DNA of 64,000 bases from a virus. The notes below the pieces were generated by a model. It was given only the letters and a program-made list of their open reading frames with translations. It was not told the DNA's origin and made no database searches. Of this stretch, positions 1 through 64,000 are shown piece after piece (the first letter of the stretch is position 1; every line of letters begins with the position of its first letter). A program made the translations under genes and the position numbers. Where the stretch lies: IMG/VR virus record IMGVR_UViG_3300046373_000039, positions 20,284-84,283 of that record; one strand, given 5' to 3'.

Positions 1-1
1 C

Positions 2-304
2 GAATTCGACTTCCTTTTGCGTGCCAAAGTACCACGTAGCTCAAAGCTGTATTTGTGCTATGAAGATGGTCGTGACATTCAACAACAGAATATTTGCCGA
101 TACTATCCATCTGAACACGGCGGTAAATTGGTTAAGTTGATGCCAGCTTTGATTGATGGTGGTGAGTGGCGTAGACTTGGTATGGACACAGCATACTCAG
201 TAGAAACTTGTAATAACATTACAGATTTTGATTGGAAAAAACTCAATTATGAGTATTATATTAACGAAGCTTTAAAGCTCGTAGAAGGTGTGGGGTTAAA
301 ATGA
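2..304 (+). CDS. DNA polymerase, C-terminal fragment (truncated by window edge)
   Basis: Frame open from position 2 (EFDFLLRAKVPR...). Ends in DFDWKKLNYEYYINEALKLV, the typical C-terminus of family-B-like phage polymerases. Sits in a replication gene block. Confidence 0.7.
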   Translation, partial: EFDFLLRAKVPRSSKLYLCYEDGRDIQQQNICRYYPSEHGGKLVKLMPALIDGGEWRRLGMDTAYSVETCNNITDFDWKKLNYEYYINEALKLVEGVGLK

Positions 305-882
305 CGGGCATTAGGGACTATAAGGAGGCTTCACTATATTTTGAATATGATGAAAATTCACCTTCAGGACTAAAGTGGAAAGAAAATTCAGGATGGACAG
401 GTAAATATTTTAAAAGATTTCAAGGTACATATGCTGGTTCAAAATGTAAAAATCAAAAAAGGGTTTTCACAGCATGGGTAATGAGAGTAAATTCTAAAAA
501 TTATTTAGCTCATAGAATAATCTGGTGCCTATTTAATGGCAATATAGACGAAAGTTTAAATATTGATCATATAGATGGTAATCCATTAAATAATAAGATT
601 GACAATTTGAGGCTAATCACTCAGACTATTAATAACAGAAATCATGCAAAACAGGTGAATAATAAAACTGGAAAAACTGGCGTGAGTAGATTGACTACGA
701 GAGGCGTTGAGTATTATTCTGCAACATGGTCGGAACCGTTAAAAGGAGCTAGATCTAAAAGGTTCAGTATCAAAAAGTATGGAGAGGCTAAAGCTTTTGA
801 GCTAGCCAGCGAATATAGGGATATGAAAATGGCTGAATTTGATCAGTTAGGATTAACCTACTCTGATAGACATGGATTATGA
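301..882 (+). CDS. HNH homing endonuclease with C-terminal AP2-like domain
   Basis: AHRIIW...IDHIDGNPLNNKIDNLR HNH_3 motif, then NKTGKTGVS...FSIKKYGEAKAFELA AP2-like region. Confidence 0.9.
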   Translation: MTGIRDYKEASLYFEYDENSPSGLKWKENSGWTGKYFKRFQGTYAGSKCKNQKRVFTAWVMRVNSKNYLAHRIIWCLFNGNIDESLNIDHIDGNPLNNKIDNLRLITQTINNRNHAKQVNNKTGKTGVSRLTTRGVEYYSATWSEPLKGARSKRFSIKKYGEAKAFELASEYRDMKMAEFDQLGLTYSDRHGL

Positions 883-902
883 AAGAAATCTCAAAATAAA
901 AC

Positions 903-931
903 CTTTACACAACACTCTTATTATGCGATAA
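903..931 (+). promoter_or_regulatory. sigma70-like promoter
   Basis: TTTACA-N17-GATAAT in an intergenic gap. Confidence 0.6.
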
Positions 932-974
932 TATACGTGTAAATTAAATATCAAGCTGAATGAAGGAGAGGGAA

Positions 975-1163
975 ATGAAGACTGAACAAGAATATAGCGA
1001 CATGGCAGACCTGCACTACGCACATCAGTTTGGTCAAGATTATGTTCGTCAAGGTTATAATAAAAATATTATTACAGAATTTGATAAAACCTTTAAGGGC
1101 GGGCATATTTACAAACAAGAGTTTGATCGTGGCGTAAAATACGAAGAAACAAAATTTAACTAA
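975..1163 (+). CDS. hypothetical protein
   Basis: ORF with AAGGAGAG SD upstream of ATG 975. Confidence 0.7.
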   Translation: MKTEQEYSDMADLHYAHQFGQDYVRQGYNKNIITEFDKTFKGGHIYKQEFDRGVKYEETKFN

Positions 1164-1180
1164 ACCCGAGGAGAAATAAA

Positions 1181-1354
1181 ATGAACACACTAATCCAATA
1201 CGTAGTAGCAGATGAACAAAACGTGTACGCTAGTGCATCAACTCGTAAAGATGCCCGTACATATCTCAAAACTGTAAAGCAAGAACTTGGTAAAACCACA
1301 GCTAAGATTTATCAGCAAGAGTTTCTACTTTTGTCTGAAAAGCAGGTTCGATAA
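1181..1354 (+). CDS. hypothetical protein (57 aa, not in ORF track)
   Basis: GAGGAGAAATAAA-ATG; translates as MNTLIQYVVADEQ...EKQVR. Confidence 0.7.
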   Translation: MNTLIQYVVADEQNVYASASTRKDARTYLKTVKQELGKTTAKIYQQEFLLLSEKQVR

Positions 1355-1355
1355 G

Positions 1356-1583
1356 ATGGGCACCATCCGCATTACTGAAACATCCCGTACAAGCGAACTA
1401 TCCTCAACAGTTGAATATGAATTCAGTGACTTCCAAGATTATATTTCTTGGCGTAATCTGCAAAGTAAACAACTGAAAGATTCTCTGATGGATATCTTTG
1501 GTGGACTTGGAGATATTCCAGGGGAAGAGTCTCAGGCAGAGATTGTAGATATTTCTGTTGGGAAGAAACCTACGAAACATTAA
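1356..1583 (+). CDS. hypothetical protein
   Basis: ATG immediately after the previous stop (MGTIRITET...). Confidence 0.65.
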   Translation: MGTIRITETSRTSELSSTVEYEFSDFQDYISWRNLQSKQLKDSLMDIFGGLGDIPGEESQAEIVDISVGKKPTKH

Positions 1584-1597
1584 TTGAGGAGAAATAA

Positions 1598-1891
1598 ATG
1601 CTAGAAGAAGTAATGCAATACATTGAGTTAATTCCAGAGTTCAAACCAGTTGTACGTAAAGTGCTTGATGGTCTGAAAGCTTATGAAGAAGAGTGTAACG
1701 AGATTACAGACTTTGTAATTGACCGTACAGTTGCTAACAAAGTTAAAATGTACAAAGCTTTCCAAGCTGCTGGTATTAGTGATGATCATTCGTTGGTTCT
1801 GACAGTGAACACTTATCAGCAGTTTGAGAAAACTGCAAAAGAATTTGGTAAGAATATTTCGGCTAACAAAGCGGATAAGATTGCTAAATAA
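1598..1891 (+). CDS. hypothetical protein
   Basis: ORF with GAGGAGAAA SD. Confidence 0.75.
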   Translation: MLEEVMQYIELIPEFKPVVRKVLDGLKAYEEECNEITDFVIDRTVANKVKMYKAFQAAGISDDHSLVLTVNTYQQFEKTAKEFGKNISANKADKIAK

Positions 1892-1957
1892 ACGAGTCTT
1901 AAAATACTCAACGTAATAGTGAACTAAATTAATACACACCAAAATAGAGAGAAATAA

Positions 1958-2650
1958 ATGACTACTTCTGTAATTGTAAAACAACTTCCTAAGTCTGGTA
2001 CTCTGGAAACCTTTAACGTGTACATCTTGAACACGCCTGTGTTCTATGCGAAAGTGCATGACGTGAAGTTTAAATATCAAAGCACTACTGATAAAGAATA
2101 CAGCCTCACTCCTTTTGTAGACGAGGAGACAAAAGACAGGCTGCTAGACGAAGTTATGTTGAACAAAACTTTTGCCCAAGTTGGTAAGGATAAAACATCA
2201 AAGGCGCCGCGGCGCATCAAGTATCCTCTGTCTTCACAAGTTGAAGAGGGCAAGACAAACTATGATGTAGTTGATGGTTTGTTTGGCTTCACTGTAGCAA
2301 AACCTGAGTTCAGCAAGGCCGGTAACAAGATGTCAGTCAATGTTATTGACAAAGATGGTCAAGCGTTCACAGCCGATATCGGCAATGGGTCTGTATGTAC
2401 TCTGAAACTTTTTGGTTACAAAAACGTTGAAGGTCAACTGACGGTTACGTTGGACACTGTACAGGTCATTGAACATGTACCTTATGAAAGCAAAGGCGGT
2501 GACGGTAGCGTTGAAGATGAGGTTCTGGGTAACTACAAGGTTAAGAAGGCTGAGCCTAAAACAAATGAAGAGGAAGCTCCAGCACCAAAGACTAAAGCGG
2601 CACTAGAGCCTGTAGCGATTGACGAAGAGGAAGACCCACTTCCATTCTGA
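1958..2650 (+). CDS. ssb: single-stranded DNA-binding protein (T7 gp2.5-like OB fold)
   Basis: IGNGS..LKLFGY...LDTVQVIEHVPY core and an acidic tail ending DEEEDPLPF. Confidence 0.8.
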   Translation: MTTSVIVKQLPKSGTLETFNVYILNTPVFYAKVHDVKFKYQSTTDKEYSLTPFVDEETKDRLLDEVMLNKTFAQVGKDKTSKAPRRIKYPLSSQVEEGKTNYDVVDGLFGFTVAKPEFSKAGNKMSVNVIDKDGQAFTADIGNGSVCTLKLFGYKNVEGQLTVTLDTVQVIEHVPYESKGGDGSVEDEVLGNYKVKKAEPKTNEEEAPAPKTKAALEPVAIDEEEDPLPF

Positions 2651-2697
2651 TCTAAAACAAGGTACATGGATTGTGCCACTTATTTAAGGAGAGATTT

Positions 2698-2859
2698 ATG
2701 CAACTATCTGAAAGTGAGTTACTTAGTCTATTTGTGAAACGATATACTGAAATGAAAGGTAAGCAACGAAATGATCGACGAGATTACAAACCAGTTGAAG
2801 AAGCGCTGGATGCATTTGTAACCAAGTTTAAAGAAATCAATTCAACTCGATACATTTAA
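2698..2859 (+). CDS. hypothetical protein
   Basis: AAGGAGAG SD, ATG 2698. Confidence 0.6.
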   Translation: MQLSESELLSLFVKRYTEMKGKQRNDRRDYKPVEEALDAFVTKFKEINSTRYI

Positions 2860-2869
2860 GGGGACAAGC

Positions 2870-3001
2870 ATGACTGAAGCAACCTTGAACACAGAATCAC
2901 AAACACTGAAGAATTTATATGATGCACTTGATAAAGCAATTGCAAGTGAACAAGCGGATTTGATTAATGTGCTGAGTTCAGCAATTCAACGACTACGATA
3001 A
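2870..3001 (+). CDS. hypothetical protein (43 aa, not in ORF track)
   Basis: AAGGGG SD; MTEATLNTESQ...IQRLR fills the gap exactly. Confidence 0.6.
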   Translation: MTEATLNTESQTLKNLYDALDKAIASEQADLINVLSSAIQRLR

Positions 3002-3012
3002 GGAGAAATACA

Positions 3013-3288
3013 TTGGAAACTATGATGCACATTGGTGCAAAGCTTGATAAAGAAACAGCAGATAATGCTTCAAATGCAATTGAGCAAATCTTGAAGGCAG
3101 CCTTTGAGTATCGCAGTAGCGATAAAGTTTTGCTGAAGAGTTTGGATGTGCTTAAAGCTGCTGTTACTGTACAAGGTGTTAATATTAGTGGCTGTACATT
3201 TGATAATGATCAGAGCAAAAAGGTTATTATTGAAGTCCTCTCTGATTACACAATACCTAATAGCAGTGCTGTAGAATACAAACTTTAA
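3013..3288 (+). CDS. hypothetical protein
   Basis: AAGGAGAAA SD. Confidence 0.7.
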   Translation: METMMHIGAKLDKETADNASNAIEQILKAAFEYRSSDKVLLKSLDVLKAAVTVQGVNISGCTFDNDQSKKVIIEVLSDYTIPNSSAVEYKL

Positions 3289-3298
3289 GGAGAAACAA

Positions 3299-3556
3299 AT
3301 GATTACCGAACGAGAACTATACGACCGTCTTGTAGACCTAGAAACTCAAAAGCTTACTCTTACTGCTGACATCAATGCTTTGAAAGCTGACAGTAAGTAT
3401 AGTGAATATGATAATCCAAAAGGCTTGGCAAAAGAAGATATTAAGAATATTCATGGTGCCAGCAAGCTTCGTGCAAAGGCTGACTACGAAGAGAAGAAAG
3501 AAGCTGCTCAAGCTGTGTTCAAGAAGTATGAAGAACTTGAGCAATATAATGACTGA
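3299..3556 (+). CDS. GapR/DUF2312-like small DNA-binding protein
   Basis: LYDRLVDLETQKLTLTADINALKADSK...GLAKEDIKNI..SKLRAK follows the helical pattern of DUF2312/GapR and T4 DsbA-like proteins. Confidence 0.55.
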   Translation: MITERELYDRLVDLETQKLTLTADINALKADSKYSEYDNPKGLAKEDIKNIHGASKLRAKADYEEKKEAAQAVFKKYEELEQYND

Positions 3557-3569
3557 TAAGTAATATTGA

Positions 3570-3595
3570 GGGGAGCTTTTTGCTCCCCTTTGTTT
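3570..3595 (+). terminator. intrinsic terminator
   Basis: GGGAGC-ttttt-GCTCCC followed by ctttgttt. Confidence 0.65.
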
Positions 3596-3610
3596 AAGTG
3601 GGAGAAATAA

Positions 3611-4678
3611 GTGAGTGATAAATACGAACTAGTCTTACTGGATGCTGACACTCCGGTCTTTAAAGCTGCAAAGTCTGTGCAACAAGATTACATTATCGTA
3701 AGCCGTAAATCTGATGGCGCAACTAAACGGTATAAGAACAAAACTGAATTCTGGGGACACCACAAAAAGAAAGAGGGTGGTGAGCTTGCAAAGAACAATC
3801 TTATTCGTATTGAGAGAGGACTTGAGCCAAATAAACCAGAAGATTATGAAGTAGAAGAGTGTGCTGAATTGGTACCTGAAATTGAGGATCATGTAGCAGC
3901 AGGAGTAGAACAGTTTGACCGATTTGTAGGTAAAATTAAGGGATTAAACCTTGCTCAAGACTACAGGCTAGGCATTGGTGGGAATGGTAACTTTCGCTAC
4001 GAAATGTCTCAACAATTGCCCTATAAAGGGGCTAGGAAGGACAAGCCTTTATTGTTCCTTGAAATTAAAGAAGCCATTATTAAAAAGTATCGAAACAAAG
4101 TTGTAGTGGTTGATGATGAAGAAGTAGATGATTGGTGTTCAATCAAGGGTTATGAGAACTACAAACATTTTCTTAAAACAGGTAAGTGGAAATATGTTCT
4201 TGGGTTCTTGGATAAAGACATCAAACAAGTTATTTCTCCTCAGTTCAACTTTGATGATCAGTTTCCAGAAGTGATTATTCCAACCCCGTTTGATGCTGCT
4301 AAATGTTTTGCAAGCCAATGCCTAAGCGGGGATCTGTCCACGGACAATATTCTTGGACTTCCTAACTTTACAAAAGAGATTCAAGAGAAATATAAGTTAG
4401 GTGGAACTCGTGGAATTGGTAAGGCTACTGCTCTGAAGTACCTTGAATCGGCAACAACTATCAAAGAGTTGTTTGAACGAGTTGTTGAGGCTTATAAGAG
4501 CTATTACGGAACACAGAAGCAAGAGCTTGTCAGTCACACAGGACAGTGCTTGATGTGGGATTGGTTGGACTTTTTGCAAGACAATGCTCAGCTTCTCTAC
4601 TTGCGAAGAGAGGAAAGCGAGATGTATCATATTTGTACTACATTAGATAAATTAGGGATTGATTATGGAGTTGATTGA
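3611..4678 (+). CDS. 5'-3' exonuclease (T7 gp6/FEN-like)
   Basis: LLDAD, NFR...YKGAR, EVDD, DKDIKQ, GDLSTDNILG and GIGKATA motifs. Confidence 0.9.
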   Translation: MSDKYELVLLDADTPVFKAAKSVQQDYIIVSRKSDGATKRYKNKTEFWGHHKKKEGGELAKNNLIRIERGLEPNKPEDYEVEECAELVPEIEDHVAAGVEQFDRFVGKIKGLNLAQDYRLGIGGNGNFRYEMSQQLPYKGARKDKPLLFLEIKEAIIKKYRNKVVVVDDEEVDDWCSIKGYENYKHFLKTGKWKYVLGFLDKDIKQVISPQFNFDDQFPEVIIPTPFDAAKCFASQCLSGDLSTDNILGLPNFTKEIQEKYKLGGTRGIGKATALKYLESATTIKELFERVVEAYKSYYGTQKQELVSHTGQCLMWDWLDFLQDNAQLLYLRREESEMYHICTTLDKLGIDYGVD

Positions 4679-5399
4679 CAGAAAAACGGCATTAGATTTA
4701 GGGTTAACCACTTATTTCACCGGTAAGGCTTGTTTGAAAGGACACATTACAGTGAGACGTGTGGGTTGTGGTAGTTGCATTGAGTGTCGTAGAATCAGAA
4801 CTAAGAGGTGGCGAGAAGAGGGTAAACAGACAGAATTTGTTCCCGCAGGCAAGCCTTTACCATCCCAAGAGTTTTTAAGGGAATGTTTTGATTATATTTT
4901 TGAGACAGGTCAATTAATTTGGAGGACTAGACCGAGGCATCATTTTGCAACTCAACGAGGTTGTAGTACAGCCAATTCTAGGTTTGCTAATAAAGTTGCT
5001 GGACACTATCACAGCAGGAATGGATACCTTGAAATTAGATTTGATAAAAATCTATATAAGGGACATAGGATTATCTATAAACTTTTGACTGGAGAAGATC
5101 CTGAAGGCATGCTTGACCACATTGATGGTGATGTATCTAACAATAGAATAGAAAATCTTAGGGCTTGCACTGCACAAGAAAATGCCAGAAACTCAAATAA
5201 GAGGTCGCAGAAAGGTAAAGCAACGAGTGTATACAAAGGTGTTAATAAACATAGAAATCTTTGGAAAGTTACATTGACCATAAATGATAACGAGGTGAAG
5301 ATAGTCAGAACTTTTAAAACTGAGATTGAAGCTGCGCTATGTTACGACGAGCTGGCTAAAGAGCATTATGGAGAATTTGCACAGTTGAATTTCCCATGA
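4665..5399 (+). CDS. HNH homing endonuclease (N-terminal Zn-binding module, C-terminal AP2-like)
   Basis: YFTGKACLKGH...CGSCIEC; HRIIY...LDHIDGDVSNNRIENLR; YKGV...EIEAALCYD...GEFAQLNFP. Confidence 0.9.
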   Translation: MELIDRKTALDLGLTTYFTGKACLKGHITVRRVGCGSCIECRRIRTKRWREEGKQTEFVPAGKPLPSQEFLRECFDYIFETGQLIWRTRPRHHFATQRGCSTANSRFANKVAGHYHSRNGYLEIRFDKNLYKGHRIIYKLLTGEDPEGMLDHIDGDVSNNRIENLRACTAQENARNSNKRSQKGKATSVYKGVNKHRNLWKVTLTINDNEVKIVRTFKTEIEAALCYDELAKEHYGEFAQLNFP

Positions 5400-6004
5400 C
5401 ACTTCCAACCCAAGCTGACATTGACAAACGTAAAGCTAATCTTGAGAAATTCCTAAAAGAAATTGATCCCATGACAGGGAAGTCACATGAGAAGAGTATG
5501 GTCAGTGTTGTACGTTCATCTATTCGTAAAGCGTGGATGCGTTCACCTACAAAGCTAGCTTACTTGTATATGAAGACAGAGCCTGACATGGACCCTAACA
5601 CTCGCACGAAGTGGAAAGTTATGTGCGAGTGTTGTGGGAACTACTTCAAGATCAATGAGGTTGAGTGTGACCATATTGAAGGACACAACACATTCACCAA
5701 AGTATCAGATTTTCAAACTTACTTTGACAGTATCTTGATGGTTGGATTTGATGGCTTGCAAATTTTGTGTTCTGAGAACTGCCACCCCACAAAGACTTTG
5801 GCAGAAAAACTTGACATATCTTTCGAATCTGCTAAAATTGAACGTGAAGTAATTAAAATCTGTAAACTGAAAGCATCAGAAATTGATTCTTGGCTAAAAG
5901 AGCGTAGTGTTGTAGTAGCTAAGAATCCAAAAAGCAGACGTGATGCTGTTCGTAAAGTGCTAGAAGAGGAGATGAAAAATGAGTCAAGTTTATGTAGTAA
6001 CTAA
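5396..6004 (+). CDS. HNH-type endonuclease (conserved, next to exonuclease; possible resolvase)
   Basis: CECC...VECDHI...LQILCSENCHPTKT zinc-binding HNH fold. Confidence 0.75.
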   Translation: MTLPTQADIDKRKANLEKFLKEIDPMTGKSHEKSMVSVVRSSIRKAWMRSPTKLAYLYMKTEPDMDPNTRTKWKVMCECCGNYFKINEVECDHIEGHNTFTKVSDFQTYFDSILMVGFDGLQILCSENCHPTKTLAEKLDISFESAKIEREVIKICKLKASEIDSWLKERSVVVAKNPKSRRDAVRKVLEEEMKNESSLCSN

Positions 6005-6149
6005 CCCAGAGCTTGGTTGGGATTGTGTCGTAGCTGTATTCAAGTGTGACGATGTTTCTAAAGAAAGTATTAAAAAGGTCTTTTCAGAAGATATCTATGT
6101 AATCCATTGTCCTCAAGAAGTTCATAAAGATACAGGAGAATTCCAATGA
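5979..6149 (+). CDS. hypothetical protein (56 aa)
   Basis: GAGGAGAT SD; MSQVYVVTNPELGWDCVVAVF... Confidence 0.65.
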   Translation: MSQVYVVTNPELGWDCVVAVFKCDDVSKESIKKVFSEDIYVIHCPQEVHKDTGEFQ

Positions 6150-6319
6150 GCAAGCTAAGTAAAGAGACTATGTACACAGAACTGAGTATTCAAATTGGTT
6201 CATTGACTGCAAAGGTTGATAAGATTTTGGAACTACTTCTTGAAGATCAGAAACTTTACACTATCAACCAGACAGTAAATATTCTTGATGATGAGAAGTT
6301 TCGTGAGGAGTTCAAATAA
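6146..6319 (+). CDS. hypothetical protein (57 aa)
   Basis: AGGAGAA SD; ATGA overlap with the previous gene. Confidence 0.6.
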   Translation: MSKLSKETMYTELSIQIGSLTAKVDKILELLLEDQKLYTINQTVNILDDEKFREEFK

Positions 6320-6434
6320 TGATGCTTAAAGATCGATTCACTCTTTCGACCTATATTGAGATGTCAGTTCAATACTATACATTCTTCTATGTGTGGGCTT
6401 GCCAATTCCAACCTACAATTCTTGGGTTTTAGCT

Positions 6435-6653
6435 ATGGGAGACGTCAGGGAGTTATTTCCTAAGAAGGTTGATAAGGTTACTGTTGAAGTAGATCCTCTT
6501 ACATACTGGAAATTGCGTAATGAAGTGATTTCTGATGAATTTATTAAATACAATGCCTACGAGAAACAAGAGATTCTTGATACGGTGCTTCAGATGAACT
6601 TGGAGCTTTACGGATTAGTTATTAAATTGAAGGAGAGATTAAATGAAAACTGA
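6435..6653 (+). CDS. hypothetical protein
   Basis: ORF in the + strand operon; start uncertain. Confidence 0.55.
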   Translation: MGDVRELFPKKVDKVTVEVDPLTYWKLRNEVISDEFIKYNAYEKQEILDTVLQMNLELYGLVIKLKERLNEN

Positions 6654-6858
6654 AATTTTAAATAATGGTGAACCTTTTCCTCTTAATTTTAATAAGATTG
6701 ATGAAATTATTATTTGTCATGGTGCTGTTCAATGTTTTCGAAGTGGAAGCTGTTATGCCACATATTCATTGAGTATGTTTTAAGAAGACAGTACACAAAC
6801 AATTTCTATTAAAGATGAGGAGTGATTGGTTTGAAACATTTGATCATTGTTGGTAAAG

Positions 6859-7329
6859 ATGACAGCAACAACTGAACGAGTATGTAAAAATTGTGAAGTT
6901 ATTTTTACTAGGGTAGTCAGAGCCGCACAGTTGTTTTGTTCGGCTGATTGTAGGAAGAAATATTGGAACAAACAGTGTTCAGACTCCAGCCACAAATGGC
7001 ACAAAAACAATCCAGAAAGAGTGATGTTACGATCAGCTAAACATAGAGCTAAGAAACAAGGGGTGGCTTTTGATTTGGTCTTAGGGGATATCGTAATACC
7101 GGAATATTGTCCTGTGCTAGGCATCAAACTAGAATGTAATGCAGGTAATGGAGGAGCTAAACAGAACTCACCATCTCTGGATAGAATAGTCCCCGCTCTA
7201 GGTTATGTGAAAGGTAATATTCAGGTTATGAGTCATTTAGCAAATGTAATGAAACACGATGCAAACCCTGAGCAACTTCTTAATTTCGCTGCTTGGGTTA
7301 TTGAAACTTACCGAGGAGAAACAAATTGA
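6859..7329 (+). CDS. HNH-like endonuclease with N-terminal Zn finger
   Basis: CKNC...FCSADC; PEYCPVLG...SPSLDRIVPALGYVKGNIQVMSHLANVMK. Confidence 0.8.
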   Translation: MTATTERVCKNCEVIFTRVVRAAQLFCSADCRKKYWNKQCSDSSHKWHKNNPERVMLRSAKHRAKKQGVAFDLVLGDIVIPEYCPVLGIKLECNAGNGGAKQNSPSLDRIVPALGYVKGNIQVMSHLANVMKHDANPEQLLNFAAWVIETYRGETN

Positions 7330-8102
7330 GTTCACGTATTTTAGTAATTCCAGACGCACAAGTAAAAGACGGCGTAGACATCGAACACCTGAAGTGGTGT
7401 GGAGAATATCTTGTAGAAAAGAAGCCGGACACAGTTGTTTGTTTAGGCGATTTCTGGGATTTTGAGAGCCTTTCTTTCTACGACAAAGGGACTCTTTCTT
7501 TTGAAGGTCGCCGCCTTAAGAAAGATATTGATGTTGGTAAAGAAGCAATGGAATTGATGCTTAAGCCGCTTAAAGATCTACAAGAGCGTCAACGGGCGAA
7601 TAAAAAGAAGGTTTATGAACCACGGCTTGTTTTCACTCTTGGTAATCACTGTGAACGATTGATGCGAGTTCCTAAAAGCTCTCCTGAGTTTGCTGGTTTT
7701 ATTGGCTATGAATTGCTAGACTTAGAACGTCATGGTTGGGAAGTTTATGACTTCCTCCTTCCAGTCGAAATTGAAGGTATTTACTTTGTTCACTTCTTGG
7801 CTAACCCAATGACTGGTAAGCCTTATGGTGGTACAGCAACGAGCATGCTGAAGAACGTTGGTAAGAGCTTTGTTCAAGGTCATAAACAAACTTTAGATAT
7901 TGCTGTACGACCTACGATTGATGGTAAGATGCAGATTGGCATCATTGCCGGTGCGTTCTATCAACACGAAGAAGCCTACAAGGGTTATACCGGAAATAAT
8001 CACTGGAGGGGTATGGTTATGCTAAATAATGCTAAGGATGGTTATGCTGATCCATGTTTTATTTCGATTGACTACCTTAAAAAGAAATACGGGAATAAAT
8101 AA
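7326..8102 (+). CDS. calcineurin-like metallophosphoesterase
   Basis: IPDAQ, LGDFWD, LGNHC, FVH and QGHKQ motifs. Confidence 0.9.
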   Translation: MSSRILVIPDAQVKDGVDIEHLKWCGEYLVEKKPDTVVCLGDFWDFESLSFYDKGTLSFEGRRLKKDIDVGKEAMELMLKPLKDLQERQRANKKKVYEPRLVFTLGNHCERLMRVPKSSPEFAGFIGYELLDLERHGWEVYDFLLPVEIEGIYFVHFLANPMTGKPYGGTATSMLKNVGKSFVQGHKQTLDIAVRPTIDGKMQIGIIAGAFYQHEEAYKGYTGNNHWRGMVMLNNAKDGYADPCFISIDYLKKKYGNK

Positions 8103-8103
8103 A

Positions 8104-8367
8104 ATGGAAAACTATGTACTATATCACCCAAAAGACGCAGTTACCTTTACGCTAGCTCAGTCTGAAGACTACCTGCGACTACAGCATGAACTTGAAACCA
8201 AAGGATGTGAATACGAAGTCAAAGAGTGGGGCCGTACATTCGACCAAGTAAACTGTGAATATGTGCCAACAATCCGTGTATACGAAGATGAGCGGTTTGT
8301 AGACTATACTGCGAATTACTTCAACACTTTTGATAAGATTAAAGCTGGACATTTCAAGGAGATTTAA
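8104..8367 (+). CDS. hypothetical protein, possibly glutaredoxin-like fold without CxxC
   Basis: 87 aa; YVLY...LETKGCEYEVKE...YVPTI resembles the Grx topology. Confidence 0.45.
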   Translation: MENYVLYHPKDAVTFTLAQSEDYLRLQHELETKGCEYEVKEWGRTFDQVNCEYVPTIRVYEDERFVDYTANYFNTFDKIKAGHFKEI

Positions 8368-8525
8368 AATAGAAAATTTCCGTTTGATAAACACTGTCAA
8401 CGGTTTAAGTGATGAGGTTGACAGACTGACTAAAGAACTGTACACTCTTAGACAGCAACAAGAGAATATGCTCGACCAAATACAGAAATTGAAGAATATT
8501 GCTAAACAGAATGAGGAGAGGGTTG

Positions 8526-8954
8526 ATGGAAGAAGCTAAGAAGTTTCGTGTAAGAGATGATATTTTGGTAAGTTATTATCTAGAGCCTGTTTCAAATGAT
8601 GATACTCATGTAGTTTGGTGGATTGAGGATGATGGTACAAGAGAGTCAACCAAGTATCGAGCAGACGCCATTGAGAAGCATTTTGCAGATGGTACATTCA
8701 AGTTTGTTGATGTAAAACCACAGGATATTCAAGGAACTCACACTTCAGCCCTAGACAAACAAGTAAGTGGTAATCACTATAAAGATTGCGGTATTCAACC
8801 AATTGAATATATTCACGCAAATGGTTTGAACTACTTCGAAGGTAATGCTGTAAAGTACATCACACGTCATCGTAAAAAGAATGGTAAGGCTGATATTGAG
8901 AAGGCCATTCATTATCTTGAACTTTTACTTGAGATGGAGTATAAAGAACAATGA
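8526..8954 (+). CDS. DUF3310 (SaV-like) protein
   Basis: QVSGNHYKDCGIQPIEYI...GNAVKYITR...KNGKADIEKAIHYL. Confidence 0.85.
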   Translation: MEEAKKFRVRDDILVSYYLEPVSNDDTHVVWWIEDDGTRESTKYRADAIEKHFADGTFKFVDVKPQDIQGTHTSALDKQVSGNHYKDCGIQPIEYIHANGLNYFEGNAVKYITRHRKKNGKADIEKAIHYLELLLEMEYKEQ

Positions 8955-9274
8955 TCTATTTAGCCTCCCCATACAGCTACAAAGCTGATGCAGAACTTAT
9001 GCATCTTCGATATGAACAAGCTCTTGCCAAGACAGCAGAGCTTACGCTACAAGGTTTGGCAGTATTTAGCCCAATCGTGTCTAGCCACCAACTGTCCCTA
9101 GCTCATGAAATGCCCACAACTTGGGACTTCTGGAAAACTGTAGATTATAAATTTCTAGATGCCTCTAGTGAATTATATGTTCTTATGCTAGACTGCTGGG
9201 ATAAGAGTGCAGGAGTTACAGCAGAAATTCAATATGCAAAAGAGATTGGGTTGCCAATTACTTATATTGTTTAA
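8951..9274 (+). CDS. DUF1937 / nucleoside 2-deoxyribosyltransferase-like protein
   Basis: MIYLASPYS...VFSPI..SH...W...D..FL...WDKSAGVTAEI. Confidence 0.8.
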   Translation: MIYLASPYSYKADAELMHLRYEQALAKTAELTLQGLAVFSPIVSSHQLSLAHEMPTTWDFWKTVDYKFLDASSELYVLMLDCWDKSAGVTAEIQYAKEIGLPITYIV

Positions 9275-9567
9275 GGAGAAAAGAATTGAAGTTTGACAAA
9301 AATGATCTATACTTGATCAAGGATTACCTAGAGGGGTTGCTTGAAGAATATGTTCTAGATGATCCAGATACAATGAAACGTGCTATTGAAGTTATTGATA
9401 AACTGATTAAGGCTTGAATATGACTAAGCCCACAATGAACTGGAAGATTGACGTAAGAACAAAAGAATATTATAATGAATTAGTTGCTACAGGGTTAGCT
9501 TGGGAACTTTATAAAGATCTTCCACTGACTTGGGAAGAGTGTTTGGAAGAATTGGAGGAGAGTGAGG

Positions 9568-10437
9568 ATGACTAAACCAAGTGCCAAAGTAGTTGCAGAC
9601 AGTTCTTTTTCAAACAGTCGTCTGATAACCCTAGAGATTGAGCTTCACCGTTTCGTACTTCCTGAGTTTAATACTCATCGAAGTATTAGTCGTAATTTCC
9701 AAAGTTCTCGTGCTGTCCCAGTTAAACAAATGATTGAACAAGTTCGTAGCAATCCTGCAATGCCTGTACATTGGGGGTTGAATGAAGCTGGGATGGTTGC
9801 GAGCCAAGAGCTAGGTTATGGAGTGAAACAAGCTGTAGAGTTTCTGTGGGGCAAAGCAGCAATAGAAGCCGTAGATACTGCTGAAAGAATGGAAGCTCTT
9901 GGATCACATAAACAAGTTGTCAATCGAATTCTTGAGCCATTCATGTGGACTAAGGGAGTGGCTACAGCAACTTATAAAGACTGGCAAGCATTCTTAAAGC
10001 TTAGGTTACATAAAGATGCACAACCCGAAATTAAAGCTTTAGCTGTACAGATTGACAAAGTTATTAAAGAGAGTAGTATTGCAGAGCTTGGAGACAGAGA
10101 TTGGCACATGCCTTACTTTGGAGATGGTTATTGGCTAGAGGGTTGCGGTATCCCTCTTAAAGATGCCTTGATGATTTCTTCTAGTTGCTGTGGTCAGGTC
10201 AGCTACCGTAAACTAGATGAAAGTTTAGACAAAGCTAAGAAGATTTATGGTATGCTTAATCTACCAGAGAATGGGAACTATAAAGAAGATCCTCCACACT
10301 TTAGCCCTACAGAACACCAAGCTCGTGCGAGGAATGGAGATTTTGAGATGAGTGGTAATTTTCATTCAGAAGATTCTTGGCTGCAATACCGTAAGATTTT
10401 AGAAAGTGGTTATGAATACCAGATTGAGGAGAAATAA
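9568..10437 (+). CDS. thyX: flavin-dependent thymidylate synthase
   Basis: EFNTHRSISRNFQSSRAVP, HKQVVNRILEPF, LRLHKDAQPEI, HFSPTEH. Confidence 0.92.
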   Translation: MTKPSAKVVADSSFSNSRLITLEIELHRFVLPEFNTHRSISRNFQSSRAVPVKQMIEQVRSNPAMPVHWGLNEAGMVASQELGYGVKQAVEFLWGKAAIEAVDTAERMEALGSHKQVVNRILEPFMWTKGVATATYKDWQAFLKLRLHKDAQPEIKALAVQIDKVIKESSIAELGDRDWHMPYFGDGYWLEGCGIPLKDALMISSSCCGQVSYRKLDESLDKAKKIYGMLNLPENGNYKEDPPHFSPTEHQARARNGDFEMSGNFHSEDSWLQYRKILESGYEYQIEEK

Positions 10438-10438
10438 A

Positions 10439-10630
10439 ATGATTATTGAACGTGATGACTACAACGTATCATCTTGGATTGCAGACTTGATCAACATCCT
10501 AAAGAAACGTGGCTTCCTCATGAAGAAAGAGGATGCTTGGCTAGTTGTACAAGAAAACATTGTAGAGTTTATTGAGTTGTATGAGGGTGGCAGTTCACCA
10601 CAAGAAGCTTTTGAGGAGTACACAGAGTGA
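10439..10630 (+). CDS. hypothetical protein
   Basis: GAGGAGAAA SD, ATG 10439. Confidence 0.7.
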   Translation: MIIERDDYNVSSWIADLINILKKRGFLMKKEDAWLVVQENIVEFIELYEGGSSPQEAFEEYTE

Positions 10631-10995
10631 TTGGATACAGCCTAAGTTTGTCAGACATGCTTCTTGTGCAAGGCTTTAAAGAAGCCTTTGGTAATAACGA
10701 TCAAGAACTAATTAAACAATATCTTTACGATAACGGCTTAGACTCCTCACTAGGACTGGATGAGGTAGTTTGTGAACATCGTAATCTTCGTGGACAAGTT
10801 GTTAATTGTCTTCGATGGGAAGCCCACGAGAGGAATGATAGTGGTTGGATGTCTAGTGAGGGTTGTTCGTGGGAGAACAAGGTAGAACACTCAAGCTTGG
10901 ACATGCGTATTCAACTAAAGACAATGGGTAAGATGCTTAATACAGGTGATTTTTGTGAGTATGCTCAGAAGCATGGGATTCAGTCAGATAATTAA
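10627..10995 (+). CDS. hypothetical protein
   Basis: GAGGAG SD, GTGA overlap. Confidence 0.7.
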   Translation: MIGYSLSLSDMLLVQGFKEAFGNNDQELIKQYLYDNGLDSSLGLDEVVCEHRNLRGQVVNCLRWEAHERNDSGWMSSEGCSWENKVEHSSLDMRIQLKTMGKMLNTGDFCEYAQKHGIQSDN

Positions 10996-11004
10996 TAAGG
11001 AGAT

Positions 11005-11991
11005 ATGATGCTAACGCGAATTCAAACGCCTAAGACAGAGTTTACAGTTGACTATCCAGAGGCTTGCGAATTTACTGACCAACAAGCTGCGGTCTTCTGG
11101 CCGCACTTTGAAGTAAAAGTGCATAAGGATAAGCAAGACATTCTGGTAAACATGACACCAGCAGAACGACATGGTACAATCACAACACTCAAACTGTTTA
11201 CTAAGTACGAACAGATTATCGGAGATGAGTTCTGGCTTGGTTTTGTCTTTAACAAATTTCCACGTGCTGCTGATATTCAACCTATGGCTGCTATGTTTGG
11301 TGCAATGGAATTGGCAGTACATGGTAAATTCTACAGTACATTGAACGAAGAGCTCGGTCTTGCTACAGATTCATTCTATAATGAGTATCTTGAGGATGAA
11401 GACCTTAAAGCTCGTGTAGAATTTTTGGAAGAAAGTATTGGTAATAAAGATGACTTGCGGGCTCTAGGTTCTTTTACCTTCGGGGAGGGGGCTATTCTCT
11501 ACTCTAGTTTTGCTTTCCTAAAGCACTTTCAGAGTCAAGGTAAGAATAAGCTTCTGAACGTTGTGAGTGGTATTAATTTCTCTGCCCGCGATGAGAATCT
11601 TCACTCTGAAGCAGCAGCTTGGTTATTCCGTACACTACTTAAAGAAAAGAAAGATGCAGGTTTGATTGACAATGTATTTGAAGAAGAATTGAAGAAAGAT
11701 ATTTACCTTGCTGCTGAAACAGTAATGGAACATGAGAAAGCAATTATTGGTAAGATCTTTGAGAAGGGTCGTATTGAGGGGATTACAGATAAGCAACTTG
11801 AACACTTTGCTCAGAGCCGTATCAACCTATGTCTCCGTAATCTAGGTTATGAGAATCTGTACAAAGTTGAGTACAACCCAGTTGCGGATTGGTTTTACAA
11901 AGGTATTAATGGTTACAGTTCTATTGACTTTTTTAACAGCCAAGGCAACCAATACCAACGAGATTGGGATTCTGAAGGATTTAAATTTTAA
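11005..11991 (+). CDS. nrdB: ribonucleotide reductase class I beta subunit
   Basis: FW..EV...D, ELAVHGKFY, EGAILYSSF, RDENLH, DFF motifs. Confidence 0.95.
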   Translation: MMLTRIQTPKTEFTVDYPEACEFTDQQAAVFWPHFEVKVHKDKQDILVNMTPAERHGTITTLKLFTKYEQIIGDEFWLGFVFNKFPRAADIQPMAAMFGAMELAVHGKFYSTLNEELGLATDSFYNEYLEDEDLKARVEFLEESIGNKDDLRALGSFTFGEGAILYSSFAFLKHFQSQGKNKLLNVVSGINFSARDENLHSEAAAWLFRTLLKEKKDAGLIDNVFEEELKKDIYLAAETVMEHEKAIIGKIFEKGRIEGITDKQLEHFAQSRINLCLRNLGYENLYKVEYNPVADWFYKGINGYSSIDFFNSQGNQYQRDWDSEGFKF

Positions 11992-12001
11992 GGGGAATTA
12001 A

Positions 12002-13696
12002 GTGACAAATAGTTATCGTGCATTAAGTGATGAACGTAAGAAGTTGCAAGAAGACGGTTTGATGCCTGCACATTGGTCTACAGGCTCTTGGCAGTTGTTT
12101 AAGAACAAATATCTGTATCAAGCTGCAAACCCAAAGGAACAGTATCAACGTATCGCTGCAACTCTTGCTGTACATACACCTGATCCAGCTTTGTGGAAAG
12201 AGAAGTTCTTTGATATTATGTGGAAAGGCTGGCTAAGTCCTTCGACTCCGATCCTAGCTAATACTGGGACTAATCGTGGTTTGCCCGTTAGTTGCGCTGG
12301 TAGTTATATCCCAGACAGTATCGATGGTATCTATAAAGCAAAGCATGAAACTGCAATGCTAACTAAGATGGGTTTCGGTACTGCTGGTTATCTAGGTGAT
12401 ATCCGTCCACGGGGTTCTGTTATCAGTGTAGGAGGCAAAAGTACGGGGGTTTTACAGGTCATTGAGGGCTTCCAAGATGATATGGAGTACGTAGCTCAAG
12501 GTACAGCAAGACGTGGTTCTTGGGCTGGTTATCTCCCAATGGATCACGGAGATTTTGATGAAGTTTGTACCTATCTTGAGCAACATCCAGACGGTAATAA
12601 CATTGGTTGGAATATCTCAGATGAGTTTATTCAAAAGCTTGAAGATAAAGACCCTGAAGCTATTCGTCGATATGGTAAAGCCCTAAAGACTAAGATGGTC
12701 AGTGGTAAAGGATACTTCTTCTTTCCAGGAAAAGCGGAACGTAAACGCCCTCAGTGGTATGTAGATCAGAACCTTGATGTGAAGGCTGCACAGCTCTGTA
12801 ATGAAATCATGCTTCACTCAAGCAAAGACTACACTTATACTTGTGTTCTAGCTTCAATGAATGATGAATTGTTTGATGAATGGCAAGGAACGGATGCAGT
12901 CTTCACAGCTATTGTCTTTCTTGATGCCGTATGTCAGGAATTCATTGAAAGAGCTAAGAATATTCCGGGGCTTGAGAAAGCTGTTGCATTCACAAAGAAC
13001 AGTCGTGCTCTAGGCTTGGGTCAATGCGGCCTACATTCTTACATGCAAAAGAAGATGGTTGCATTTGAAAGCTTTGAAGCTCATATGGTTAACAACAAGA
13101 TTGCTAAGTACGTCCAAGAGGAAGCAATTAAAGCTTCTGAATGGTTGGCAAGTGTTTGGGGTGAACCAAAGTGGATGAAGGGTTACGGTCGTGCCAATAC
13201 TCACTTGATTGCAATTGCACCAACAAAATCTACTGCGTTGATTATGGGTGGTGTTAGTGAGGGTATTAGTCCTGATACTGCTATGGTTTACACACAAAAA
13301 AGTGCTGGTGGTGAAGTTGACCGAGTTAACCCATATCTTCTGAAATTGATGAAAGAAAAAGGAGTGTTTAGTAAGAAAAATGTAGAAGATATTCGTGATA
13401 AGATGGGCAGTGTGCAGCATGTTGATTGGCTGACTGATGAAGAAAAGCTTGTATTCCGTACAGCCTTTGAAATCAATCAACACACAATCTTGCGGTTAGC
13501 TGCTGCTCGTGGTAAGTTCATGGATCAATGGCAATCGTTGAATTTGTTCTTCGCTGCTGGTGAAGATGAGTCCTACATCAATGACGTACACAAGGCTGCA
13601 TTCCTAGACCCTAACATTCTTGGTTTGTATTATGTGTATAGCATGGCAGGGGTACAAGCTTCAAGTGATAAAGATGAATGTTTAGCTTGCCAGTAA
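12002..13696 (+). CDS. nrdA: ribonucleotide reductase class I alpha subunit (short, no ATP cone)
   Basis: SPSTP, PVSC, QG..RRGS, QLCNEI, AIAPTKS, DQWQSLN, LYY, C-terminal CLAC. Confidence 0.95.
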   Translation: MTNSYRALSDERKKLQEDGLMPAHWSTGSWQLFKNKYLYQAANPKEQYQRIAATLAVHTPDPALWKEKFFDIMWKGWLSPSTPILANTGTNRGLPVSCAGSYIPDSIDGIYKAKHETAMLTKMGFGTAGYLGDIRPRGSVISVGGKSTGVLQVIEGFQDDMEYVAQGTARRGSWAGYLPMDHGDFDEVCTYLEQHPDGNNIGWNISDEFIQKLEDKDPEAIRRYGKALKTKMVSGKGYFFFPGKAERKRPQWYVDQNLDVKAAQLCNEIMLHSSKDYTYTCVLASMNDELFDEWQGTDAVFTAIVFLDAVCQEFIERAKNIPGLEKAVAFTKNSRALGLGQCGLHSYMQKKMVAFESFEAHMVNNKIAKYVQEEAIKASEWLASVWGEPKWMKGYGRANTHLIAIAPTKSTALIMGGVSEGISPDTAMVYTQKSAGGEVDRVNPYLLKLMKEKGVFSKKNVEDIRDKMGSVQHVDWLTDEEKLVFRTAFEINQHTILRLAAARGKFMDQWQSLNLFFAAGEDESYINDVHKAAFLDPNILGLYYVYSMAGVQASSDKDECLACQ

Positions 13697-13732
13697 AGAA
13701 AAGCTTGACAATATAATCTGATGTGCTATATT

Positions 13733-13768
13733 GGCCTTATGCTCTTCGGGGTGTAGGGCCTTTTCTTT
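13733..13768 (+). terminator. intrinsic terminator after nrdA
   Basis: GGCCTTATGCTC-TTCG-GGGTGTAGGGCC followed by TTTTCTTT. Confidence 0.8.
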
Positions 13769-13781
13769 ATGGAGAATTAAA

Positions 13782-14423
13782 ATGTATCGCCAACGTTACC
13801 AGTACTGGAGTCACAGCCGTCTCTCCAAATACATCCGTACTAAATTTGGACTAGACAATCCCACAGCATTAACTTGGGAAGGTTGGGATGAACACCACAA
13901 AGAATCCTCTGACAAATCCCCAATAATCAATTGGATCACTGACAAAGGATTTGACAAACTACAAAATATTGTAATGTTCGTCCCAGACCTTTGGTTCAAT
14001 ATTCGCACAGCAACAATTTGGAAATTCTTCAATAATTTATGGCTATTCCATAAATGCCTTTGGAACTACCGTTCATGGGATTATTCAGGGATGGTAAATT
14101 TCATGGTTACGTCTGCTAAGGACATGTCAGAGGTTCAAGAGAAATATGGTCATCACGTTGGGCACTTGAAAACAGCTAAAGAACTAAAAGTGTTTGCTCA
14201 TGTTCTTGAACGTGTACGCGATGACAGTTACACTGAGGATAAGCTTACCTATACTAATCGTTCTAAAGGGTTCGGTATGGGTGTGTTCACTAACAAACCT
14301 AACACACTCCCGAGCTATAGGACTCCTCAACAATTCTACAAATTAACTGGACAACAGCGTAAGGATGATCTATCATTGGTTTGTAAGTTAATGGAGCGCA
14401 AGCTTCTGTCTTGGTGGAATTGA
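13782..14423 (+). CDS. conserved-looking phage hypothetical protein (Trp-rich)
   Basis: GGAGAA SD before ATG 13782; 213 aa ORF. Confidence 0.75.
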   Translation: MYRQRYQYWSHSRLSKYIRTKFGLDNPTALTWEGWDEHHKESSDKSPIINWITDKGFDKLQNIVMFVPDLWFNIRTATIWKFFNNLWLFHKCLWNYRSWDYSGMVNFMVTSAKDMSEVQEKYGHHVGHLKTAKELKVFAHVLERVRDDSYTEDKLTYTNRSKGFGMGVFTNKPNTLPSYRTPQQFYKLTGQQRKDDLSLVCKLMERKLLSWWN

Positions 14424-14433
14424 GGAGAATAAC

Positions 14434-14643
14434 ATGAAAGGTCCATTGATCGACATTGCAGCCACGCTCTTCTTCTTAGCCACAGTAATGCTAGGTGGTT
14501 ATTTGTACTTGGACTGGAAGAAGTCTCAGATTGAAGGTGGTGTGAGTGTAATTGAACAGAAGCAACAAGTGATTAATAAGAGTCTGAAGGATTTGGAAAA
14601 GTCTTTCGAGAGTAGTGTTAAGACGACTAATTTGGAGGAATGA
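14434..14643 (+). CDS. small membrane protein
   Basis: N-terminal hydrophobic helix; GAGGAGAA SD. Confidence 0.7.
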   Translation: MKGPLIDIAATLFFLATVMLGGYLYLDWKKSQIEGGVSVIEQKQQVINKSLKDLEKSFESSVKTTNLEE

Positions 14644-14776
14644 TGAAAGACCATGAATTCAGAGAACAAGTGAATGAACTTAAAGAGTTAGTACTGAAGT
14701 TCAAAGATACTCAACAGTTACGTAGTCGTTTAACTACATTCTTATCTGACTTTAAGAAGAAAGTGGAGGAAACAAA

Positions 14777-15151
14777 ATGAGTGTCGAGAGGATCAAAGAA
14801 GCTATTGAAGTCTACAAGAAAATGACTGCTGGCAATATCATGGAAGACGGTCGTCATCGTGCAGAATATTATGGTGTACAACTTCGTATTGCTCAAGCAG
14901 CTTATGACTTTAATGGCTATATTGTTACAGGAACACGACACTCTTGCCCTATTATGCAACTACAGATGATTGCTATTGGCAATGATGTGCTTGATGGGTG
15001 GTGTCATCCTAATGATATGGTTCAAGGCTTCACTGATCAATATGGAACATTCTATAGCCGAAAAGATGCCTATGTAATTGCTAAAGCTGCCGGTCAACTA
15101 AATGATAGGCATGAATGGGGTGAAACACTTTACTCTGAAAGTTATATTTGA
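14777..15151 (+). CDS. hypothetical protein
   Basis: GGAGGA SD; GTRH...QGFTDQYGTFYSRKDAYVIA...LYSE. Confidence 0.75.
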   Translation: MSVERIKEAIEVYKKMTAGNIMEDGRHRAEYYGVQLRIAQAAYDFNGYIVTGTRHSCPIMQLQMIAIGNDVLDGWCHPNDMVQGFTDQYGTFYSRKDAYVIAKAAGQLNDRHEWGETLYSESYI

Positions 15152-15162
15152 CAAAATTTAGG

Positions 15163-15199
15163 CAAAATAAAGCCCCGCTATCCTTTCGGACGCGGGGCA
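15163..15199 (-). terminator. terminator at the convergence of the + and - blocks
   Basis: Minus strand GCCCCGCGTCC-GAAA-GGATAGCGGGGC followed by TTTATTTTG. Confidence 0.8.
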
Positions 15200-15270
15200 A
15201 AGTTCTGAGATAAGGTTAATGGCGTAACCTCAAATGTCTGCTAGGGCAGTACTTATTTTTATTCTTTCTC

Positions 15271-15624
15271 TCAAGGCACCGTAGTGTTGATTACTGCGTT
15301 TGAGTTATTGTTGTTAATTATCTTAGGTGATAACTTATTCTGTTGCTCAAGCTTATCCATACGCTTTTCAAGAATGTACATTTTATTACTTGTACTCACC
15401 TGATAACTATCTTGAATCTCAGCTAATGTATTAATCCTACCTTCGATATAGGTTACATTCTTTGATGTAACTTTCTGACTCTCTTGCCTAAACTCTTCTA
15501 GTTTTAAACTAAAAGCATTCCTTTCATCCCCAGTTTTATTATTATTGAAAATTATAGTTATCATCAATATCAGTAGAACCAAGGTCATTAGATGAACAAA
15601 TCTTTCTACAATCACCCAGACCAT
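15271..15624 (-). CDS. membrane-anchored coiled-coil protein (lysis region)
   Basis: N-terminal TM helix (LMTLVLLILMITIIF) then a heptad-rich segment; AAGGGG SD. Confidence 0.65.
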   Translation of the reverse strand: MVWVIVERFVHLMTLVLLILMITIIFNNNKTGDERNAFSLKLEEFRQESQKVTSKNVTYIEGRINTLAEIQDSYQVSTSNKMYILEKRMDKLEQQNKLSPKIINNNNSNAVINTTVP

Positions 15625-15635
15625 GTACAATCCCC

Positions 15636-15953
15636 TTATCGACCACTTTTAGCCTTATCAAAGTAAAACTGGAATTGTCTTAAAATGTCTTGTTGGTTAC
15701 TATCAATCCTTTGAGCCAAACTTGAAAAGCCCGCATCCATCCTTGAATTGGTCCTCACTTCAAAATCCCGCATGTCGGACTTGCCTACCTTATCCATTTG
15801 AAGTAAGACAATCTTATCATTAGCATCTTTAACTTCTTTAGAGATATTGTTATAACTAAAGAACATAATAGTTACAAATAAGGACAGGAGACCAAGGGTT
15901 GCCCTTTCCCATAAGTTATTAATTCTTGAGTTAGCATCACTTGGGCTTGACAT
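15636..15953 (-). CDS. single-TM membrane protein (lysis region)
   Basis: AGGAGG SD before ATG 15953 (MSSPSD...); TM segment ATLGLLSLFVTIMFFSY. Confidence 0.7.
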   Translation of the reverse strand: MSSPSDANSRINNLWERATLGLLSLFVTIMFFSYNNISKEVKDANDKIVLLQMDKVGKSDMRDFEVRTNSRMDAGFSSLAQRIDSNQQDILRQFQFYFDKAKSGR

Positions 15954-16224
15954 TATAAAGAGCCTCCTGCGCTTTTTTGTTCTGTTTAATCTTATCCATT
16001 TGCTTTTGCCACATAGCAATACAGCCAGTGTTCTTGCTGTAGGCTACAGCCAAATCCATTACACTTTCACCTGACGGGCTTGCTTTGCAAGGATACACTA
16101 GGAGGCTGTCCGGTGGTCCCACATATACTGTCTTCGGGGCTTGCAATGCAGTAGGCTGAGTCGAGCAAGAGACGCAAATCAAGAGAAAGCAACTCAGAAC
16201 CGTAAATTGTAGTAGTTTTCGCAT
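15937..16224 (-). CDS. o-spanin (Rz1-like lipoprotein)
   Basis: Signal peptide with lipobox CVSC; Pro-rich PPDSLLVYPC; overlaps the i-spanin in another frame. Confidence 0.88.
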   Translation of the reverse strand: MRKLLQFTVLSCFLLICVSCSTQPTALQAPKTVYVGPPDSLLVYPCKASPSGESVMDLAVAYSKNTGCIAMWQKQMDKIKQNKKAQEALYNVKPK

Positions 16225-16552
16225 TTTTATTTGTCTCTGTATCGGAAGGTGCTATTGCAACTCCTGTCTTGAGTTTATTTATTTTAACAACTAGGTTATC
16301 AATCTTATCTCTAACCTCTTGTTTCTCGGCTAAGGATTCAACTACTGAGGTATCATCAATCTTACAAGAAGAATCCTTGAGTTCGGCGTCCTTTTGATAC
16401 CCTACAATCGCATCATTAGCATCTTTAAGCTGAGCTACTGCCACAGCTCTGTCGCCGTACAATGAGTAAGAAAGATAGCCAAAGCCTGCTGTTGAAGCTA
16501 ACAGAGCTAGGATGATATAGGGAGTAGCGCCGGAAAATAAGTTACTGAACAT
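16067..16552 (-). CDS. i-spanin (Rz-like)
   Basis: N-terminal TM, coiled coil and C-terminal Cys residues; follows the holin. Confidence 0.85.
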   Translation of the reverse strand: MFSNLFSGATPYIILALLASTAGFGYLSYSLYGDRAVAVAQLKDANDAIVGYQKDAELKDSSCKIDDTSVVESLAEKQEVRDKIDNLVVKINKLKTGVAIAPSDTETNKNAKTTTIYGSELLSLDLRLLLDSAYCIASPEDSICGTTGQPPSVSLQSKPVR

Positions 16553-16883
16553 TTCCCTTATCCTCTTCTGGCTGCCACAACTTATGTTGTTTAATCATCC
16601 TGAAGACAGCCGCTGATACGTTGAGTACGAACATACATATGCCATACGCAGCTACAGACATTGTAGGTTCAAGTAGAGAGAAGAATGGAAGAATGATTTC
16701 AACCAAGGACAATAGAGCAGACGCTACGGTGGTCCAAAAGGAGTAAGTCTTGAGAACTTTCTTCCAGTTGGGAACTAAGGCTAGTTTAGTGGGAGTAGAC
16801 GACAGAGTGGAAGTGATTGTGGCTTCAACGGCTGTATCTTTTGTGATAGGTGTTACAGGATCTTCAACTTTTACATCTGTCAT
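16542..16883 (-). CDS. holin
   Basis: LVPNWKKVLKTYSFW followed by two TM helices ending RMIKQ; lies between endolysin and spanins. Confidence 0.8.
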   Translation of the reverse strand: MTDVKVEDPVTPITKDTAVEATITSTLSSTPTKLALVPNWKKVLKTYSFWTTVASALLSLVEIILPFFSLLEPTMSVAAYGICMFVLNVSAAVFRMIKQHKLWQPEEDKGNVQ

Positions 16884-16895
16884 TGTTATATCTGC

Positions 16896-17324
16896 CTAGG
16901 AGAGAAACAAATCTCTCTCTGCAATGCGTCTACGAGTTAGTCCAGCCAGAACTTTACCGCCAGCACGATTCCATCTTTCAAACTCTTTAGCTGCACCTGA
17001 ATAATCCAGAGAGTTCAGTTTTCGCAGTAGAGTCGAGGATTTGAGATTACCTAAGCCAAGGTTGAAGCTAAAGCTAACTAAAGCATCAAATTGATTTTGA
17101 TTTACTGGGACAGTAACTAGATCACTTGCCCCTTTCTCAAACCTTGAAAGGTCACTTTTCAACAAAGATTCAGCTTGAGCTTCAGTGATGGTTTGTCCCA
17201 TTGAAACATGTGAACCAGTGGAACCATATCCAATTGTAGTTACGCCAACAGAGTCTTTATAAGCTTTAAGAGATAATCCCTCAAAACTCTTAATAAGACT
17301 AATACCTTTTTGACTAATATTCAT
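16896..17324 (-). CDS. endolysin, GH24 lysozyme
   Basis: IKSFEG..AYKDSVGVTTIGYG (E-8aa-D-5aa-T triad), QNQFDALVSF, GLTRRR.AE. Confidence 0.96.
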   Translation of the reverse strand: MNISQKGISLIKSFEGLSLKAYKDSVGVTTIGYGSTGSHVSMGQTITEAQAESLLKSDLSRFEKGASDLVTVPVNQNQFDALVSFSFNLGLGNLKSSTLLRKLNSLDYSGAAKEFERWNRAGGKVLAGLTRRRIAERDLFLS

Positions 17325-17419
17325 ATAAACCTCTTTACTAAAAAGAAGCGACAGCCTTTACAGCTGCCTCCTCTACACCCAAGAGCTTTACAGCTTCTGA
17401 ATAGTTCATTTTATACCTA

Positions 17420-19678
17420 TTATGCTACATAAACAGCGTCAGTTATATTATTAACTGTGTTTGCTGTTGTGGAAGCATCTGGTGCAATAATAGAAAGTCC
17501 ACTAGTCAAAATATTTCCCGACACCATACATTTAGCCGTAGCTGTCCCAATAGTTTGTATTGAAGCACCACTACCTGCCAAGAGGTTGGTGGAATTCCCA
17601 GTAAATCTAACACCAGTAGCATTGTTGACTTGAATTGATGGGCTTGCAAAAGCTGTTGTATTCCAAATGTCATTATTAGAAATTTTAGAGTTTGACAGAC
17701 TACCAACCCCGCCAAGATATATCGAGAAGCCAGTTACCTTTAAGGTATTGTCAAATATCTTGACCCTTTTCCAAGCAAGGTTGTTGTTCCCAACAATTCC
17801 AGAAGTTGATGAGATTGAGTTATCGCTAATCTCCAAACCATCCATAGCGACCGCATTACCGCTACCGAGGCTAATCCCATTATCCATACTTACAATATTA
17901 TTACCGATAATCCTACAACGAGCAACTTGCCAATCAATTCCTATACTACCGCCGCTAATACTGTTCCCAATAATCAGAGAAGGTTGCGTGCCAGTGTTAA
18001 GTTGGCTTCTAATACCAATAGCATTTACAGATTGCATATTGATAATATTACTAGAAATAATGAACTGACCATCATGTGAAAATCCTGTAACAGAGCCCAC
18101 AGAGACAGCTACTGTAAAAGAGCCTTGTAGGTTATTTCCAGAAACAATTATTTTATCTGTATGGCTGTTTAAGAATACCCCAAGTTGTTGTATACCAGTT
18201 ACATTATTATCACAGACATTAATAGACACCCCGGCTAATACAGCACCAGGTGCTGGAAGTAGCGGATTACCGTTCAAGTCAACGTTTGAAGACTCAACCT
18301 TACAGAAGTGTAGAACGTTGTCTCCGGTATTACCCAGAATTGAACCACCCCTGCACCCTTGCGAAAAGTCAATGCAAAAACCACCTCCAAGGTTTTGGAA
18401 ATTGTTATTAATAGCTCTCGGTCTATAACAGTTTGTTGCGACCATTCCATGAACTACTGTGCTTCTAACATCACAACCTTCCATCCATAAGTTGTACGAT
18501 GTTTTGGAGCCAGTTGGATCTAGTGCGTATTGTCTACCCCCCAAGAATCCTATAAGTTGCCCAGTCAAGATACAATCTTTTAGACCGACGTTATCTACGG
18601 AACCATCTGAGGAAGCATCAACGATTATTGCTGAATACCCATTTACAAATGAAATTCCTGAAACCGTGATATTCTTACCGTTAATAACTCTGAAAAATGC
18701 TTGCGGTGTTCCTGTGCCACCCCATGTCAAGATTGAGCTTGCACCTTCGCCTGTTACATTCTGTCCTGTCACTAGCGTTGCTGCTGACGTTCTGTTCGGC
18801 TCTCTTCCACCTGGGTAAGATACTGTAGGTCCAATAGGAGCTACCTTGAAGTTACCAGAGGGAACGTGAAAAGGTAGACCAGTGTTTACAGCAGCCAAAT
18901 AACCCGCCGTATCGTCTGTACCAGTTGTGCCGTTGTAATCGCCTTTACACCCAAATTGTCTTAAGGTTGGAGGAGATTGTTGGCACAGAACCAAGAACCC
19001 GCCATCAGTCATCGCAATGACTGTACCACCATTTGCAGTTCCGGTTGTTTTTATGGTGTAAGATCCCCCACCACCATCACCAGCCAAATAGTAACCTAAG
19101 ATAAATACGTTTTTAGATGGACTATTTTTAGACAGTGCAATAGCTTCTGCAACATTTTGCACAACTTGAAATGACTTTGCTATAATTGGAGTCCCTGTAA
19201 CAGCCAAATCATTTCTTAGGGCATCCGTATATGCTGCTGATTGAGAACTTGCGACATCTAATTCTGACTGCGATGCAAAGAACCCAACATCTTCAAATGC
19301 AGCAGTGCCTAAACCTGTGATGGTAGTCTCTACAGCGTCTAGTCTTGAATCAATCTGAGATACGTTATCAACCACTACCATGGTTGTACCGTTGAATTGA
19401 TAAGTGACACCAGTAGCTCTTAGGGTAACTACAAACCACTTAGGTACAGGGGAAGAGTACCAAGTGTTTTTGACAGCAAAATAAAGTCTGTTGTCTGTTG
19501 TCAGAAAATAAGCTGTTCCATTTACAACAGCAGGGAGAGAACTTACGATACCGTCGATATTTCTATCAAACATAAAAGAGAATTTCAAAAGATTCTCATC
19601 CATGCCTGTATTCCAACCACTCTCTCCATATTCCCAGCCGTATTTTCCTTCTAGGAAAGGTGAAGTTTGTTGTGACAT
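17420..19678 (-). CDS. tailspike 2 (pectate-lyase-like beta-helix depolymerase)
   Basis: DUF2793-like N-terminal anchor YGWEYGESGWNTGMDENLL; GYY..GDGGGG; FGCKGD...DDT; Asn/Gly/Ile beta-helix repeats. Confidence 0.88.
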   Translation of the reverse strand: MSQQTSPFLEGKYGWEYGESGWNTGMDENLLKFSFMFDRNIDGIVSSLPAVVNGTAYFLTTDNRLYFAVKNTWYSSPVPKWFVVTLRATGVTYQFNGTTMVVVDNVSQIDSRLDAVETTITGLGTAAFEDVGFFASQSELDVASSQSAAYTDALRNDLAVTGTPIIAKSFQVVQNVAEAIALSKNSPSKNVFILGYYLAGDGGGGSYTIKTTGTANGGTVIAMTDGGFLVLCQQSPPTLRQFGCKGDYNGTTGTDDTAGYLAAVNTGLPFHVPSGNFKVAPIGPTVSYPGGREPNRTSAATLVTGQNVTGEGASSILTWGGTGTPQAFFRVINGKNITVSGISFVNGYSAIIVDASSDGSVDNVGLKDCILTGQLIGFLGGRQYALDPTGSKTSYNLWMEGCDVRSTVVHGMVATNCYRPRAINNNFQNLGGGFCIDFSQGCRGGSILGNTGDNVLHFCKVESSNVDLNGNPLLPAPGAVLAGVSINVCDNNVTGIQQLGVFLNSHTDKIIVSGNNLQGSFTVAVSVGSVTGFSHDGQFIISSNIINMQSVNAIGIRSQLNTGTQPSLIIGNSISGGSIGIDWQVARCRIIGNNIVSMDNGISLGSGNAVAMDGLEISDNSISSTSGIVGNNNLAWKRVKIFDNTLKVTGFSIYLGGVGSLSNSKISNNDIWNTTAFASPSIQVNNATGVRFTGNSTNLLAGSGASIQTIGTATAKCMVSGNILTSGLSIIAPDASTTANTVNNITDAVYVA

Positions 19679-19749
19679 TTTATTGATTCCTTTATACGGA
19701 CTAGCAAGATGTTATTACTACAATTTTAGAATATATTGTCACTATTCAA

Positions 19750-22029
19750 CTATGCACTATATGATGCATTGATAATATTATTCGTATTAATAGTTCCCGC
19801 ATTCGGGGTTCCTAAAACAATAGGCCTATTGGATATATTGTTTGTGACTATGCAATTTGTAGTTGATGTTGATGTGGTTAAGAAGTTAAGACTTGAGGTG
19901 TTGGCATTCGATATATTTCCTACTACAGTGCAAGCAACTGGAGCCGGAAGTACTACGGCATCAAGTATTGGAGCTGTTGCATCTAGCCGATTATTATTAA
20001 ATGTAAGCCTTGTAATACTCGTAGGGGATGAACAGTAGAAAGCAGAAGAACTATAAGTAATTTGACTATTAACTACAGATATATTTTTAACTGCTGACGT
20101 CCCGGCAAAATTTATACCAACACCTGCTGAAATAATATTTACCCCGGAAATAGATAAACTGGCCGTACCGCCTGTTGTATCCAACACCACGCCATTTGTC
20201 GCAGCCTTTATGAATCCACCAGATATTGATACACCGTTACGTGCTACCCAAATACCATGTACCACATTCATAATACTATTATCAGAAAATATGTGAGGAG
20301 ATGCACCATTTGTCATGGTGTCATAAATACCACCATTGGATGTACCTGCAATACCCGTCAGAATATTATCCGATATAATAACAGAACCTGCTGCTGAACT
20401 CGCGTAAGCCTGACCTATAAGAATACCATTGAACACAAATTTGGAGAGTACGTTACCTGTTACGGTAATGTTATCAGCTGCGGTATTTAGAAGTATACCA
20501 TTCTGAGAAATAGTATCAACAACATTACCAATTACACTAACTTTATAAGAAGAGAACAATGCCTCATTAGATCCTGAAACATCTGAAGACTCTACTTTAC
20601 AGAAATACTGACAGTTGGTTGCTGTGTTGGATGAAATGACACAACCTCTTGTACCCTGAGACATGTCAATACACATTCCCTGAGTTACATCTTTAAAGTT
20701 ATTACCAATTGCTTCTGCATTATATGTATTTGTAAATACGATAGAGTGGCTGCCACCTGGAGCCTTAAAGTTGCAATTTATAACTCTAATGTTTTCTGAA
20801 TATTTGGAGCTTGGGTCAATTGCAAGCTGCCTACCACCAATAATATCAATCAGGTTATTTACAGTCGTGCAGTTCTCAACAACAACATTCTTAACTGATC
20901 CATCTGTGAGCGGATCGACTATAAGAAGTGCAAAGGCATCTCTAGCAAACAAGTCCTTTATGCACACATCTGTGGCGTTTTGTATCTTAAAGAAACATTG
21001 TGGTAGTGTGCCAACAGGGCTTTTGCTTGTACCCCATTTTAGTTGAGATAACACACCATCTCCACGCACTGTTTGTCCGGTTGAAAGAACACAAGCTGAG
21101 GTACGATTACCCTCATTGACATATGGAGAAGGGAAAACAATAGTTGTTGTTAGAGGAGAAAATATCCACGTCCCAGAAGGTATGTAAACATTTTTACCTG
21201 TAGCTACAGCAGCAAGGATAGCTGAGGTATCTATAGACTCATTGGCAGTATTACCATTACCTACACCACCAAACATATACGGAGTAACTTCGGCTTCTGT
21301 GTTTACCCTGTTAAATCTTCCAACCCCTGTTACCGCTGTTGGTTTGAACCATATACCGTTATCGTCTACATTAGTTGCTGTGGGCTTCCATGTTAAAAAT
21401 CCATTACCTTTACCAGTACCAGAAGTATGCTCTAGAAGGTAATAAACTGTTCTAGTGGTGGTAGGTGCAGTCAAGGATCTTAACTCTGCAACTGTAGCAA
21501 CAACTTTAATAGAGTTGCCAACAATAAAAGCTCCCGAATCCGTAGAAAGCGATGCCAAGACCGCCCGCAGCGTATCTGTATAAGTATTAGCTTGTGAAGA
21601 TACAACATCTAATTGAGCAGGGCTGGCAAAATCAGATATATTTTTAGTCGCAGCACTGCCAAGAGTAGAGAGGGTTAACTCAATTGCATTTAATCTTGTA
21701 GATACTTGAGCAGGAGTATTAATAGTGGAAGCAGCTACCCCATTAAAAATATAGTTTTGACCTGTACTCCTAATGGTGAAAATAGCCCATTTGGGAGTTG
21801 GTGAAGAGTAGTATGTGTTGTTTACAGCAAAATACAGTCTATTATCCGTTGTGTTGAAGTAGGCTGTGCCATTTACAACAGCTGGTAACGTACTCACTAT
21901 AGAGTCAACATTTCTATCGAACATGAAAGAAAACTTTAATAAATTTTCGTCCATTCCATCATTCCAACCACTTTCACCATAGGACCAACCATACTTACCC
22001 TCTAAGAATGGGGAGGTTTGTTGAGCCAT
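19750..22029 (-). CDS. tailspike 1 (pectate-lyase-like beta-helix depolymerase)
   Basis: Same N-terminal anchor; VTPYMFGGVGNG...DTSAI; beta-helix repeats. Confidence 0.88.
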   Translation of the reverse strand: MAQQTSPFLEGKYGWSYGESGWNDGMDENLLKFSFMFDRNVDSIVSTLPAVVNGTAYFNTTDNRLYFAVNNTYYSSPTPKWAIFTIRSTGQNYIFNGVAASTINTPAQVSTRLNAIELTLSTLGSAATKNISDFASPAQLDVVSSQANTYTDTLRAVLASLSTDSGAFIVGNSIKVVATVAELRSLTAPTTTRTVYYLLEHTSGTGKGNGFLTWKPTATNVDDNGIWFKPTAVTGVGRFNRVNTEAEVTPYMFGGVGNGNTANESIDTSAILAAVATGKNVYIPSGTWIFSPLTTTIVFPSPYVNEGNRTSACVLSTGQTVRGDGVLSQLKWGTSKSPVGTLPQCFFKIQNATDVCIKDLFARDAFALLIVDPLTDGSVKNVVVENCTTVNNLIDIIGGRQLAIDPSSKYSENIRVINCNFKAPGGSHSIVFTNTYNAEAIGNNFKDVTQGMCIDMSQGTRGCVISSNTATNCQYFCKVESSDVSGSNEALFSSYKVSVIGNVVDTISQNGILLNTAADNITVTGNVLSKFVFNGILIGQAYASSAAGSVIISDNILTGIAGTSNGGIYDTMTNGASPHIFSDNSIMNVVHGIWVARNGVSISGGFIKAATNGVVLDTTGGTASLSISGVNIISAGVGINFAGTSAVKNISVVNSQITYSSSAFYCSSPTSITRLTFNNNRLDATAPILDAVVLPAPVACTVVGNISNANTSSLNFLTTSTSTTNCIVTNNISNRPIVLGTPNAGTINTNNIINASYSA

Positions 22030-22031
22030 TA

Positions 22032-22907
22032 TTAGTTACCTCGTGCGTACCAATAAGCTAGAGCGTTAACACCACTTGCATTTCTGTTATCAAGACGCAT
22101 ACTACTATTATTTAATAGTGTTACGCCAATGGTAACTGCACTTGTGGCAGCAGCTGTAGAAATAAGAGTAGTTTGGATGTTAAAGACATTATTAGGAAAA
22201 GGCATGGGAAAAGTTACGACCAAACTTCCGCCTGGAACAATGTTAGCAGTTGTCCCCCACATTTCTATTAGTCCACCGGGACTTATTTGATAGCCATTGA
22301 CAGCCAGCAGTTGATTAGAACCTTGATAAGCTTGTGCCATTCTCAGCGGGCTAATCAGTACAGTATTACTTGTAAACGCCTGAGCCTGAGCAGTAGAAGC
22401 GACTGTAGTCTTTCCATCAACCTCAGTTTTGGTATAGGTTTGTGCTTGGGAGTATACAGACAGGTTTGTACGAGCGGTTGCAGTATTAGTTAAATCAGAA
22501 AGGTTAGCTGATTTTTGTAAATATCTCGCATCACTTTGGGTTTGTGTGTAAAAGTCTGCAACGTTTGCAAAAGCAATTTCCCAATAAGTATCAGTCGTAT
22601 CTGTAACAGGGTTCTGGTTGATGCTTACTTGTTTTGCACGATAAATAGTACCGTCAGAGCCCATGCAAATTGACTTAGTACCTGTACTGGACCACTGGTA
22701 TTCTGTGGTGTTGTCCCATACAGCAATACCGTGCTGATTGATGTGGGCAATAGCTTGGTCTTGTTTCCAGTCAATGTAATTAAAGTACTGCCTTGGTGGA
22801 ATCTCAACCTGCCAGCCTGTAGCAACTTTAGAGTCAGAGGGAGCCAAGACATCACCAGCAGATGCCCAAATTTTGTTAATGTCTAGCGGCTTGGTGATTT
22901 CAGCCAT
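22032..22907 (-). CDS. tail fibre protein (gp53-like C-terminus)
   Basis: WAS.G...GW..EIPPRQYFN N-terminus; NGYQISPGGLIEMWG...VTFPMPFPN...YWYARG C-terminus. Confidence 0.85.
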   Translation of the reverse strand: MAEITKPLDINKIWASAGDVLAPSDSKVATGWQVEIPPRQYFNYIDWKQDQAIAHINQHGIAVWDNTTEYQWSSTGTKSICMGSDGTIYRAKQVSINQNPVTDTTDTYWEIAFANVADFYTQTQSDARYLQKSANLSDLTNTATARTNLSVYSQAQTYTKTEVDGKTTVASTAQAQAFTSNTVLISPLRMAQAYQGSNQLLAVNGYQISPGGLIEMWGTTANIVPGGSLVVTFPMPFPNNVFNIQTTLISTAAATSAVTIGVTLLNNSSMRLDNRNASGVNALAYWYARGN

Positions 22908-22925
22908 GTCTATATTTTCCTTTAC

Positions 22926-23726
22926 TTAAATTTGATAGAGTGAGGCAAAGTACCCACCACTCACTGTTGCATAATCGCTGTCACCATAATGGAGGCCGTA
23001 ACCGAGACCATACCCATATGTGCCTGTGAATTCTCCAAAACCTTTAGCTCCGGGTACTCCATCAAAACCAAAGAAGTTGTCTCCATCATACTCACCAAAG
23101 TTTATCCTGACACCAACTGTCTTTGGAATAAGTCTTGATGGATAACCCGGTTCATTACTGATGTAGAAGAGGAGCGCTCTTTCAAAGTCAGTTAAGGTTC
23201 TAGATAACAATACAGTAATAGAGGCGTCTCCCTCTTCCGTTAATACTGTTGTATCAGTCCCGAAAACAAGGTTGAGTACAGCTAGAAATTCTTCTGGTGT
23301 CGATGACGTGGTGTTTTTAAAGATCTTAGCTTTAATGAAGAGTCTGTAGGTAGCGTCATCTAGTTCGATATTACCACCAAGGGGTTTACCAAAATCGTAA
23401 AACATCCCACCTACAGATGGGTTGCCAACTTCACCAAAACTTGATGCTTTGATAGCTCCCTGAAACCCAAAGAAATCATAGAAGTCAGCATTGAGTAAAA
23501 TACGTTCTTGACCAACAATCCTACCAATCACATCGAGTTGAGCACCAGTAGCAGTATCAAGGCTTCTAAGCTGCATCAAATCTTTGAATACTTTTTGTAT
23601 TTCTACTTGAGCGTTGATAAGGAGTTGAAGATATTTATCAAAAACTTCCTTTCCTACGAACTGCTCCGTCACTCGTTCACGAGCTTCAGAAAGATAATCG
23701 ATTTCTTCAAAAGGCGTGATAGCCAT
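22926..23726 (-). CDS. baseplate wedge protein (DUF2612-like)
   Basis: LDTATGAQLDVIGRIVG, FFGF, LDDATYRLFIKAKIFKN. Confidence 0.88.
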   Translation of the reverse strand: MAITPFEEIDYLSEARERVTEQFVGKEVFDKYLQLLINAQVEIQKVFKDLMQLRSLDTATGAQLDVIGRIVGQERILLNADFYDFFGFQGAIKASSFGEVGNPSVGGMFYDFGKPLGGNIELDDATYRLFIKAKIFKNTTSSTPEEFLAVLNLVFGTDTTVLTEEGDASITVLLSRTLTDFERALLFYISNEPGYPSRLIPKTVGVRINFGEYDGDNFFGFDGVPGAKGFGEFTGTYGYGLGYGLHYGDSDYATVSGGYFASLYQI

Positions 23727-23736
23727 ATATCACTCC

Positions 23737-25179
23737 TTATGTATTGATAATAATGTTGTCTGAAGACAGTGAAGCAATCATATCGAAAGCTACCGGAATA
23801 CTGTCAGTACCTGTTGGGCTGGCGGATATACCAATAAACAAGCTATCAATCTCATGACCTTTTACAGTATTGATTGGAGTGAACAACCTACTCCAAATTA
23901 CATCATCACCAATACCAAGATTACTATCAAAATAACTAATCAAGGCAGACTTAATATCATCAACACCAGTTCCTGGAAATTCACTGTCTGTAGTAAGATT
24001 GATCGTAATATAAACAGGTAGTGGATCAGGCCGTTCAAAACCAATATTATGAGAAAAACCTTGGGTATCGAAGATAACTACAACTGTATCACCGTAGCTT
24101 CTGATACCCATTGGTTTATTTTCCCAGATGGTATTTGCAATATCAATACTAACACCACCAAGAACAATGGGCATAAAGCTGTGTGCAGGAACACCAAAAG
24201 CATCTACAACATCTGTATCATTCTCGTAGATTCTTACTTCCTCAACACCTTCAAGATTAATCAATGCCGAGTACAAAGCTTCAAGAATATTAGAGGCCCG
24301 TTCAAACTTAGTCTCTCTAAACCTTAAGCGAAGCTCCTCATCTGTTTCGAGATTTCTACCAGGACTTGCAGCTTGGGGGTTTGTAACACTGTCCCAACCA
24401 AGCTGGGGAGTAAGAATAACATTCAATGTATTAGCTTCGGCGTTAACTTCGCCCACTACACTACTCTGAACTTCACCAAGCTTTTGTACTTTAGTAATTC
24501 CAATATTAGGGGTAACAGTGAAAGTTACAACAGAGAATTCATCAACACGACTAATTTTAAGAGACGTACCCTCAATGCTGCTAACAAGGCTTGGGTGGCT
24601 TGCAATAATTACAGCATTCAACCCAGCAACAATCTCAGCAGCTGTAGCAGAGGCATCACTTGTGAAATTGATCGTGTTAGCGGTAGTGATGGATGTATAA
24701 GTTATGCTATAAACTGTGGTGTTAGAAACCGTTATGGGAGTGACCGTAACACCGACCGCTTGAGAAGGAGAAAGAGCTACAGGAGACAGAATTGTCCACT
24801 GACTACTATCAATTGAGCTACCTACAGTGAGCCCTGATGACACCAGAGTACCATTATCCCCTGAGATGATCACTTGTGCTGTTGAATAGGTCTGCTCTTG
24901 TCTAGCGATACCACCAAGAGCTACAAGGTTATCCAGAGCAATACCCGTTGCAGAATTGGGGTCAAATGCTTGGTAATCAGCTTGTGCTACTTCCCATAAG
25001 TCTGCTAAGCTTGGGCTCACAAGCGCTACAAGCCTACCCAATGCTGAGCTATTGGATGTGTCGACCTGATCACCGGGTTCAACTAAATCTTGAAATAAAG
25101 AGGTAGCTTCAGCGCGTAGGTCTGAGAGTATCTCTGTCATTCTTTTAATTGTAAAGCCTTGGTCAGAAATACCCGCCAT
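23737..25179 (-). CDS. baseplate J-like wedge protein
   Basis: FDPNSATGIALDNL..L.GI.R; GRNLETDEELRLR; YENDT...GVPAHS. Confidence 0.92.
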   Translation of the reverse strand: MAGISDQGFTIKRMTEILSDLRAEATSLFQDLVEPGDQVDTSNSSALGRLVALVSPSLADLWEVAQADYQAFDPNSATGIALDNLVALGGIARQEQTYSTAQVIISGDNGTLVSSGLTVGSSIDSSQWTILSPVALSPSQAVGVTVTPITVSNTTVYSITYTSITTANTINFTSDASATAAEIVAGLNAVIIASHPSLVSSIEGTSLKISRVDEFSVVTFTVTPNIGITKVQKLGEVQSSVVGEVNAEANTLNVILTPQLGWDSVTNPQAASPGRNLETDEELRLRFRETKFERASNILEALYSALINLEGVEEVRIYENDTDVVDAFGVPAHSFMPIVLGGVSIDIANTIWENKPMGIRSYGDTVVVIFDTQGFSHNIGFERPDPLPVYITINLTTDSEFPGTGVDDIKSALISYFDSNLGIGDDVIWSRLFTPINTVKGHEIDSLFIGISASPTGTDSIPVAFDMIASLSSDNIIINT

Positions 25180-25188
25180 TTTATTTCC

Positions 25189-25560
25189 TTAATTTATAGG
25201 GTTTAAAGTGAGGGGTGCTGAGATTGTCCCATCCACAACTTTAATTTTAAAAATCAGATCGTAGTGTCTATTAACAAAAGTAGACTCCCAAGACACAATT
25301 TCTTTAACGCCTTGGTCAGATAAAACTTTCTGTTGAAGTATTAAATCAACTGATGCCTTGGATACTTGTTTTTTAGCAAGTATTCTTTGTTCCCAAGGTA
25401 TGCCATATGTAGTGTCCAAAAACCATTCACCCATCCACGTTCTGAGAAGGATCAAAAGTCTTTGACCTGTAACTTCCACTGGTGTTTGAGTTGTGTCTTG
25501 TTTGAGCAGTGACCCATTCCGCCAGATGATATCTCGGTCTGAACCTAGTCTGAAATCCAT
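25189..25560 (-). CDS. baseplate wedge / sheath initiator (gp46/gp25-like)
   Basis: LRTWMGEWFLDTTYGIPW motif; AAGGT SD before ATG 25560. Confidence 0.85.
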   Translation of the reverse strand: MDFRLGSDRDIIWRNGSLLKQDTTQTPVEVTGQRLLILLRTWMGEWFLDTTYGIPWEQRILAKKQVSKASVDLILQQKVLSDQGVKEIVSWESTFVNRHYDLIFKIKVVDGTISAPLTLNPIN

Positions 25561-25570
25561 AACGTATACC

Positions 25571-26341
25571 TTAATTGCTTGGGGGGGCTGTAGAGGGTGC
25601 ATGACGGTGTGTGTTGAATACTACACCGTTGAAGGTAGCCTGACCCCCGACCAAAGTATAATTACCAGTCTGACTGTAATCCCCTTGATGAATTATCGAA
25701 CCAATCCATGTGGTTGATCCAATGTCTATTGTAGCTGTAGGGGCATTCCAACTAATACTAGAGGCTGCGTTGATAGTTATATCTGAACCTTCAATCACAA
25801 TGGGCATATTACTTGTGGTGATACCAATACTCCCATCCACTTTAATTCTAACTTCAGCCTCGACACCACCAAGATTTCCAAATAAAACTGTATCCTTAGT
25901 GTCATGAGGCAGTATATGTTTCGCTGGGTTATTCACAGCAACTCCGGGAGGTTGGATACCCGGAAGAAAGATAGCGTCACTCTTATCCATCTTAGCAAAA
26001 TTACTTGGCATTGATGGTCTACCATTACCAGCCTTCCACCCATCCATGTTTCGCATAGAGAAGATAGCCATACCAGTATCACCAATCTCAATTGGGAATG
26101 TAAAGCCTGCTTTCTTGGAAACTTGGAAAGAGACTGGTATACCCGCCAGTATTGGATACTCTTTAACTGTACCATCTTGAAACTTTTGGTTAATGGTAGG
26201 TTGGATATCAACCATTTGACCATTCAACCCATCTCTGACAGCGACAACAATACAGGGGATATTTGTAAAAACATTATCCATCTGACTGCTGAAGGCACTA
26301 ACCATTGAGGACTGGATTGCTGCCACTGCTTCCGAACTCAT
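25571..26341 (-). CDS. baseplate central spike (Gp138-like)
   Basis: VDIQP...PV.F...FTFPI..GD OB fold; C-terminal HRH iron-binding tip. Confidence 0.88.
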   Translation of the reverse strand: MSSEAVAAIQSSMVSAFSSQMDNVFTNIPCIVVAVRDGLNGQMVDIQPTINQKFQDGTVKEYPILAGIPVSFQVSKKAGFTFPIEIGDTGMAIFSMRNMDGWKAGNGRPSMPSNFAKMDKSDAIFLPGIQPPGVAVNNPAKHILPHDTKDTVLFGNLGGVEAEVRIKVDGSIGITTSNMPIVIEGSDITINAASSISWNAPTATIDIGSTTWIGSIIHQGDYSQTGNYTLVGGQATFNGVVFNTHRHAPSTAPPSN

Positions 26342-27237
26342 CAAGTACCTCCAGATTTAATAACTTTTTCAAGTGACGTTGCACGAATCTCGGTGTACCA
26401 GCTTGCGCTTCTCCACCCCCCTGTGTGCCTAAGAGACTCAACTTTGAACCACCCCGTAATTAAAGTATCTTCTAGCCTGATAATATCTCCAGCTCTTATA
26501 TCGGGATTTAGCAAGATTTTCATTTGAACACCAGGCTTCTTAACTTTATCTTTCTTAGACCTTTGTCTATCACCAGAGACGCGGTAAGGGGTTTCAATCA
26601 AACCGGTATACTTAGAAAGTACATATGCTTGTTGAAAATTCTCAGTGTTGCCTCTGTCATTATCATGGATGTACACAACACCATCATCAAGCTGCCAGTT
26701 ACAAGCATACTTTTCACACAGCTCGTTAAGCATCTCTTTCGGAGTACCACTAAGAGGATACCCATAGAGGAGGGGACTGTTTAGGTTAGTTCCGTTGAAC
26801 ACTCCACGATCAGCACCAATCGCTTTAACAAGCCTATTGGCAGCATCTTTAGGGGATTGACCTTCAGGTACAAATTCAGATAAAACTTGATGGTTTAACT
26901 CAACGTAACCTGTGCCTAGAGTGATTTGCGTAATACGATCCGTACCAGATTTACGAGTTGTTACATGAGTAACTTGCCCAGAAAATAATCTTTGTGGTCC
27001 ACCCGTATCTAAATAACCAGCCTCAAATACTGCCGCTGGGTAATCAGTGTCGAGAAGTTTAATGTGCTCATCACTAAGATTATAAATTTCAATCGCTGCA
27101 CTATTTGTCTTTTTCTTATTATCTGAAGATTTAGATATATCAAATGTAACTTGAAGATCTATAATTTCTAGTGCTTCCCCAGATTCGTAATCTCCCACTA
27201 TCAAGCGGTACTGCCTGTTGCGTTGTAGTAGGTCCAT
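26341..27237 (-). CDS. baseplate hub protein
   Basis: F.I.K...N.A.IEIYNLS, AGY, LFSG, TGLIETP, LLNPDI. Confidence 0.85.
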   Translation of the reverse strand: MDLLQRNRQYRLIVGDYESGEALEIIDLQVTFDISKSSDNKKKTNSAAIEIYNLSDEHIKLLDTDYPAAVFEAGYLDTGGPQRLFSGQVTHVTTRKSGTDRITQITLGTGYVELNHQVLSEFVPEGQSPKDAANRLVKAIGADRGVFNGTNLNSPLLYGYPLSGTPKEMLNELCEKYACNWQLDDGVVYIHDNDRGNTENFQQAYVLSKYTGLIETPYRVSGDRQRSKKDKVKKPGVQMKILLNPDIRAGDIIRLEDTLITGWFKVESLRHTGGWRSASWYTEIRATSLEKVIKSGGT

Positions 27238-27240
27238 ATA

Positions 27241-27573
27241 TTACTCTTCTGAAAATATATAAAAACAGTTATAGTATTGATCAATCGAATCAGGGTAAAC
27301 CTTATAAGGCTCACTGATAATATCTGCTTTCTCCTCCATCCAAATAAATCCAGTAAGGGGGAAGAAGGCATAATCTAATAAGATTGGGTAATTCGGGACT
27401 AAAGCTTCTCCTAGCACAATAGGGTTACTATCAGCATCGTACAAATTTATAAAGTATAAAGCAGATCGCTCATTATAAATAAACTCAAGAATATAAGAGT
27501 TACCTTGAAAAGCTATTGTATAAGTGTAGTAAGGATCTGGAAATAAAGGCATTGTTACATACTTATCAGCCAT
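27241..27573 (-). CDS. baseplate/virion structural protein
   Basis: Position between the tube initiator and hub; Y.LEFIYNER...F.INL motif. Confidence 0.7.
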   Translation of the reverse strand: MADKYVTMPLFPDPYYTYTIAFQGNSYILEFIYNERSALYFINLYDADSNPIVLGEALVPNYPILLDYAFFPLTGFIWMEEKADIISEPYKVYPDSIDQYYNCFYIFSEE

Positions 27574-28363
27574 TTTCTCTAGCCTTCCTTAGTGGGTCTG
27601 TGTCTTTAGGAGCATTATCTCCTGCATTAGCCCCATCAACATCTTGAGGTGTGCTATCTTGTTTACCTTTTGATGCTTTAGTGGAAACTTTCTTTTTTAA
27701 AGAGTTTTGTACATCTTTAGGGATTACAGTTTTCTTCAAGAAAGCAAAAGTAACTTGTTCAAATGTAATATCACAATATAAACCATATCCCGTATTTGCA
27801 TCTTCCTTAAAAGTAATTTTAGTCATCACCAGATTATTAATTACTTTACGAAGGAGGGTGTTGTCATATTCGAACAAACGGACCAATTGAATACTTGGGT
27901 CAAACTGTCCCGACTTTTCATTGAAGATAACCCCAGCAGTAAGATCAATAAGCGCTTGTCTGATCTGTTCAATTAAATCAGTACGCCTACTGTCTATCAC
28001 AACCTCTGGTGTACTATCAGACAGAAATTGTCCAATACTGTCTGGGATAAACTTCTTAAGAACACTTAGGTCTGTTGAGTTCACACTAACAGCAGTAGGG
28101 GCTTCGTTGCTGTTATAAGGAGCATTGCCCTCCAAATCTTGGATTAGGTATGTTCCTGTAGAAATATCCACTCCTGTGATTACAGCGCTGATTGTGAAGA
28201 CAGGATTATTACGGATAAAGTGATCCGTAATGTTTCCGCCTTGATCTACAGGATGCTTTGTAACACTGCCAGAATAATTCTGAGTATATGTTTGCACAGC
28301 GTCACAGTATATAAAGCCGCCATCTTCGTCCGAGGAGTCACCCCAACCAATTGCCAAACTCAT
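27566..28363 (-). CDS. tail tube initiator / Dit-like protein
   Basis: VTKHPVDQGGNITDH motif; directly after the tape measure gene. Confidence 0.75.
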   Translation of the reverse strand: MSLAIGWGDSSDEDGGFIYCDAVQTYTQNYSGSVTKHPVDQGGNITDHFIRNNPVFTISAVITGVDISTGTYLIQDLEGNAPYNSNEAPTAVSVNSTDLSVLKKFIPDSIGQFLSDSTPEVVIDSRRTDLIEQIRQALIDLTAGVIFNEKSGQFDPSIQLVRLFEYDNTLLRKVINNLVMTKITFKEDANTGYGLYCDITFEQVTFAFLKKTVIPKDVQNSLKKKVSTKASKGKQDSTPQDVDGANAGDNAPKDTDPLRKARENG

Positions 28364-28373
28364 AGGTGACTCC

Positions 28374-30236
28374 TTATTGTTTCACTGGGAATTGAACATT
28401 TACTTGATCAAATGATTGTACAAACATGTTTGCAACAGCTTCACCAATAGCTTGTGCTTGTGCATTGGCATCCATACCTTGTAGGGTTGACCCGTCCACA
28501 TTAACTTCAATATTGATTTCGTTACTGTTGTTATTAACAATACCCATAGCCTTATCTTCAGCAGCAGCTTTAGCCATTTCAGCTTGTTGGTCATCATAAC
28601 CAGCGGCGTCATGGTAGTACAAAGAGTTTGGGTCTTCGTAGACAGCCCTACCTCGTTCACGAGCTTTATTTAAGTTAACACCAGTATTATTGATGATATC
28701 GCCAAAGATAGCAGCAGGAGAAGCATACTCCATCCCAAATAAACTTGCTTTCTCTGTAGCACTATTGTTTGTTGGCTCTGTAGGAAGAGCCCCACTTTTC
28801 CACTTTTGAAATTCAGCTATTGCATTCATAATAGAAGCAATTTCTTTGGCGGTTGACTCTAGAGTGGGTAAGAAGTCAAATTTAATAGAAGATATGTCTG
28901 TAAATATTTGTTGAATATTTTTCCAATCTTCTTGTAGTTGTTTTGTTTTATCAATACCCAACCAGTCAGAAACTACACTATCTTTACCCTCTAGCGCCCT
29001 AATAAAAGACTGCGGGAAAAGGAGCAAATCATCGGCCCATTTGGTGGCTTCATTGAAGCCCTCAGCAAGAGTCCTTACTAGGCCATTGCTTTCACTTAAG
29101 CCCGCTGAAAGTGTGCGAAATATACGGGCAAAACCTTCTTCTACACCTGAGTTTGAAGCTATCACTGCAAGATCAGTTACAGTATTTTGGTACTTAGCTT
29201 GTTCCGCTTGCGAGGCAGCGGAGGCAGCTCCAATTCCCGGAGCTGCTTTTTGTGATGCAATGTTAGCTGCTACATTAAGGATATCACCACGAACTAGACC
29301 TTTCTTCATTGCAGCTTCAAGAGCAATTATTGCTTCAGAACCCGTCAGCTTTCCGCCTGTCTGTTGCTGGTACGCCTGCGCGAAAATATCTTTAGCTCCT
29401 GGCAAGCTATTACCAAGCTGTTTCGTCAATTCTTCGGCTTGAAGTTTATCCTTACCTGCGACTTGACTGAGTGCGTTGAACACTAACTTCTGTCTTTCGG
29501 CACTTAGTTTTTGCACCCTACCATATTCAGAAAACCCTTTAAAAATATTCCGAGCTTGAGCATTGGTTCCACCAGCACCAATAATATTTGCAGTTAGATT
29601 ATTAAAATCCCCCGATGCTTGGAGATAATTGAAGCCTACGCGATTTGCTTGGTTTCGCAGCCACTCAAAGTTCTGCTTACCTTCTTCAACAGTACCACCG
29701 TTTGCTGTAGACACAGCCTGAGTTTGTAATTGAGCTGCAACAACCTCTTGGTTTCTTTTATTTAGGGCGCCAAGCCCATAGCCCCCTAATCCTAGCGCAA
29801 GTGCTGGGCCAAATAGATTAGGCATTCCGCGAAGACCGCCTACACCTCCTGCGACGGCACCAGCGGCAAGTCCCTGTCTTCCCGAACCAACACCCGTCCT
29901 GACATTTGGTCTGATAGTGGCAGCTTCACCAGCAACACGGGTTGCTTGAATCGTGGCCGCAGTCATTACTCTGTTAAGATGTTGCTGATTCACATCAAAA
30001 CGACTAATCTCAAACACTAGCCTAGAGGAAGCTATATCTAACGCATTACCTAAGGCTATATTCAACCGGCGTTGGTCTACATCAAATCTTCCAAGTGATA
30101 AAGTTATTGGTGTGTTTGCAAACTTACCTAACTTCTTTAGTCGATTCTCAACATGATCAAGGGCCTTGTCAACTTTCTTAACGGAAGATTTATCAAGCTC
30201 AATCCCCATGCTGGCAAAGTACTTACTAATCTGCAA
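28374..30236 (-). CDS. tape measure protein
   Basis: ALSQVAGKDKLQAEELTKQLGNSLPGA tape-measure motif; Ala/Gly-rich; follows the chaperone pair. Confidence 0.9.
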   Translation of the reverse strand: MQISKYFASMGIELDKSSVKKVDKALDHVENRLKKLGKFANTPITLSLGRFDVDQRRLNIALGNALDIASSRLVFEISRFDVNQQHLNRVMTAATIQATRVAGEAATIRPNVRTGVGSGRQGLAAGAVAGGVGGLRGMPNLFGPALALGLGGYGLGALNKRNQEVVAAQLQTQAVSTANGGTVEEGKQNFEWLRNQANRVGFNYLQASGDFNNLTANIIGAGGTNAQARNIFKGFSEYGRVQKLSAERQKLVFNALSQVAGKDKLQAEELTKQLGNSLPGAKDIFAQAYQQQTGGKLTGSEAIIALEAAMKKGLVRGDILNVAANIASQKAAPGIGAASAASQAEQAKYQNTVTDLAVIASNSGVEEGFARIFRTLSAGLSESNGLVRTLAEGFNEATKWADDLLLFPQSFIRALEGKDSVVSDWLGIDKTKQLQEDWKNIQQIFTDISSIKFDFLPTLESTAKEIASIMNAIAEFQKWKSGALPTEPTNNSATEKASLFGMEYASPAAIFGDIINNTGVNLNKARERGRAVYEDPNSLYYHDAAGYDDQQAEMAKAAAEDKAMGIVNNNSNEINIEVNVDGSTLQGMDANAQAQAIGEAVANMFVQSFDQVNVQFPVKQ

Positions 30237-30250
30237 TGTTCATTACTCCG

Positions 30251-30822
30251 TCATTTGGGTTTATTCTTTTCAGCCTTTGCTTTATTTATGGCTTGTTGAT
30301 TTAAAGAATCATACACATCAAGAATCTCCAGCTGTTTTAGCATCTGTCTTGTAGAGTATTTCCACTCCATTTCAGCAGCTAACCCAAGACCACCTTTCTC
30401 ATGCATCGCAATCCTATAAATGCTCCAAGGCTGAGAGAACGTCAAATCAATTTCTTTTTCTAAAGTCGTTGGTGGTGCTTTTCCCGATACAGATGTATCA
30501 ATTACTCTTCTGTATCGGGTGCCTGAAAAAGTTCTTCGAAGTTGAAATTCAGCACCTCTTTATACAGTTTGTTGAGGTGGGCATACTTACGAGAAAAGAA
30601 TACATCAAAGCTTTTCTCAGTAATTTGCATGTTGTCTTTAGAGACATAGTTACAGATGATTTGTTTCATCTGGCTAAGGTCTGCCTTACCTTCATCAATT
30701 GCTGCTTGATGCTTTTCAATAAACATCAAGCCTTTAGTTGCTGGCATAGCACTAACCAAATAGTCTACATCATCAACTGTAATAGTTGTTTGTTCCAATA
30801 CTTGAAATTGTGGAGCTGCCAT
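30251..30822 (-). CDS. tail assembly chaperone, long (-1 frameshift, G-T-like) product
   Basis: The -1 frame is open from the CTTTTTC site (30525-30531) into ORF 30251-30445. Confidence 0.75.
30502..30822 (-). CDS. tail assembly chaperone (G-like)
   Basis: 106 aa ORF between tube genes and tape measure, ending at a slippery site. Confidence 0.85.
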   Translation of the reverse strand: MAAPQFQVLEQTTITVDDVDYLVSAMPATKGLMFIEKHQAAIDEGKADLSQMKQIICNYVSKDNMQITEKSFDVFFSRKYAHLNKLYKEVLNFNFEELFQAPDTEE

Positions 30823-30843
30823 TTATTTTATCTCAGAATTAAA

Positions 30844-31341
30844 CTAAAAAATATTATCTATGAAATTGCCAGCCTCACTCAGTGCCCTGTCTAATAGGTC
30901 AGTTGCTGGTTTAGCATTTCCCCCGACAGTGTATGTGTCAGTAGTTTGTGCAAAGAATTCCCAATTCCGGTATTCAAACTGACCTGAGAATGTTGCTGTT
31001 GGATACCCTGTAATAAAAGCTTCATTGGAAGAAAATACACTTCGCCCAGATCTATCTTTTAACATCAAAGAAATTCTAGCAGTACCCTCATCTAAATCTA
31101 ATTCATGAATATATGAAAGTACATCATTTCCTTGAGAGCTTTGAAGCAGAGATATTGTGAGTGTCGCTGAAGTATCTACATTCCTTACACGAGTATTCTT
31201 GCCCCTAATACCCCTAACTACAGCAAATCCTTTAACTGTTCTTGAGATAGTAACACTTTGCCAGCCAGTTAATTGATAACCACCAATAGTAAGAACCACA
31301 TCTTTAGGGTTATAAGTTTGGACCGTAAAACCATTAGTCAT
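30844..31341 (-). CDS. tail tube-like protein (DUF3277 paralogue)
   Basis: TYNPKDV...LTISLLQSS..NDVL...LKDRSG. Confidence 0.8.
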   Translation of the reverse strand: MTNGFTVQTYNPKDVVLTIGGYQLTGWQSVTISRTVKGFAVVRGIRGKNTRVRNVDTSATLTISLLQSSQGNDVLSYIHELDLDEGTARISLMLKDRSGRSVFSSNEAFITGYPTATFSGQFEYRNWEFFAQTTDTYTVGGNAKPATDLLDRALSEAGNFIDNIF

Positions 31342-31838
31342 CAGAGTACACCCTCAATAATAGAAGCAGCACCTGATGCAAGGTTGATAAGTTCTTGTAG
31401 AATACCACTAGCGTCTTGGTTACTACCAATATTTATAACAGCTTGGGAGGATTTCAGTATCCAAGTACGAGTGTCAAAGTTTGTACTTTGAATCATATTA
31501 GGCACACCCTCAATCCAAGTGCTGGTAGAGAAGAAAAGGTCAGTCCCTGATAAATCCTTAATAAACAGAGGAAATTTACCAACCTGAGATAACTCATCTA
31601 GTTGCCAAAGCTTAGTTAGAATATCATTAGACGTGGAGCCACGATGGAAAGTTAGTGAAATCGTGTAGGTTTGACTATTAGTATATATCCTAGCAACTTG
31701 CCCATCTGTTGTTTCTGTGGAACCGTAGGCTACTTTATCTTTGCTTATGCTGATAAAAGTTCCATCAGCGAATCCATCTAAAGGTATACCGAAAGCAAGA
31801 CAATTGACAGCTTCTGGAGAGTAATTTGCTAATGTCAT
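31341..31838 (-). CDS. tail tube-like protein (DUF3277 paralogue)
   Basis: NYSPE...GFADGTFISI...SNDIL...IKDLSG. Confidence 0.8.
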   Translation of the reverse strand: MTLANYSPEAVNCLAFGIPLDGFADGTFISISKDKVAYGSTETTDGQVARIYTNSQTYTISLTFHRGSTSNDILTKLWQLDELSQVGKFPLFIKDLSGTDLFFSTSTWIEGVPNMIQSTNFDTRTWILKSSQAVINIGSNQDASGILQELINLASGAASIIEGVL

Positions 31839-31855
31839 TATTATTCCTTAAGTAC

Positions 31856-31876
31856 AAGGGGCCTTTCAGCCCCTAT
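31856..31876 (-). terminator. hairpin/terminator after the major tube gene
   Basis: Minus strand AGGGC-TGAAAG-GCCCCTTG hairpin. Confidence 0.5.
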
Positions 31877-31882
31877 TAGGCA

Positions 31883-32416
31883 TTAAGGATTCAACCGCCA
31901 GCGACTCTCAACCGTACCACCAGCAGCCTCAACAGCAGCCACTTCAGCAGGAGCCAGAGGGATATTACCACCAATAAACAAGTCGCTACCAAACAGATAG
32001 ATCTGCCAATCACGGGTAGAAGTTTCTGAACTAAACTCTACAGCAGGTGGTGCAGCGATGATAGCGCTGTTAGAAGAAACAACAGTCTGACCACTCAAAT
32101 CTTTGATGGTTACAGAAAAAACCCATGTATTATCTGTGGTTTGAGCATCAGCAATTTGAAGTTGTTGCAAAACAGTGTTTGATGGTGAATATTGATGCAA
32201 AGTAACATCAACAGTCATACCAGTTACTTTACGCTTAACTCGACCGAATGAATTAGAAGTGCCAACACCCTGATAGGGGGTAGAACTTGGAACCAAGCGG
32301 TTCATTGAAACGAAAGTACCGTCTGCAAAACCGCTTACAGTGTGTACAAAGTCACCTTTCGAAATAACAATTGTAAAATCGTCAGGGGAGTAGTTACCAA
32401 TATAATTTGAAGCCAT
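31883..32416 (-). CDS. major tail tube protein (DUF3277)
   Basis: NYSPDD...SGFADGTFV...LHQYSPSN.VL...IKDLSG; first tube gene after the sheath. Confidence 0.85.
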   Translation of the reverse strand: MASNYIGNYSPDDFTIVISKGDFVHTVSGFADGTFVSMNRLVPSSTPYQGVGTSNSFGRVKRKVTGMTVDVTLHQYSPSNTVLQQLQIADAQTTDNTWVFSVTIKDLSGQTVVSSNSAIIAAPPAVEFSSETSTRDWQIYLFGSDLFIGGNIPLAPAEVAAVEAAGGTVESRWRLNP

Positions 32417-32418
32417 TG

Positions 32419-33297
32419 TTAATTTTCCTGTGTTGCCCAGCTAAAACCGGGTGTATTATTCTTGAGACGGTTATAAATCATCTTCTTAGTAAACTCAGTA
32501 TTTCTAGCCGCTTCTAAGATAGAGCCGTAGACAACACCGTTTATTTCTACAGGTTTAGACCTGTGATGGGCAAATCCAGTCCTTCCGAACATATGATTTT
32601 CTTCACCTTTTTGACCCTTAGGTCTCCCACATTGCTCTATAAAACCATCCCTAATTCTTTTATATAAAGCACTTTTCTTTTGACCTAAATAATTAGCGGC
32701 TCTAGTCAATGTATCAAACCAAAATCCTGCAACATATGTTGGTATTTCAATGGAATCTTTACGCGGTTTAAAGGTACGTTGTGTATGTCCTAAGTTACCG
32801 TCTCTACGCCACTTGTGAAGTTGCGTTATATTTACAGATAACGCAATGGAAGCATCTTCTAGATGAGGAAACCAGAAGCCAGATACATAGTGCGGGTCAT
32901 ATTCTTTTCTTCGACCAATCACTATTCCCTTATTCCAAGCCACGTTCTCCGAATGGTATTTGTTAAGCCCTTCTGAAATTTTAACTTTCATCTCATTCGA
33001 CAAAAGTATTGCTCCAGTTTTAGGGTTTCCCAAAATCAGGTTGTAACCCTCTTCTATAGAGTTGTATGCAACAATAGCCTTCTCTTCTAGATCAAGGATA
33101 TAAGACTCTTCTCCTACACACAATATAACATACTCAAAATTCTCCGAACGGTATTTTTGGATAGAGTTTCTAAGTTTCGTGCAAGTTGAGTACGGACTGC
33201 AATGCTCTTTAAATCTTGTGTCTGGTCTACACGTCATACCAATATAAACTTTCTGATTTATTTTATTAGTAATCTTGTATAAGTAAAATTTACGCAT
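32419..33297 (-). CDS. GIY-YIG homing endonuclease with NUMOD-type repeats
   Basis: YLYKITNKINQKVYIGMT...RFKEH; GYNL; C-terminal KPVEINGVVYGSILEAAR; GGGAGG SD before ATG 33297. Confidence 0.92.
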   Translation of the reverse strand: MRKFYLYKITNKINQKVYIGMTCRPDTRFKEHCSPYSTCTKLRNSIQKYRSENFEYVILCVGEESYILDLEEKAIVAYNSIEEGYNLILGNPKTGAILLSNEMKVKISEGLNKYHSENVAWNKGIVIGRRKEYDPHYVSGFWFPHLEDASIALSVNITQLHKWRRDGNLGHTQRTFKPRKDSIEIPTYVAGFWFDTLTRAANYLGQKKSALYKRIRDGFIEQCGRPKGQKGEENHMFGRTGFAHHRSKPVEINGVVYGSILEAARNTEFTKKMIYNRLKNNTPGFSWATQEN

Positions 33298-33323
33298 TAA
33301 AACCTCCCAGTAAATAAATATTG

Positions 33324-33352
33324 ATTTTACCACATGAGAGGTTTTAACACAA
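33324..33352 (-). promoter_or_regulatory. internal sigma70-like promoter for the GIY-YIG gene
   Basis: TTGTGT-N17-TAAAAT with extended TG. Confidence 0.55.
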
Positions 33353-33358
33353 GGCATT

Positions 33359-34651
33359 TTATACACTAAGGTAGAACTGAATGTCCACAGATCTAATCGC
33401 ACCAGCAAGACGTGCTCTAATGACAAATACACCAGCAGCACGTTGAGCACGTAGTGTTGGGCTGATTGACAGCACAGGAGGAGTTTGCACAGTCCAGCCA
33501 GAATCAATCATGCCATTGTTTTCAGCCAGAGATAGCACAGAACGAATTTCGTTCTCTACAATCAAAAGGCCTGGATCAGTCATAGGAATTTTAAGGCTGT
33601 TAATGATACGGAAATAAATACCTTCCTGAAGTCTGGCTTTTAGCCAATCTTTAGAAATCTGAATATCAATAGGTTTTCCGTCAAACATGTTACCGTCTTG
33701 GAATACATCAACACCACCTTTACGGCGGAAAAAGTTCCATGATTTAGCACGCAAGTTAACAATCTGGCTAGGGCTCAAGATACTTCGAGTAACACCGGCA
33801 GCACGCTTAAAGTCCCAATCGTTTGAGCCAGGAGTTACAGCCAATTGACTACCGGACCATGCCGCTTCTGGAAACTCGGTTGCAGCAGTTGCAGACCAAG
33901 CACCGAAAGTCCGACCAGCGGACTTAGCATTAAGTTTGTAACCAATGTCTGTAACACCGGCAGTCGGCGCTACTACATCAGCAGAGGAAAGACCATAGAT
34001 CTTATCCATGGCTTGAATAGTATCAGACAAAGCCTCTTGTTCAGCTACAACCTGTGTTTCAGCGAGAAGCTCATACCATACGTCATTTTCAGCATCAACT
34101 GCCAACAGCGCATCCGGCCAAGTTTCAGTTGGGGTAGCATTGGTTAGTGTCACATTAGACGAACTTGTCAGACTCCAAGCACTACCAGGCGTAGTTGGAG
34201 CTACTGTGAAAGTCCCATCCAAGTTATCGGTAAAACTAATACCTGTAGGAGAACCAACAGCAGTATCGAGACCTGCAACAATTTCAATAGCAGTTGCAGA
34301 AGCATCAGAAGTAAAGGTGTAGGTAGTCCCATTAATGCTAATGGAATATACTGTTGAGTTAGCAACAGTTACTGTACCAGTAACGCTATTTACTTGACGA
34401 CGACCAATAACTAAAGAAGGAATTGGAGCACCGATTACAGAGTCTTGACCGAACGCTTTACTAGCCATTTTATAGACATTGCTAGTAGTGGGAAAATCAG
34501 CGCCTACTTCATTGATAGTCAAGTACGTACGAGCACGTTCAGCAAAATTAGTGAAGGTGGCAAGAATGAGGGGAATTGCAAAAGAAGCCGTAGCGATTGC
34601 AGTAGTCTGATCGGTAATAACTACCCTAACTACATCATCTAAATCACTCAT
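33359..34651 (-). CDS. tail sheath protein (DUF3383)
   Basis: PGSNDWDFK..GV, DWLKARLQE, KIPMTDPG, RAQR...ARLAGAIRSV. Confidence 0.93.
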   Translation of the reverse strand: MSDLDDVVRVVITDQTTAIATASFAIPLILATFTNFAERARTYLTINEVGADFPTTSNVYKMASKAFGQDSVIGAPIPSLVIGRRQVNSVTGTVTVANSTVYSISINGTTYTFTSDASATAIEIVAGLDTAVGSPTGISFTDNLDGTFTVAPTTPGSAWSLTSSSNVTLTNATPTETWPDALLAVDAENDVWYELLAETQVVAEQEALSDTIQAMDKIYGLSSADVVAPTAGVTDIGYKLNAKSAGRTFGAWSATAATEFPEAAWSGSQLAVTPGSNDWDFKRAAGVTRSILSPSQIVNLRAKSWNFFRRKGGVDVFQDGNMFDGKPIDIQISKDWLKARLQEGIYFRIINSLKIPMTDPGLLIVENEIRSVLSLAENNGMIDSGWTVQTPPVLSISPTLRAQRAAGVFVIRARLAGAIRSVDIQFYLSV

Positions 34652-34684
34652 ATTTTATTATGATCCTTAATTATGTAGCGATTG

Positions 34685-35224
34685 CTACGGGTAAATAATA
34701 CTTTCTGGAATTTTTATAATTACTGGAATCTCTGAAGTTTCGTCAGCAATGACTACACCATCAACAGAGTCAATAAGTTGGTTTGTAACAACAATATAGC
34801 TAAAAGTCACGTCCATGTTATGGTATTCAACCCACTTTGTATCTGGTTTTTGAGGTGCCCTACGAATCTGACTCTTCCTCATAAAACCTAATCTGTTTCT
34901 GTTCAATTCCAACCGTGTAAGGGGATTGTTATTGACATTGTTGTTAAAGCTTTGTGACATCTCACCACTCAAGTTACCGATAAAACTAAACTGACACATT
35001 ATTTCATATGCAACTTGAAATGTTAGTGTTTCATCAGTATTAACTAAAGTTGATGTGCTATGATGTCCTTGTTGCTCATCATTCAAAACATTGATCACAA
35101 CATAACTAACAGAGGGTTCTGGTCCATTCTCATGACTGAAAATAACCATCGGATTAGTAAACTCTGACAAAGCTGCAATAGCACTTGTGCGGATGGCTTG
35201 TTTCAAGTCTGTAAATATAGCCAT
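34685..35224 (-). CDS. tail terminator/neck protein
   Basis: Position immediately upstream of the sheath; about 180 aa. Confidence 0.7.
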   Translation of the reverse strand: MAIFTDLKQAIRTSAIAALSEFTNPMVIFSHENGPEPSVSYVVINVLNDEQQGHHSTSTLVNTDETLTFQVAYEIMCQFSFIGNLSGEMSQSFNNNVNNNPLTRLELNRNRLGFMRKSQIRRAPQKPDTKWVEYHNMDVTFSYIVVTNQLIDSVDGVVIADETSEIPVIIKIPESIIYP

Positions 35225-35706
35225 CAATTACTTCCTTTATTATCTACTTTAAACTCAATAGAGTTGTACAGCGTATCAGAATCTCTCAGAGGATCATTAA
35301 ATCCTTTTTCAGCAACAGTAAACGGAGAGTTAGGCGGTGTATCCCAGTCAGCAACAGCTTTCTTAAGATCAGCCTTGGCCTGTACACCAATCCTTGTATA
35401 CTCTTGTTTAAAGGTAGACTTTCCTTCGGCAATTCTCTGCATACTATCTACAAAGAGTTTGTCATAAGACCCTTTCTTTATAGGTGCCATAAACCCAACA
35501 CGAATAGCTGGGCGGGTGGGGATATTCTTAGCTGGTAATCCTTCTTCTTGCCACTGCCACACTTGTGCTACAGCTAAGTTATCATTATCAGAACCATAAT
35601 TTACAGGCTCTACAATTCCAACCTGAACCTCTTGACCAGAAGCTTTGAGAAGATCCTTTTTCATCTTATCCCATACAGAAGTATCTACTTTTAATGTAAA
35701 CGCCAT
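35224..35706 (-). CDS. neck/tail completion protein
   Basis: VQVG, EEG..NIPTRP, PPNSPFT..KGFNDPLRDS.TLYNSI. Confidence 0.8.
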   Translation of the reverse strand: MAFTLKVDTSVWDKMKKDLLKASGQEVQVGIVEPVNYGSDNDNLAVAQVWQWQEEGLPAKNIPTRPAIRVGFMAPIKKGSYDKLFVDSMQRIAEGKSTFKQEYTRIGVQAKADLKKAVADWDTPPNSPFTVAEKGFNDPLRDSDTLYNSIEFKVDNKGSN

Positions 35707-35715
35707 AGATACTCC

Positions 35716-36084
35716 TTAGTTTGGTGTCAATTCCACGCGGGCACATTTGGCCTCATAGTGATCCCGGACGCCCATTGAAAACTTTTGAGTTTTCATAACT
35801 TCGTACCAATCACCATCCCAAAGAAACCTATCTGCACCATACCCTTCAGTACCTTCCTTCTTAGATCTAACTAAATCAGCTGTAAACAACCACATCCAAC
35901 TTTTAGTTCTATCAGCTTCTGGTAGAAGGTACACTTGGTAATCCGAAAAAGGGTGAACGTTAGCTTGTATTGTTACAGCTACTTCATCTCCCTCTACCCA
36001 ACGACCTTTTACATATGATCCTTCAGAATGACGTACAATGCTTACATGTGTTTTTCTAACTAAAGAAAAATCTGCTATTGTCAT
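35716..36084 (-). CDS. head-closure / head-tail joining protein
   Basis: GSYVKGRWVEG...ANVHP...LLPEADR...AD..WDG.WYEV. Confidence 0.75.
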   Translation of the reverse strand: MTIADFSLVRKTHVSIVRHSEGSYVKGRWVEGDEVAVTIQANVHPFSDYQVYLLPEADRTKSWMWLFTADLVRSKKEGTEGYGADRFLWDGDWYEVMKTQKFSMGVRDHYEAKCARVELTPN

Positions 36085-36557
36085 AACCACTGACCTCTTT
36101 CATAGAAAGAGTTTATGTAGAAATCATATCCTTCATTATTCCACAGATAATGATTATAAGGGCATCCTGCAATTCTTGGTAAACAAAGTCTTACGTTGTC
36201 TCTGTTTATATTATTCTTCCACATATCTGATCTAGAAATACCACCAGCATATGGCATACCTACATAGAGAGAACTTTCACCTTTATCAATCAGATCATCT
36301 AAAGCTGCTGAGTAAAGTTTAGCAAAATCACTCCAAACTTCGTAGTGACCCGCCTTCTCTCTTGTAGGGGATTTAGCAATTTGAAACTTAATGACTTTAG
36401 CAGCTGCGATAGCTGCTAGCATCTCATCACCTTCATACTTATCTAGGTAATATTGATAAGTACTGTCGTCCAAGATTTCAAAGTCAGAAAATACATCGCC
36501 AACTAGTAACCTTACACGATCTATTAGATTTGTTGTTGGATCCCCCGTGAAAGGCAT
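36081..36557 (-). CDS. head-tail adaptor protein
   Basis: DRVRLLVGD...ILDD; PYAGGIS; position after the MCP. Confidence 0.78.
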   Translation of the reverse strand: MPFTGDPTTNLIDRVRLLVGDVFSDFEILDDSTYQYYLDKYEGDEMLAAIAAAKVIKFQIAKSPTREKAGHYEVWSDFAKLYSAALDDLIDKGESSLYVGMPYAGGISRSDMWKNNINRDNVRLCLPRIAGCPYNHYLWNNEGYDFYINSFYERGQWL

Positions 36558-36568
36558 AGTTGGTTTCC

Positions 36569-36754
36569 TTAAACTTTAAGTGCAGCGATTAGTTCATTAA
36601 CTTTTGCAACAGTCGTTGGCAAGTCTGCGCCACCAGCAAGTGGAGCTACGTTGGCAGGTTTAGTTGCCTGACCTGTACCAATGTCCACAAGCAGTTTACG
36701 CAAAGCAAACCAAAAACCACCACGCTGATAGTCGGGTTTTAATTCCAGAGCCAT
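36569..36754 (-). CDS. small head-fibre-like protein
   Basis: VAPLAGGADLPTTVAKVNELIAALK head-fibre motif. Confidence 0.7.
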   Translation of the reverse strand: MALELKPDYQRGGFWFALRKLLVDIGTGQATKPANVAPLAGGADLPTTVAKVNELIAALKV

Positions 36755-36775
36755 TTTTTATTCCTTCTTTAATAA

Positions 36776-36801
36776 AGTACAGAGGGGATTTCTCCCCTCA
36801 T
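36776..36801 (-). terminator. terminator after the major capsid gene
   Basis: Minus strand GAGGGGA-GAAA-TCCCCTC followed by TGTACTTT. Confidence 0.7.
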
Positions 36802-36817
36802 AAAGTTAACCTAACTC

Positions 36818-37921
36818 TTATGGAGTATAAGGTTGAACTGGTACAGTACCTGTTGGCAGGTAAGCAACTACGATTTCTTGTGGACGAGATACGAAGTTCA
36901 AGAGGTTACTTTCAGTCTCGATTTCGATAATTTCGTCTTTAGGGTCACGGAATTCCCAAGCATAAGAAGCCTGTGCAACAGTGTTTACAGTGCTAAACTT
37001 ATTAGGGGTAGCGTAGTAAGTTGTGAACAGGTCTTGTACACCCAGTGGCAGGAAGTAAGCTTGGCCTTCTGGGATGAAGGTAGTACCGGCTTGTGGACGA
37101 ACTTCGTAGAAGGTTACACCTTGGTATTCGAAGCTACGATACAGAACACCTTGGTCACCAGGAACCAGACCACCAACTTGACGGTTCAACAGCAGGTTGG
37201 AAGTACCACCAGCAAGTTGAGCTTTCAGAATATCAGTGATATAAGGATTGTTGATCAGTGCTTGGAAATAAGTAGGTGAGCACAGAGCAATGAAACGGTT
37301 AACAACTTCGCCAGATTGCAGATTGTCTTGCAGAGCAGCGACAACGTTGTTAATCATAGCATCAGGAGTGGTGGATGCAACAAGATCAGTTACGATCTGA
37401 GTACGAGAAACACCGAACTGCTGATAGAAGTTCTGGGTCACTGTGCCACGAGGTGCATACACACCACCAGTGGTGATCAGGTTGAAACGGGACACTTCAC
37501 GAACCCATGCGTGAGCCTTACGGGCTTTAGCAAGTTTACGTTGGCGTACTGCTTCGATAGTTTCCAGATCATTGCCTTGGTACACTTGAGCCCATGCAGC
37601 AATACCTTCAACATCTTGTGGAGTGATTGCATAAGAAGCTGGGAAGTGTGGAACATCAATACGAAGGTATTGTTTGTTATCTGGGGTCAGAGTTTGTGAC
37701 TTTTCACCCCAGTTGTAGTCTTGTAGAGCACCACTAAGTACTTCAGTGTATACTGGAACCAGAGCATGTTTCTGGGTCAGGAATACATCTTCGAACAGGC
37801 CAAGTTGGTCCATAAGAAAGAAGCGGTTAGGGATTACGTTAATTGGTTGTGTGATTTCGATACGAAGGTTGGCGTTAGCCGGATCGAAAGCAAGAGCTTT
37901 GCTCAGGAATTGCTCAGACAT
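36818..37921 (-). CDS. major capsid protein (lambda gpE-like family)
   Basis: INVIPNRF..QLGLF, PHF...ITPQDV, YATPN..VNT, ETESN.L..RP. Confidence 0.92.
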   Translation of the reverse strand: MSEQFLSKALAFDPANANLRIEITQPINVIPNRFFLMDQLGLFEDVFLTQKHALVPVYTEVLSGALQDYNWGEKSQTLTPDNKQYLRIDVPHFPASYAITPQDVEGIAAWAQVYQGNDLETIEAVRQRKLAKARKAHAWVREVSRFNLITTGGVYAPRGTVTQNFYQQFGVSRTQIVTDLVASTTPDAMINNVVAALQDNLQSGEVVNRFIALCSPTYFQALINNPYITDILKAQLAGGTSNLLLNRQVGGLVPGDQGVLYRSFEYQGVTFYEVRPQAGTTFIPEGQAYFLPLGVQDLFTTYYATPNKFSTVNTVAQASYAWEFRDPKDEIIEIETESNLLNFVSRPQEIVVAYLPTGTVPVQPYTP

Positions 37922-37943
37922 TATATTTTTCCTTAGATAATTA

Positions 37944-38345
37944 TTAAACAGCTACCAAAACATCAATACCTTGAGCATTGAGTTGAGTAGTTACGATAGC
38001 CATCTGAGCAGTACTAATACCGTTCACAGATTTGAGTAGGAAATCGCTCACTTGAGCGGGACCACGCCACATAACCAAGCCCAATGCGTTAGCAGTAAGG
38101 GTAAAGGTAGGACGCACGTCATAGTGGTCGCCAAGTACGATAGCCAATACAGAACCGGCTGGAACAGCCGCGCCTGCAACATATTTAGCGAAGGTAGCAC
38201 TCAGGGCAGTACCAACAACCAAAGTACCCAGAGGATAGGTGCCAGCAGGAAGAGTTACTTCTTCACGGCAGTAGCCATCAGCAGGGGAGAATTCACGTAC
38301 AACCAGATCACCAAGGGTGCGGATGTTAAAATCAGTAAGAGGCAT
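37944..38345 (-). CDS. head decoration protein
   Basis: GYCREEVTL...GTLV...RGPAQV; directly upstream of the MCP. Confidence 0.85.
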   Translation of the reverse strand: MPLTDFNIRTLGDLVVREFSPADGYCREEVTLPAGTYPLGTLVVGTALSATFAKYVAGAAVPAGSVLAIVLGDHYDVRPTFTLTANALGLVMWRGPAQVSDFLLKSVNGISTAQMAIVTTQLNAQGIDVLVAV

Positions 38346-39325
38346 TATTTACCTTCCTTATTATTGAACTTTTCTTGATAGGATTTAGTCAGAGCGGCTA
38401 CGCCGTCTTCTTCGACTTGAGTATTAGTCTCGCCTGAAACGCCTTTTTCTTTGAACATATCAGATTCTTCAACAGCTTTTTTGTCTTTAGCCATTGCTTT
38501 AACGATAGTTTCAAAAGCTTCAGCGCCTAGTGCCTCGGTTGATTTGTAGAGAACTTCTACCTGATCTTCGGCAATACCTGCTTCTTTTAGGACGGCTTTA
38601 CGGCCTTTTTCTACAGATTCTTTTTCTTTGGCTTCAAAGCCTTTAACAACTTCCAGAAGACCATCAAGTTCAGCTTGTTTGGCTACTAGTTTTTCTTCTT
38701 GTTCTTTAACAGCTTTAGCAACAGCTTCTTCAACTGCTTTGCTAATCTGTTCTTCGTGAACTGCTTTAGTTACGAACTCAGACATTTGTTTACCTTTATT
38801 TTTGGTCTTTTCCACAGAGGGAGAGGTTGTATCGGGTGATACAGTTACGCCCTCTTTCGAGGACAATGCTTGTTCGAACTTCTTCTGTGTTTCAAGAAGT
38901 AGGAGCAATTCTTCAGGTTTAAGGTTAGCGATAGCTTTATGTACCTCGGCTTCACTCTTATCCATAACCAAGGACTTCATTAGAGTTACGGCTTCAACGC
39001 GCTCATCAAGCCACTCTTGATACCAATCTTTATACTCTTCAGGATCTTCTTCAGACTCAACATCCATACCCATAATACGGGCAAGAACAATTGCATCGTC
39101 ATACCACATACAAAAGAAAGTGGTTAGGAAGTCAACAATGTTCATTTCAACTTGAACCATTGTAGCTTTTTCTACTTGATCTTCTGTAATACTTTTGGTG
39201 GCTTTGGTCAGCAAAGTAGTTACGCCGTTAGCTGGACCGCCTTGATGTTTACCAACCAAGGCTACGTGACTACCTGTCCCTTCAAAATTAAAGTTAGATA
39301 GCCGCTTACGTGCTTGTTCTGTCAT
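38345..39325 (-). CDS. scaffolding protein
   Basis: SHVALV...GGPANG N-terminus; long Glu/Lys/Ala coiled coil. Confidence 0.8.
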   Translation of the reverse strand: MTEQARKRLSNFNFEGTGSHVALVGKHQGGPANGVTTLLTKATKSITEDQVEKATMVQVEMNIVDFLTTFFCMWYDDAIVLARIMGMDVESEEDPEEYKDWYQEWLDERVEAVTLMKSLVMDKSEAEVHKAIANLKPEELLLLLETQKKFEQALSSKEGVTVSPDTTSPSVEKTKNKGKQMSEFVTKAVHEEQISKAVEEAVAKAVKEQEEKLVAKQAELDGLLEVVKGFEAKEKESVEKGRKAVLKEAGIAEDQVEVLYKSTEALGAEAFETIVKAMAKDKKAVEESDMFKEKGVSGETNTQVEEDGVAALTKSYQEKFNNKEGK

Positions 39326-39783
39326 TATAGTTCTTCCACAGAAGCGCGGCAGCCAATACTAACTCCGCAAATATCGCCTGATTTAACTTGTTTCCAAAGC
39401 TTGTCTGATTCATCGTTTCCTTCTGGAAAGTGAAACCATTGGAGCCAAGTACCTTTCTTAATCATTCGTCCATCATCCAACATAAAGTCAGAGGGTGAAA
39501 TAAATGATTGTTCAATCTTAGCTGTTTCAATCTGAACTTGATGGAAGAGATTAGCCTTATTACAATGCGTGTTGAAATTAATACAAGCCTTTTCAACTTC
39601 TTCAGCAGAATAGATGTCTCCGTGAAGATCAACTGTTTCAGGTTCAAGTACTACAAACAAAGCTCGACGTTCTTCAACATCAATGGATTTAGTTACTTCC
39701 ATTTCAATATCTTTATCAGCCTTAGATCCACCAAAGAATTTCTCTAGGATTTCATAAAGCTTTTCGGATTTCGATTCACTCAT
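39325..39783 (-). CDS. prohead protease (XkdF-like)
   Basis: VLEP..VDLHGD, ANLFH, IKKGTW, LW..VKSG...GVSIG. Confidence 0.88.
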   Translation of the reverse strand: MSESKSEKLYEILEKFFGGSKADKDIEMEVTKSIDVEERRALFVVLEPETVDLHGDIYSAEEVEKACINFNTHCNKANLFHQVQIETAKIEQSFISPSDFMLDDGRMIKKGTWLQWFHFPEGNDESDKLWKQVKSGDICGVSIGCRASVEEL

Positions 39784-41360
39784 TGAAACTCCTTAGCATC
39801 TTCTTTCATAAATTTAAATTGTTTACCATTAACTTCAACTACAACGAAATCTTCATCTAGAGATTTGTGTAGTGATTTATTCTCAGTATTTGCTGTTGAG
39901 CTATCACCAGAAGATCCTGAAGCACTGCCAGTTCCACTATTAAGACCTTCTGCCATTCCTGCGCCACTATTAGATGTGCTTTCTGGTAGATAGTCTTTTA
40001 AAGGCTCTTCATCAATAGCATGAGGCTTAGCACCAACAGATTGGCGGGTGATGTTCAGAACTTCACGGTCCAGCTCAATAGCACCCGTAGCAGCATACCG
40101 CTGGATAGCTTTAGACAGAATATCAAGATCAGTTTCCTGAACCTCTTCATATTCCCAATAAGGAAGGTCGCCCTCCAAACTCCAGCCATTCTGTTTGAAT
40201 AGCAGGTCTCTTAGTTCCTTGAGGGTCTCTTGCATTCCCATAAGCTTGTCTTCAACAGCCATAATAACCAAGCCACGCTTAGTATCTGACAGGCTGAAGG
40301 AGCCTACTGAGCTTTGTCCCATTTGAAGGATGTCTGCCCAAAGGGATTGAAGAATAATACTGTTATAGCGTCCAATAATGCTGTTGGTGTCAAAGCGATT
40401 TGATCCGCTAGAAGTAACAAGGTCAAACTCAAAAATCAAATTGCCTTTATCATCGCGGTCACTTGGAACAACAACCGACGCTTGTTCGTTAGCTTGAATG
40501 TTTCTGCCAATTTGCATGTAAGCAGCAGCAGCAGCTTTCTTATCGTCACTAGCACCTTCCGAAAGATACTCAGAAGGAATCTTAAAACGAGGGATACCAT
40601 TCAAATCACGAGATAGACTTACTGCTTCATGTTCTTCTATCTTAGTCCGATACTTCCATGCGTAATAACACTTAAGAAGTGGGCTTGTCCCGAAGGGATT
40701 ACCACGGCTTGAGTCGCAGGTGAAGTTTAAAAGCTTACCTTTACGAATGAAAACCTCGTCCATACTTGAAGCTTTGCCACCATTAAAACCACCATAGAAA
40801 TCTAAGATTCCTTTAGGGTCTTGATAAAACCCTAAGAACTCTCTTCCATCTTCTGAGAATTTAGCACGAGAAATTGTATCTTGTGATCTAATAGGAAGCT
40901 TACGAATACCAACCAAACCATCATCGTACTTACTCCCGTTAGATTTTAATCTCTTACGTAGTACAATTTCATGAGGAGCAAAGCCATATGTATAGAAGCT
41001 GACAGCCTCTTTCATAAATGCGTACCAAGAATGTTCCATATCTTCTTGGATTTGCTTAAGGTATAAAGCTTTCTTTTTAATATCTTCAGAGGAGTCTTGT
41101 GGAATATGGACCCCCCACTTAACTCGACTCATCATCATTTGAAACAAATCTAACCCAGATGCGATTGTGGCATCACGACTCATTGTTTTAAATGTTCTTG
41201 CAGCTTGAGGGTACTGTAGTTCTCTACGAGACTCTTCAAGTACTTGACCATTAATTTGCTTAAGGCCAATTGCACCTGTCTCACTGTAAGGGATACGAGG
41301 AACACTTTCAGATCCTTGAGTGAGGTCTAGGCTTTCAGCAGCTTTCTTAACTCGTGCCAT
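39780..41360 (-). CDS. portal protein
   Basis: YGFAPHEIV, KLPIRSQDT, NPFGTSPL..CY.AW, GSFSLS; follows terL. Confidence 0.9.
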   Translation of the reverse strand: MARVKKAAESLDLTQGSESVPRIPYSETGAIGLKQINGQVLEESRRELQYPQAARTFKTMSRDATIASGLDLFQMMMSRVKWGVHIPQDSSEDIKKKALYLKQIQEDMEHSWYAFMKEAVSFYTYGFAPHEIVLRKRLKSNGSKYDDGLVGIRKLPIRSQDTISRAKFSEDGREFLGFYQDPKGILDFYGGFNGGKASSMDEVFIRKGKLLNFTCDSSRGNPFGTSPLLKCYYAWKYRTKIEEHEAVSLSRDLNGIPRFKIPSEYLSEGASDDKKAAAAAYMQIGRNIQANEQASVVVPSDRDDKGNLIFEFDLVTSSGSNRFDTNSIIGRYNSIILQSLWADILQMGQSSVGSFSLSDTKRGLVIMAVEDKLMGMQETLKELRDLLFKQNGWSLEGDLPYWEYEEVQETDLDILSKAIQRYAATGAIELDREVLNITRQSVGAKPHAIDEEPLKDYLPESTSNSGAGMAEGLNSGTGSASGSSGDSSTANTENKSLHKSLDEDFVVVEVNGKQFKFMKEDAKEFQ

Positions 41361-41403
41361 AGGCATCACCAATAGGCATCCGTTTATGCCTCCTTATATT
41401 TGT

Positions 41404-42825
41404 TTAAAGTCTGAATTCGTTTGACTTAGTATTGATCGGGACAGCAAAAGAGGGAATATCACGGCGTTCTGCTAATGTGATGAAAGCATCACTTGTAGCA
41501 TCTACCTGATCGTCCTTGTTAGCCCTATCACCATTAAAAGCTTCCATTTCAGAAAAGTAAGTATCGTTCCAAGAACCAAATGCGTAGCGTACTAGACCAG
41601 CCTCGGCAGCTGAGGCCACCGGCATAAATCTTGTTATCTTAGACTTATTAGAAGATTTAAGTTTTGCACTAAAACCTTCTTCAATAAGAGCTTTTACCAT
41701 CATCAACCCGGCTGACTTCCCGGCTTGCCCTGGTTCTTGTGGCAGCACTATTTGAGTCTCTTCTGGATCAGACTTTGCGGTCTCAATAATCTTTTGGATC
41801 ACTTCACCATAACGACCACGAAACCTTATAACATCTTCTATGATGTACAAACCGCTTCTGGTCTTAGCCATCAAAACTCCAGCAGTCCAATCAGGGTTTG
41901 GTAAAACCTCGCTCGGAAGCGATCCGGCCAGATCCCACGCCCTTACCCTTTTAACAATATCCATGTCATATGGGTTGATGGGCTCACCTAGCCAATCTAG
42001 TTTAAAGTATCCAGAAGCCTCTTCTCTAATATCCCAATTACCGTAAAGATCGCGCTCTTGTTTTACGCGTTTAAGACCTTGTAGGTTTGCTAAATATCCT
42101 GGGTTGGATTTAATAAGCGGCGGATTGTCATAGATTGTTGCGGATATGAACTGCAAGGATAATGGGAGAACATGACTACCATAAGTATCAAGAAGTTCTT
42201 GTTTAGTATCAGCCCATATCATTTCGTTATTTTGGCGAATAAACCAACGAATCTTACCATCTTTCTTAGGGTCAGCTCGACCAGCATTCTCTTCACCCTT
42301 GGGGATTAACCACCAATCGATCCAACGGCGAATGAAGCTGTCTGGGGATGGGTTGCAAGTTAGGAAGAGGTTAGGTATCATCTTAGCTTTAGACCTAAGA
42401 CGAGAAAGAATAACCAGAACATGGTCTTCTAGAAGTTGGGTAGCCTCATCTACCATACAAGCTGAGACTTGCCTACCACGCCATTTTTCAGCGTCTTCAT
42501 TGGTTTCACAATGACCCATAGCCACTACTGCGCCGGATGGGAATGTGAACGTCATGGCTTTTTTATTTGGTTTGACATTTTCATCAAAAGCTTTATATAA
42601 ACCGTAAGCTTCGTCAAAAATACCACCAGTAGCCATAACACTTGTTTGCTGTTTACGAACAACATAGCCCCGGTAATGGGGGTCATCTATCCATCGTAAG
42701 TGCCTAAGCAATCCACAATAGGTCTTGCCCCCTCCCATAGCTCCACCATATACAATGATGTTTGCATCACTTGAGAGAAACCAACTTTGCTTTAAACTTG
42801 CAGGCTCAAAATTATAATCTGACAT
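41404..42825 (-). CDS. terL: terminase large subunit
   Basis: YGGAMGGGKT Walker A, VDEATQ Walker B, TCNP, RAWDLA, DDQVDA. Confidence 0.95.
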   Translation of the reverse strand: MSDYNFEPASLKQSWFLSSDANIIVYGGAMGGGKTYCGLLRHLRWIDDPHYRGYVVRKQQTSVMATGGIFDEAYGLYKAFDENVKPNKKAMTFTFPSGAVVAMGHCETNEDAEKWRGRQVSACMVDEATQLLEDHVLVILSRLRSKAKMIPNLFLTCNPSPDSFIRRWIDWWLIPKGEENAGRADPKKDGKIRWFIRQNNEMIWADTKQELLDTYGSHVLPLSLQFISATIYDNPPLIKSNPGYLANLQGLKRVKQERDLYGNWDIREEASGYFKLDWLGEPINPYDMDIVKRVRAWDLAGSLPSEVLPNPDWTAGVLMAKTRSGLYIIEDVIRFRGRYGEVIQKIIETAKSDPEETQIVLPQEPGQAGKSAGLMMVKALIEEGFSAKLKSSNKSKITRFMPVASAAEAGLVRYAFGSWNDTYFSEMEAFNGDRANKDDQVDATSDAFITLAERRDIPSFAVPINTKSNEFRL

Positions 42826-42849
42826 TTAAACTCCATTGCGTCAGAAGTT

Positions 42850-43206
42850 TTATTCTGTCTCCTGAACTTTCTTAAACGTTTCCAAATACTCTCGAATCAT
42901 CTGTTGACAATCCCGACCTGTCACACCACGTTCTTTAACTATTGGTCGCAGTTCTTGAATAGTCAATGTTTCAAGATATTCTTTACCATACTGAATCTCA
43001 ATAGGCCAAACACGCATGCCGTTAGCCATATCGTCTTCAAGGAATTCTTCAGTTTCTACAAGCATCATCACTTTATTTGGGAAAGTATTTTTATTAGGAT
43101 AATTAGCATCCAACTTTCCGCCCATATTAGCAAATCGTACAACTTGATTTAGAAACAGCATACCACCACGGTCAGTTGCCTTAAGCTCGATATTATACTT
43201 ATTCAT
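42850..43206 (-). CDS. hypothetical protein with C-terminal SAP/HeH-like helix pair
   Basis: GGAGAG SD; LETLTIQELRPIVKERGVTGR. Confidence 0.65.
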   Translation of the reverse strand: MNKYNIELKATDRGGMLFLNQVVRFANMGGKLDANYPNKNTFPNKVMMLVETEEFLEDDMANGMRVWPIEIQYGKEYLETLTIQELRPIVKERGVTGRDCQQMIREYLETFKKVQETE

Positions 43207-43242
43207 ATATCTCTCCGTTTGTCTTCAATTCATAAAAGAGAT

Positions 43243-43270
43243 ATTACACGATAGGTATGCTGTTTGTCAA
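43243..43270 (-). promoter_or_regulatory. sigma70-like promoter
   Basis: TTGACA-N16-TGTAAT upstream of 43206. Confidence 0.55.
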
Positions 43271-43346
43271 GTGCTTGTCTGATTTATTTTAACTATTTTC
43301 AAATTAACTTATTGAAACCATCTGTATTTCAAGATGGTTTTGTAAA

Positions 43347-44765
43347 CTAACTTCTAGATGTAACCTGAACGGTAATAGAAGCACCAACAAGATTAACTGT
43401 TGCGCCAAGTAATACTTCTATACTTAGAAGAGTTACAAGATTACGCTGAGCAGCCTGTACAACACACCCTGTAGTAGATACTGATACAACCCTGACAGAT
43501 TGATTAAAAGTACCACCAATTATTTGAGGCTGTACATCAGGTGGTGTTGCGTAAGTATTCGCAAAGGTGATTGTAACATTACCACTTGCATCACTTGTAC
43601 CCAGGAATGTTTCAACTTTACGATAACCCGCCAAGACGGCACTTGTGAGATAGCCACTGTCGTTTGTAAAAGCGCTTACATTAGTTGGTACTGTAGGAAT
43701 CGTAGGGAATGTTGCTAATGTACCATCACCACGTACGTACTGAGTCGTTGTACCTGTAGGTGTATTATATTTGCCAGCCAAGGCAGATGTAAGAGAACTT
43801 GATGTGGCATACCCCGTCAATGTCGTTGACAAAGATGAGGCAGTTACATACCCTGATAGAGAGGATGCTGTGGCCTTGCTGTCTAGACTAGCTTGAAGTC
43901 CGGTCACATCTGAAATTGAATGTGTGTGGACTGTAGATGCTGCCCCGACATCAGTGTTGGTAAGAATTACCGCACCAGTCTTAGTATTAACCGAAGTAAC
44001 CGGATAATTAACAGATGGTATATTCGGCTTGTTCTTAATAAAATCTAAAGCGGATGTATTACTCTGGTTCCAATCACTCTGGATCTGTGCAGCAGGAATT
44101 ATAGGAGCTCCTGTCAAAACACTGTACGGAATACTAGAACCAACACCCACCTTATTATCTAGAGTGGTTTGTAAGCCAGTTACATCTGAGATAATATGTG
44201 TATGTGCTGATGGAACAAAGCTTGTCGGCTTACCTGTCAAGCTTGTATATGTACCATCAAATAACGAAGGCTTTCCAGATAAGTCGGCATAGTTTCCACT
44301 AAATAGAACAGGTTTACCTGTTAGGTCAGAGTATGCTCCAGAAAACAGTGTAGGCTTGTTTAGAAGCTGAGAAACACCACCAGTTGAGTTCCAATCTGTA
44401 TTGACTTGAGGGGTCTGAGAAGGAATCTGAGAAAGTGTTATATAGCCTACGTCATTTGTAAGCTGAGAAACGTTCTCAGGAATCTCAATACCGAGCATCC
44501 CTCTAATCATTTGTTCAGAATTAGAGGCAATAATTTGTTGTGCTAGTGGGCTGAAGGTAAAAGGTTTGAAATTGGAAGATGAATCTGTACCTATCAGTAC
44601 AGATGGTAACTTCATATCAGGGACAACAAATCCACTACCCGTCATTTGATCAGAACTATTTTTATAGAATAGTTCATTAACAGGCATTTCAGACAGAAGA
44701 TTATCTAACCTTGGATCAGTTGTACCACTGGATGATTTTAATGGTCTTTGTGGTCCAATAGACAT
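43347..44765 (-). CDS. fibre protein with phage-fibre repeats
   Basis: Repeats LFSG.YSDLTGKP, HTH.ISDVTGLQ..LD (x2), QSDWNQ...FIKNKP, VTSVNTKTGAV. Confidence 0.8.
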   Translation of the reverse strand: MSIGPQRPLKSSSGTTDPRLDNLLSEMPVNELFYKNSSDQMTGSGFVVPDMKLPSVLIGTDSSSNFKPFTFSPLAQQIIASNSEQMIRGMLGIEIPENVSQLTNDVGYITLSQIPSQTPQVNTDWNSTGGVSQLLNKPTLFSGAYSDLTGKPVLFSGNYADLSGKPSLFDGTYTSLTGKPTSFVPSAHTHIISDVTGLQTTLDNKVGVGSSIPYSVLTGAPIIPAAQIQSDWNQSNTSALDFIKNKPNIPSVNYPVTSVNTKTGAVILTNTDVGAASTVHTHSISDVTGLQASLDSKATASSLSGYVTASSLSTTLTGYATSSSLTSALAGKYNTPTGTTTQYVRGDGTLATFPTIPTVPTNVSAFTNDSGYLTSAVLAGYRKVETFLGTSDASGNVTITFANTYATPPDVQPQIIGGTFNQSVRVVSVSTTGCVVQAAQRNLVTLLSIEVLLGATVNLVGASITVQVTSRS

Positions 44766-45043
44766 TATTCGTCACCATCATTTATCATAATGACGACACG
44801 GCCAGCTGATGTACAACGAATCCAAACGCCAGTTAAGCTTCCGTCTAGATAAACTGTTGCATTAGAAGCAACTGAATAACCATCTGTGGTTGTGACTGGA
44901 GTGGTTGCTCTAACTTGAATAAGAAATGGTGCTGTAATTTTGTTTTGGATAATAAGGGGTTGACCTGATGTGATGCCTGTAGCGGAATAGACTTCTGTCC
45001 ATACACCAGCCGCCAATTGTAAATCGGGTAAAGTATTAGCCAC
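44765..45043 (-). CDS. small beta-rich virion/fibre-associated protein
   Basis: AGGATT SD, GTG start; translationally coupled to the fibre gene. Confidence 0.65.
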   Translation of the reverse strand: MANTLPDLQLAAGVWTEVYSATGITSGQPLIIQNKITAPFLIQVRATTPVTTTDGYSVASNATVYLDGSLTGVWIRCTSAGRVVIMINDGDE

Positions 45044-45266
45044 TTTAACAATCCTATTTTATTTTTATTAGGGATTGTCTTGTTCTGAGGGATTATAGCC
45101 TGTAGACAGACAACACAGGCTTTTAGTTAGGCAGCCTCGTCTGCTTTGAAAAAGAGTCGTCTAGACTCTATAAGTAATCTTTAGAGAATACCCTCTTTTG
45201 GAAGGTATTCTAAAACACTACTAAATCCTTTTGCCTATTTATACTATAAAATATAATTAAGGATAT

Positions 45267-47765
45267 TTACTTAATCTTCTTGATTAAGAGTGGTGCCCTG
45301 CCAATTGCTATTGTCAGCGTGGTAGCTGTAGAGATTGCCCCTACTTGAATAGCAAAGTTACCAGCAGTTGAAGATGTGATTATCTTACCGCGTATGAAAG
45401 CATTCTGCTCAACACTTGCAACAGAAGCTGTCCCTGCAATTGTTGCTGCTGTAGTATTAAGTGGGCCTAACACTGTAGAAGCTGTACCTGCAACGTTAGT
45501 TATTTGAACACCAGCATCAAATAGAAAAGTAGCCCCTGTTGCTGTACTCGCATATCCAAGTTTCAGACTTTGTGCAGTTGCTGTCGTAGTATAGGCACAA
45601 TTAAAACTTACTTCATAAACAGAATTGGCTTCAAGGTTTACAGTAAGATCTGATACAGAACTGTTGGTAGTTACGTTTCTGATGATAGAGGTTGTATTAT
45701 TAACAGAATAAGTTGGAAGGGGATCTTTCCAGTTTAAAGTTAAGAATCCACCTGGATCTAAAGCCTCAACAGTGACTTCATCAAGTGCAAACAAAGAAGC
45801 AACACGGGTTGCGTTGTTTACTATTGTTCTTGATGAGGAAACAAGTGTTACACCAGCACCACCTAAACCATGCTTAATGGTAACTTTAAAACCATTGGTA
45901 ATGCCAGCACCAAATGTCATCGTCCCAAGAGATGCTGAATTATAGACAAATGTCTTACCAGAGTCTTTATCTGTGAACGTGTAATTACCAGTAATAATTT
46001 GAGCAAATGCTACTTGTCCGCCAGCATGATATGTAACCATACGAGGATCAAGGAAGTTACGTTGGAAATTACTAATCCACGTAACGCTTGTTGTCATATT
46101 ATCAAACTGTTCAGTGATAAAAGTATTTAGCGTACCACTGTTCGTGCTATCTGGTTCAAATACATATTTAGTGCCAATGAACTGACCCGCTGTACTAGCA
46201 TTCTGCATTGCAAAACGATATTCTTTTGCAAAAGACAGGTCACAATACCCACCACCTTGAACAGTTGTGATAACAAGCTCACCAATACCATGACTGTTAG
46301 TCACAGTGTTAGCTGTTGCTGTATTAATATTAACCGTCGTTAGCATGGCAGGAACTACAGCTTGTGAGGCTGTTAGAGGTGTCCATGTCATTGAGGTGCT
46401 GGTGGTTGGTGCCAGTTGCCCTATAGATGTCGGAAATGCAGTGGCAGCAGATGTTCCAGTAAATGCGTTGTTTGTAAGTAATCGATAGTTAGCCAGTGTT
46501 GTCAAATCAGCCTTAAGGTTCAAAGCTGTTTGGGTAGCTGAACTTACTGGTTTGTTAGCATCACTCGTATTATTTACGTTACCTAGCCCAACCATGGCAG
46601 CAGAAATACCATTCACTGTTCCTGTAAAGGTTGGTGAGGCTAAAGGAGCCTTAAGGTCTAATGCACTTTGAGTTGCTGTTGAAATTGGTTTTGCTGTGTC
46701 TGCTGTGTTATTGACATTACCAAGACCGACCATACTAGCTGTAATCCCGCCTACAGTTCCTGTGAACGTAGGTGAAGCTAAGTTAGCTTTTAGATTCAAT
46801 GCCGTCTGAGTTGCTGTTGAGATAGGCTTATTCAGATCACTAATATTGTCAACATTTCCTAAACCAACAGTTGACTTAGTTAGTCCTGTAACCGTTCCAG
46901 TAAAAGCTGGTGAATCCAGTGGGGCTTTCAATGCCAAGGCAGCAGCTTGGGCTGTACTGATAGGTTTGTTTGCATCTGTGGTGTTATCCACATTAGACAA
47001 GCCAACCATTGTCTTATCTATGCCAGTAACGTTTCCGGTGAACGCCGGGGATTCTACATTAGCCTTCAGATTAAGTGCAGCTTGTTGTGCAGTACTTACT
47101 GGTTTACTTAAGTCAGAAGTGTTATCAACTGAACCAAGACCTACGAACGTCTTATTAAGGCCGGCGACCGTACCCGTAAACGTTGGGGAATTTAGTGGTG
47201 CTTTTAGAGATAATGCGTTAGTCTGTAGGGTACTTAGAGGTTTATCAATATCGGCAGTATTGTCGACATTATCTAGCCCAACTGTTGCTTTTGTAAGACC
47301 AGTGACAGTACCTGTGAAGCTAGGGGAGTTAAGAGGGGCTTTCAAGTCTAAAGAGGACTGAACAGCTGTAGAGATTGGTTTATTAATGTCTGAGGTATTA
47401 TCTACGTTAGATAATCCTACAGCAGCTTTGTTCAGACCAGATGGTTGTACAGCAGTGTTGGCCAACGCACCTTGAGCTGACGTAGCAGCACCAATATCCG
47501 AAGGAACAAGGACAACGTCTCCAATCTTAGCGTTCACAGATGTGACAGGGGAACCGGAACCGTTATCCCCCTTCTGAGCAAGGATGCTCCAAAAAGTGGT
47601 ATTAGTTGGAAGATTTCCTGTACTGTTTTGGAGAGCTACATAGCTCGATCCATTATAAAATACAGCATCGTCTTTTAGATAAGGTGTTGTATTAATATAC
47701 GCACCTTTCCAGTTTAAACCTTTATCACCTTTGAAATACTGACCAGCAAATTCTACTTCAATCAC
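45267..47765 (-). CDS. long fibre protein with 46-aa tandem repeats
   Basis: WKGAY...Y.KDDAVFYNGSSY carbohydrate-binding-like module, VTSVNAKIGDV, then GL.NVDNT.D..KP.STA.Q.AL.LKA.L.SP.FTG repeats. Confidence 0.85.
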   Translation of the reverse strand: MIEVEFAGQYFKGDKGLNWKGAYINTTPYLKDDAVFYNGSSYVALQNSTGNLPTNTTFWSILAQKGDNGSGSPVTSVNAKIGDVVLVPSDIGAATSAQGALANTAVQPSGLNKAAVGLSNVDNTSDINKPISTAVQSSLDLKAPLNSPSFTGTVTGLTKATVGLDNVDNTADIDKPLSTLQTNALSLKAPLNSPTFTGTVAGLNKTFVGLGSVDNTSDLSKPVSTAQQAALNLKANVESPAFTGNVTGIDKTMVGLSNVDNTTDANKPISTAQAAALALKAPLDSPAFTGTVTGLTKSTVGLGNVDNISDLNKPISTATQTALNLKANLASPTFTGTVGGITASMVGLGNVNNTADTAKPISTATQSALDLKAPLASPTFTGTVNGISAAMVGLGNVNNTSDANKPVSSATQTALNLKADLTTLANYRLLTNNAFTGTSAATAFPTSIGQLAPTTSTSMTWTPLTASQAVVPAMLTTVNINTATANTVTNSHGIGELVITTVQGGGYCDLSFAKEYRFAMQNASTAGQFIGTKYVFEPDSTNSGTLNTFITEQFDNMTTSVTWISNFQRNFLDPRMVTYHAGGQVAFAQIITGNYTFTDKDSGKTFVYNSASLGTMTFGAGITNGFKVTIKHGLGGAGVTLVSSSRTIVNNATRVASLFALDEVTVEALDPGGFLTLNWKDPLPTYSVNNTTSIIRNVTTNSSVSDLTVNLEANSVYEVSFNCAYTTTATAQSLKLGYASTATGATFLFDAGVQITNVAGTASTVLGPLNTTAATIAGTASVASVEQNAFIRGKIITSSTAGNFAIQVGAISTATTLTIAIGRAPLLIKKIK
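46510..47420 (-). repeat. intragenic tandem repeat, 138-bp (46-aa) unit, about 6.6 copies
   Basis: Seven GL.NV.NT units counted in the translation, the last partial; boundaries approximate. Confidence 0.85.
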
Positions 47766-48097
47766 ACAGACACCACTGGAGTTGGAAAGGTAATATCCTT
47801 GGTTACTGTTACATCAAGAGTTTGTGTACTAATAACGTAGGAATCAGAATTTCTTGTAAACTGAATATCTAATTGTAATGTACCAATAGGCCAAGACTGT
47901 GTATCAAGCATAAAAAGCTTAACTACTCTTGTGGTTACTGGATCAAGCCATGTAGGACTAAACTCAGCAACTAGCCTTGAGTATTGTGATGTCCTAATCT
48001 GTGACGTTATTGTCCAGCCTACAAAATAACCATCAGCAAATGTATCGGGGAGACTGACAAGTTGATCGAAAGTGTCCCCACGTTTTACAGTGAGCAT
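47762..48097 (-). CDS. fibre-attachment adaptor (BppU/LtfC-like beta-sandwich)
   Basis: KRGDTF...GWTITSQIR...TQSWPIG.L..DIQF; AAGGAGA SD; the ORF-track 5' extension overlaps a tRNA. Confidence 0.7.
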   Translation of the reverse strand: MLTVKRGDTFDQLVSLPDTFADGYFVGWTITSQIRTSQYSRLVAEFSPTWLDPVTTRVVKLFMLDTQSWPIGTLQLDIQFTRNSDSYVISTQTLDVTVTKDITFPTPVVSV

Positions 48098-48120
48098 TGT
48101 CATTCTCCTTTTATGTGGGG

Positions 48121-55952: not shown

Positions 55953-55981
55953 TTGACTCAAACAATCTGTCGGCTTACAAT
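55953..55981 (+). promoter_or_regulatory. sigma70-like promoter
   Basis: TTGACT-N17-TACAAT. Confidence 0.65.
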
Positions 55982-56010
55982 AGCGACAGATTAACACAAA
56001 GGAGATTAAG

Positions 56011-56259
56011 GTGAAGATTCAAAATTTTGCAACTAGTGCAATAGGTGCTTGTCAAGATAATTTTATATGTGGTGAGGTGGCAGATTGTTTAGAAATTTAT
56101 TTAAAATCTCAAGATTTTGATACATTTTTTGGGATTGACCTTCCAATGTACTCCGTCGGTGTTTATGGAGTAAACTTTCACAGATACAATAAAGATCAAA
56201 ATGTCATTTGGGCTATTTCGAACGGTAAAGTTCTTGAACACACCAAGACCTTACTCTAA
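56011..56259 (+). CDS. hypothetical protein
   Basis: AAGGAGA SD, GTG start. Confidence 0.65.
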   Translation: MKIQNFATSAIGACQDNFICGEVADCLEIYLKSQDFDTFFGIDLPMYSVGVYGVNFHRYNKDQNVIWAISNGKVLEHTKTLL

Positions 56260-56415
56260 TATAGAACCAAAGGAGAACAGAATGACGCTAAACGATATGG
56301 TAAACGAACTCGGTGATGAGTTTGATGATTATTTGGCACTGAACGATCATGACTTTGAAGTAGATAGCTCGTGGAGGTATGAGCCTGACCTAGAATATGC
56401 TCAAGGAGAGTGGCA

Positions 56416-56703
56416 ATGAGTTATCTAAATGCTTTAGAAGTTCTTAAAGAGCACTTGGTTATGCCAGAAGACTTGACAGAGTGCAAATGGTTTCATGATA
56501 CACAATCTAATTCTGTGAGCTGGACCAGTGAAGAAGATATTGATATGCTTTATGATGGTGCTGGCGAAACTTTTTCAGAGGCTTCACTTGAAGGTGTTGT
56601 TGAAATAGATGGATATGTTTTGTTTACTCTATCAGATTCTTGTGGTGGAAGCGGTCAAGTAATATTTTTAGCAAGTAATAAGGTGGAGTGCCCTTATGAG
56701 TGA
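56416..56703 (+). CDS. hypothetical acidic protein
   Basis: AAGGAGAG SD. Confidence 0.7.
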   Translation: MSYLNALEVLKEHLVMPEDLTECKWFHDTQSNSVSWTSEEDIDMLYDGAGETFSEASLEGVVEIDGYVLFTLSDSCGGSGQVIFLASNKVECPYE

Positions 56704-56974
56704 AAAGAAGCCGAAGGAAATTAAAGTTACAGTGGTTGATTATACCACTTTTACAAGTTATGACTTTCAGGAACCAGCAGTTTGGTGGATTCTTTCGGCA
56801 ACAGGGGATTACTACTACTTCCATTGCGCTAAACGAGAAGATGCACAATTGAAATGTGATGAAATGTTTGATAAGGGGTTTTACAAAGTTAAGACGAGCC
56901 GTATTATTAAAACTAAATCATCATTAGAGAGTGGTGGGTATAGCTGCACAGGTGTGGGGAGCCGTAAAAAGTGA
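56696..56974 (+). CDS. hypothetical protein
   Basis: GGTGGAG SD. Confidence 0.7.
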   Translation: MSEKKPKEIKVTVVDYTTFTSYDFQEPAVWWILSATGDYYYFHCAKREDAQLKCDEMFDKGFYKVKTSRIIKTKSSLESGGYSCTGVGSRKK

Positions 56975-57378
56975 AATATAAATACGCACTAGCCTTGATG
57001 GATATGACATGTAGGTTTGGAGAAACCTCAGAAGCTAAACGTCTTCAAGTTGGCGCAATGATCTATAAGAATGATTCTTGCATAAGCCTTGGGACGAACG
57101 GCCAGCCACCTAAGTGGCAGACAGAGGTTTGTGAGGATGAGTATGGGCAAACATTACCAACTGTACGTCATGCTGAAGCTGCTGCGCTAGAGAAACTTTA
57201 TCTCAGCACTGAAACATCAGAAGGTGCTGAGATGTTCATCAGTCACAGCCCTTGTTTGAATTGTAGTTTGAAAATAGTAGCTGCAAAAATTAAACGAGTG
57301 TGGTATCGTAACGAATATAGGACAGTTGAGGGTTCAGCATACCTCAAAAGTCAAGGTGTAAAAGTAATCAAAATTTAA
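56971..57378 (+). CDS. dCMP deaminase
   Basis: RLQVGA, GTNG.P, HAE, SPCLNC zinc motifs. Confidence 0.92.
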   Translation: MKYKYALALMDMTCRFGETSEAKRLQVGAMIYKNDSCISLGTNGQPPKWQTEVCEDEYGQTLPTVRHAEAAALEKLYLSTETSEGAEMFISHSPCLNCSLKIVAAKIKRVWYRNEYRTVEGSAYLKSQGVKVIKI

Positions 57379-57390
57379 AGGAGAACTTAA

Positions 57391-57660
57391 TTGAAAGATC
57401 AACAAGGTAATGAAATTAAAATTGGAGTTGCTTATCAGTATGTTTTTGGCATGCCTGGTCCTGATGTCACATGTCTAGTTGTTGAAAGTATTAATGAGGA
57501 CGGTACAGTTAATACTTATGATGTTTCATTCAAAATGAAAGTTGATAATGTAAAGACAGAGGGTCTTTGGAGACCACTCAAACACACATGGGATGCGTGG
57601 AGCACTTGGAAGAAAGAGGTTATTGAATATTGTGGTGCTCAGGCACTAGATTTGAACTAA
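57391..57660 (+). CDS. hypothetical protein
   Basis: AAGGAGAA SD. Confidence 0.7.
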   Translation: MKDQQGNEIKIGVAYQYVFGMPGPDVTCLVVESINEDGTVNTYDVSFKMKVDNVKTEGLWRPLKHTWDAWSTWKKEVIEYCGAQALDLN

Positions 57661-57672
57661 AGGAGAACCTAA

Positions 57673-58083
57673 ATGACAGCTACAGAGAACATCCTTCTAC
57701 CAGAAGAAATCATTGACACATATAAGCTTCAGTTCAAGTCTTTGACAGAATTTATGCGTGGGCTTAATTATGAATATGAAGGTCGTCTATTCGGTTCACC
57801 CCACTTTGTAAGCTACGATTACGAAAACAAAGCCCGTAAGAGTATTTCTGTGCACACTGCTTGCCTCTTGCACAATAATGCTTATAGTGATTGGCACGGT
57901 AAGGACTTCAAAGCACCATTTGACTTCAGCCACTACAAAATCCGTAAAGCTAAAGCTGCTAAGATTGTAAATATTGTGAACATCCAACTGAATAAGAAGA
58001 CTGGACACATTCGCACTACAAGCAATCTTGTAAACTTTGTAGACAAGGCTTATGAATATATGCTTTATTCTAAATATCTATGA
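57673..58083 (+). CDS. hypothetical protein
   Basis: AAGGAGAA SD. Confidence 0.75.
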   Translation: MTATENILLPEEIIDTYKLQFKSLTEFMRGLNYEYEGRLFGSPHFVSYDYENKARKSISVHTACLLHNNAYSDWHGKDFKAPFDFSHYKIRKAKAAKIVNIVNIQLNKKTGHIRTTSNLVNFVDKAYEYMLYSKYL

Positions 58084-58096
58084 GGGGGTACCTTAT

Positions 58097-58285
58097 ATGA
58101 ATCGTGACAGAGTTTATTTATTCCAAGATGGTAATTGGTGTTGGTGTGATGAGTATTCTTATGAGCGATATGCTGGACAGAAGTATCAAGAGATTGTCTT
58201 AGGTCAGGGTTGGAATGATAATGAGGTCAGTAGAATGCTTCAGAGTTATCATGAAGAGAATCTATCAACTTTTGAAGATGAATAG
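58097..58285 (+). CDS. hypothetical protein
   Basis: GAGGGGG SD (MNRDRVYLF...). Confidence 0.6.
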   Translation: MNRDRVYLFQDGNWCWCDEYSYERYAGQKYQEIVLGQGWNDNEVSRMLQSYHEENLSTFEDE

Positions 58286-58294
58286 AAATTTATG

Positions 58295-58329
58295 GAGCAG
58301 CTAGTCCTTGTGATTGGCTGCTCTTTTTG
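58295..58329 (+). terminator. intrinsic terminator
   Basis: GAGCAGCTA...TGGCTGCTC followed by TTTTT. Confidence 0.65.
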
Positions 58330-58365
58330 TTAATATGGATTTATAAATTAATTAGGGGGTTTTAG

Positions 58366-58902
58366 ATGGATATGTTAGACAAGGCTATTTGTTTCTGTAG
58401 GGCTGCTCATTGTGCAGTGGGCCAGAAACGTAAGTATACGGGGGAGGATTATTATCACCACCCTGAAGATGTCGCTACGATTGTGGCTGGGGTTCTTGGT
58501 CCTAAAGCTACTCATGAGATTTTGTCAGCAGCTCTTATGCATGATGCCTGTGAAGATACGAGTATCACATTAGAATTTATTGAAAACAACTTGAGTAAAG
58601 AAGTGGCCATTCTTGTTGAAATGTTGACAGATATATCAAAACCAGAAGATGGTAATCGAACCCAACGAAAAGAAATTGATCGCAAGCATACAGCTTTAGC
58701 CAGCCCTGATGCTAAAACAATCAAGCTTGCAGACTTAATTTCAAACAGTAAATCAATCTGTGAACATGACAAAGACTTTGCAAAGGTTTATATCAAAGAA
58801 AAAGAGTTGCTACTTGAAGTGTTGAAAGAAGGTGATCAGACTCTTTGGGACCGAGCTAATGAAATTGTGCAGAAGGCTAAAATTGAATTGGGGATTAAAT
58901 AA
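58366..58902 (+). CDS. HD-domain hydrolase, SpoT/Mesh1-like (small alarmone hydrolase family)
   Basis: AH..QKRKYTGEDY..HP..VA, AALMHDACEDT, V..LTD, IKLADLISN. Confidence 0.9.
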   Translation: MDMLDKAICFCRAAHCAVGQKRKYTGEDYYHHPEDVATIVAGVLGPKATHEILSAALMHDACEDTSITLEFIENNLSKEVAILVEMLTDISKPEDGNRTQRKEIDRKHTALASPDAKTIKLADLISNSKSICEHDKDFAKVYIKEKELLLEVLKEGDQTLWDRANEIVQKAKIELGIK

Positions 58903-59255
58903 TGGCTCTGTGCAGATGGTCTAGTATGAACTGGTCCTGTGACCTATATATTTATGAAGGTTGTGATGGATACTGGCATACACATGTTGCTGGTAATCGT
59001 ATCGTAGGGATTGTTCCAGAAGTAGATAACACAATATTTCATAAAGACGTTTACACTGAAGAATTGGGTAAGATTTGGGCACAGCAACACAAGGCTCAAA
59101 TGACTTTCCTAGAATCATGTGAACGTAAACCAATTGGTTTGAAATATGATGGACAGAGTTTTGTTGATGACAAGGAAAGCCTACTGAGTCGTTTACAGAC
59201 TCTTAGGGATCACGGTTATAATTTTCCAGAGATTACTGAGGAGGATCTTGAGTGA
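58902..59255 (+). CDS. hypothetical protein
   Basis: Coupled to the HD gene; MALCRWSS..CDLYIY. Confidence 0.75.
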   Translation: MALCRWSSMNWSCDLYIYEGCDGYWHTHVAGNRIVGIVPEVDNTIFHKDVYTEELGKIWAQQHKAQMTFLESCERKPIGLKYDGQSFVDDKESLLSRLQTLRDHGYNFPEITEEDLE

Positions 59256-59443
59256 CTAAAGACAAACTGACAAAAGAACTTGAATTCCTGAAACGTGATC
59301 TTGATAAGTGTGATCGTCGTTGTAAGCGTATATCTAAAGCTTGTGGTATTGAATCAAATGAGTTGATTGCATATGCTGCACAACAGACGGAGGAAGTGCT
59401 ACGATACATTGAATCACTAAAGCAACAGGAACCTAAAACATAG
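59252..59443 (+). CDS. hypothetical protein
   Basis: GAGGAGG SD. Confidence 0.6.
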   Translation: MTKDKLTKELEFLKRDLDKCDRRCKRISKACGIESNELIAYAAQQTEEVLRYIESLKQQEPKT

Positions 59444-59477
59444 TCTCGCTGAGGAAGCCCCTCAAGGACAAACCAAA

Positions 59478-59762
59478 ATGAATATTTCTTCTGTAAAGCT
59501 TATCCTGACAATATCCTTGACTGTTGTGATAACAGGCTGTACAATTGCCCCACCAAAGCAGAATGTTGTTATCACATCGCCAATGTATAACAGATGGCAT
59601 GATGCTGTGTTCAAAGAATGTCAATCTAAAGCTTGGGATGTTACACGAGAGCTTGTGATTGAGAAGTCTAAGGAAGGTTATAGCTTTACAGAAGAAGATG
59701 TTAATAATATTCATAGCTATTTGGTTAAGAAATGTTCTATGAATAGCGGGATAACGATTTAA
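59478..59762 (+). CDS. putative lipoprotein
   Basis: Signal peptide with lipobox ITGC. Confidence 0.7.
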   Translation: MNISSVKLILTISLTVVITGCTIAPPKQNVVITSPMYNRWHDAVFKECQSKAWDVTRELVIEKSKEGYSFTEEDVNNIHSYLVKKCSMNSGITI

Positions 59763-59773
59763 GGAGTTGTAAG

Positions 59774-59962
59774 ATGAAGTGGGTTAGAGTAGAAGATGTA
59801 GATTTTTGTGAGTGGATATATTCTGGAACAGAGTTCTTATCTCCTATAGCAAAGAGTCATAGTCTTCATTGCTGGGAGGAACAATTTGAACTGAACGATA
59901 CACTATACAAACTATCTGGCTCATTTAGTGCAGATGACTATATCGTGGAGGAGTGGAAATGA
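59774..59962 (+). CDS. hypothetical protein
   Basis: AAGGAG SD. Confidence 0.65.
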   Translation: MKWVRVEDVDFCEWIYSGTEFLSPIAKSHSLHCWEEQFELNDTLYKLSGSFSADDYIVEEWK

Positions 59963-60309
59963 CACATCTAGTACCAATGAGTGAAGAACAACGAGAGCAG
60001 ATTAAACAGAAACGTATTGCTGACCAAGAGTACGCTAAGGCTAATCTGAAGACAGACTATGCAGACGAGAAGTTCTGGAAAGATAGGGGCAGCGAGCTTG
60101 GTATTCGTTTCCCCGGCTGGTGGATTAAGGGTAGTGAAGTTAAATACATTCGTAGAGCTTGTAAGAAGCTTGGTGTTGAAGTGTCAGACTACGTTGACAG
60201 CACTGGCTTTAAGAATCTGAATGAATTCTCTGCACACAACCCTAAATTAAACGCTGTTTGTATGGTCGGATTAGTGATCGAGTATTATCTAGGCCGAGAT
60301 AGCTTGTAG
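59959..60309 (+). CDS. hypothetical protein
   Basis: GGAGGAG SD. Confidence 0.7.
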   Translation: MTHLVPMSEEQREQIKQKRIADQEYAKANLKTDYADEKFWKDRGSELGIRFPGWWIKGSEVKYIRRACKKLGVEVSDYVDSTGFKNLNEFSAHNPKLNAVCMVGLVIEYYLGRDSL

Positions 60310-60377
60310 AAATCAAATGAAATGGGTAAAGTTGTCGTAGTTTTACCCTATTCTAGACGAGTTAATGAAAACAAGCT

Positions 60378-60406
60378 TGACAGGTACAGGTTAGGATGAT
60401 ACAATA
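60378..60406 (+). promoter_or_regulatory. sigma70-like promoter
   Basis: TTGACA-N17-TACAAT with extended TG. Confidence 0.75.
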
Positions 60407-60624
60407 TGTTTGTTATATGAATTTTACCGATTGTTTTAGGAGAGAAATATGTTATTTATAATCTATTTGATTGCAAGCTTGCTCGTTTGCTATACTCACG
60501 CACATGGTTGTCTTGTAAGAGGTATCAAATATCCTTGGAAAGAGGATATTATACTCTGCCTATTGTGGCCTGTGGTTGTCCCATTGGGTATTTTTGTAAT
60601 TATTGCTTCTGAAGGTAAGCCATA

Positions 60625-60831
60625 ATGATCAAATCACACGAAGATCAGTTCCAGACATTCCTATCCATTGCACAGTCTTGGGGAATGAATGTTGAGCTAC
60701 ACCCTACACTAGATAAATATTTCCAAGACTTGAACACCCAAGGAGCTTGGATGATGTTCACCAATGCTTATTGGAAGGGTGTTATGGACGCTGACACTGA
60801 ACGACGAGAGAAGGGGATTTATTATGCTTAA
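60625..60831 (+). CDS. hypothetical protein
   Basis: AAGGT SD. Confidence 0.6.
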   Translation: MIKSHEDQFQTFLSIAQSWGMNVELHPTLDKYFQDLNTQGAWMMFTNAYWKGVMDADTERREKGIYYA

Positions 60832-61342
60832 GTGGGTTAAGAGTTTGTTTGGTAGTACTCGTGGTTATGAAGAAGGTTATACAGTACTTCCTGAAGTGCA
60901 TAACATTCCGCGGATGCCTAAAGTTAAACCACCAAAGGGAAGTGATATCTCTGAGCCTGTGATTTCTTTTCTAGAAACTGTACGTAAAAACCCTAAGAGA
61001 TTTAAGGTGGGGGTTGATTGCAGCAGTTACACAGTACGTTCTGTTGAAGAAAAACCAGATTACAAGGCATACAAGATTTGGGATAATAAATTAGAAAAAG
61101 GATGGTATGTAAGAGGTTCTAGGTGGATTGCATCTTCAGTATTTTTATTAGAACATATTAATCCTTTACTTTGTGTTTATGAGGATGCATTCTTTATCAC
61201 ACCAGACGAAAAAGAATATCTAATCAAAGAAATCTCAAGCATCATGAACTATCGAATTGATCGTAAAGCAAAACTAGACAAGATTCGTGCAGACAGACGT
61301 ATCCGAGATACACGTAATAAACTTAAGGAACTATACAAATGA
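60824..61342 (+). CDS. hypothetical protein
   Basis: AAGGGG SD, ATG 60824. Confidence 0.7.
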   Translation: MLKWVKSLFGSTRGYEEGYTVLPEVHNIPRMPKVKPPKGSDISEPVISFLETVRKNPKRFKVGVDCSSYTVRSVEEKPDYKAYKIWDNKLEKGWYVRGSRWIASSVFLLEHINPLLCVYEDAFFITPDEKEYLIKEISSIMNYRIDRKAKLDKIRADRRIRDTRNKLKELYK

Positions 61343-61575
61343 GCAATCACATCAAAGTACGTACAATTAATGGGGTCGTATCATTCTACACAGCACAAGA
61401 TGGAGTTGTATTGAAATCAATCTCATCTATTCGCTTTGCAGATGTTGAGAATGCTGTCTTTAGTCTTGTTAAGAAAGATGGTGAGTATTACACATACCTT
61501 CCACAGCGAAATATGCAGCTTGTAAAGCTTGCTGAGGCTGTCGAGAAAGGTTATATTATGTTTAAGGTGAGTTGA
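61339..61575 (+). CDS. hypothetical protein
   Basis: AAGGA SD. Confidence 0.65.
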   Translation: MSNHIKVRTINGVVSFYTAQDGVVLKSISSIRFADVENAVFSLVKKDGEYYTYLPQRNMQLVKLAEAVEKGYIMFKVS

Positions 61576-61576
61576 C

Positions 61577-61765
61577 ATGAAATACTACCAAGCTGTATAC
61601 CAAACAGATTCACACGGGTTCCATGTTGTCTATTCTAAGAATATTTGGACAAAAGAGGAAGATGCACGAGAATACTTGTATGAATTGAGTAGTATTCTTC
61701 ACGGAGAAAGTGGCTCATTTATGTATGAGTCTTGGGTGCGTGAACTGTATGTTAACACCCCTTAA
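61577..61765 (+). CDS. hypothetical protein
   Basis: AAGGTGA SD. Confidence 0.65.
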   Translation: MKYYQAVYQTDSHGFHVVYSKNIWTKEEDAREYLYELSSILHGESGSFMYESWVRELYVNTP

Positions 61766-61977
61766 TGTCAAAGCGTGACTTAAAACAACCAAGTGTTCCA
61801 CCCTACTATAGAAAGCTAGCGGCCTCACTTAACCCAGACCATCCAGATACACCCCTTCTAGCAAGTCAATATTTAAAATATGCTGATGATTATCAGAAAG
61901 AAGAGGAAAGATTGCTGTACAAGTGGAAGAAGGCTAGCTATAATCGGGGTGTTGGTAAAACCAAGAAATTTAAATAG
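61765..61977 (+). CDS. hypothetical protein
   Basis: TAATG coupling to the previous gene. Confidence 0.6.
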   Translation: MSKRDLKQPSVPPYYRKLAASLNPDHPDTPLLASQYLKYADDYQKEEERLLYKWKKASYNRGVGKTKKFK

Positions 61978-61986
61978 GAGGAGGAA

Positions 61987-62268
61987 ATGAAACGTGAAAA
62001 CAAAGGATACTCAAATGTAGTAGGTAACGATATCTACAACCACTATGGCCTATTCTTCTGGCAAACGTGCTGGTTCTGTGATAAAGACTTTAGACGTGAA
62101 GCTGGATATAGGTTTCAAGTGCAGTATAATCGCCCTTGGGTGTATTCTTGCTCAGATTGTTCTTGCTCTAAATCACATTGTAATGAGAATGTGACAGTAC
62201 ATAAGCTGAATATGCGTAAAGGGTACGTTCCTGTACCACCACCTATGAGGACTTATCGTAATGACTGA
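61987..62268 (+). CDS. Cys-rich hypothetical protein
   Basis: AGGAGGAGG SD; CWFC...CSDC. Confidence 0.7.
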   Translation: MKRENKGYSNVVGNDIYNHYGLFFWQTCWFCDKDFRREAGYRFQVQYNRPWVYSCSDCSCSKSHCNENVTVHKLNMRKGYVPVPPPMRTYRND

Positions 62269-62436
62269 TCAAATCATTATAAAGAAAGGTAGGGTTAGGA
62301 TAAAACAAGGTTATGCCGGAATTTACATCGTTGAATGTAGACTAAGTTGGTGGCTACCATTTTGGTGGGATATGGGTCATACTACTTATTTAGATGTTGC
62401 TGAGAATCACATAAAGTGGATTGAAGAGAATATTCT

Positions 62437-62718
62437 GTGACTGAACCTCTATGCACATGTGGTAAAAGACCTAAACATAAATGCTCTGAGGAGTCTAGAG
62501 TGGGTGGTAAGATGTGTTTGAGGGAGTTGGAAGAGGATCTAAGGGAAAGTTTGTTTAAGAAAATTGCATATGGAGTGTCAGATACTGAGATTTCTGATAA
62601 GGATAAAGATATTGTCAGTAAGACAACACTTATGCATATTCTAGAACAGAAAGAAGCTTATAGAGGAAAGAACAATGAATCAAACAATAGAAGAACGTAT
62701 GCAAAACGTAGAAGATGA
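62437..62718 (+). CDS. hypothetical protein
   Basis: CTCG...C...C ORF in the operon. Confidence 0.55.
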   Translation: MTEPLCTCGKRPKHKCSEESRVGGKMCLRELEEDLRESLFKKIAYGVSDTEISDKDKDIVSKTTLMHILEQKEAYRGKNNESNNRRTYAKRRR

Positions 62719-62828
62719 ACTTAAACAACTTCGTAAAGAGATGGAAGAGAGTATTGCACGGTATAATAGGCCTATAGTGCCACTCACCGACCTAGAAATA
62801 AAGTCACACTTTGCTGAGAGACGTAGAA

Positions 62829-63053
62829 ATGAAAACTAATTGGATACCACGTAAACCACTAACACAAGATGAATTAAACATCTTAGTAGCCTCTGTACAT
62901 TTACGATCAACACCAGAGGATCCTTGTGCCAAATATCCACAAGTGTTAAAGATGCAGAGTATGTACAGGGCTAAGTTTGGGGAGGGTCAATTATATAAAG
63001 ATTATAAACTTGCACAAGAGAGACTAGGGAAGAATGAAAGTACGATCAGTTGA
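62829..63053 (+). CDS. hypothetical protein
   Basis: ORF preceding the RepL-like gene; start uncertain. Confidence 0.55.
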   Translation: MKTNWIPRKPLTQDELNILVASVHLRSTPEDPCAKYPQVLKMQSMYRAKFGEGQLYKDYKLAQERLGKNESTIS

Positions 63054-63585
63054 AACAAGGCACGAAGGTCTTACAGTGTTTGACTCTGAGACAGGAGAGA
63101 TTCTATACCAAAAGAAACCTAAACCTGTGAAGCGTGGAACATTCGATAAGTATGTAGGTATTGATACCAAATATCCTGAAGACTGCATCACTAAAGATAG
63201 TTTGTTGGAAACCCTATCTGTAATGGATGGATATCTTAAAGAAAAGCCATACCTGACTTCACACAATATGCTAGATGCCTTGAATCAAAACTTACTTACT
63301 CCTATGGAGATTAAACTCCTAACCCACATCATCACAAACCTAACAGGTTGGAATATCTATATCGGCACAGTTAAAGATTTGTGTGCTTGTGGTATTCAAG
63401 AGAACAACTTATCAAGGTTGATTAAGGGATTAGAGCCTAATGGCTTGAGAGTGAAGAGTAGGAACAAGCCATTCAGAGGTGATATTGTTATTGAAGTGAG
63501 TCCTGTATACGGATGGAAAGGTGATATTAGGTATCGAGAAACAAGAGTTAATAGTTGGTATGGTAATGGAAAAGTGATAGACTAG
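63034..63585 (+). CDS. RepL-like winged-helix DNA-binding protein
   Basis: N-terminal DSETGEI, central LTPMEIKLL, HTH-like NLSRLIKGL, C-terminal VSPVYGWKG as in RepL/phage replication-associated proteins. Confidence 0.6.
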   Translation: MKVRSVETRHEGLTVFDSETGEILYQKKPKPVKRGTFDKYVGIDTKYPEDCITKDSLLETLSVMDGYLKEKPYLTSHNMLDALNQNLLTPMEIKLLTHIITNLTGWNIYIGTVKDLCACGIQENNLSRLIKGLEPNGLRVKSRNKPFRGDIVIEVSPVYGWKGDIRYRETRVNSWYGNGKVID

Positions 63586-63631
63586 GGTGAATTCCTCATT
63601 GGTGAGGAATTGGTATAGCTGAAAGCCTTTA

Positions 63632-63660
63632 TTTACAAGAGGTGCTTGATCTACTATACT
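63632..63660 (+). promoter_or_regulatory. sigma70-like promoter
   Basis: TTTACA-N17-TATACT. Confidence 0.65.
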
Positions 63661-63689
63661 TATTATAAACAAGATGTCAGGAGAGAAAT

Positions 63690-63863
63690 ATGAACATAGG
63701 AGAATTGAAAGAACTTATCAAGGATCTTCCAGATGAGATGGAAGTGTGTAGCTGCTGTGCAAGCCCTATTAATGATCCTAGTAGAGCTTGGGTGTCTGAA
63801 GAAGATTATTATGACGAAGAAACAGATAGTTTTGTAGATATTACCATTGTCAGAATTCATTAA
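63690..63863 (+). CDS. hypothetical protein (57 aa, not in ORF track)
   Basis: AGGAGAG SD; MNIGELKELIKDLPDEMEV... Confidence 0.7.
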   Translation: MNIGELKELIKDLPDEMEVCSCCASPINDPSRAWVSEEDYYDEETDSFVDITIVRIH

Positions 63864-64000
63864 TTTCCCAAACCCCCCCCCCCCCCCTCAGAAAGACACT
63901 TAGCTTGTATTAGTGAGTGTCTATTTTTATGTCTGGAAATATGTGAAAGCCTTTATTTGTAAGGGGTGTAGTCTGTGAACTTACTGGATATCTCGTAGTA

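Follow-up and report, generated by a model that had tools for sequence, protein, structure and literature searches.

In the lytic bacteriophage T4, ribosome-binding sites differ according to the temporal class of the gene. Early messages carry GGAG followed by an A-rich spacer and are cut there by the endoribonuclease RegB together with ribosomal protein S1, while late messages escape and late GGAG sites stay uncut (PMC1702504, PMC3014915). We know of no other documented Shine-Dalgarno (SD) code specific for a gene class. A second type of system is found in Alphaproteobacteria, where the chromosomally encoded αr14/NfeR1 and ‘cuckoo’ RNAs (CcsR; Rfam RF02344) use redundant loop motifs to cover the ribosome sites of mRNAs and so silence them, as has been shown for NfeR1. 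These RNAs consist of two to four adjacent hairpins with freely varying stems, the same anti-SD-like pyrimidine motif in each loop and a sigma70-type promoter, and the word ‘phage’ does not occur in the ‘cuckoo’ paper (PMC10746234, PMC4615179).

The genome considered here belongs to an uncultured, Felix-O1-like phage (84,283 bp, 171 genes called); the window is the whole stretch of 64,000 nucleotides presented above. Its genes fall into four strand blocks. A block for replication and nucleotide metabolism (M), which includes the ribonucleotide reductase (RNR) subunits, opens 5.7 kb before the window and occupies positions 1–15151 of its plus strand. The minus-strand block at 15271–50360 (L) comprises 42 virion, lysis and tRNA-proximal genes. 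Small early-type genes lie on the plus strand at 50909–63863 (E2), and 47 small early genes on the minus strand outside the window (E1). The blocks probably correspond to temporal classes, the labels early, middle and late being drawn from gene content, synteny and promoter-like matches. The density of sigma70-like matches on the coding strand agrees with these labels (per kb, 1.1 in E1, 0.8 in E2, 0.5 in M and 0.25 in L), the GGAGA-rich blocks being 2–4 times denser than the virion block. All gene and start counts rest on a simple, purpose-built gene caller that is not validated. Starts were chosen by adding to the coding score the energy of pairing with a generic anti-SD tail of 9 nt, a procedure blind to GGAGA that gives it no advantage over GGAGT or AGGA.

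A preliminary description of this DNA had reported GGAGA upstream of 30 plus-strand starts. All 30 are confirmed: the motif begins 6–12 nt upstream, and at −10 or −11 in 26 cases. In the M block, GGAGA lies at 965–969 (start 975), 1170–1174 (1181), 1588–1592 (1598), 2688–2692 (2698), 3002–3006 (3013, TTG), 3289–3293 (3299), 3601–3605 (3611, GTG), 5968–5972 (5979), 6135–6139 (6146), 6632–6636 (6643), 7315–7319 (7326, TTG), 8515–8519 (8526), 9275–9279 (9286, TTG), 9557–9561 (9568), 10428–10432 (10439), 10999–11003 (11005 or 11008, the RNR small subunit), 13771–13775 (13782, with 14103 scored marginally above it by the caller) and 14424–14428 (14434). In the E2 block it lies at 50897–50901 (50909), 52991–52995 (53002), 53625–53629 (53635), 54229–54233 (54237), 55164–55168 (55176), 56001–56005 (56011, GTG), 56272–56276 (56282), 56405–56409 (56416), 57380–57384 (57391, TTG), 57662–57666 (57673), 60439–60443 (60449) and 63680–63684 (63690). 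The window contains 33 copies of the arrangement GGAGA-N4-7-ATG, of which 28 are on the plus strand and 5 on the minus strand; 100 dinucleotide shuffles gave 7.9 ± 2.6, and none of them reached 33.

The bias survives systematic counting, with GGAGA on 28 of 76 plus-strand and 3 of 42 minus-strand genes of the window (Fisher p=3.7e-4); the plus-strand count is 28 rather than 30 because the caller missed 1181 and chose 14103 over 13782 and 11008 over 11005. Across the genome, GGAGA sites are present on 44 of 128 non-late genes (19/39 in the whole M block, 12/43 in E2, 13/47 in E1) and on 3 of 42 late genes (OR 6.8, p=3e-4). The difference persists if any candidate start with GGAGA is counted (46/129 vs 5/42, p=0.003) or the longest-ORF start is imposed (29/129 vs 2/42).

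Could strand composition, gene calling or post hoc choice of motif have produced it? Purines are in excess in the plus-strand blocks (GC skew +0.15 to +0.22), and GGAGA was picked after the sequence had been read. Against this stand the minus-strand early genes of E1, which carry the motif more often than L (13/47 vs 3/42, p=0.014), and an equal background, GGAGA away from starts occurring at 0.67–1.0 per kb of coding strand across all four blocks. Spacer A content is also alike between classes (0.42 vs 0.44). In a 5-mer scan with no preset motif, GGAGA is the best discriminator of 49 (46/128 vs 3/42), and p=1.7e-4 multiplied by 49 tests gives about 0.008. The result is robust to three start rules and replicated in 10 of 11 other genomes of the clade, so that an artefact is hardly credible, and strand or composition bias, named beforehand as the fallback reading, is rejected. 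Where the upstream neighbour is on the same strand, each of the four gap strata shows the split, and so do two of the three length strata; below 80 aa the OR is 1.74 (p=0.1). Ribosome-site sequence thus follows gene class, independently of strand, composition, gene length and gene packing.

Late genes have a dialect of their own. Among the 42 genes of the L block, 3 have GGAGA, 16 an AGGA-type site without GGAG and 7 GGAGT, and the earlier assignments of AGGAA to the major capsid protein (MCP), AGGAT to the sheath and GGAGT to terL and the 620-aa tape-measure-like gene hold. AAGGAA is the reciprocal late mark, found in four genomes on 13 of 509 non-late and 28 of 175 late genes (p=3e-9). The three GGAGA sites of the block all lie behind sigma70-like matches. 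One (43204–43216, minus strand) serves a 118-aa gene starting at 43206, and the promoter previously ascribed to this gene is indeed matched at 43270–43241. Another (48095–48108, minus strand) serves a 111-aa gene starting at 48097, directly 3′ of tRNA-Met. The last (50358–50372, minus strand) serves a 157-aa gene starting at 50360, with a match upstream at 50824–50796; it lies beyond the range previously surveyed, for which the reported two of 40 minus-strand genes is therefore right.

Our preferred reading, to which we assign a probability of about 0.5, is that the split is a property of the mRNAs in cis, selected separately for each expression class and tuning initiation. Pre-replicative genes, i.e. 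the two small-early blocks and the block for replication and nucleotide metabolism, would prefer GGAG with A as the next base, 10–11 nt ahead of the start; virion and lysis genes would prefer AAGGA(A/T) within an A-rich leader, or GGAGT. Each dialect would tune initiation of its class by the host 30S subunit, this class-specific tuning being the presumed selective cause. Predicted pairing to the generic anti-SD tail differs little between non-late and late sites (median −7.3 vs −6.1 kcal/mol, AUC 0.59, p=0.04), which makes a simple account by stronger early sites weak.

The split is conserved in the clade and also present in some relatives that lack the hairpin array found beside the tRNA genes. 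It has the same direction in 11 of 12 clade genomes (p<0.05 in 7), with a pooled Mantel-Haenszel OR of 2.76 (p=8e-15; 2.6 without this genome). For three of the clade genomes, blastn alignment covers only 14–22% of the length of this genome. The earlier proposal that the ribosome site encodes temporal class thus stands as far as site sequence tracks gene class, the classes themselves being inferred. Felix O1 (Salmonella), DC31 (Limnohabitans) and Barba8S (Rheinheimera) resemble this phage in strand-block layout and in direction and size of the split, with GGAGA on 26/85 vs 5/37, 17/85 vs 2/33 and 27/84 vs 8/54 non-late and late genes, respectively, while in DC31 GGAGT is as frequent as GGAGA on non-late genes. 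These relatives are distant (terL 34–45% identical among the phage matches listed; MCP 38% for DC31).

This pattern could reflect history rather than function, virion and early modules that differ in evolutionary past and turnover rate keeping an ancestral site style without selection on class use. Virion genes are far better conserved, with MCP 83–97% identical over the nine loci found. The DNA that blastn can align is mostly the virion block, with scattered pieces elsewhere. The late AAGGA style is moreover common to DC31, Felix O1 and Barba8S. However, the split peaks for sites in free 5–20-nt spacers (88/180 vs 9/133, OR 13), where drift would erase it fastest, and the GGAGA genes within the virion block are exactly the three behind sigma70-like matches. 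In related Pseudomonas phages, GGAGA is as frequent on late as on early genes; late-gene sites therefore change with lineage. Retained history is accordingly a rather doubtful explanation.

A RegB-like mechanism, in which a phage nuclease with ribosomal protein S1 would cut GGAG-plus-A-rich sites in early mRNAs while late genes escape through other sites, is suggested by the T4 precedent. The typical early site is GGAGA followed by an A-rich spacer, the commonest early sites resemble the T4 consensus GGAGAAUAAAA, and of the GGAG sites, 17 out of 65 on non-late genes and 1 out of 13 on late genes come within two mismatches of it. The mean mismatch of 3.2 is nevertheless high and in the relatives differs little from that of late sites, and any good ribosome site should have an A-rich spacer. 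Unlike in T4, no RegB homologue is found (a search of the genome up to E=10 gave no match to the family), and the Pfam families listed for the 128 non-late proteins (25 of 38) include no RNase. The discriminating base is here the A following GGAG, late genes use AAGGA or GGAGT instead, and the split extends to the replication block. Such a nuclease is therefore very unlikely.

The hairpin array lies on the minus strand at 49076–49289 and comprises three hairpins with pyrimidine loops, each containing UCUCC. An 8-bp hairpin lies upstream of them, and on the other side a long hairpin stands immediately ahead of a 131-aa gene (48654–49049, minus strand; AGGAA-type site). The array adjoins tRNA-Arg(tct) and tRNA-Gly(tcc) upstream on the same strand (49297–49451). 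All three follow a sigma70-like match at 49591–49619 (minus strand) with a perfect −35 hexamer, a 17-nt spacer and a TG-extended −10. The 131-aa gene, which has no PHROG family and no match among cultured phages, served as an anchor by which the array was located in a further 40 phage contigs. All 12 whole clade genomes have it, as do 37 of the 38 anchor loci whose upstream sequence is long enough for a judgement; the single miss (L029) arose in a stricter scan, and another scan gave three loops there. The loop core CUCUCCU, complementary to AGGAGAG, occurs in 45 of 68 loops, while the stems are wholly different between genomes and G·U pairs fall on the tRNA strand. These features mark the array as a real, structured and conserved RNA. 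In Firmicutes, regulatory RNAs such as RNAIII of S. aureus and the Rsa RNAs have unpaired C-rich loops that bind the G-rich ribosome sites of several mRNAs, but these RNAs are host-encoded, carry the motif UCCC and have been studied on single targets; we know of no tie between them and phage temporal classes.

GGAGA had been proposed as the target code for this RNA. As a trans-acting anti-SD small RNA, its loops would pair with (A)GGAGA(G) and shut down early and middle translation on accumulating, virion genes escaping by avoiding the motif. The design recalls the αr14/NfeR1 and ‘cuckoo’ RNAs in its adjacent hairpins with repeated pyrimidine loops on divergent stems and its sigma70-like promoter (PMC10746234, PMC4615179), and the array of one genome, G011, has a terminator hairpin too. 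The core at 49137–49252 (minus strand) aligns end to end with RF02344 (ar14), though weakly (24.9 bits; gathering score 58.8). The array motif CUCUCCU stands against CCUCCUCCC in the bacterial RNAs, and the array is phage-encoded beside tRNA genes rather than chromosomal. By predicted pairing, the loops tell non-late sites from late ones better than the 16S tail does (AUC 0.73 vs 0.59), with AUC 0.60–0.73 in 11 of 12 genomes, and just 3 of 200 shuffled loops perform as well as the real ones. However, loops and sites do not co-vary, a 12 × 12 loop-by-site energy matrix giving no own-genome advantage, and G011 carries the RNA (CCUCC-type loops) without the split (own-loop AUC 0.52). Among GGAGA sites, the 7-mer AGGAGAG is no more frequent in the first four clade genomes (37 of 169) than in the array-less UAVern (15 of 48). 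The promoter, shared with the tRNAs, is of early type, so that late timing is not evident; a single RNA would need to titrate more than 40 mRNA sites, and host mRNAs are equally possible targets.

The comparison of relatives with and without the array goes against this proposal. Clustered pyrimidine-loop hairpins were not detected in Felix O1, DC31 and Barba8S, where the bias is equally strong (pooled log OR 1.00 ± 0.30 vs 0.91 ± 0.13 in the clade). Four other array-less relatives (UAVern, phiPsa374, ventosus and Acibel004) have the split absent or reversed, and the seven outgroups pooled give an OR of 1.41, lower than that of the clade (z=2.9, on the untrue assumption that genomes are independent); an array-linked component of the split may therefore exist. 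The RNA and the complementarity of its loops stand, its target role is unproven, and we consider the proposal unlikely.

If selection in cis for separate dialects is the correct reading, a dedicated trans-acting reader would be unnecessary, and the split would predate and outrange the hairpin RNA beside the tRNAs.

The ribosome sites of this phage genome differ with the class of gene that they serve. The genome, an IMG/VR phage record of 84,283 bp with direct terminal repeats and rated complete (the window being 20284-84283), carries identified genes for the large terminase, the major head protein, the tail sheath and ribonucleotide reductase, and its phage is a member of the broad Felix-O1/Pakpunavirus-like group of myoviruses. 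Even the nearest cultured phages are far removed: terL shares 45% identity with that of Pseudomonas phages, and the MCP reaches at best 38%, with Limnohabitans phage DC31. Searches for close cultured relatives gave no match for 6.1 kb (megablast) or for a 131-aa protein (tblastn), and no relative of the MCP that would point to a host occurs among 185,579 species genomes. The genome consists of four strand blocks (window coordinates): E1 (-19800 to -5840, minus strand), wholly ahead of the window, holds 47 small genes; M (-5706 to 15151, plus strand) serves replication and nucleotide metabolism; L (15271-50360, minus strand), the putative late block, has the virion and lysis genes and those near the tRNAs; and E2 (50909-63863, plus strand) holds another 43 small genes. 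The divergent blocks L and E2 are separated by a gap of ~550 nt (50361-50908), which contains a minus-strand sigma70-like match (50824-50796); no plus-strand consensus-like promoter was found there ahead of the first E2 gene.

Gene calling by codon-usage score gave 171 genes. Their starts were ranked on the sum of the coding score and the energy of the duplex with a generic 9-nt anti-Shine-Dalgarno (anti-SD) tail, a criterion under which GGAGA, GGAGT and AGGA count equally. A recognisable ribosome site (GGAG, AGGA, GAGG or a weaker G-rich match) precedes 152 of the 171 genes, the other 19 having none, and the sites are ordinary Shine-Dalgarno sequences, with a purine-rich stretch that matches the 16S tail and lies 5-12 nt ahead of the start. 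GGAGA is found at 13/47 genes of E1, 19/39 of M and 12/43 of E2 versus 3/42 of L, which over the whole genome makes 44/129 non-late versus 3/42 late genes (44/128 non-late with a second caller). The preliminary description had read GGAGA by eye upstream of 30 plus-strand starts and had proposed that virion genes avoid it. All 30 are borne out, GGAGA beginning 6-12 nt upstream (at -10 or -11 in 26 cases), and a systematic count in the window gives 28/76 on the plus strand versus 3/42 on the minus strand (p=3.7e-4). The two minus-strand exceptions noted at the time, 43206 and 48097, were found again, along with a third at 50360, outside the range then covered. The pattern GGAGA-N4-7-ATG occurs 33 times in the window versus 7.9 ± 2.6 in shuffles, and a 5-mer scan from -18 to -4 identifies GGAGA as the best class discriminator among 49 tested (p=1.7e-4).

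Late genes favour other sites. The fifth base of GGAGN is A in 44/65 non-late sites, whereas among late sites it is A in 3/13 and T in 7/13, and AGGA-type sites without GGAG are present at 16/42 late versus 22/128 non-late genes. AAGGAA is the top late marker in four genomes (28/175 late versus 13/509 non-late; p=3e-9). TTGGAG is a further context of early type, in addition to (T)GA/(T)AA-GGAGA, occurring at 33/509 non-late versus 0/175 late sites in the window's genome (G000) and three relatives (G001-G003). Both dialects are predicted to pair with a generic anti-SD tail, and predicted pairing to a generic 16S tail has medians of -7.3 (non-late) and -6.1 kcal/mol (late), with an AUC of 0.59. 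Since these energies are nearly equal, the classes differ more in the site used than in the strength of the site.

It is scarcely credible that the split is an artefact. Strand or composition bias, the fallback explanation offered in the preliminary description, is rejected: E1 shares the strand of L, yet has GGAGA at 13/47 versus 3/42 genes (p=0.014), so the split is not a strand effect; away from starts, GGAGA occurs at 0.67-1.0 per kb of coding strand, alike in the four blocks; and the A content of the 8 nt ahead of the start is equal between classes (0.42/0.44). Circularity in start calling is discounted as well, the split holding under three start rules, among them an upper bound that accepts any candidate start (46/129 versus 5/42; p=0.003) and the longest-ORF rule (29/129 versus 2/42). 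Gene length and packing are likewise rejected as causes: in 12 pooled clade genomes the class effect is seen in 4/4 gap strata having a same-strand upstream gene and in 2/3 length strata (below 80 aa, OR 1.74, p=0.1). The split is strongest where the site lies in a free spacer of 5-20 nt (88/180 versus 9/133; OR 13).

The GGAGA split is a conserved feature of the clade, confirmed in uncultured phages recovered from IMG/VR with the MCP and the 131-aa protein (48654-49049). Eleven further genomes of 78-92 kb were put through the same pipeline, their late blocks being set by blastp to the late proteins of G000. Three clade genomes align by blastn over just 14-22% of G000, so that their ribosome sites are largely independent sequence samples. 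GGAGA counts, non-late versus late, are 44/128 versus 3/42 in G000, 47/129 versus 4/42 in G001, 44/112 versus 4/50 in G002, 34/140 versus 6/41 in G003, 44/152 versus 3/21 in G006, 42/126 versus 6/48 in G007, 45/134 versus 9/46 in G010, 28/109 versus 13/44 in G011, 36/101 versus 7/48 in G012, 38/113 versus 7/48 in G013, 56/154 versus 10/45 in G014 and 42/116 versus 7/43 in G015. The direction is the same in 11/12 genomes, with p<0.05 in seven; the Mantel-Haenszel OR is 2.76 (p=8e-15), or 2.6 (p=1.4e-12) leaving out G000, whose split is among the most extreme of the 12. A history of modules that brought their sites with them, with no function attached, is an unlikely account of this pattern.

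Promoter matches follow a similar division. Sigma70-like matches (at least 10 of 12) occur per kb of coding strand at 1.1 in E1, 0.8 in E2, 0.5 in M and 0.25 in L; these scans count consensus matches, and 47600-51100 holds 8, below the shuffle mean of 10.4. Perfect -35 matches within L lie before the 49806 gene, before the tRNAs and the hairpin array described below, before 43206 and inside a tape-measure-like gene, and all three GGAGA genes of L are downstream of sigma70-like matches. Such consensus matches fit the idea that GGAGA may mark host-polymerase-driven, pre-replicative expression. The 118-aa gene at 43206, without a PHROG family, is the sole GGAGA gene in the virion module proper; it has its own sigma70-like match at 43241-43270 (perfect -35 hexamer, 18-nt spacer, 10 of 12) and, judged from sequence, resembles a gene of early type inserted between terL and a tail-fibre gene.

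The closest known class-specific code is that of T4, in which the RegB/S1 system inactivates early mRNAs by cutting GGAG between G and A, its target consensus being an A-rich 11-nt sequence, GGAGRAYARAA (PMC1702504, PMC3014915). The commonest sites here resemble it, and a RegB-like nuclease acting on GGAGA might be envisaged. Sites with at most two mismatches number 17/65 non-late versus 1/13 late in the window's genome and 16/65 versus 2/9, 16/62 versus 2/9 and 10/67 versus 1/10 in three relatives; the fit is loose, with a mean mismatch of 3.2-3.6. RegB itself (PF10715) has no match anywhere in the 84 kb, even with E allowed to reach 10, and no RegB, RNase or ribosomal-protein family appears among 25 of 38 Pfam families matched by 128 non-late proteins, which makes such a nuclease improbable. 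Among the Pfam hits of the non-late proteins are PhoH, an HD_4 domain protein, two HNH endonucleases, and proteins of the Lar restriction-alleviation and Clp-protease-like kinds, the matches being tabulated by family and not by individual gene.

The preliminary description also proposed a reader for the code, an anti-SD RNA at 49076-49289. On the minus strand this stretch folds into an array of back-to-back hairpins, with -71.5 kcal/mol for 251 nt (z=-5.75) and three hairpins with pyrimidine loops, each containing UCUCC. The architecture is present in every examinable clade genome, including 12/12 whole genomes, with 2-4 hairpins per genome. Folding places 68 pyrimidine loops in 26 of 38 anchor loci with sufficient upstream sequence (L052 and L057, where it is too short, were left out); in the other 12 a pattern search places the array farther upstream, past an inserted gene, or just beyond the fetched stretch. 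The top loop 7-mer, CUCUCCU (45/68 loops), is the exact complement of AGGAGAG, and the long stems of G000-G003 have no sequence in common while the loops are kept. In the sense of the tRNA strand each stem has 1-3 G.U pairs; on the opposite strand these would become A.C mismatches, which suggests that the tRNA strand is the one transcribed. On that strand tRNA genes frequently lie directly upstream, and sigma70-like promoter matches occur 200-300 nt upstream in six loci and the window. At eight loci (L030, L032-L036, L042, L066) an insertion of at least one gene (1.2-2.9 kb) separates the array from the 131-aa gene, so that the array is not simply the leader of that gene. A stand-alone unit in G011 (~37980-38190, plus strand; loci L127/L064) comprises a sigma70-like match and two hairpins, with a U run after the second and a canonical CCUCC-type loop motif in place of CUCUCCU. 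Relatives of 47700-51000 occur in soil, snow and leaf-litter sequencing runs, and contigs of soil RNA library X5 cover parts of it, including some of the array, although such contigs carry no information on strand, ends or level and may stem from DNA carry-over. The ~460 nt that separate tRNA-Met from the 131-aa gene (48195-48653) contain no ORF; they are conserved at 90-99% in contigs from soil DNA and RNA runs and match nothing in Rfam except an antisense echo of the tRNA.

The array has no Rfam match at gathering score. A sub-threshold match to RF02344 (ar14) spans model positions 1-123 of 123 with 24.9 bits versus a gathering score of 58.8 (E=0.064 over 2.9 kb, 0.0072 over 321 nt). The alpha-r14/NfeR1 and cuckoo RNAs reportedly have 2-4 adjacent hairpins with CCUCCUCCC in each loop and freely varying stems, NfeR1 silencing mRNAs through redundant loop motifs that occlude the ribosome site (PMC10746234, PMC4615179). 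The array likewise has 2-4 adjacent hairpins that repeat one motif across loops, and its stems appear to vary by compensatory change while the loops persist. Its loop, however, is CUCUCCU and not CCUCCUCCC, and the CCUCC-type loop of G011 also lacks the 9-mer; with neither the motif nor the score of RF02344, the array is not filed as a member of that family. A CsrA sponge of CsrB/RsmZ type, with GGA loops on the opposite strand, was rejected: no Csr/Rsm family is matched at gathering score or E<=1, stem G.U pairs would become A.C, and the tRNAs and promoter matches are on the pyrimidine-loop strand. Judged from titles and abstract openings, the papers found on anti-SD phage small RNAs include none on a phage-encoded anti-SD hairpin RNA. 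Features annotated in phage records as 'putative antisense RNA' reportedly derive from the PAK_P3 transcriptome work.

If the array acted as a phage 'cuckoo-like' anti-SD RNA, it would be made with the phage tRNAs, build up through infection and progressively occlude the (A)GGAGA(G) sites of over 40 early and replication genes, while virion genes with the AAGGA dialect would stay translated; base pairing would thus turn early translation to late and do the job of the RegB nuclease in T4. In the comparison that the preliminary description had suggested, loop hybridisation energies predict better pairing of non-late sites (medians of -9.1 versus -6.7 kcal/mol for one loop; AUC 0.73). In these predictions the loops separate the classes better than the 16S tail here and in 11/12 genomes, and just 3/200 shuffled loops match the class separation of the real ones. 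Several comparisons speak against the switch. Because no clade member lacks the array, co-occurrence is uninformative, and seven distant array-less phages were tested, in which no clustered pyrimidine-loop hairpins were found (in phiPsa374 by pattern only). Contrary to the expectation that relatives without the array would lack the bias, the split is present in DC31 (17/85 versus 2/33), Felix O1 (26/85 versus 5/37) and Barba8S (27/84 versus 8/54), with a pooled log OR of 1.00 ± 0.30 versus 0.91 ± 0.13 for the clade. The DC31 counts leave out seven ORFs at 1-4110, which have no site and where the record annotates two CDS; KPP10, whose late genes share one strand block with others, was left out of the class tests. 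The split is absent in the three Pseudomonas phages (UAVern, phiPsa374 and ventosus) and reversed in Acibel004, and the seven outgroups pooled give an OR of 1.41, weaker than the clade (z=2.9); the clade being a single lineage, this is not an independent association. Moreover, G011 carries the RNA with CCUCC-type loops and shows no split (own-loop AUC 0.52), loops in a 12 x 12 loop-by-site matrix do no better on sites of their own genome, so that the two do not co-vary, and the 7-mer AGGAGAG shows no enrichment with the array, at 37/169 GGAGA sites of the first four clade genomes versus 15/48 of UAVern, which has none. The array also lies behind an early-type promoter match. The switch is therefore doubtful: of the proposal that the site encodes temporal class and is the target code of the array, the tracking of gene class stands, and the target code finds no support in the comparative tests. 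Were the switch real, the presence of the dialect in Felix O1 would make the dialect the older, the RNA having evolved to read it. In Felix O1 (NC_005282), the minus strand at 10840-12044 carries, facing early plus-strand genes, short pyrimidine runs in three pairs ~560 nt apart; these are probably complements of repeated units of a G-rich leader and AGGAGA site.

The best reading, with a probability of about 0.5, is that the split arises from class-specific cis tuning of initiation, which would predate the hairpin RNA. To our knowledge, class-specific ribosome sites are documented in detail for T4 only, where they serve RegB, and a literature search aimed at other questions found no comparable system. 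Here the split exists without RegB, in an uncultured soil and freshwater Felix-O1-like clade and in Felix O1 itself, which suggests that translational 'dialects' of temporal class may be commoner among lytic phages than supposed. GGAGA offers a simple sequence marker for sorting unannotated phage genes into pre-replicative and virion classes, and the genes that bear it are natural candidates to be targeted by a conserved phage small RNA whose loops are anti-SD. Since Felix O1 grows in culture and shows the split without having the array, the ideas of the split and of the RNA are experimentally separable. If the switch proved true, it would constitute an RNA-based early-to-late translational control, a counterpart of the T4 RegB nuclease.
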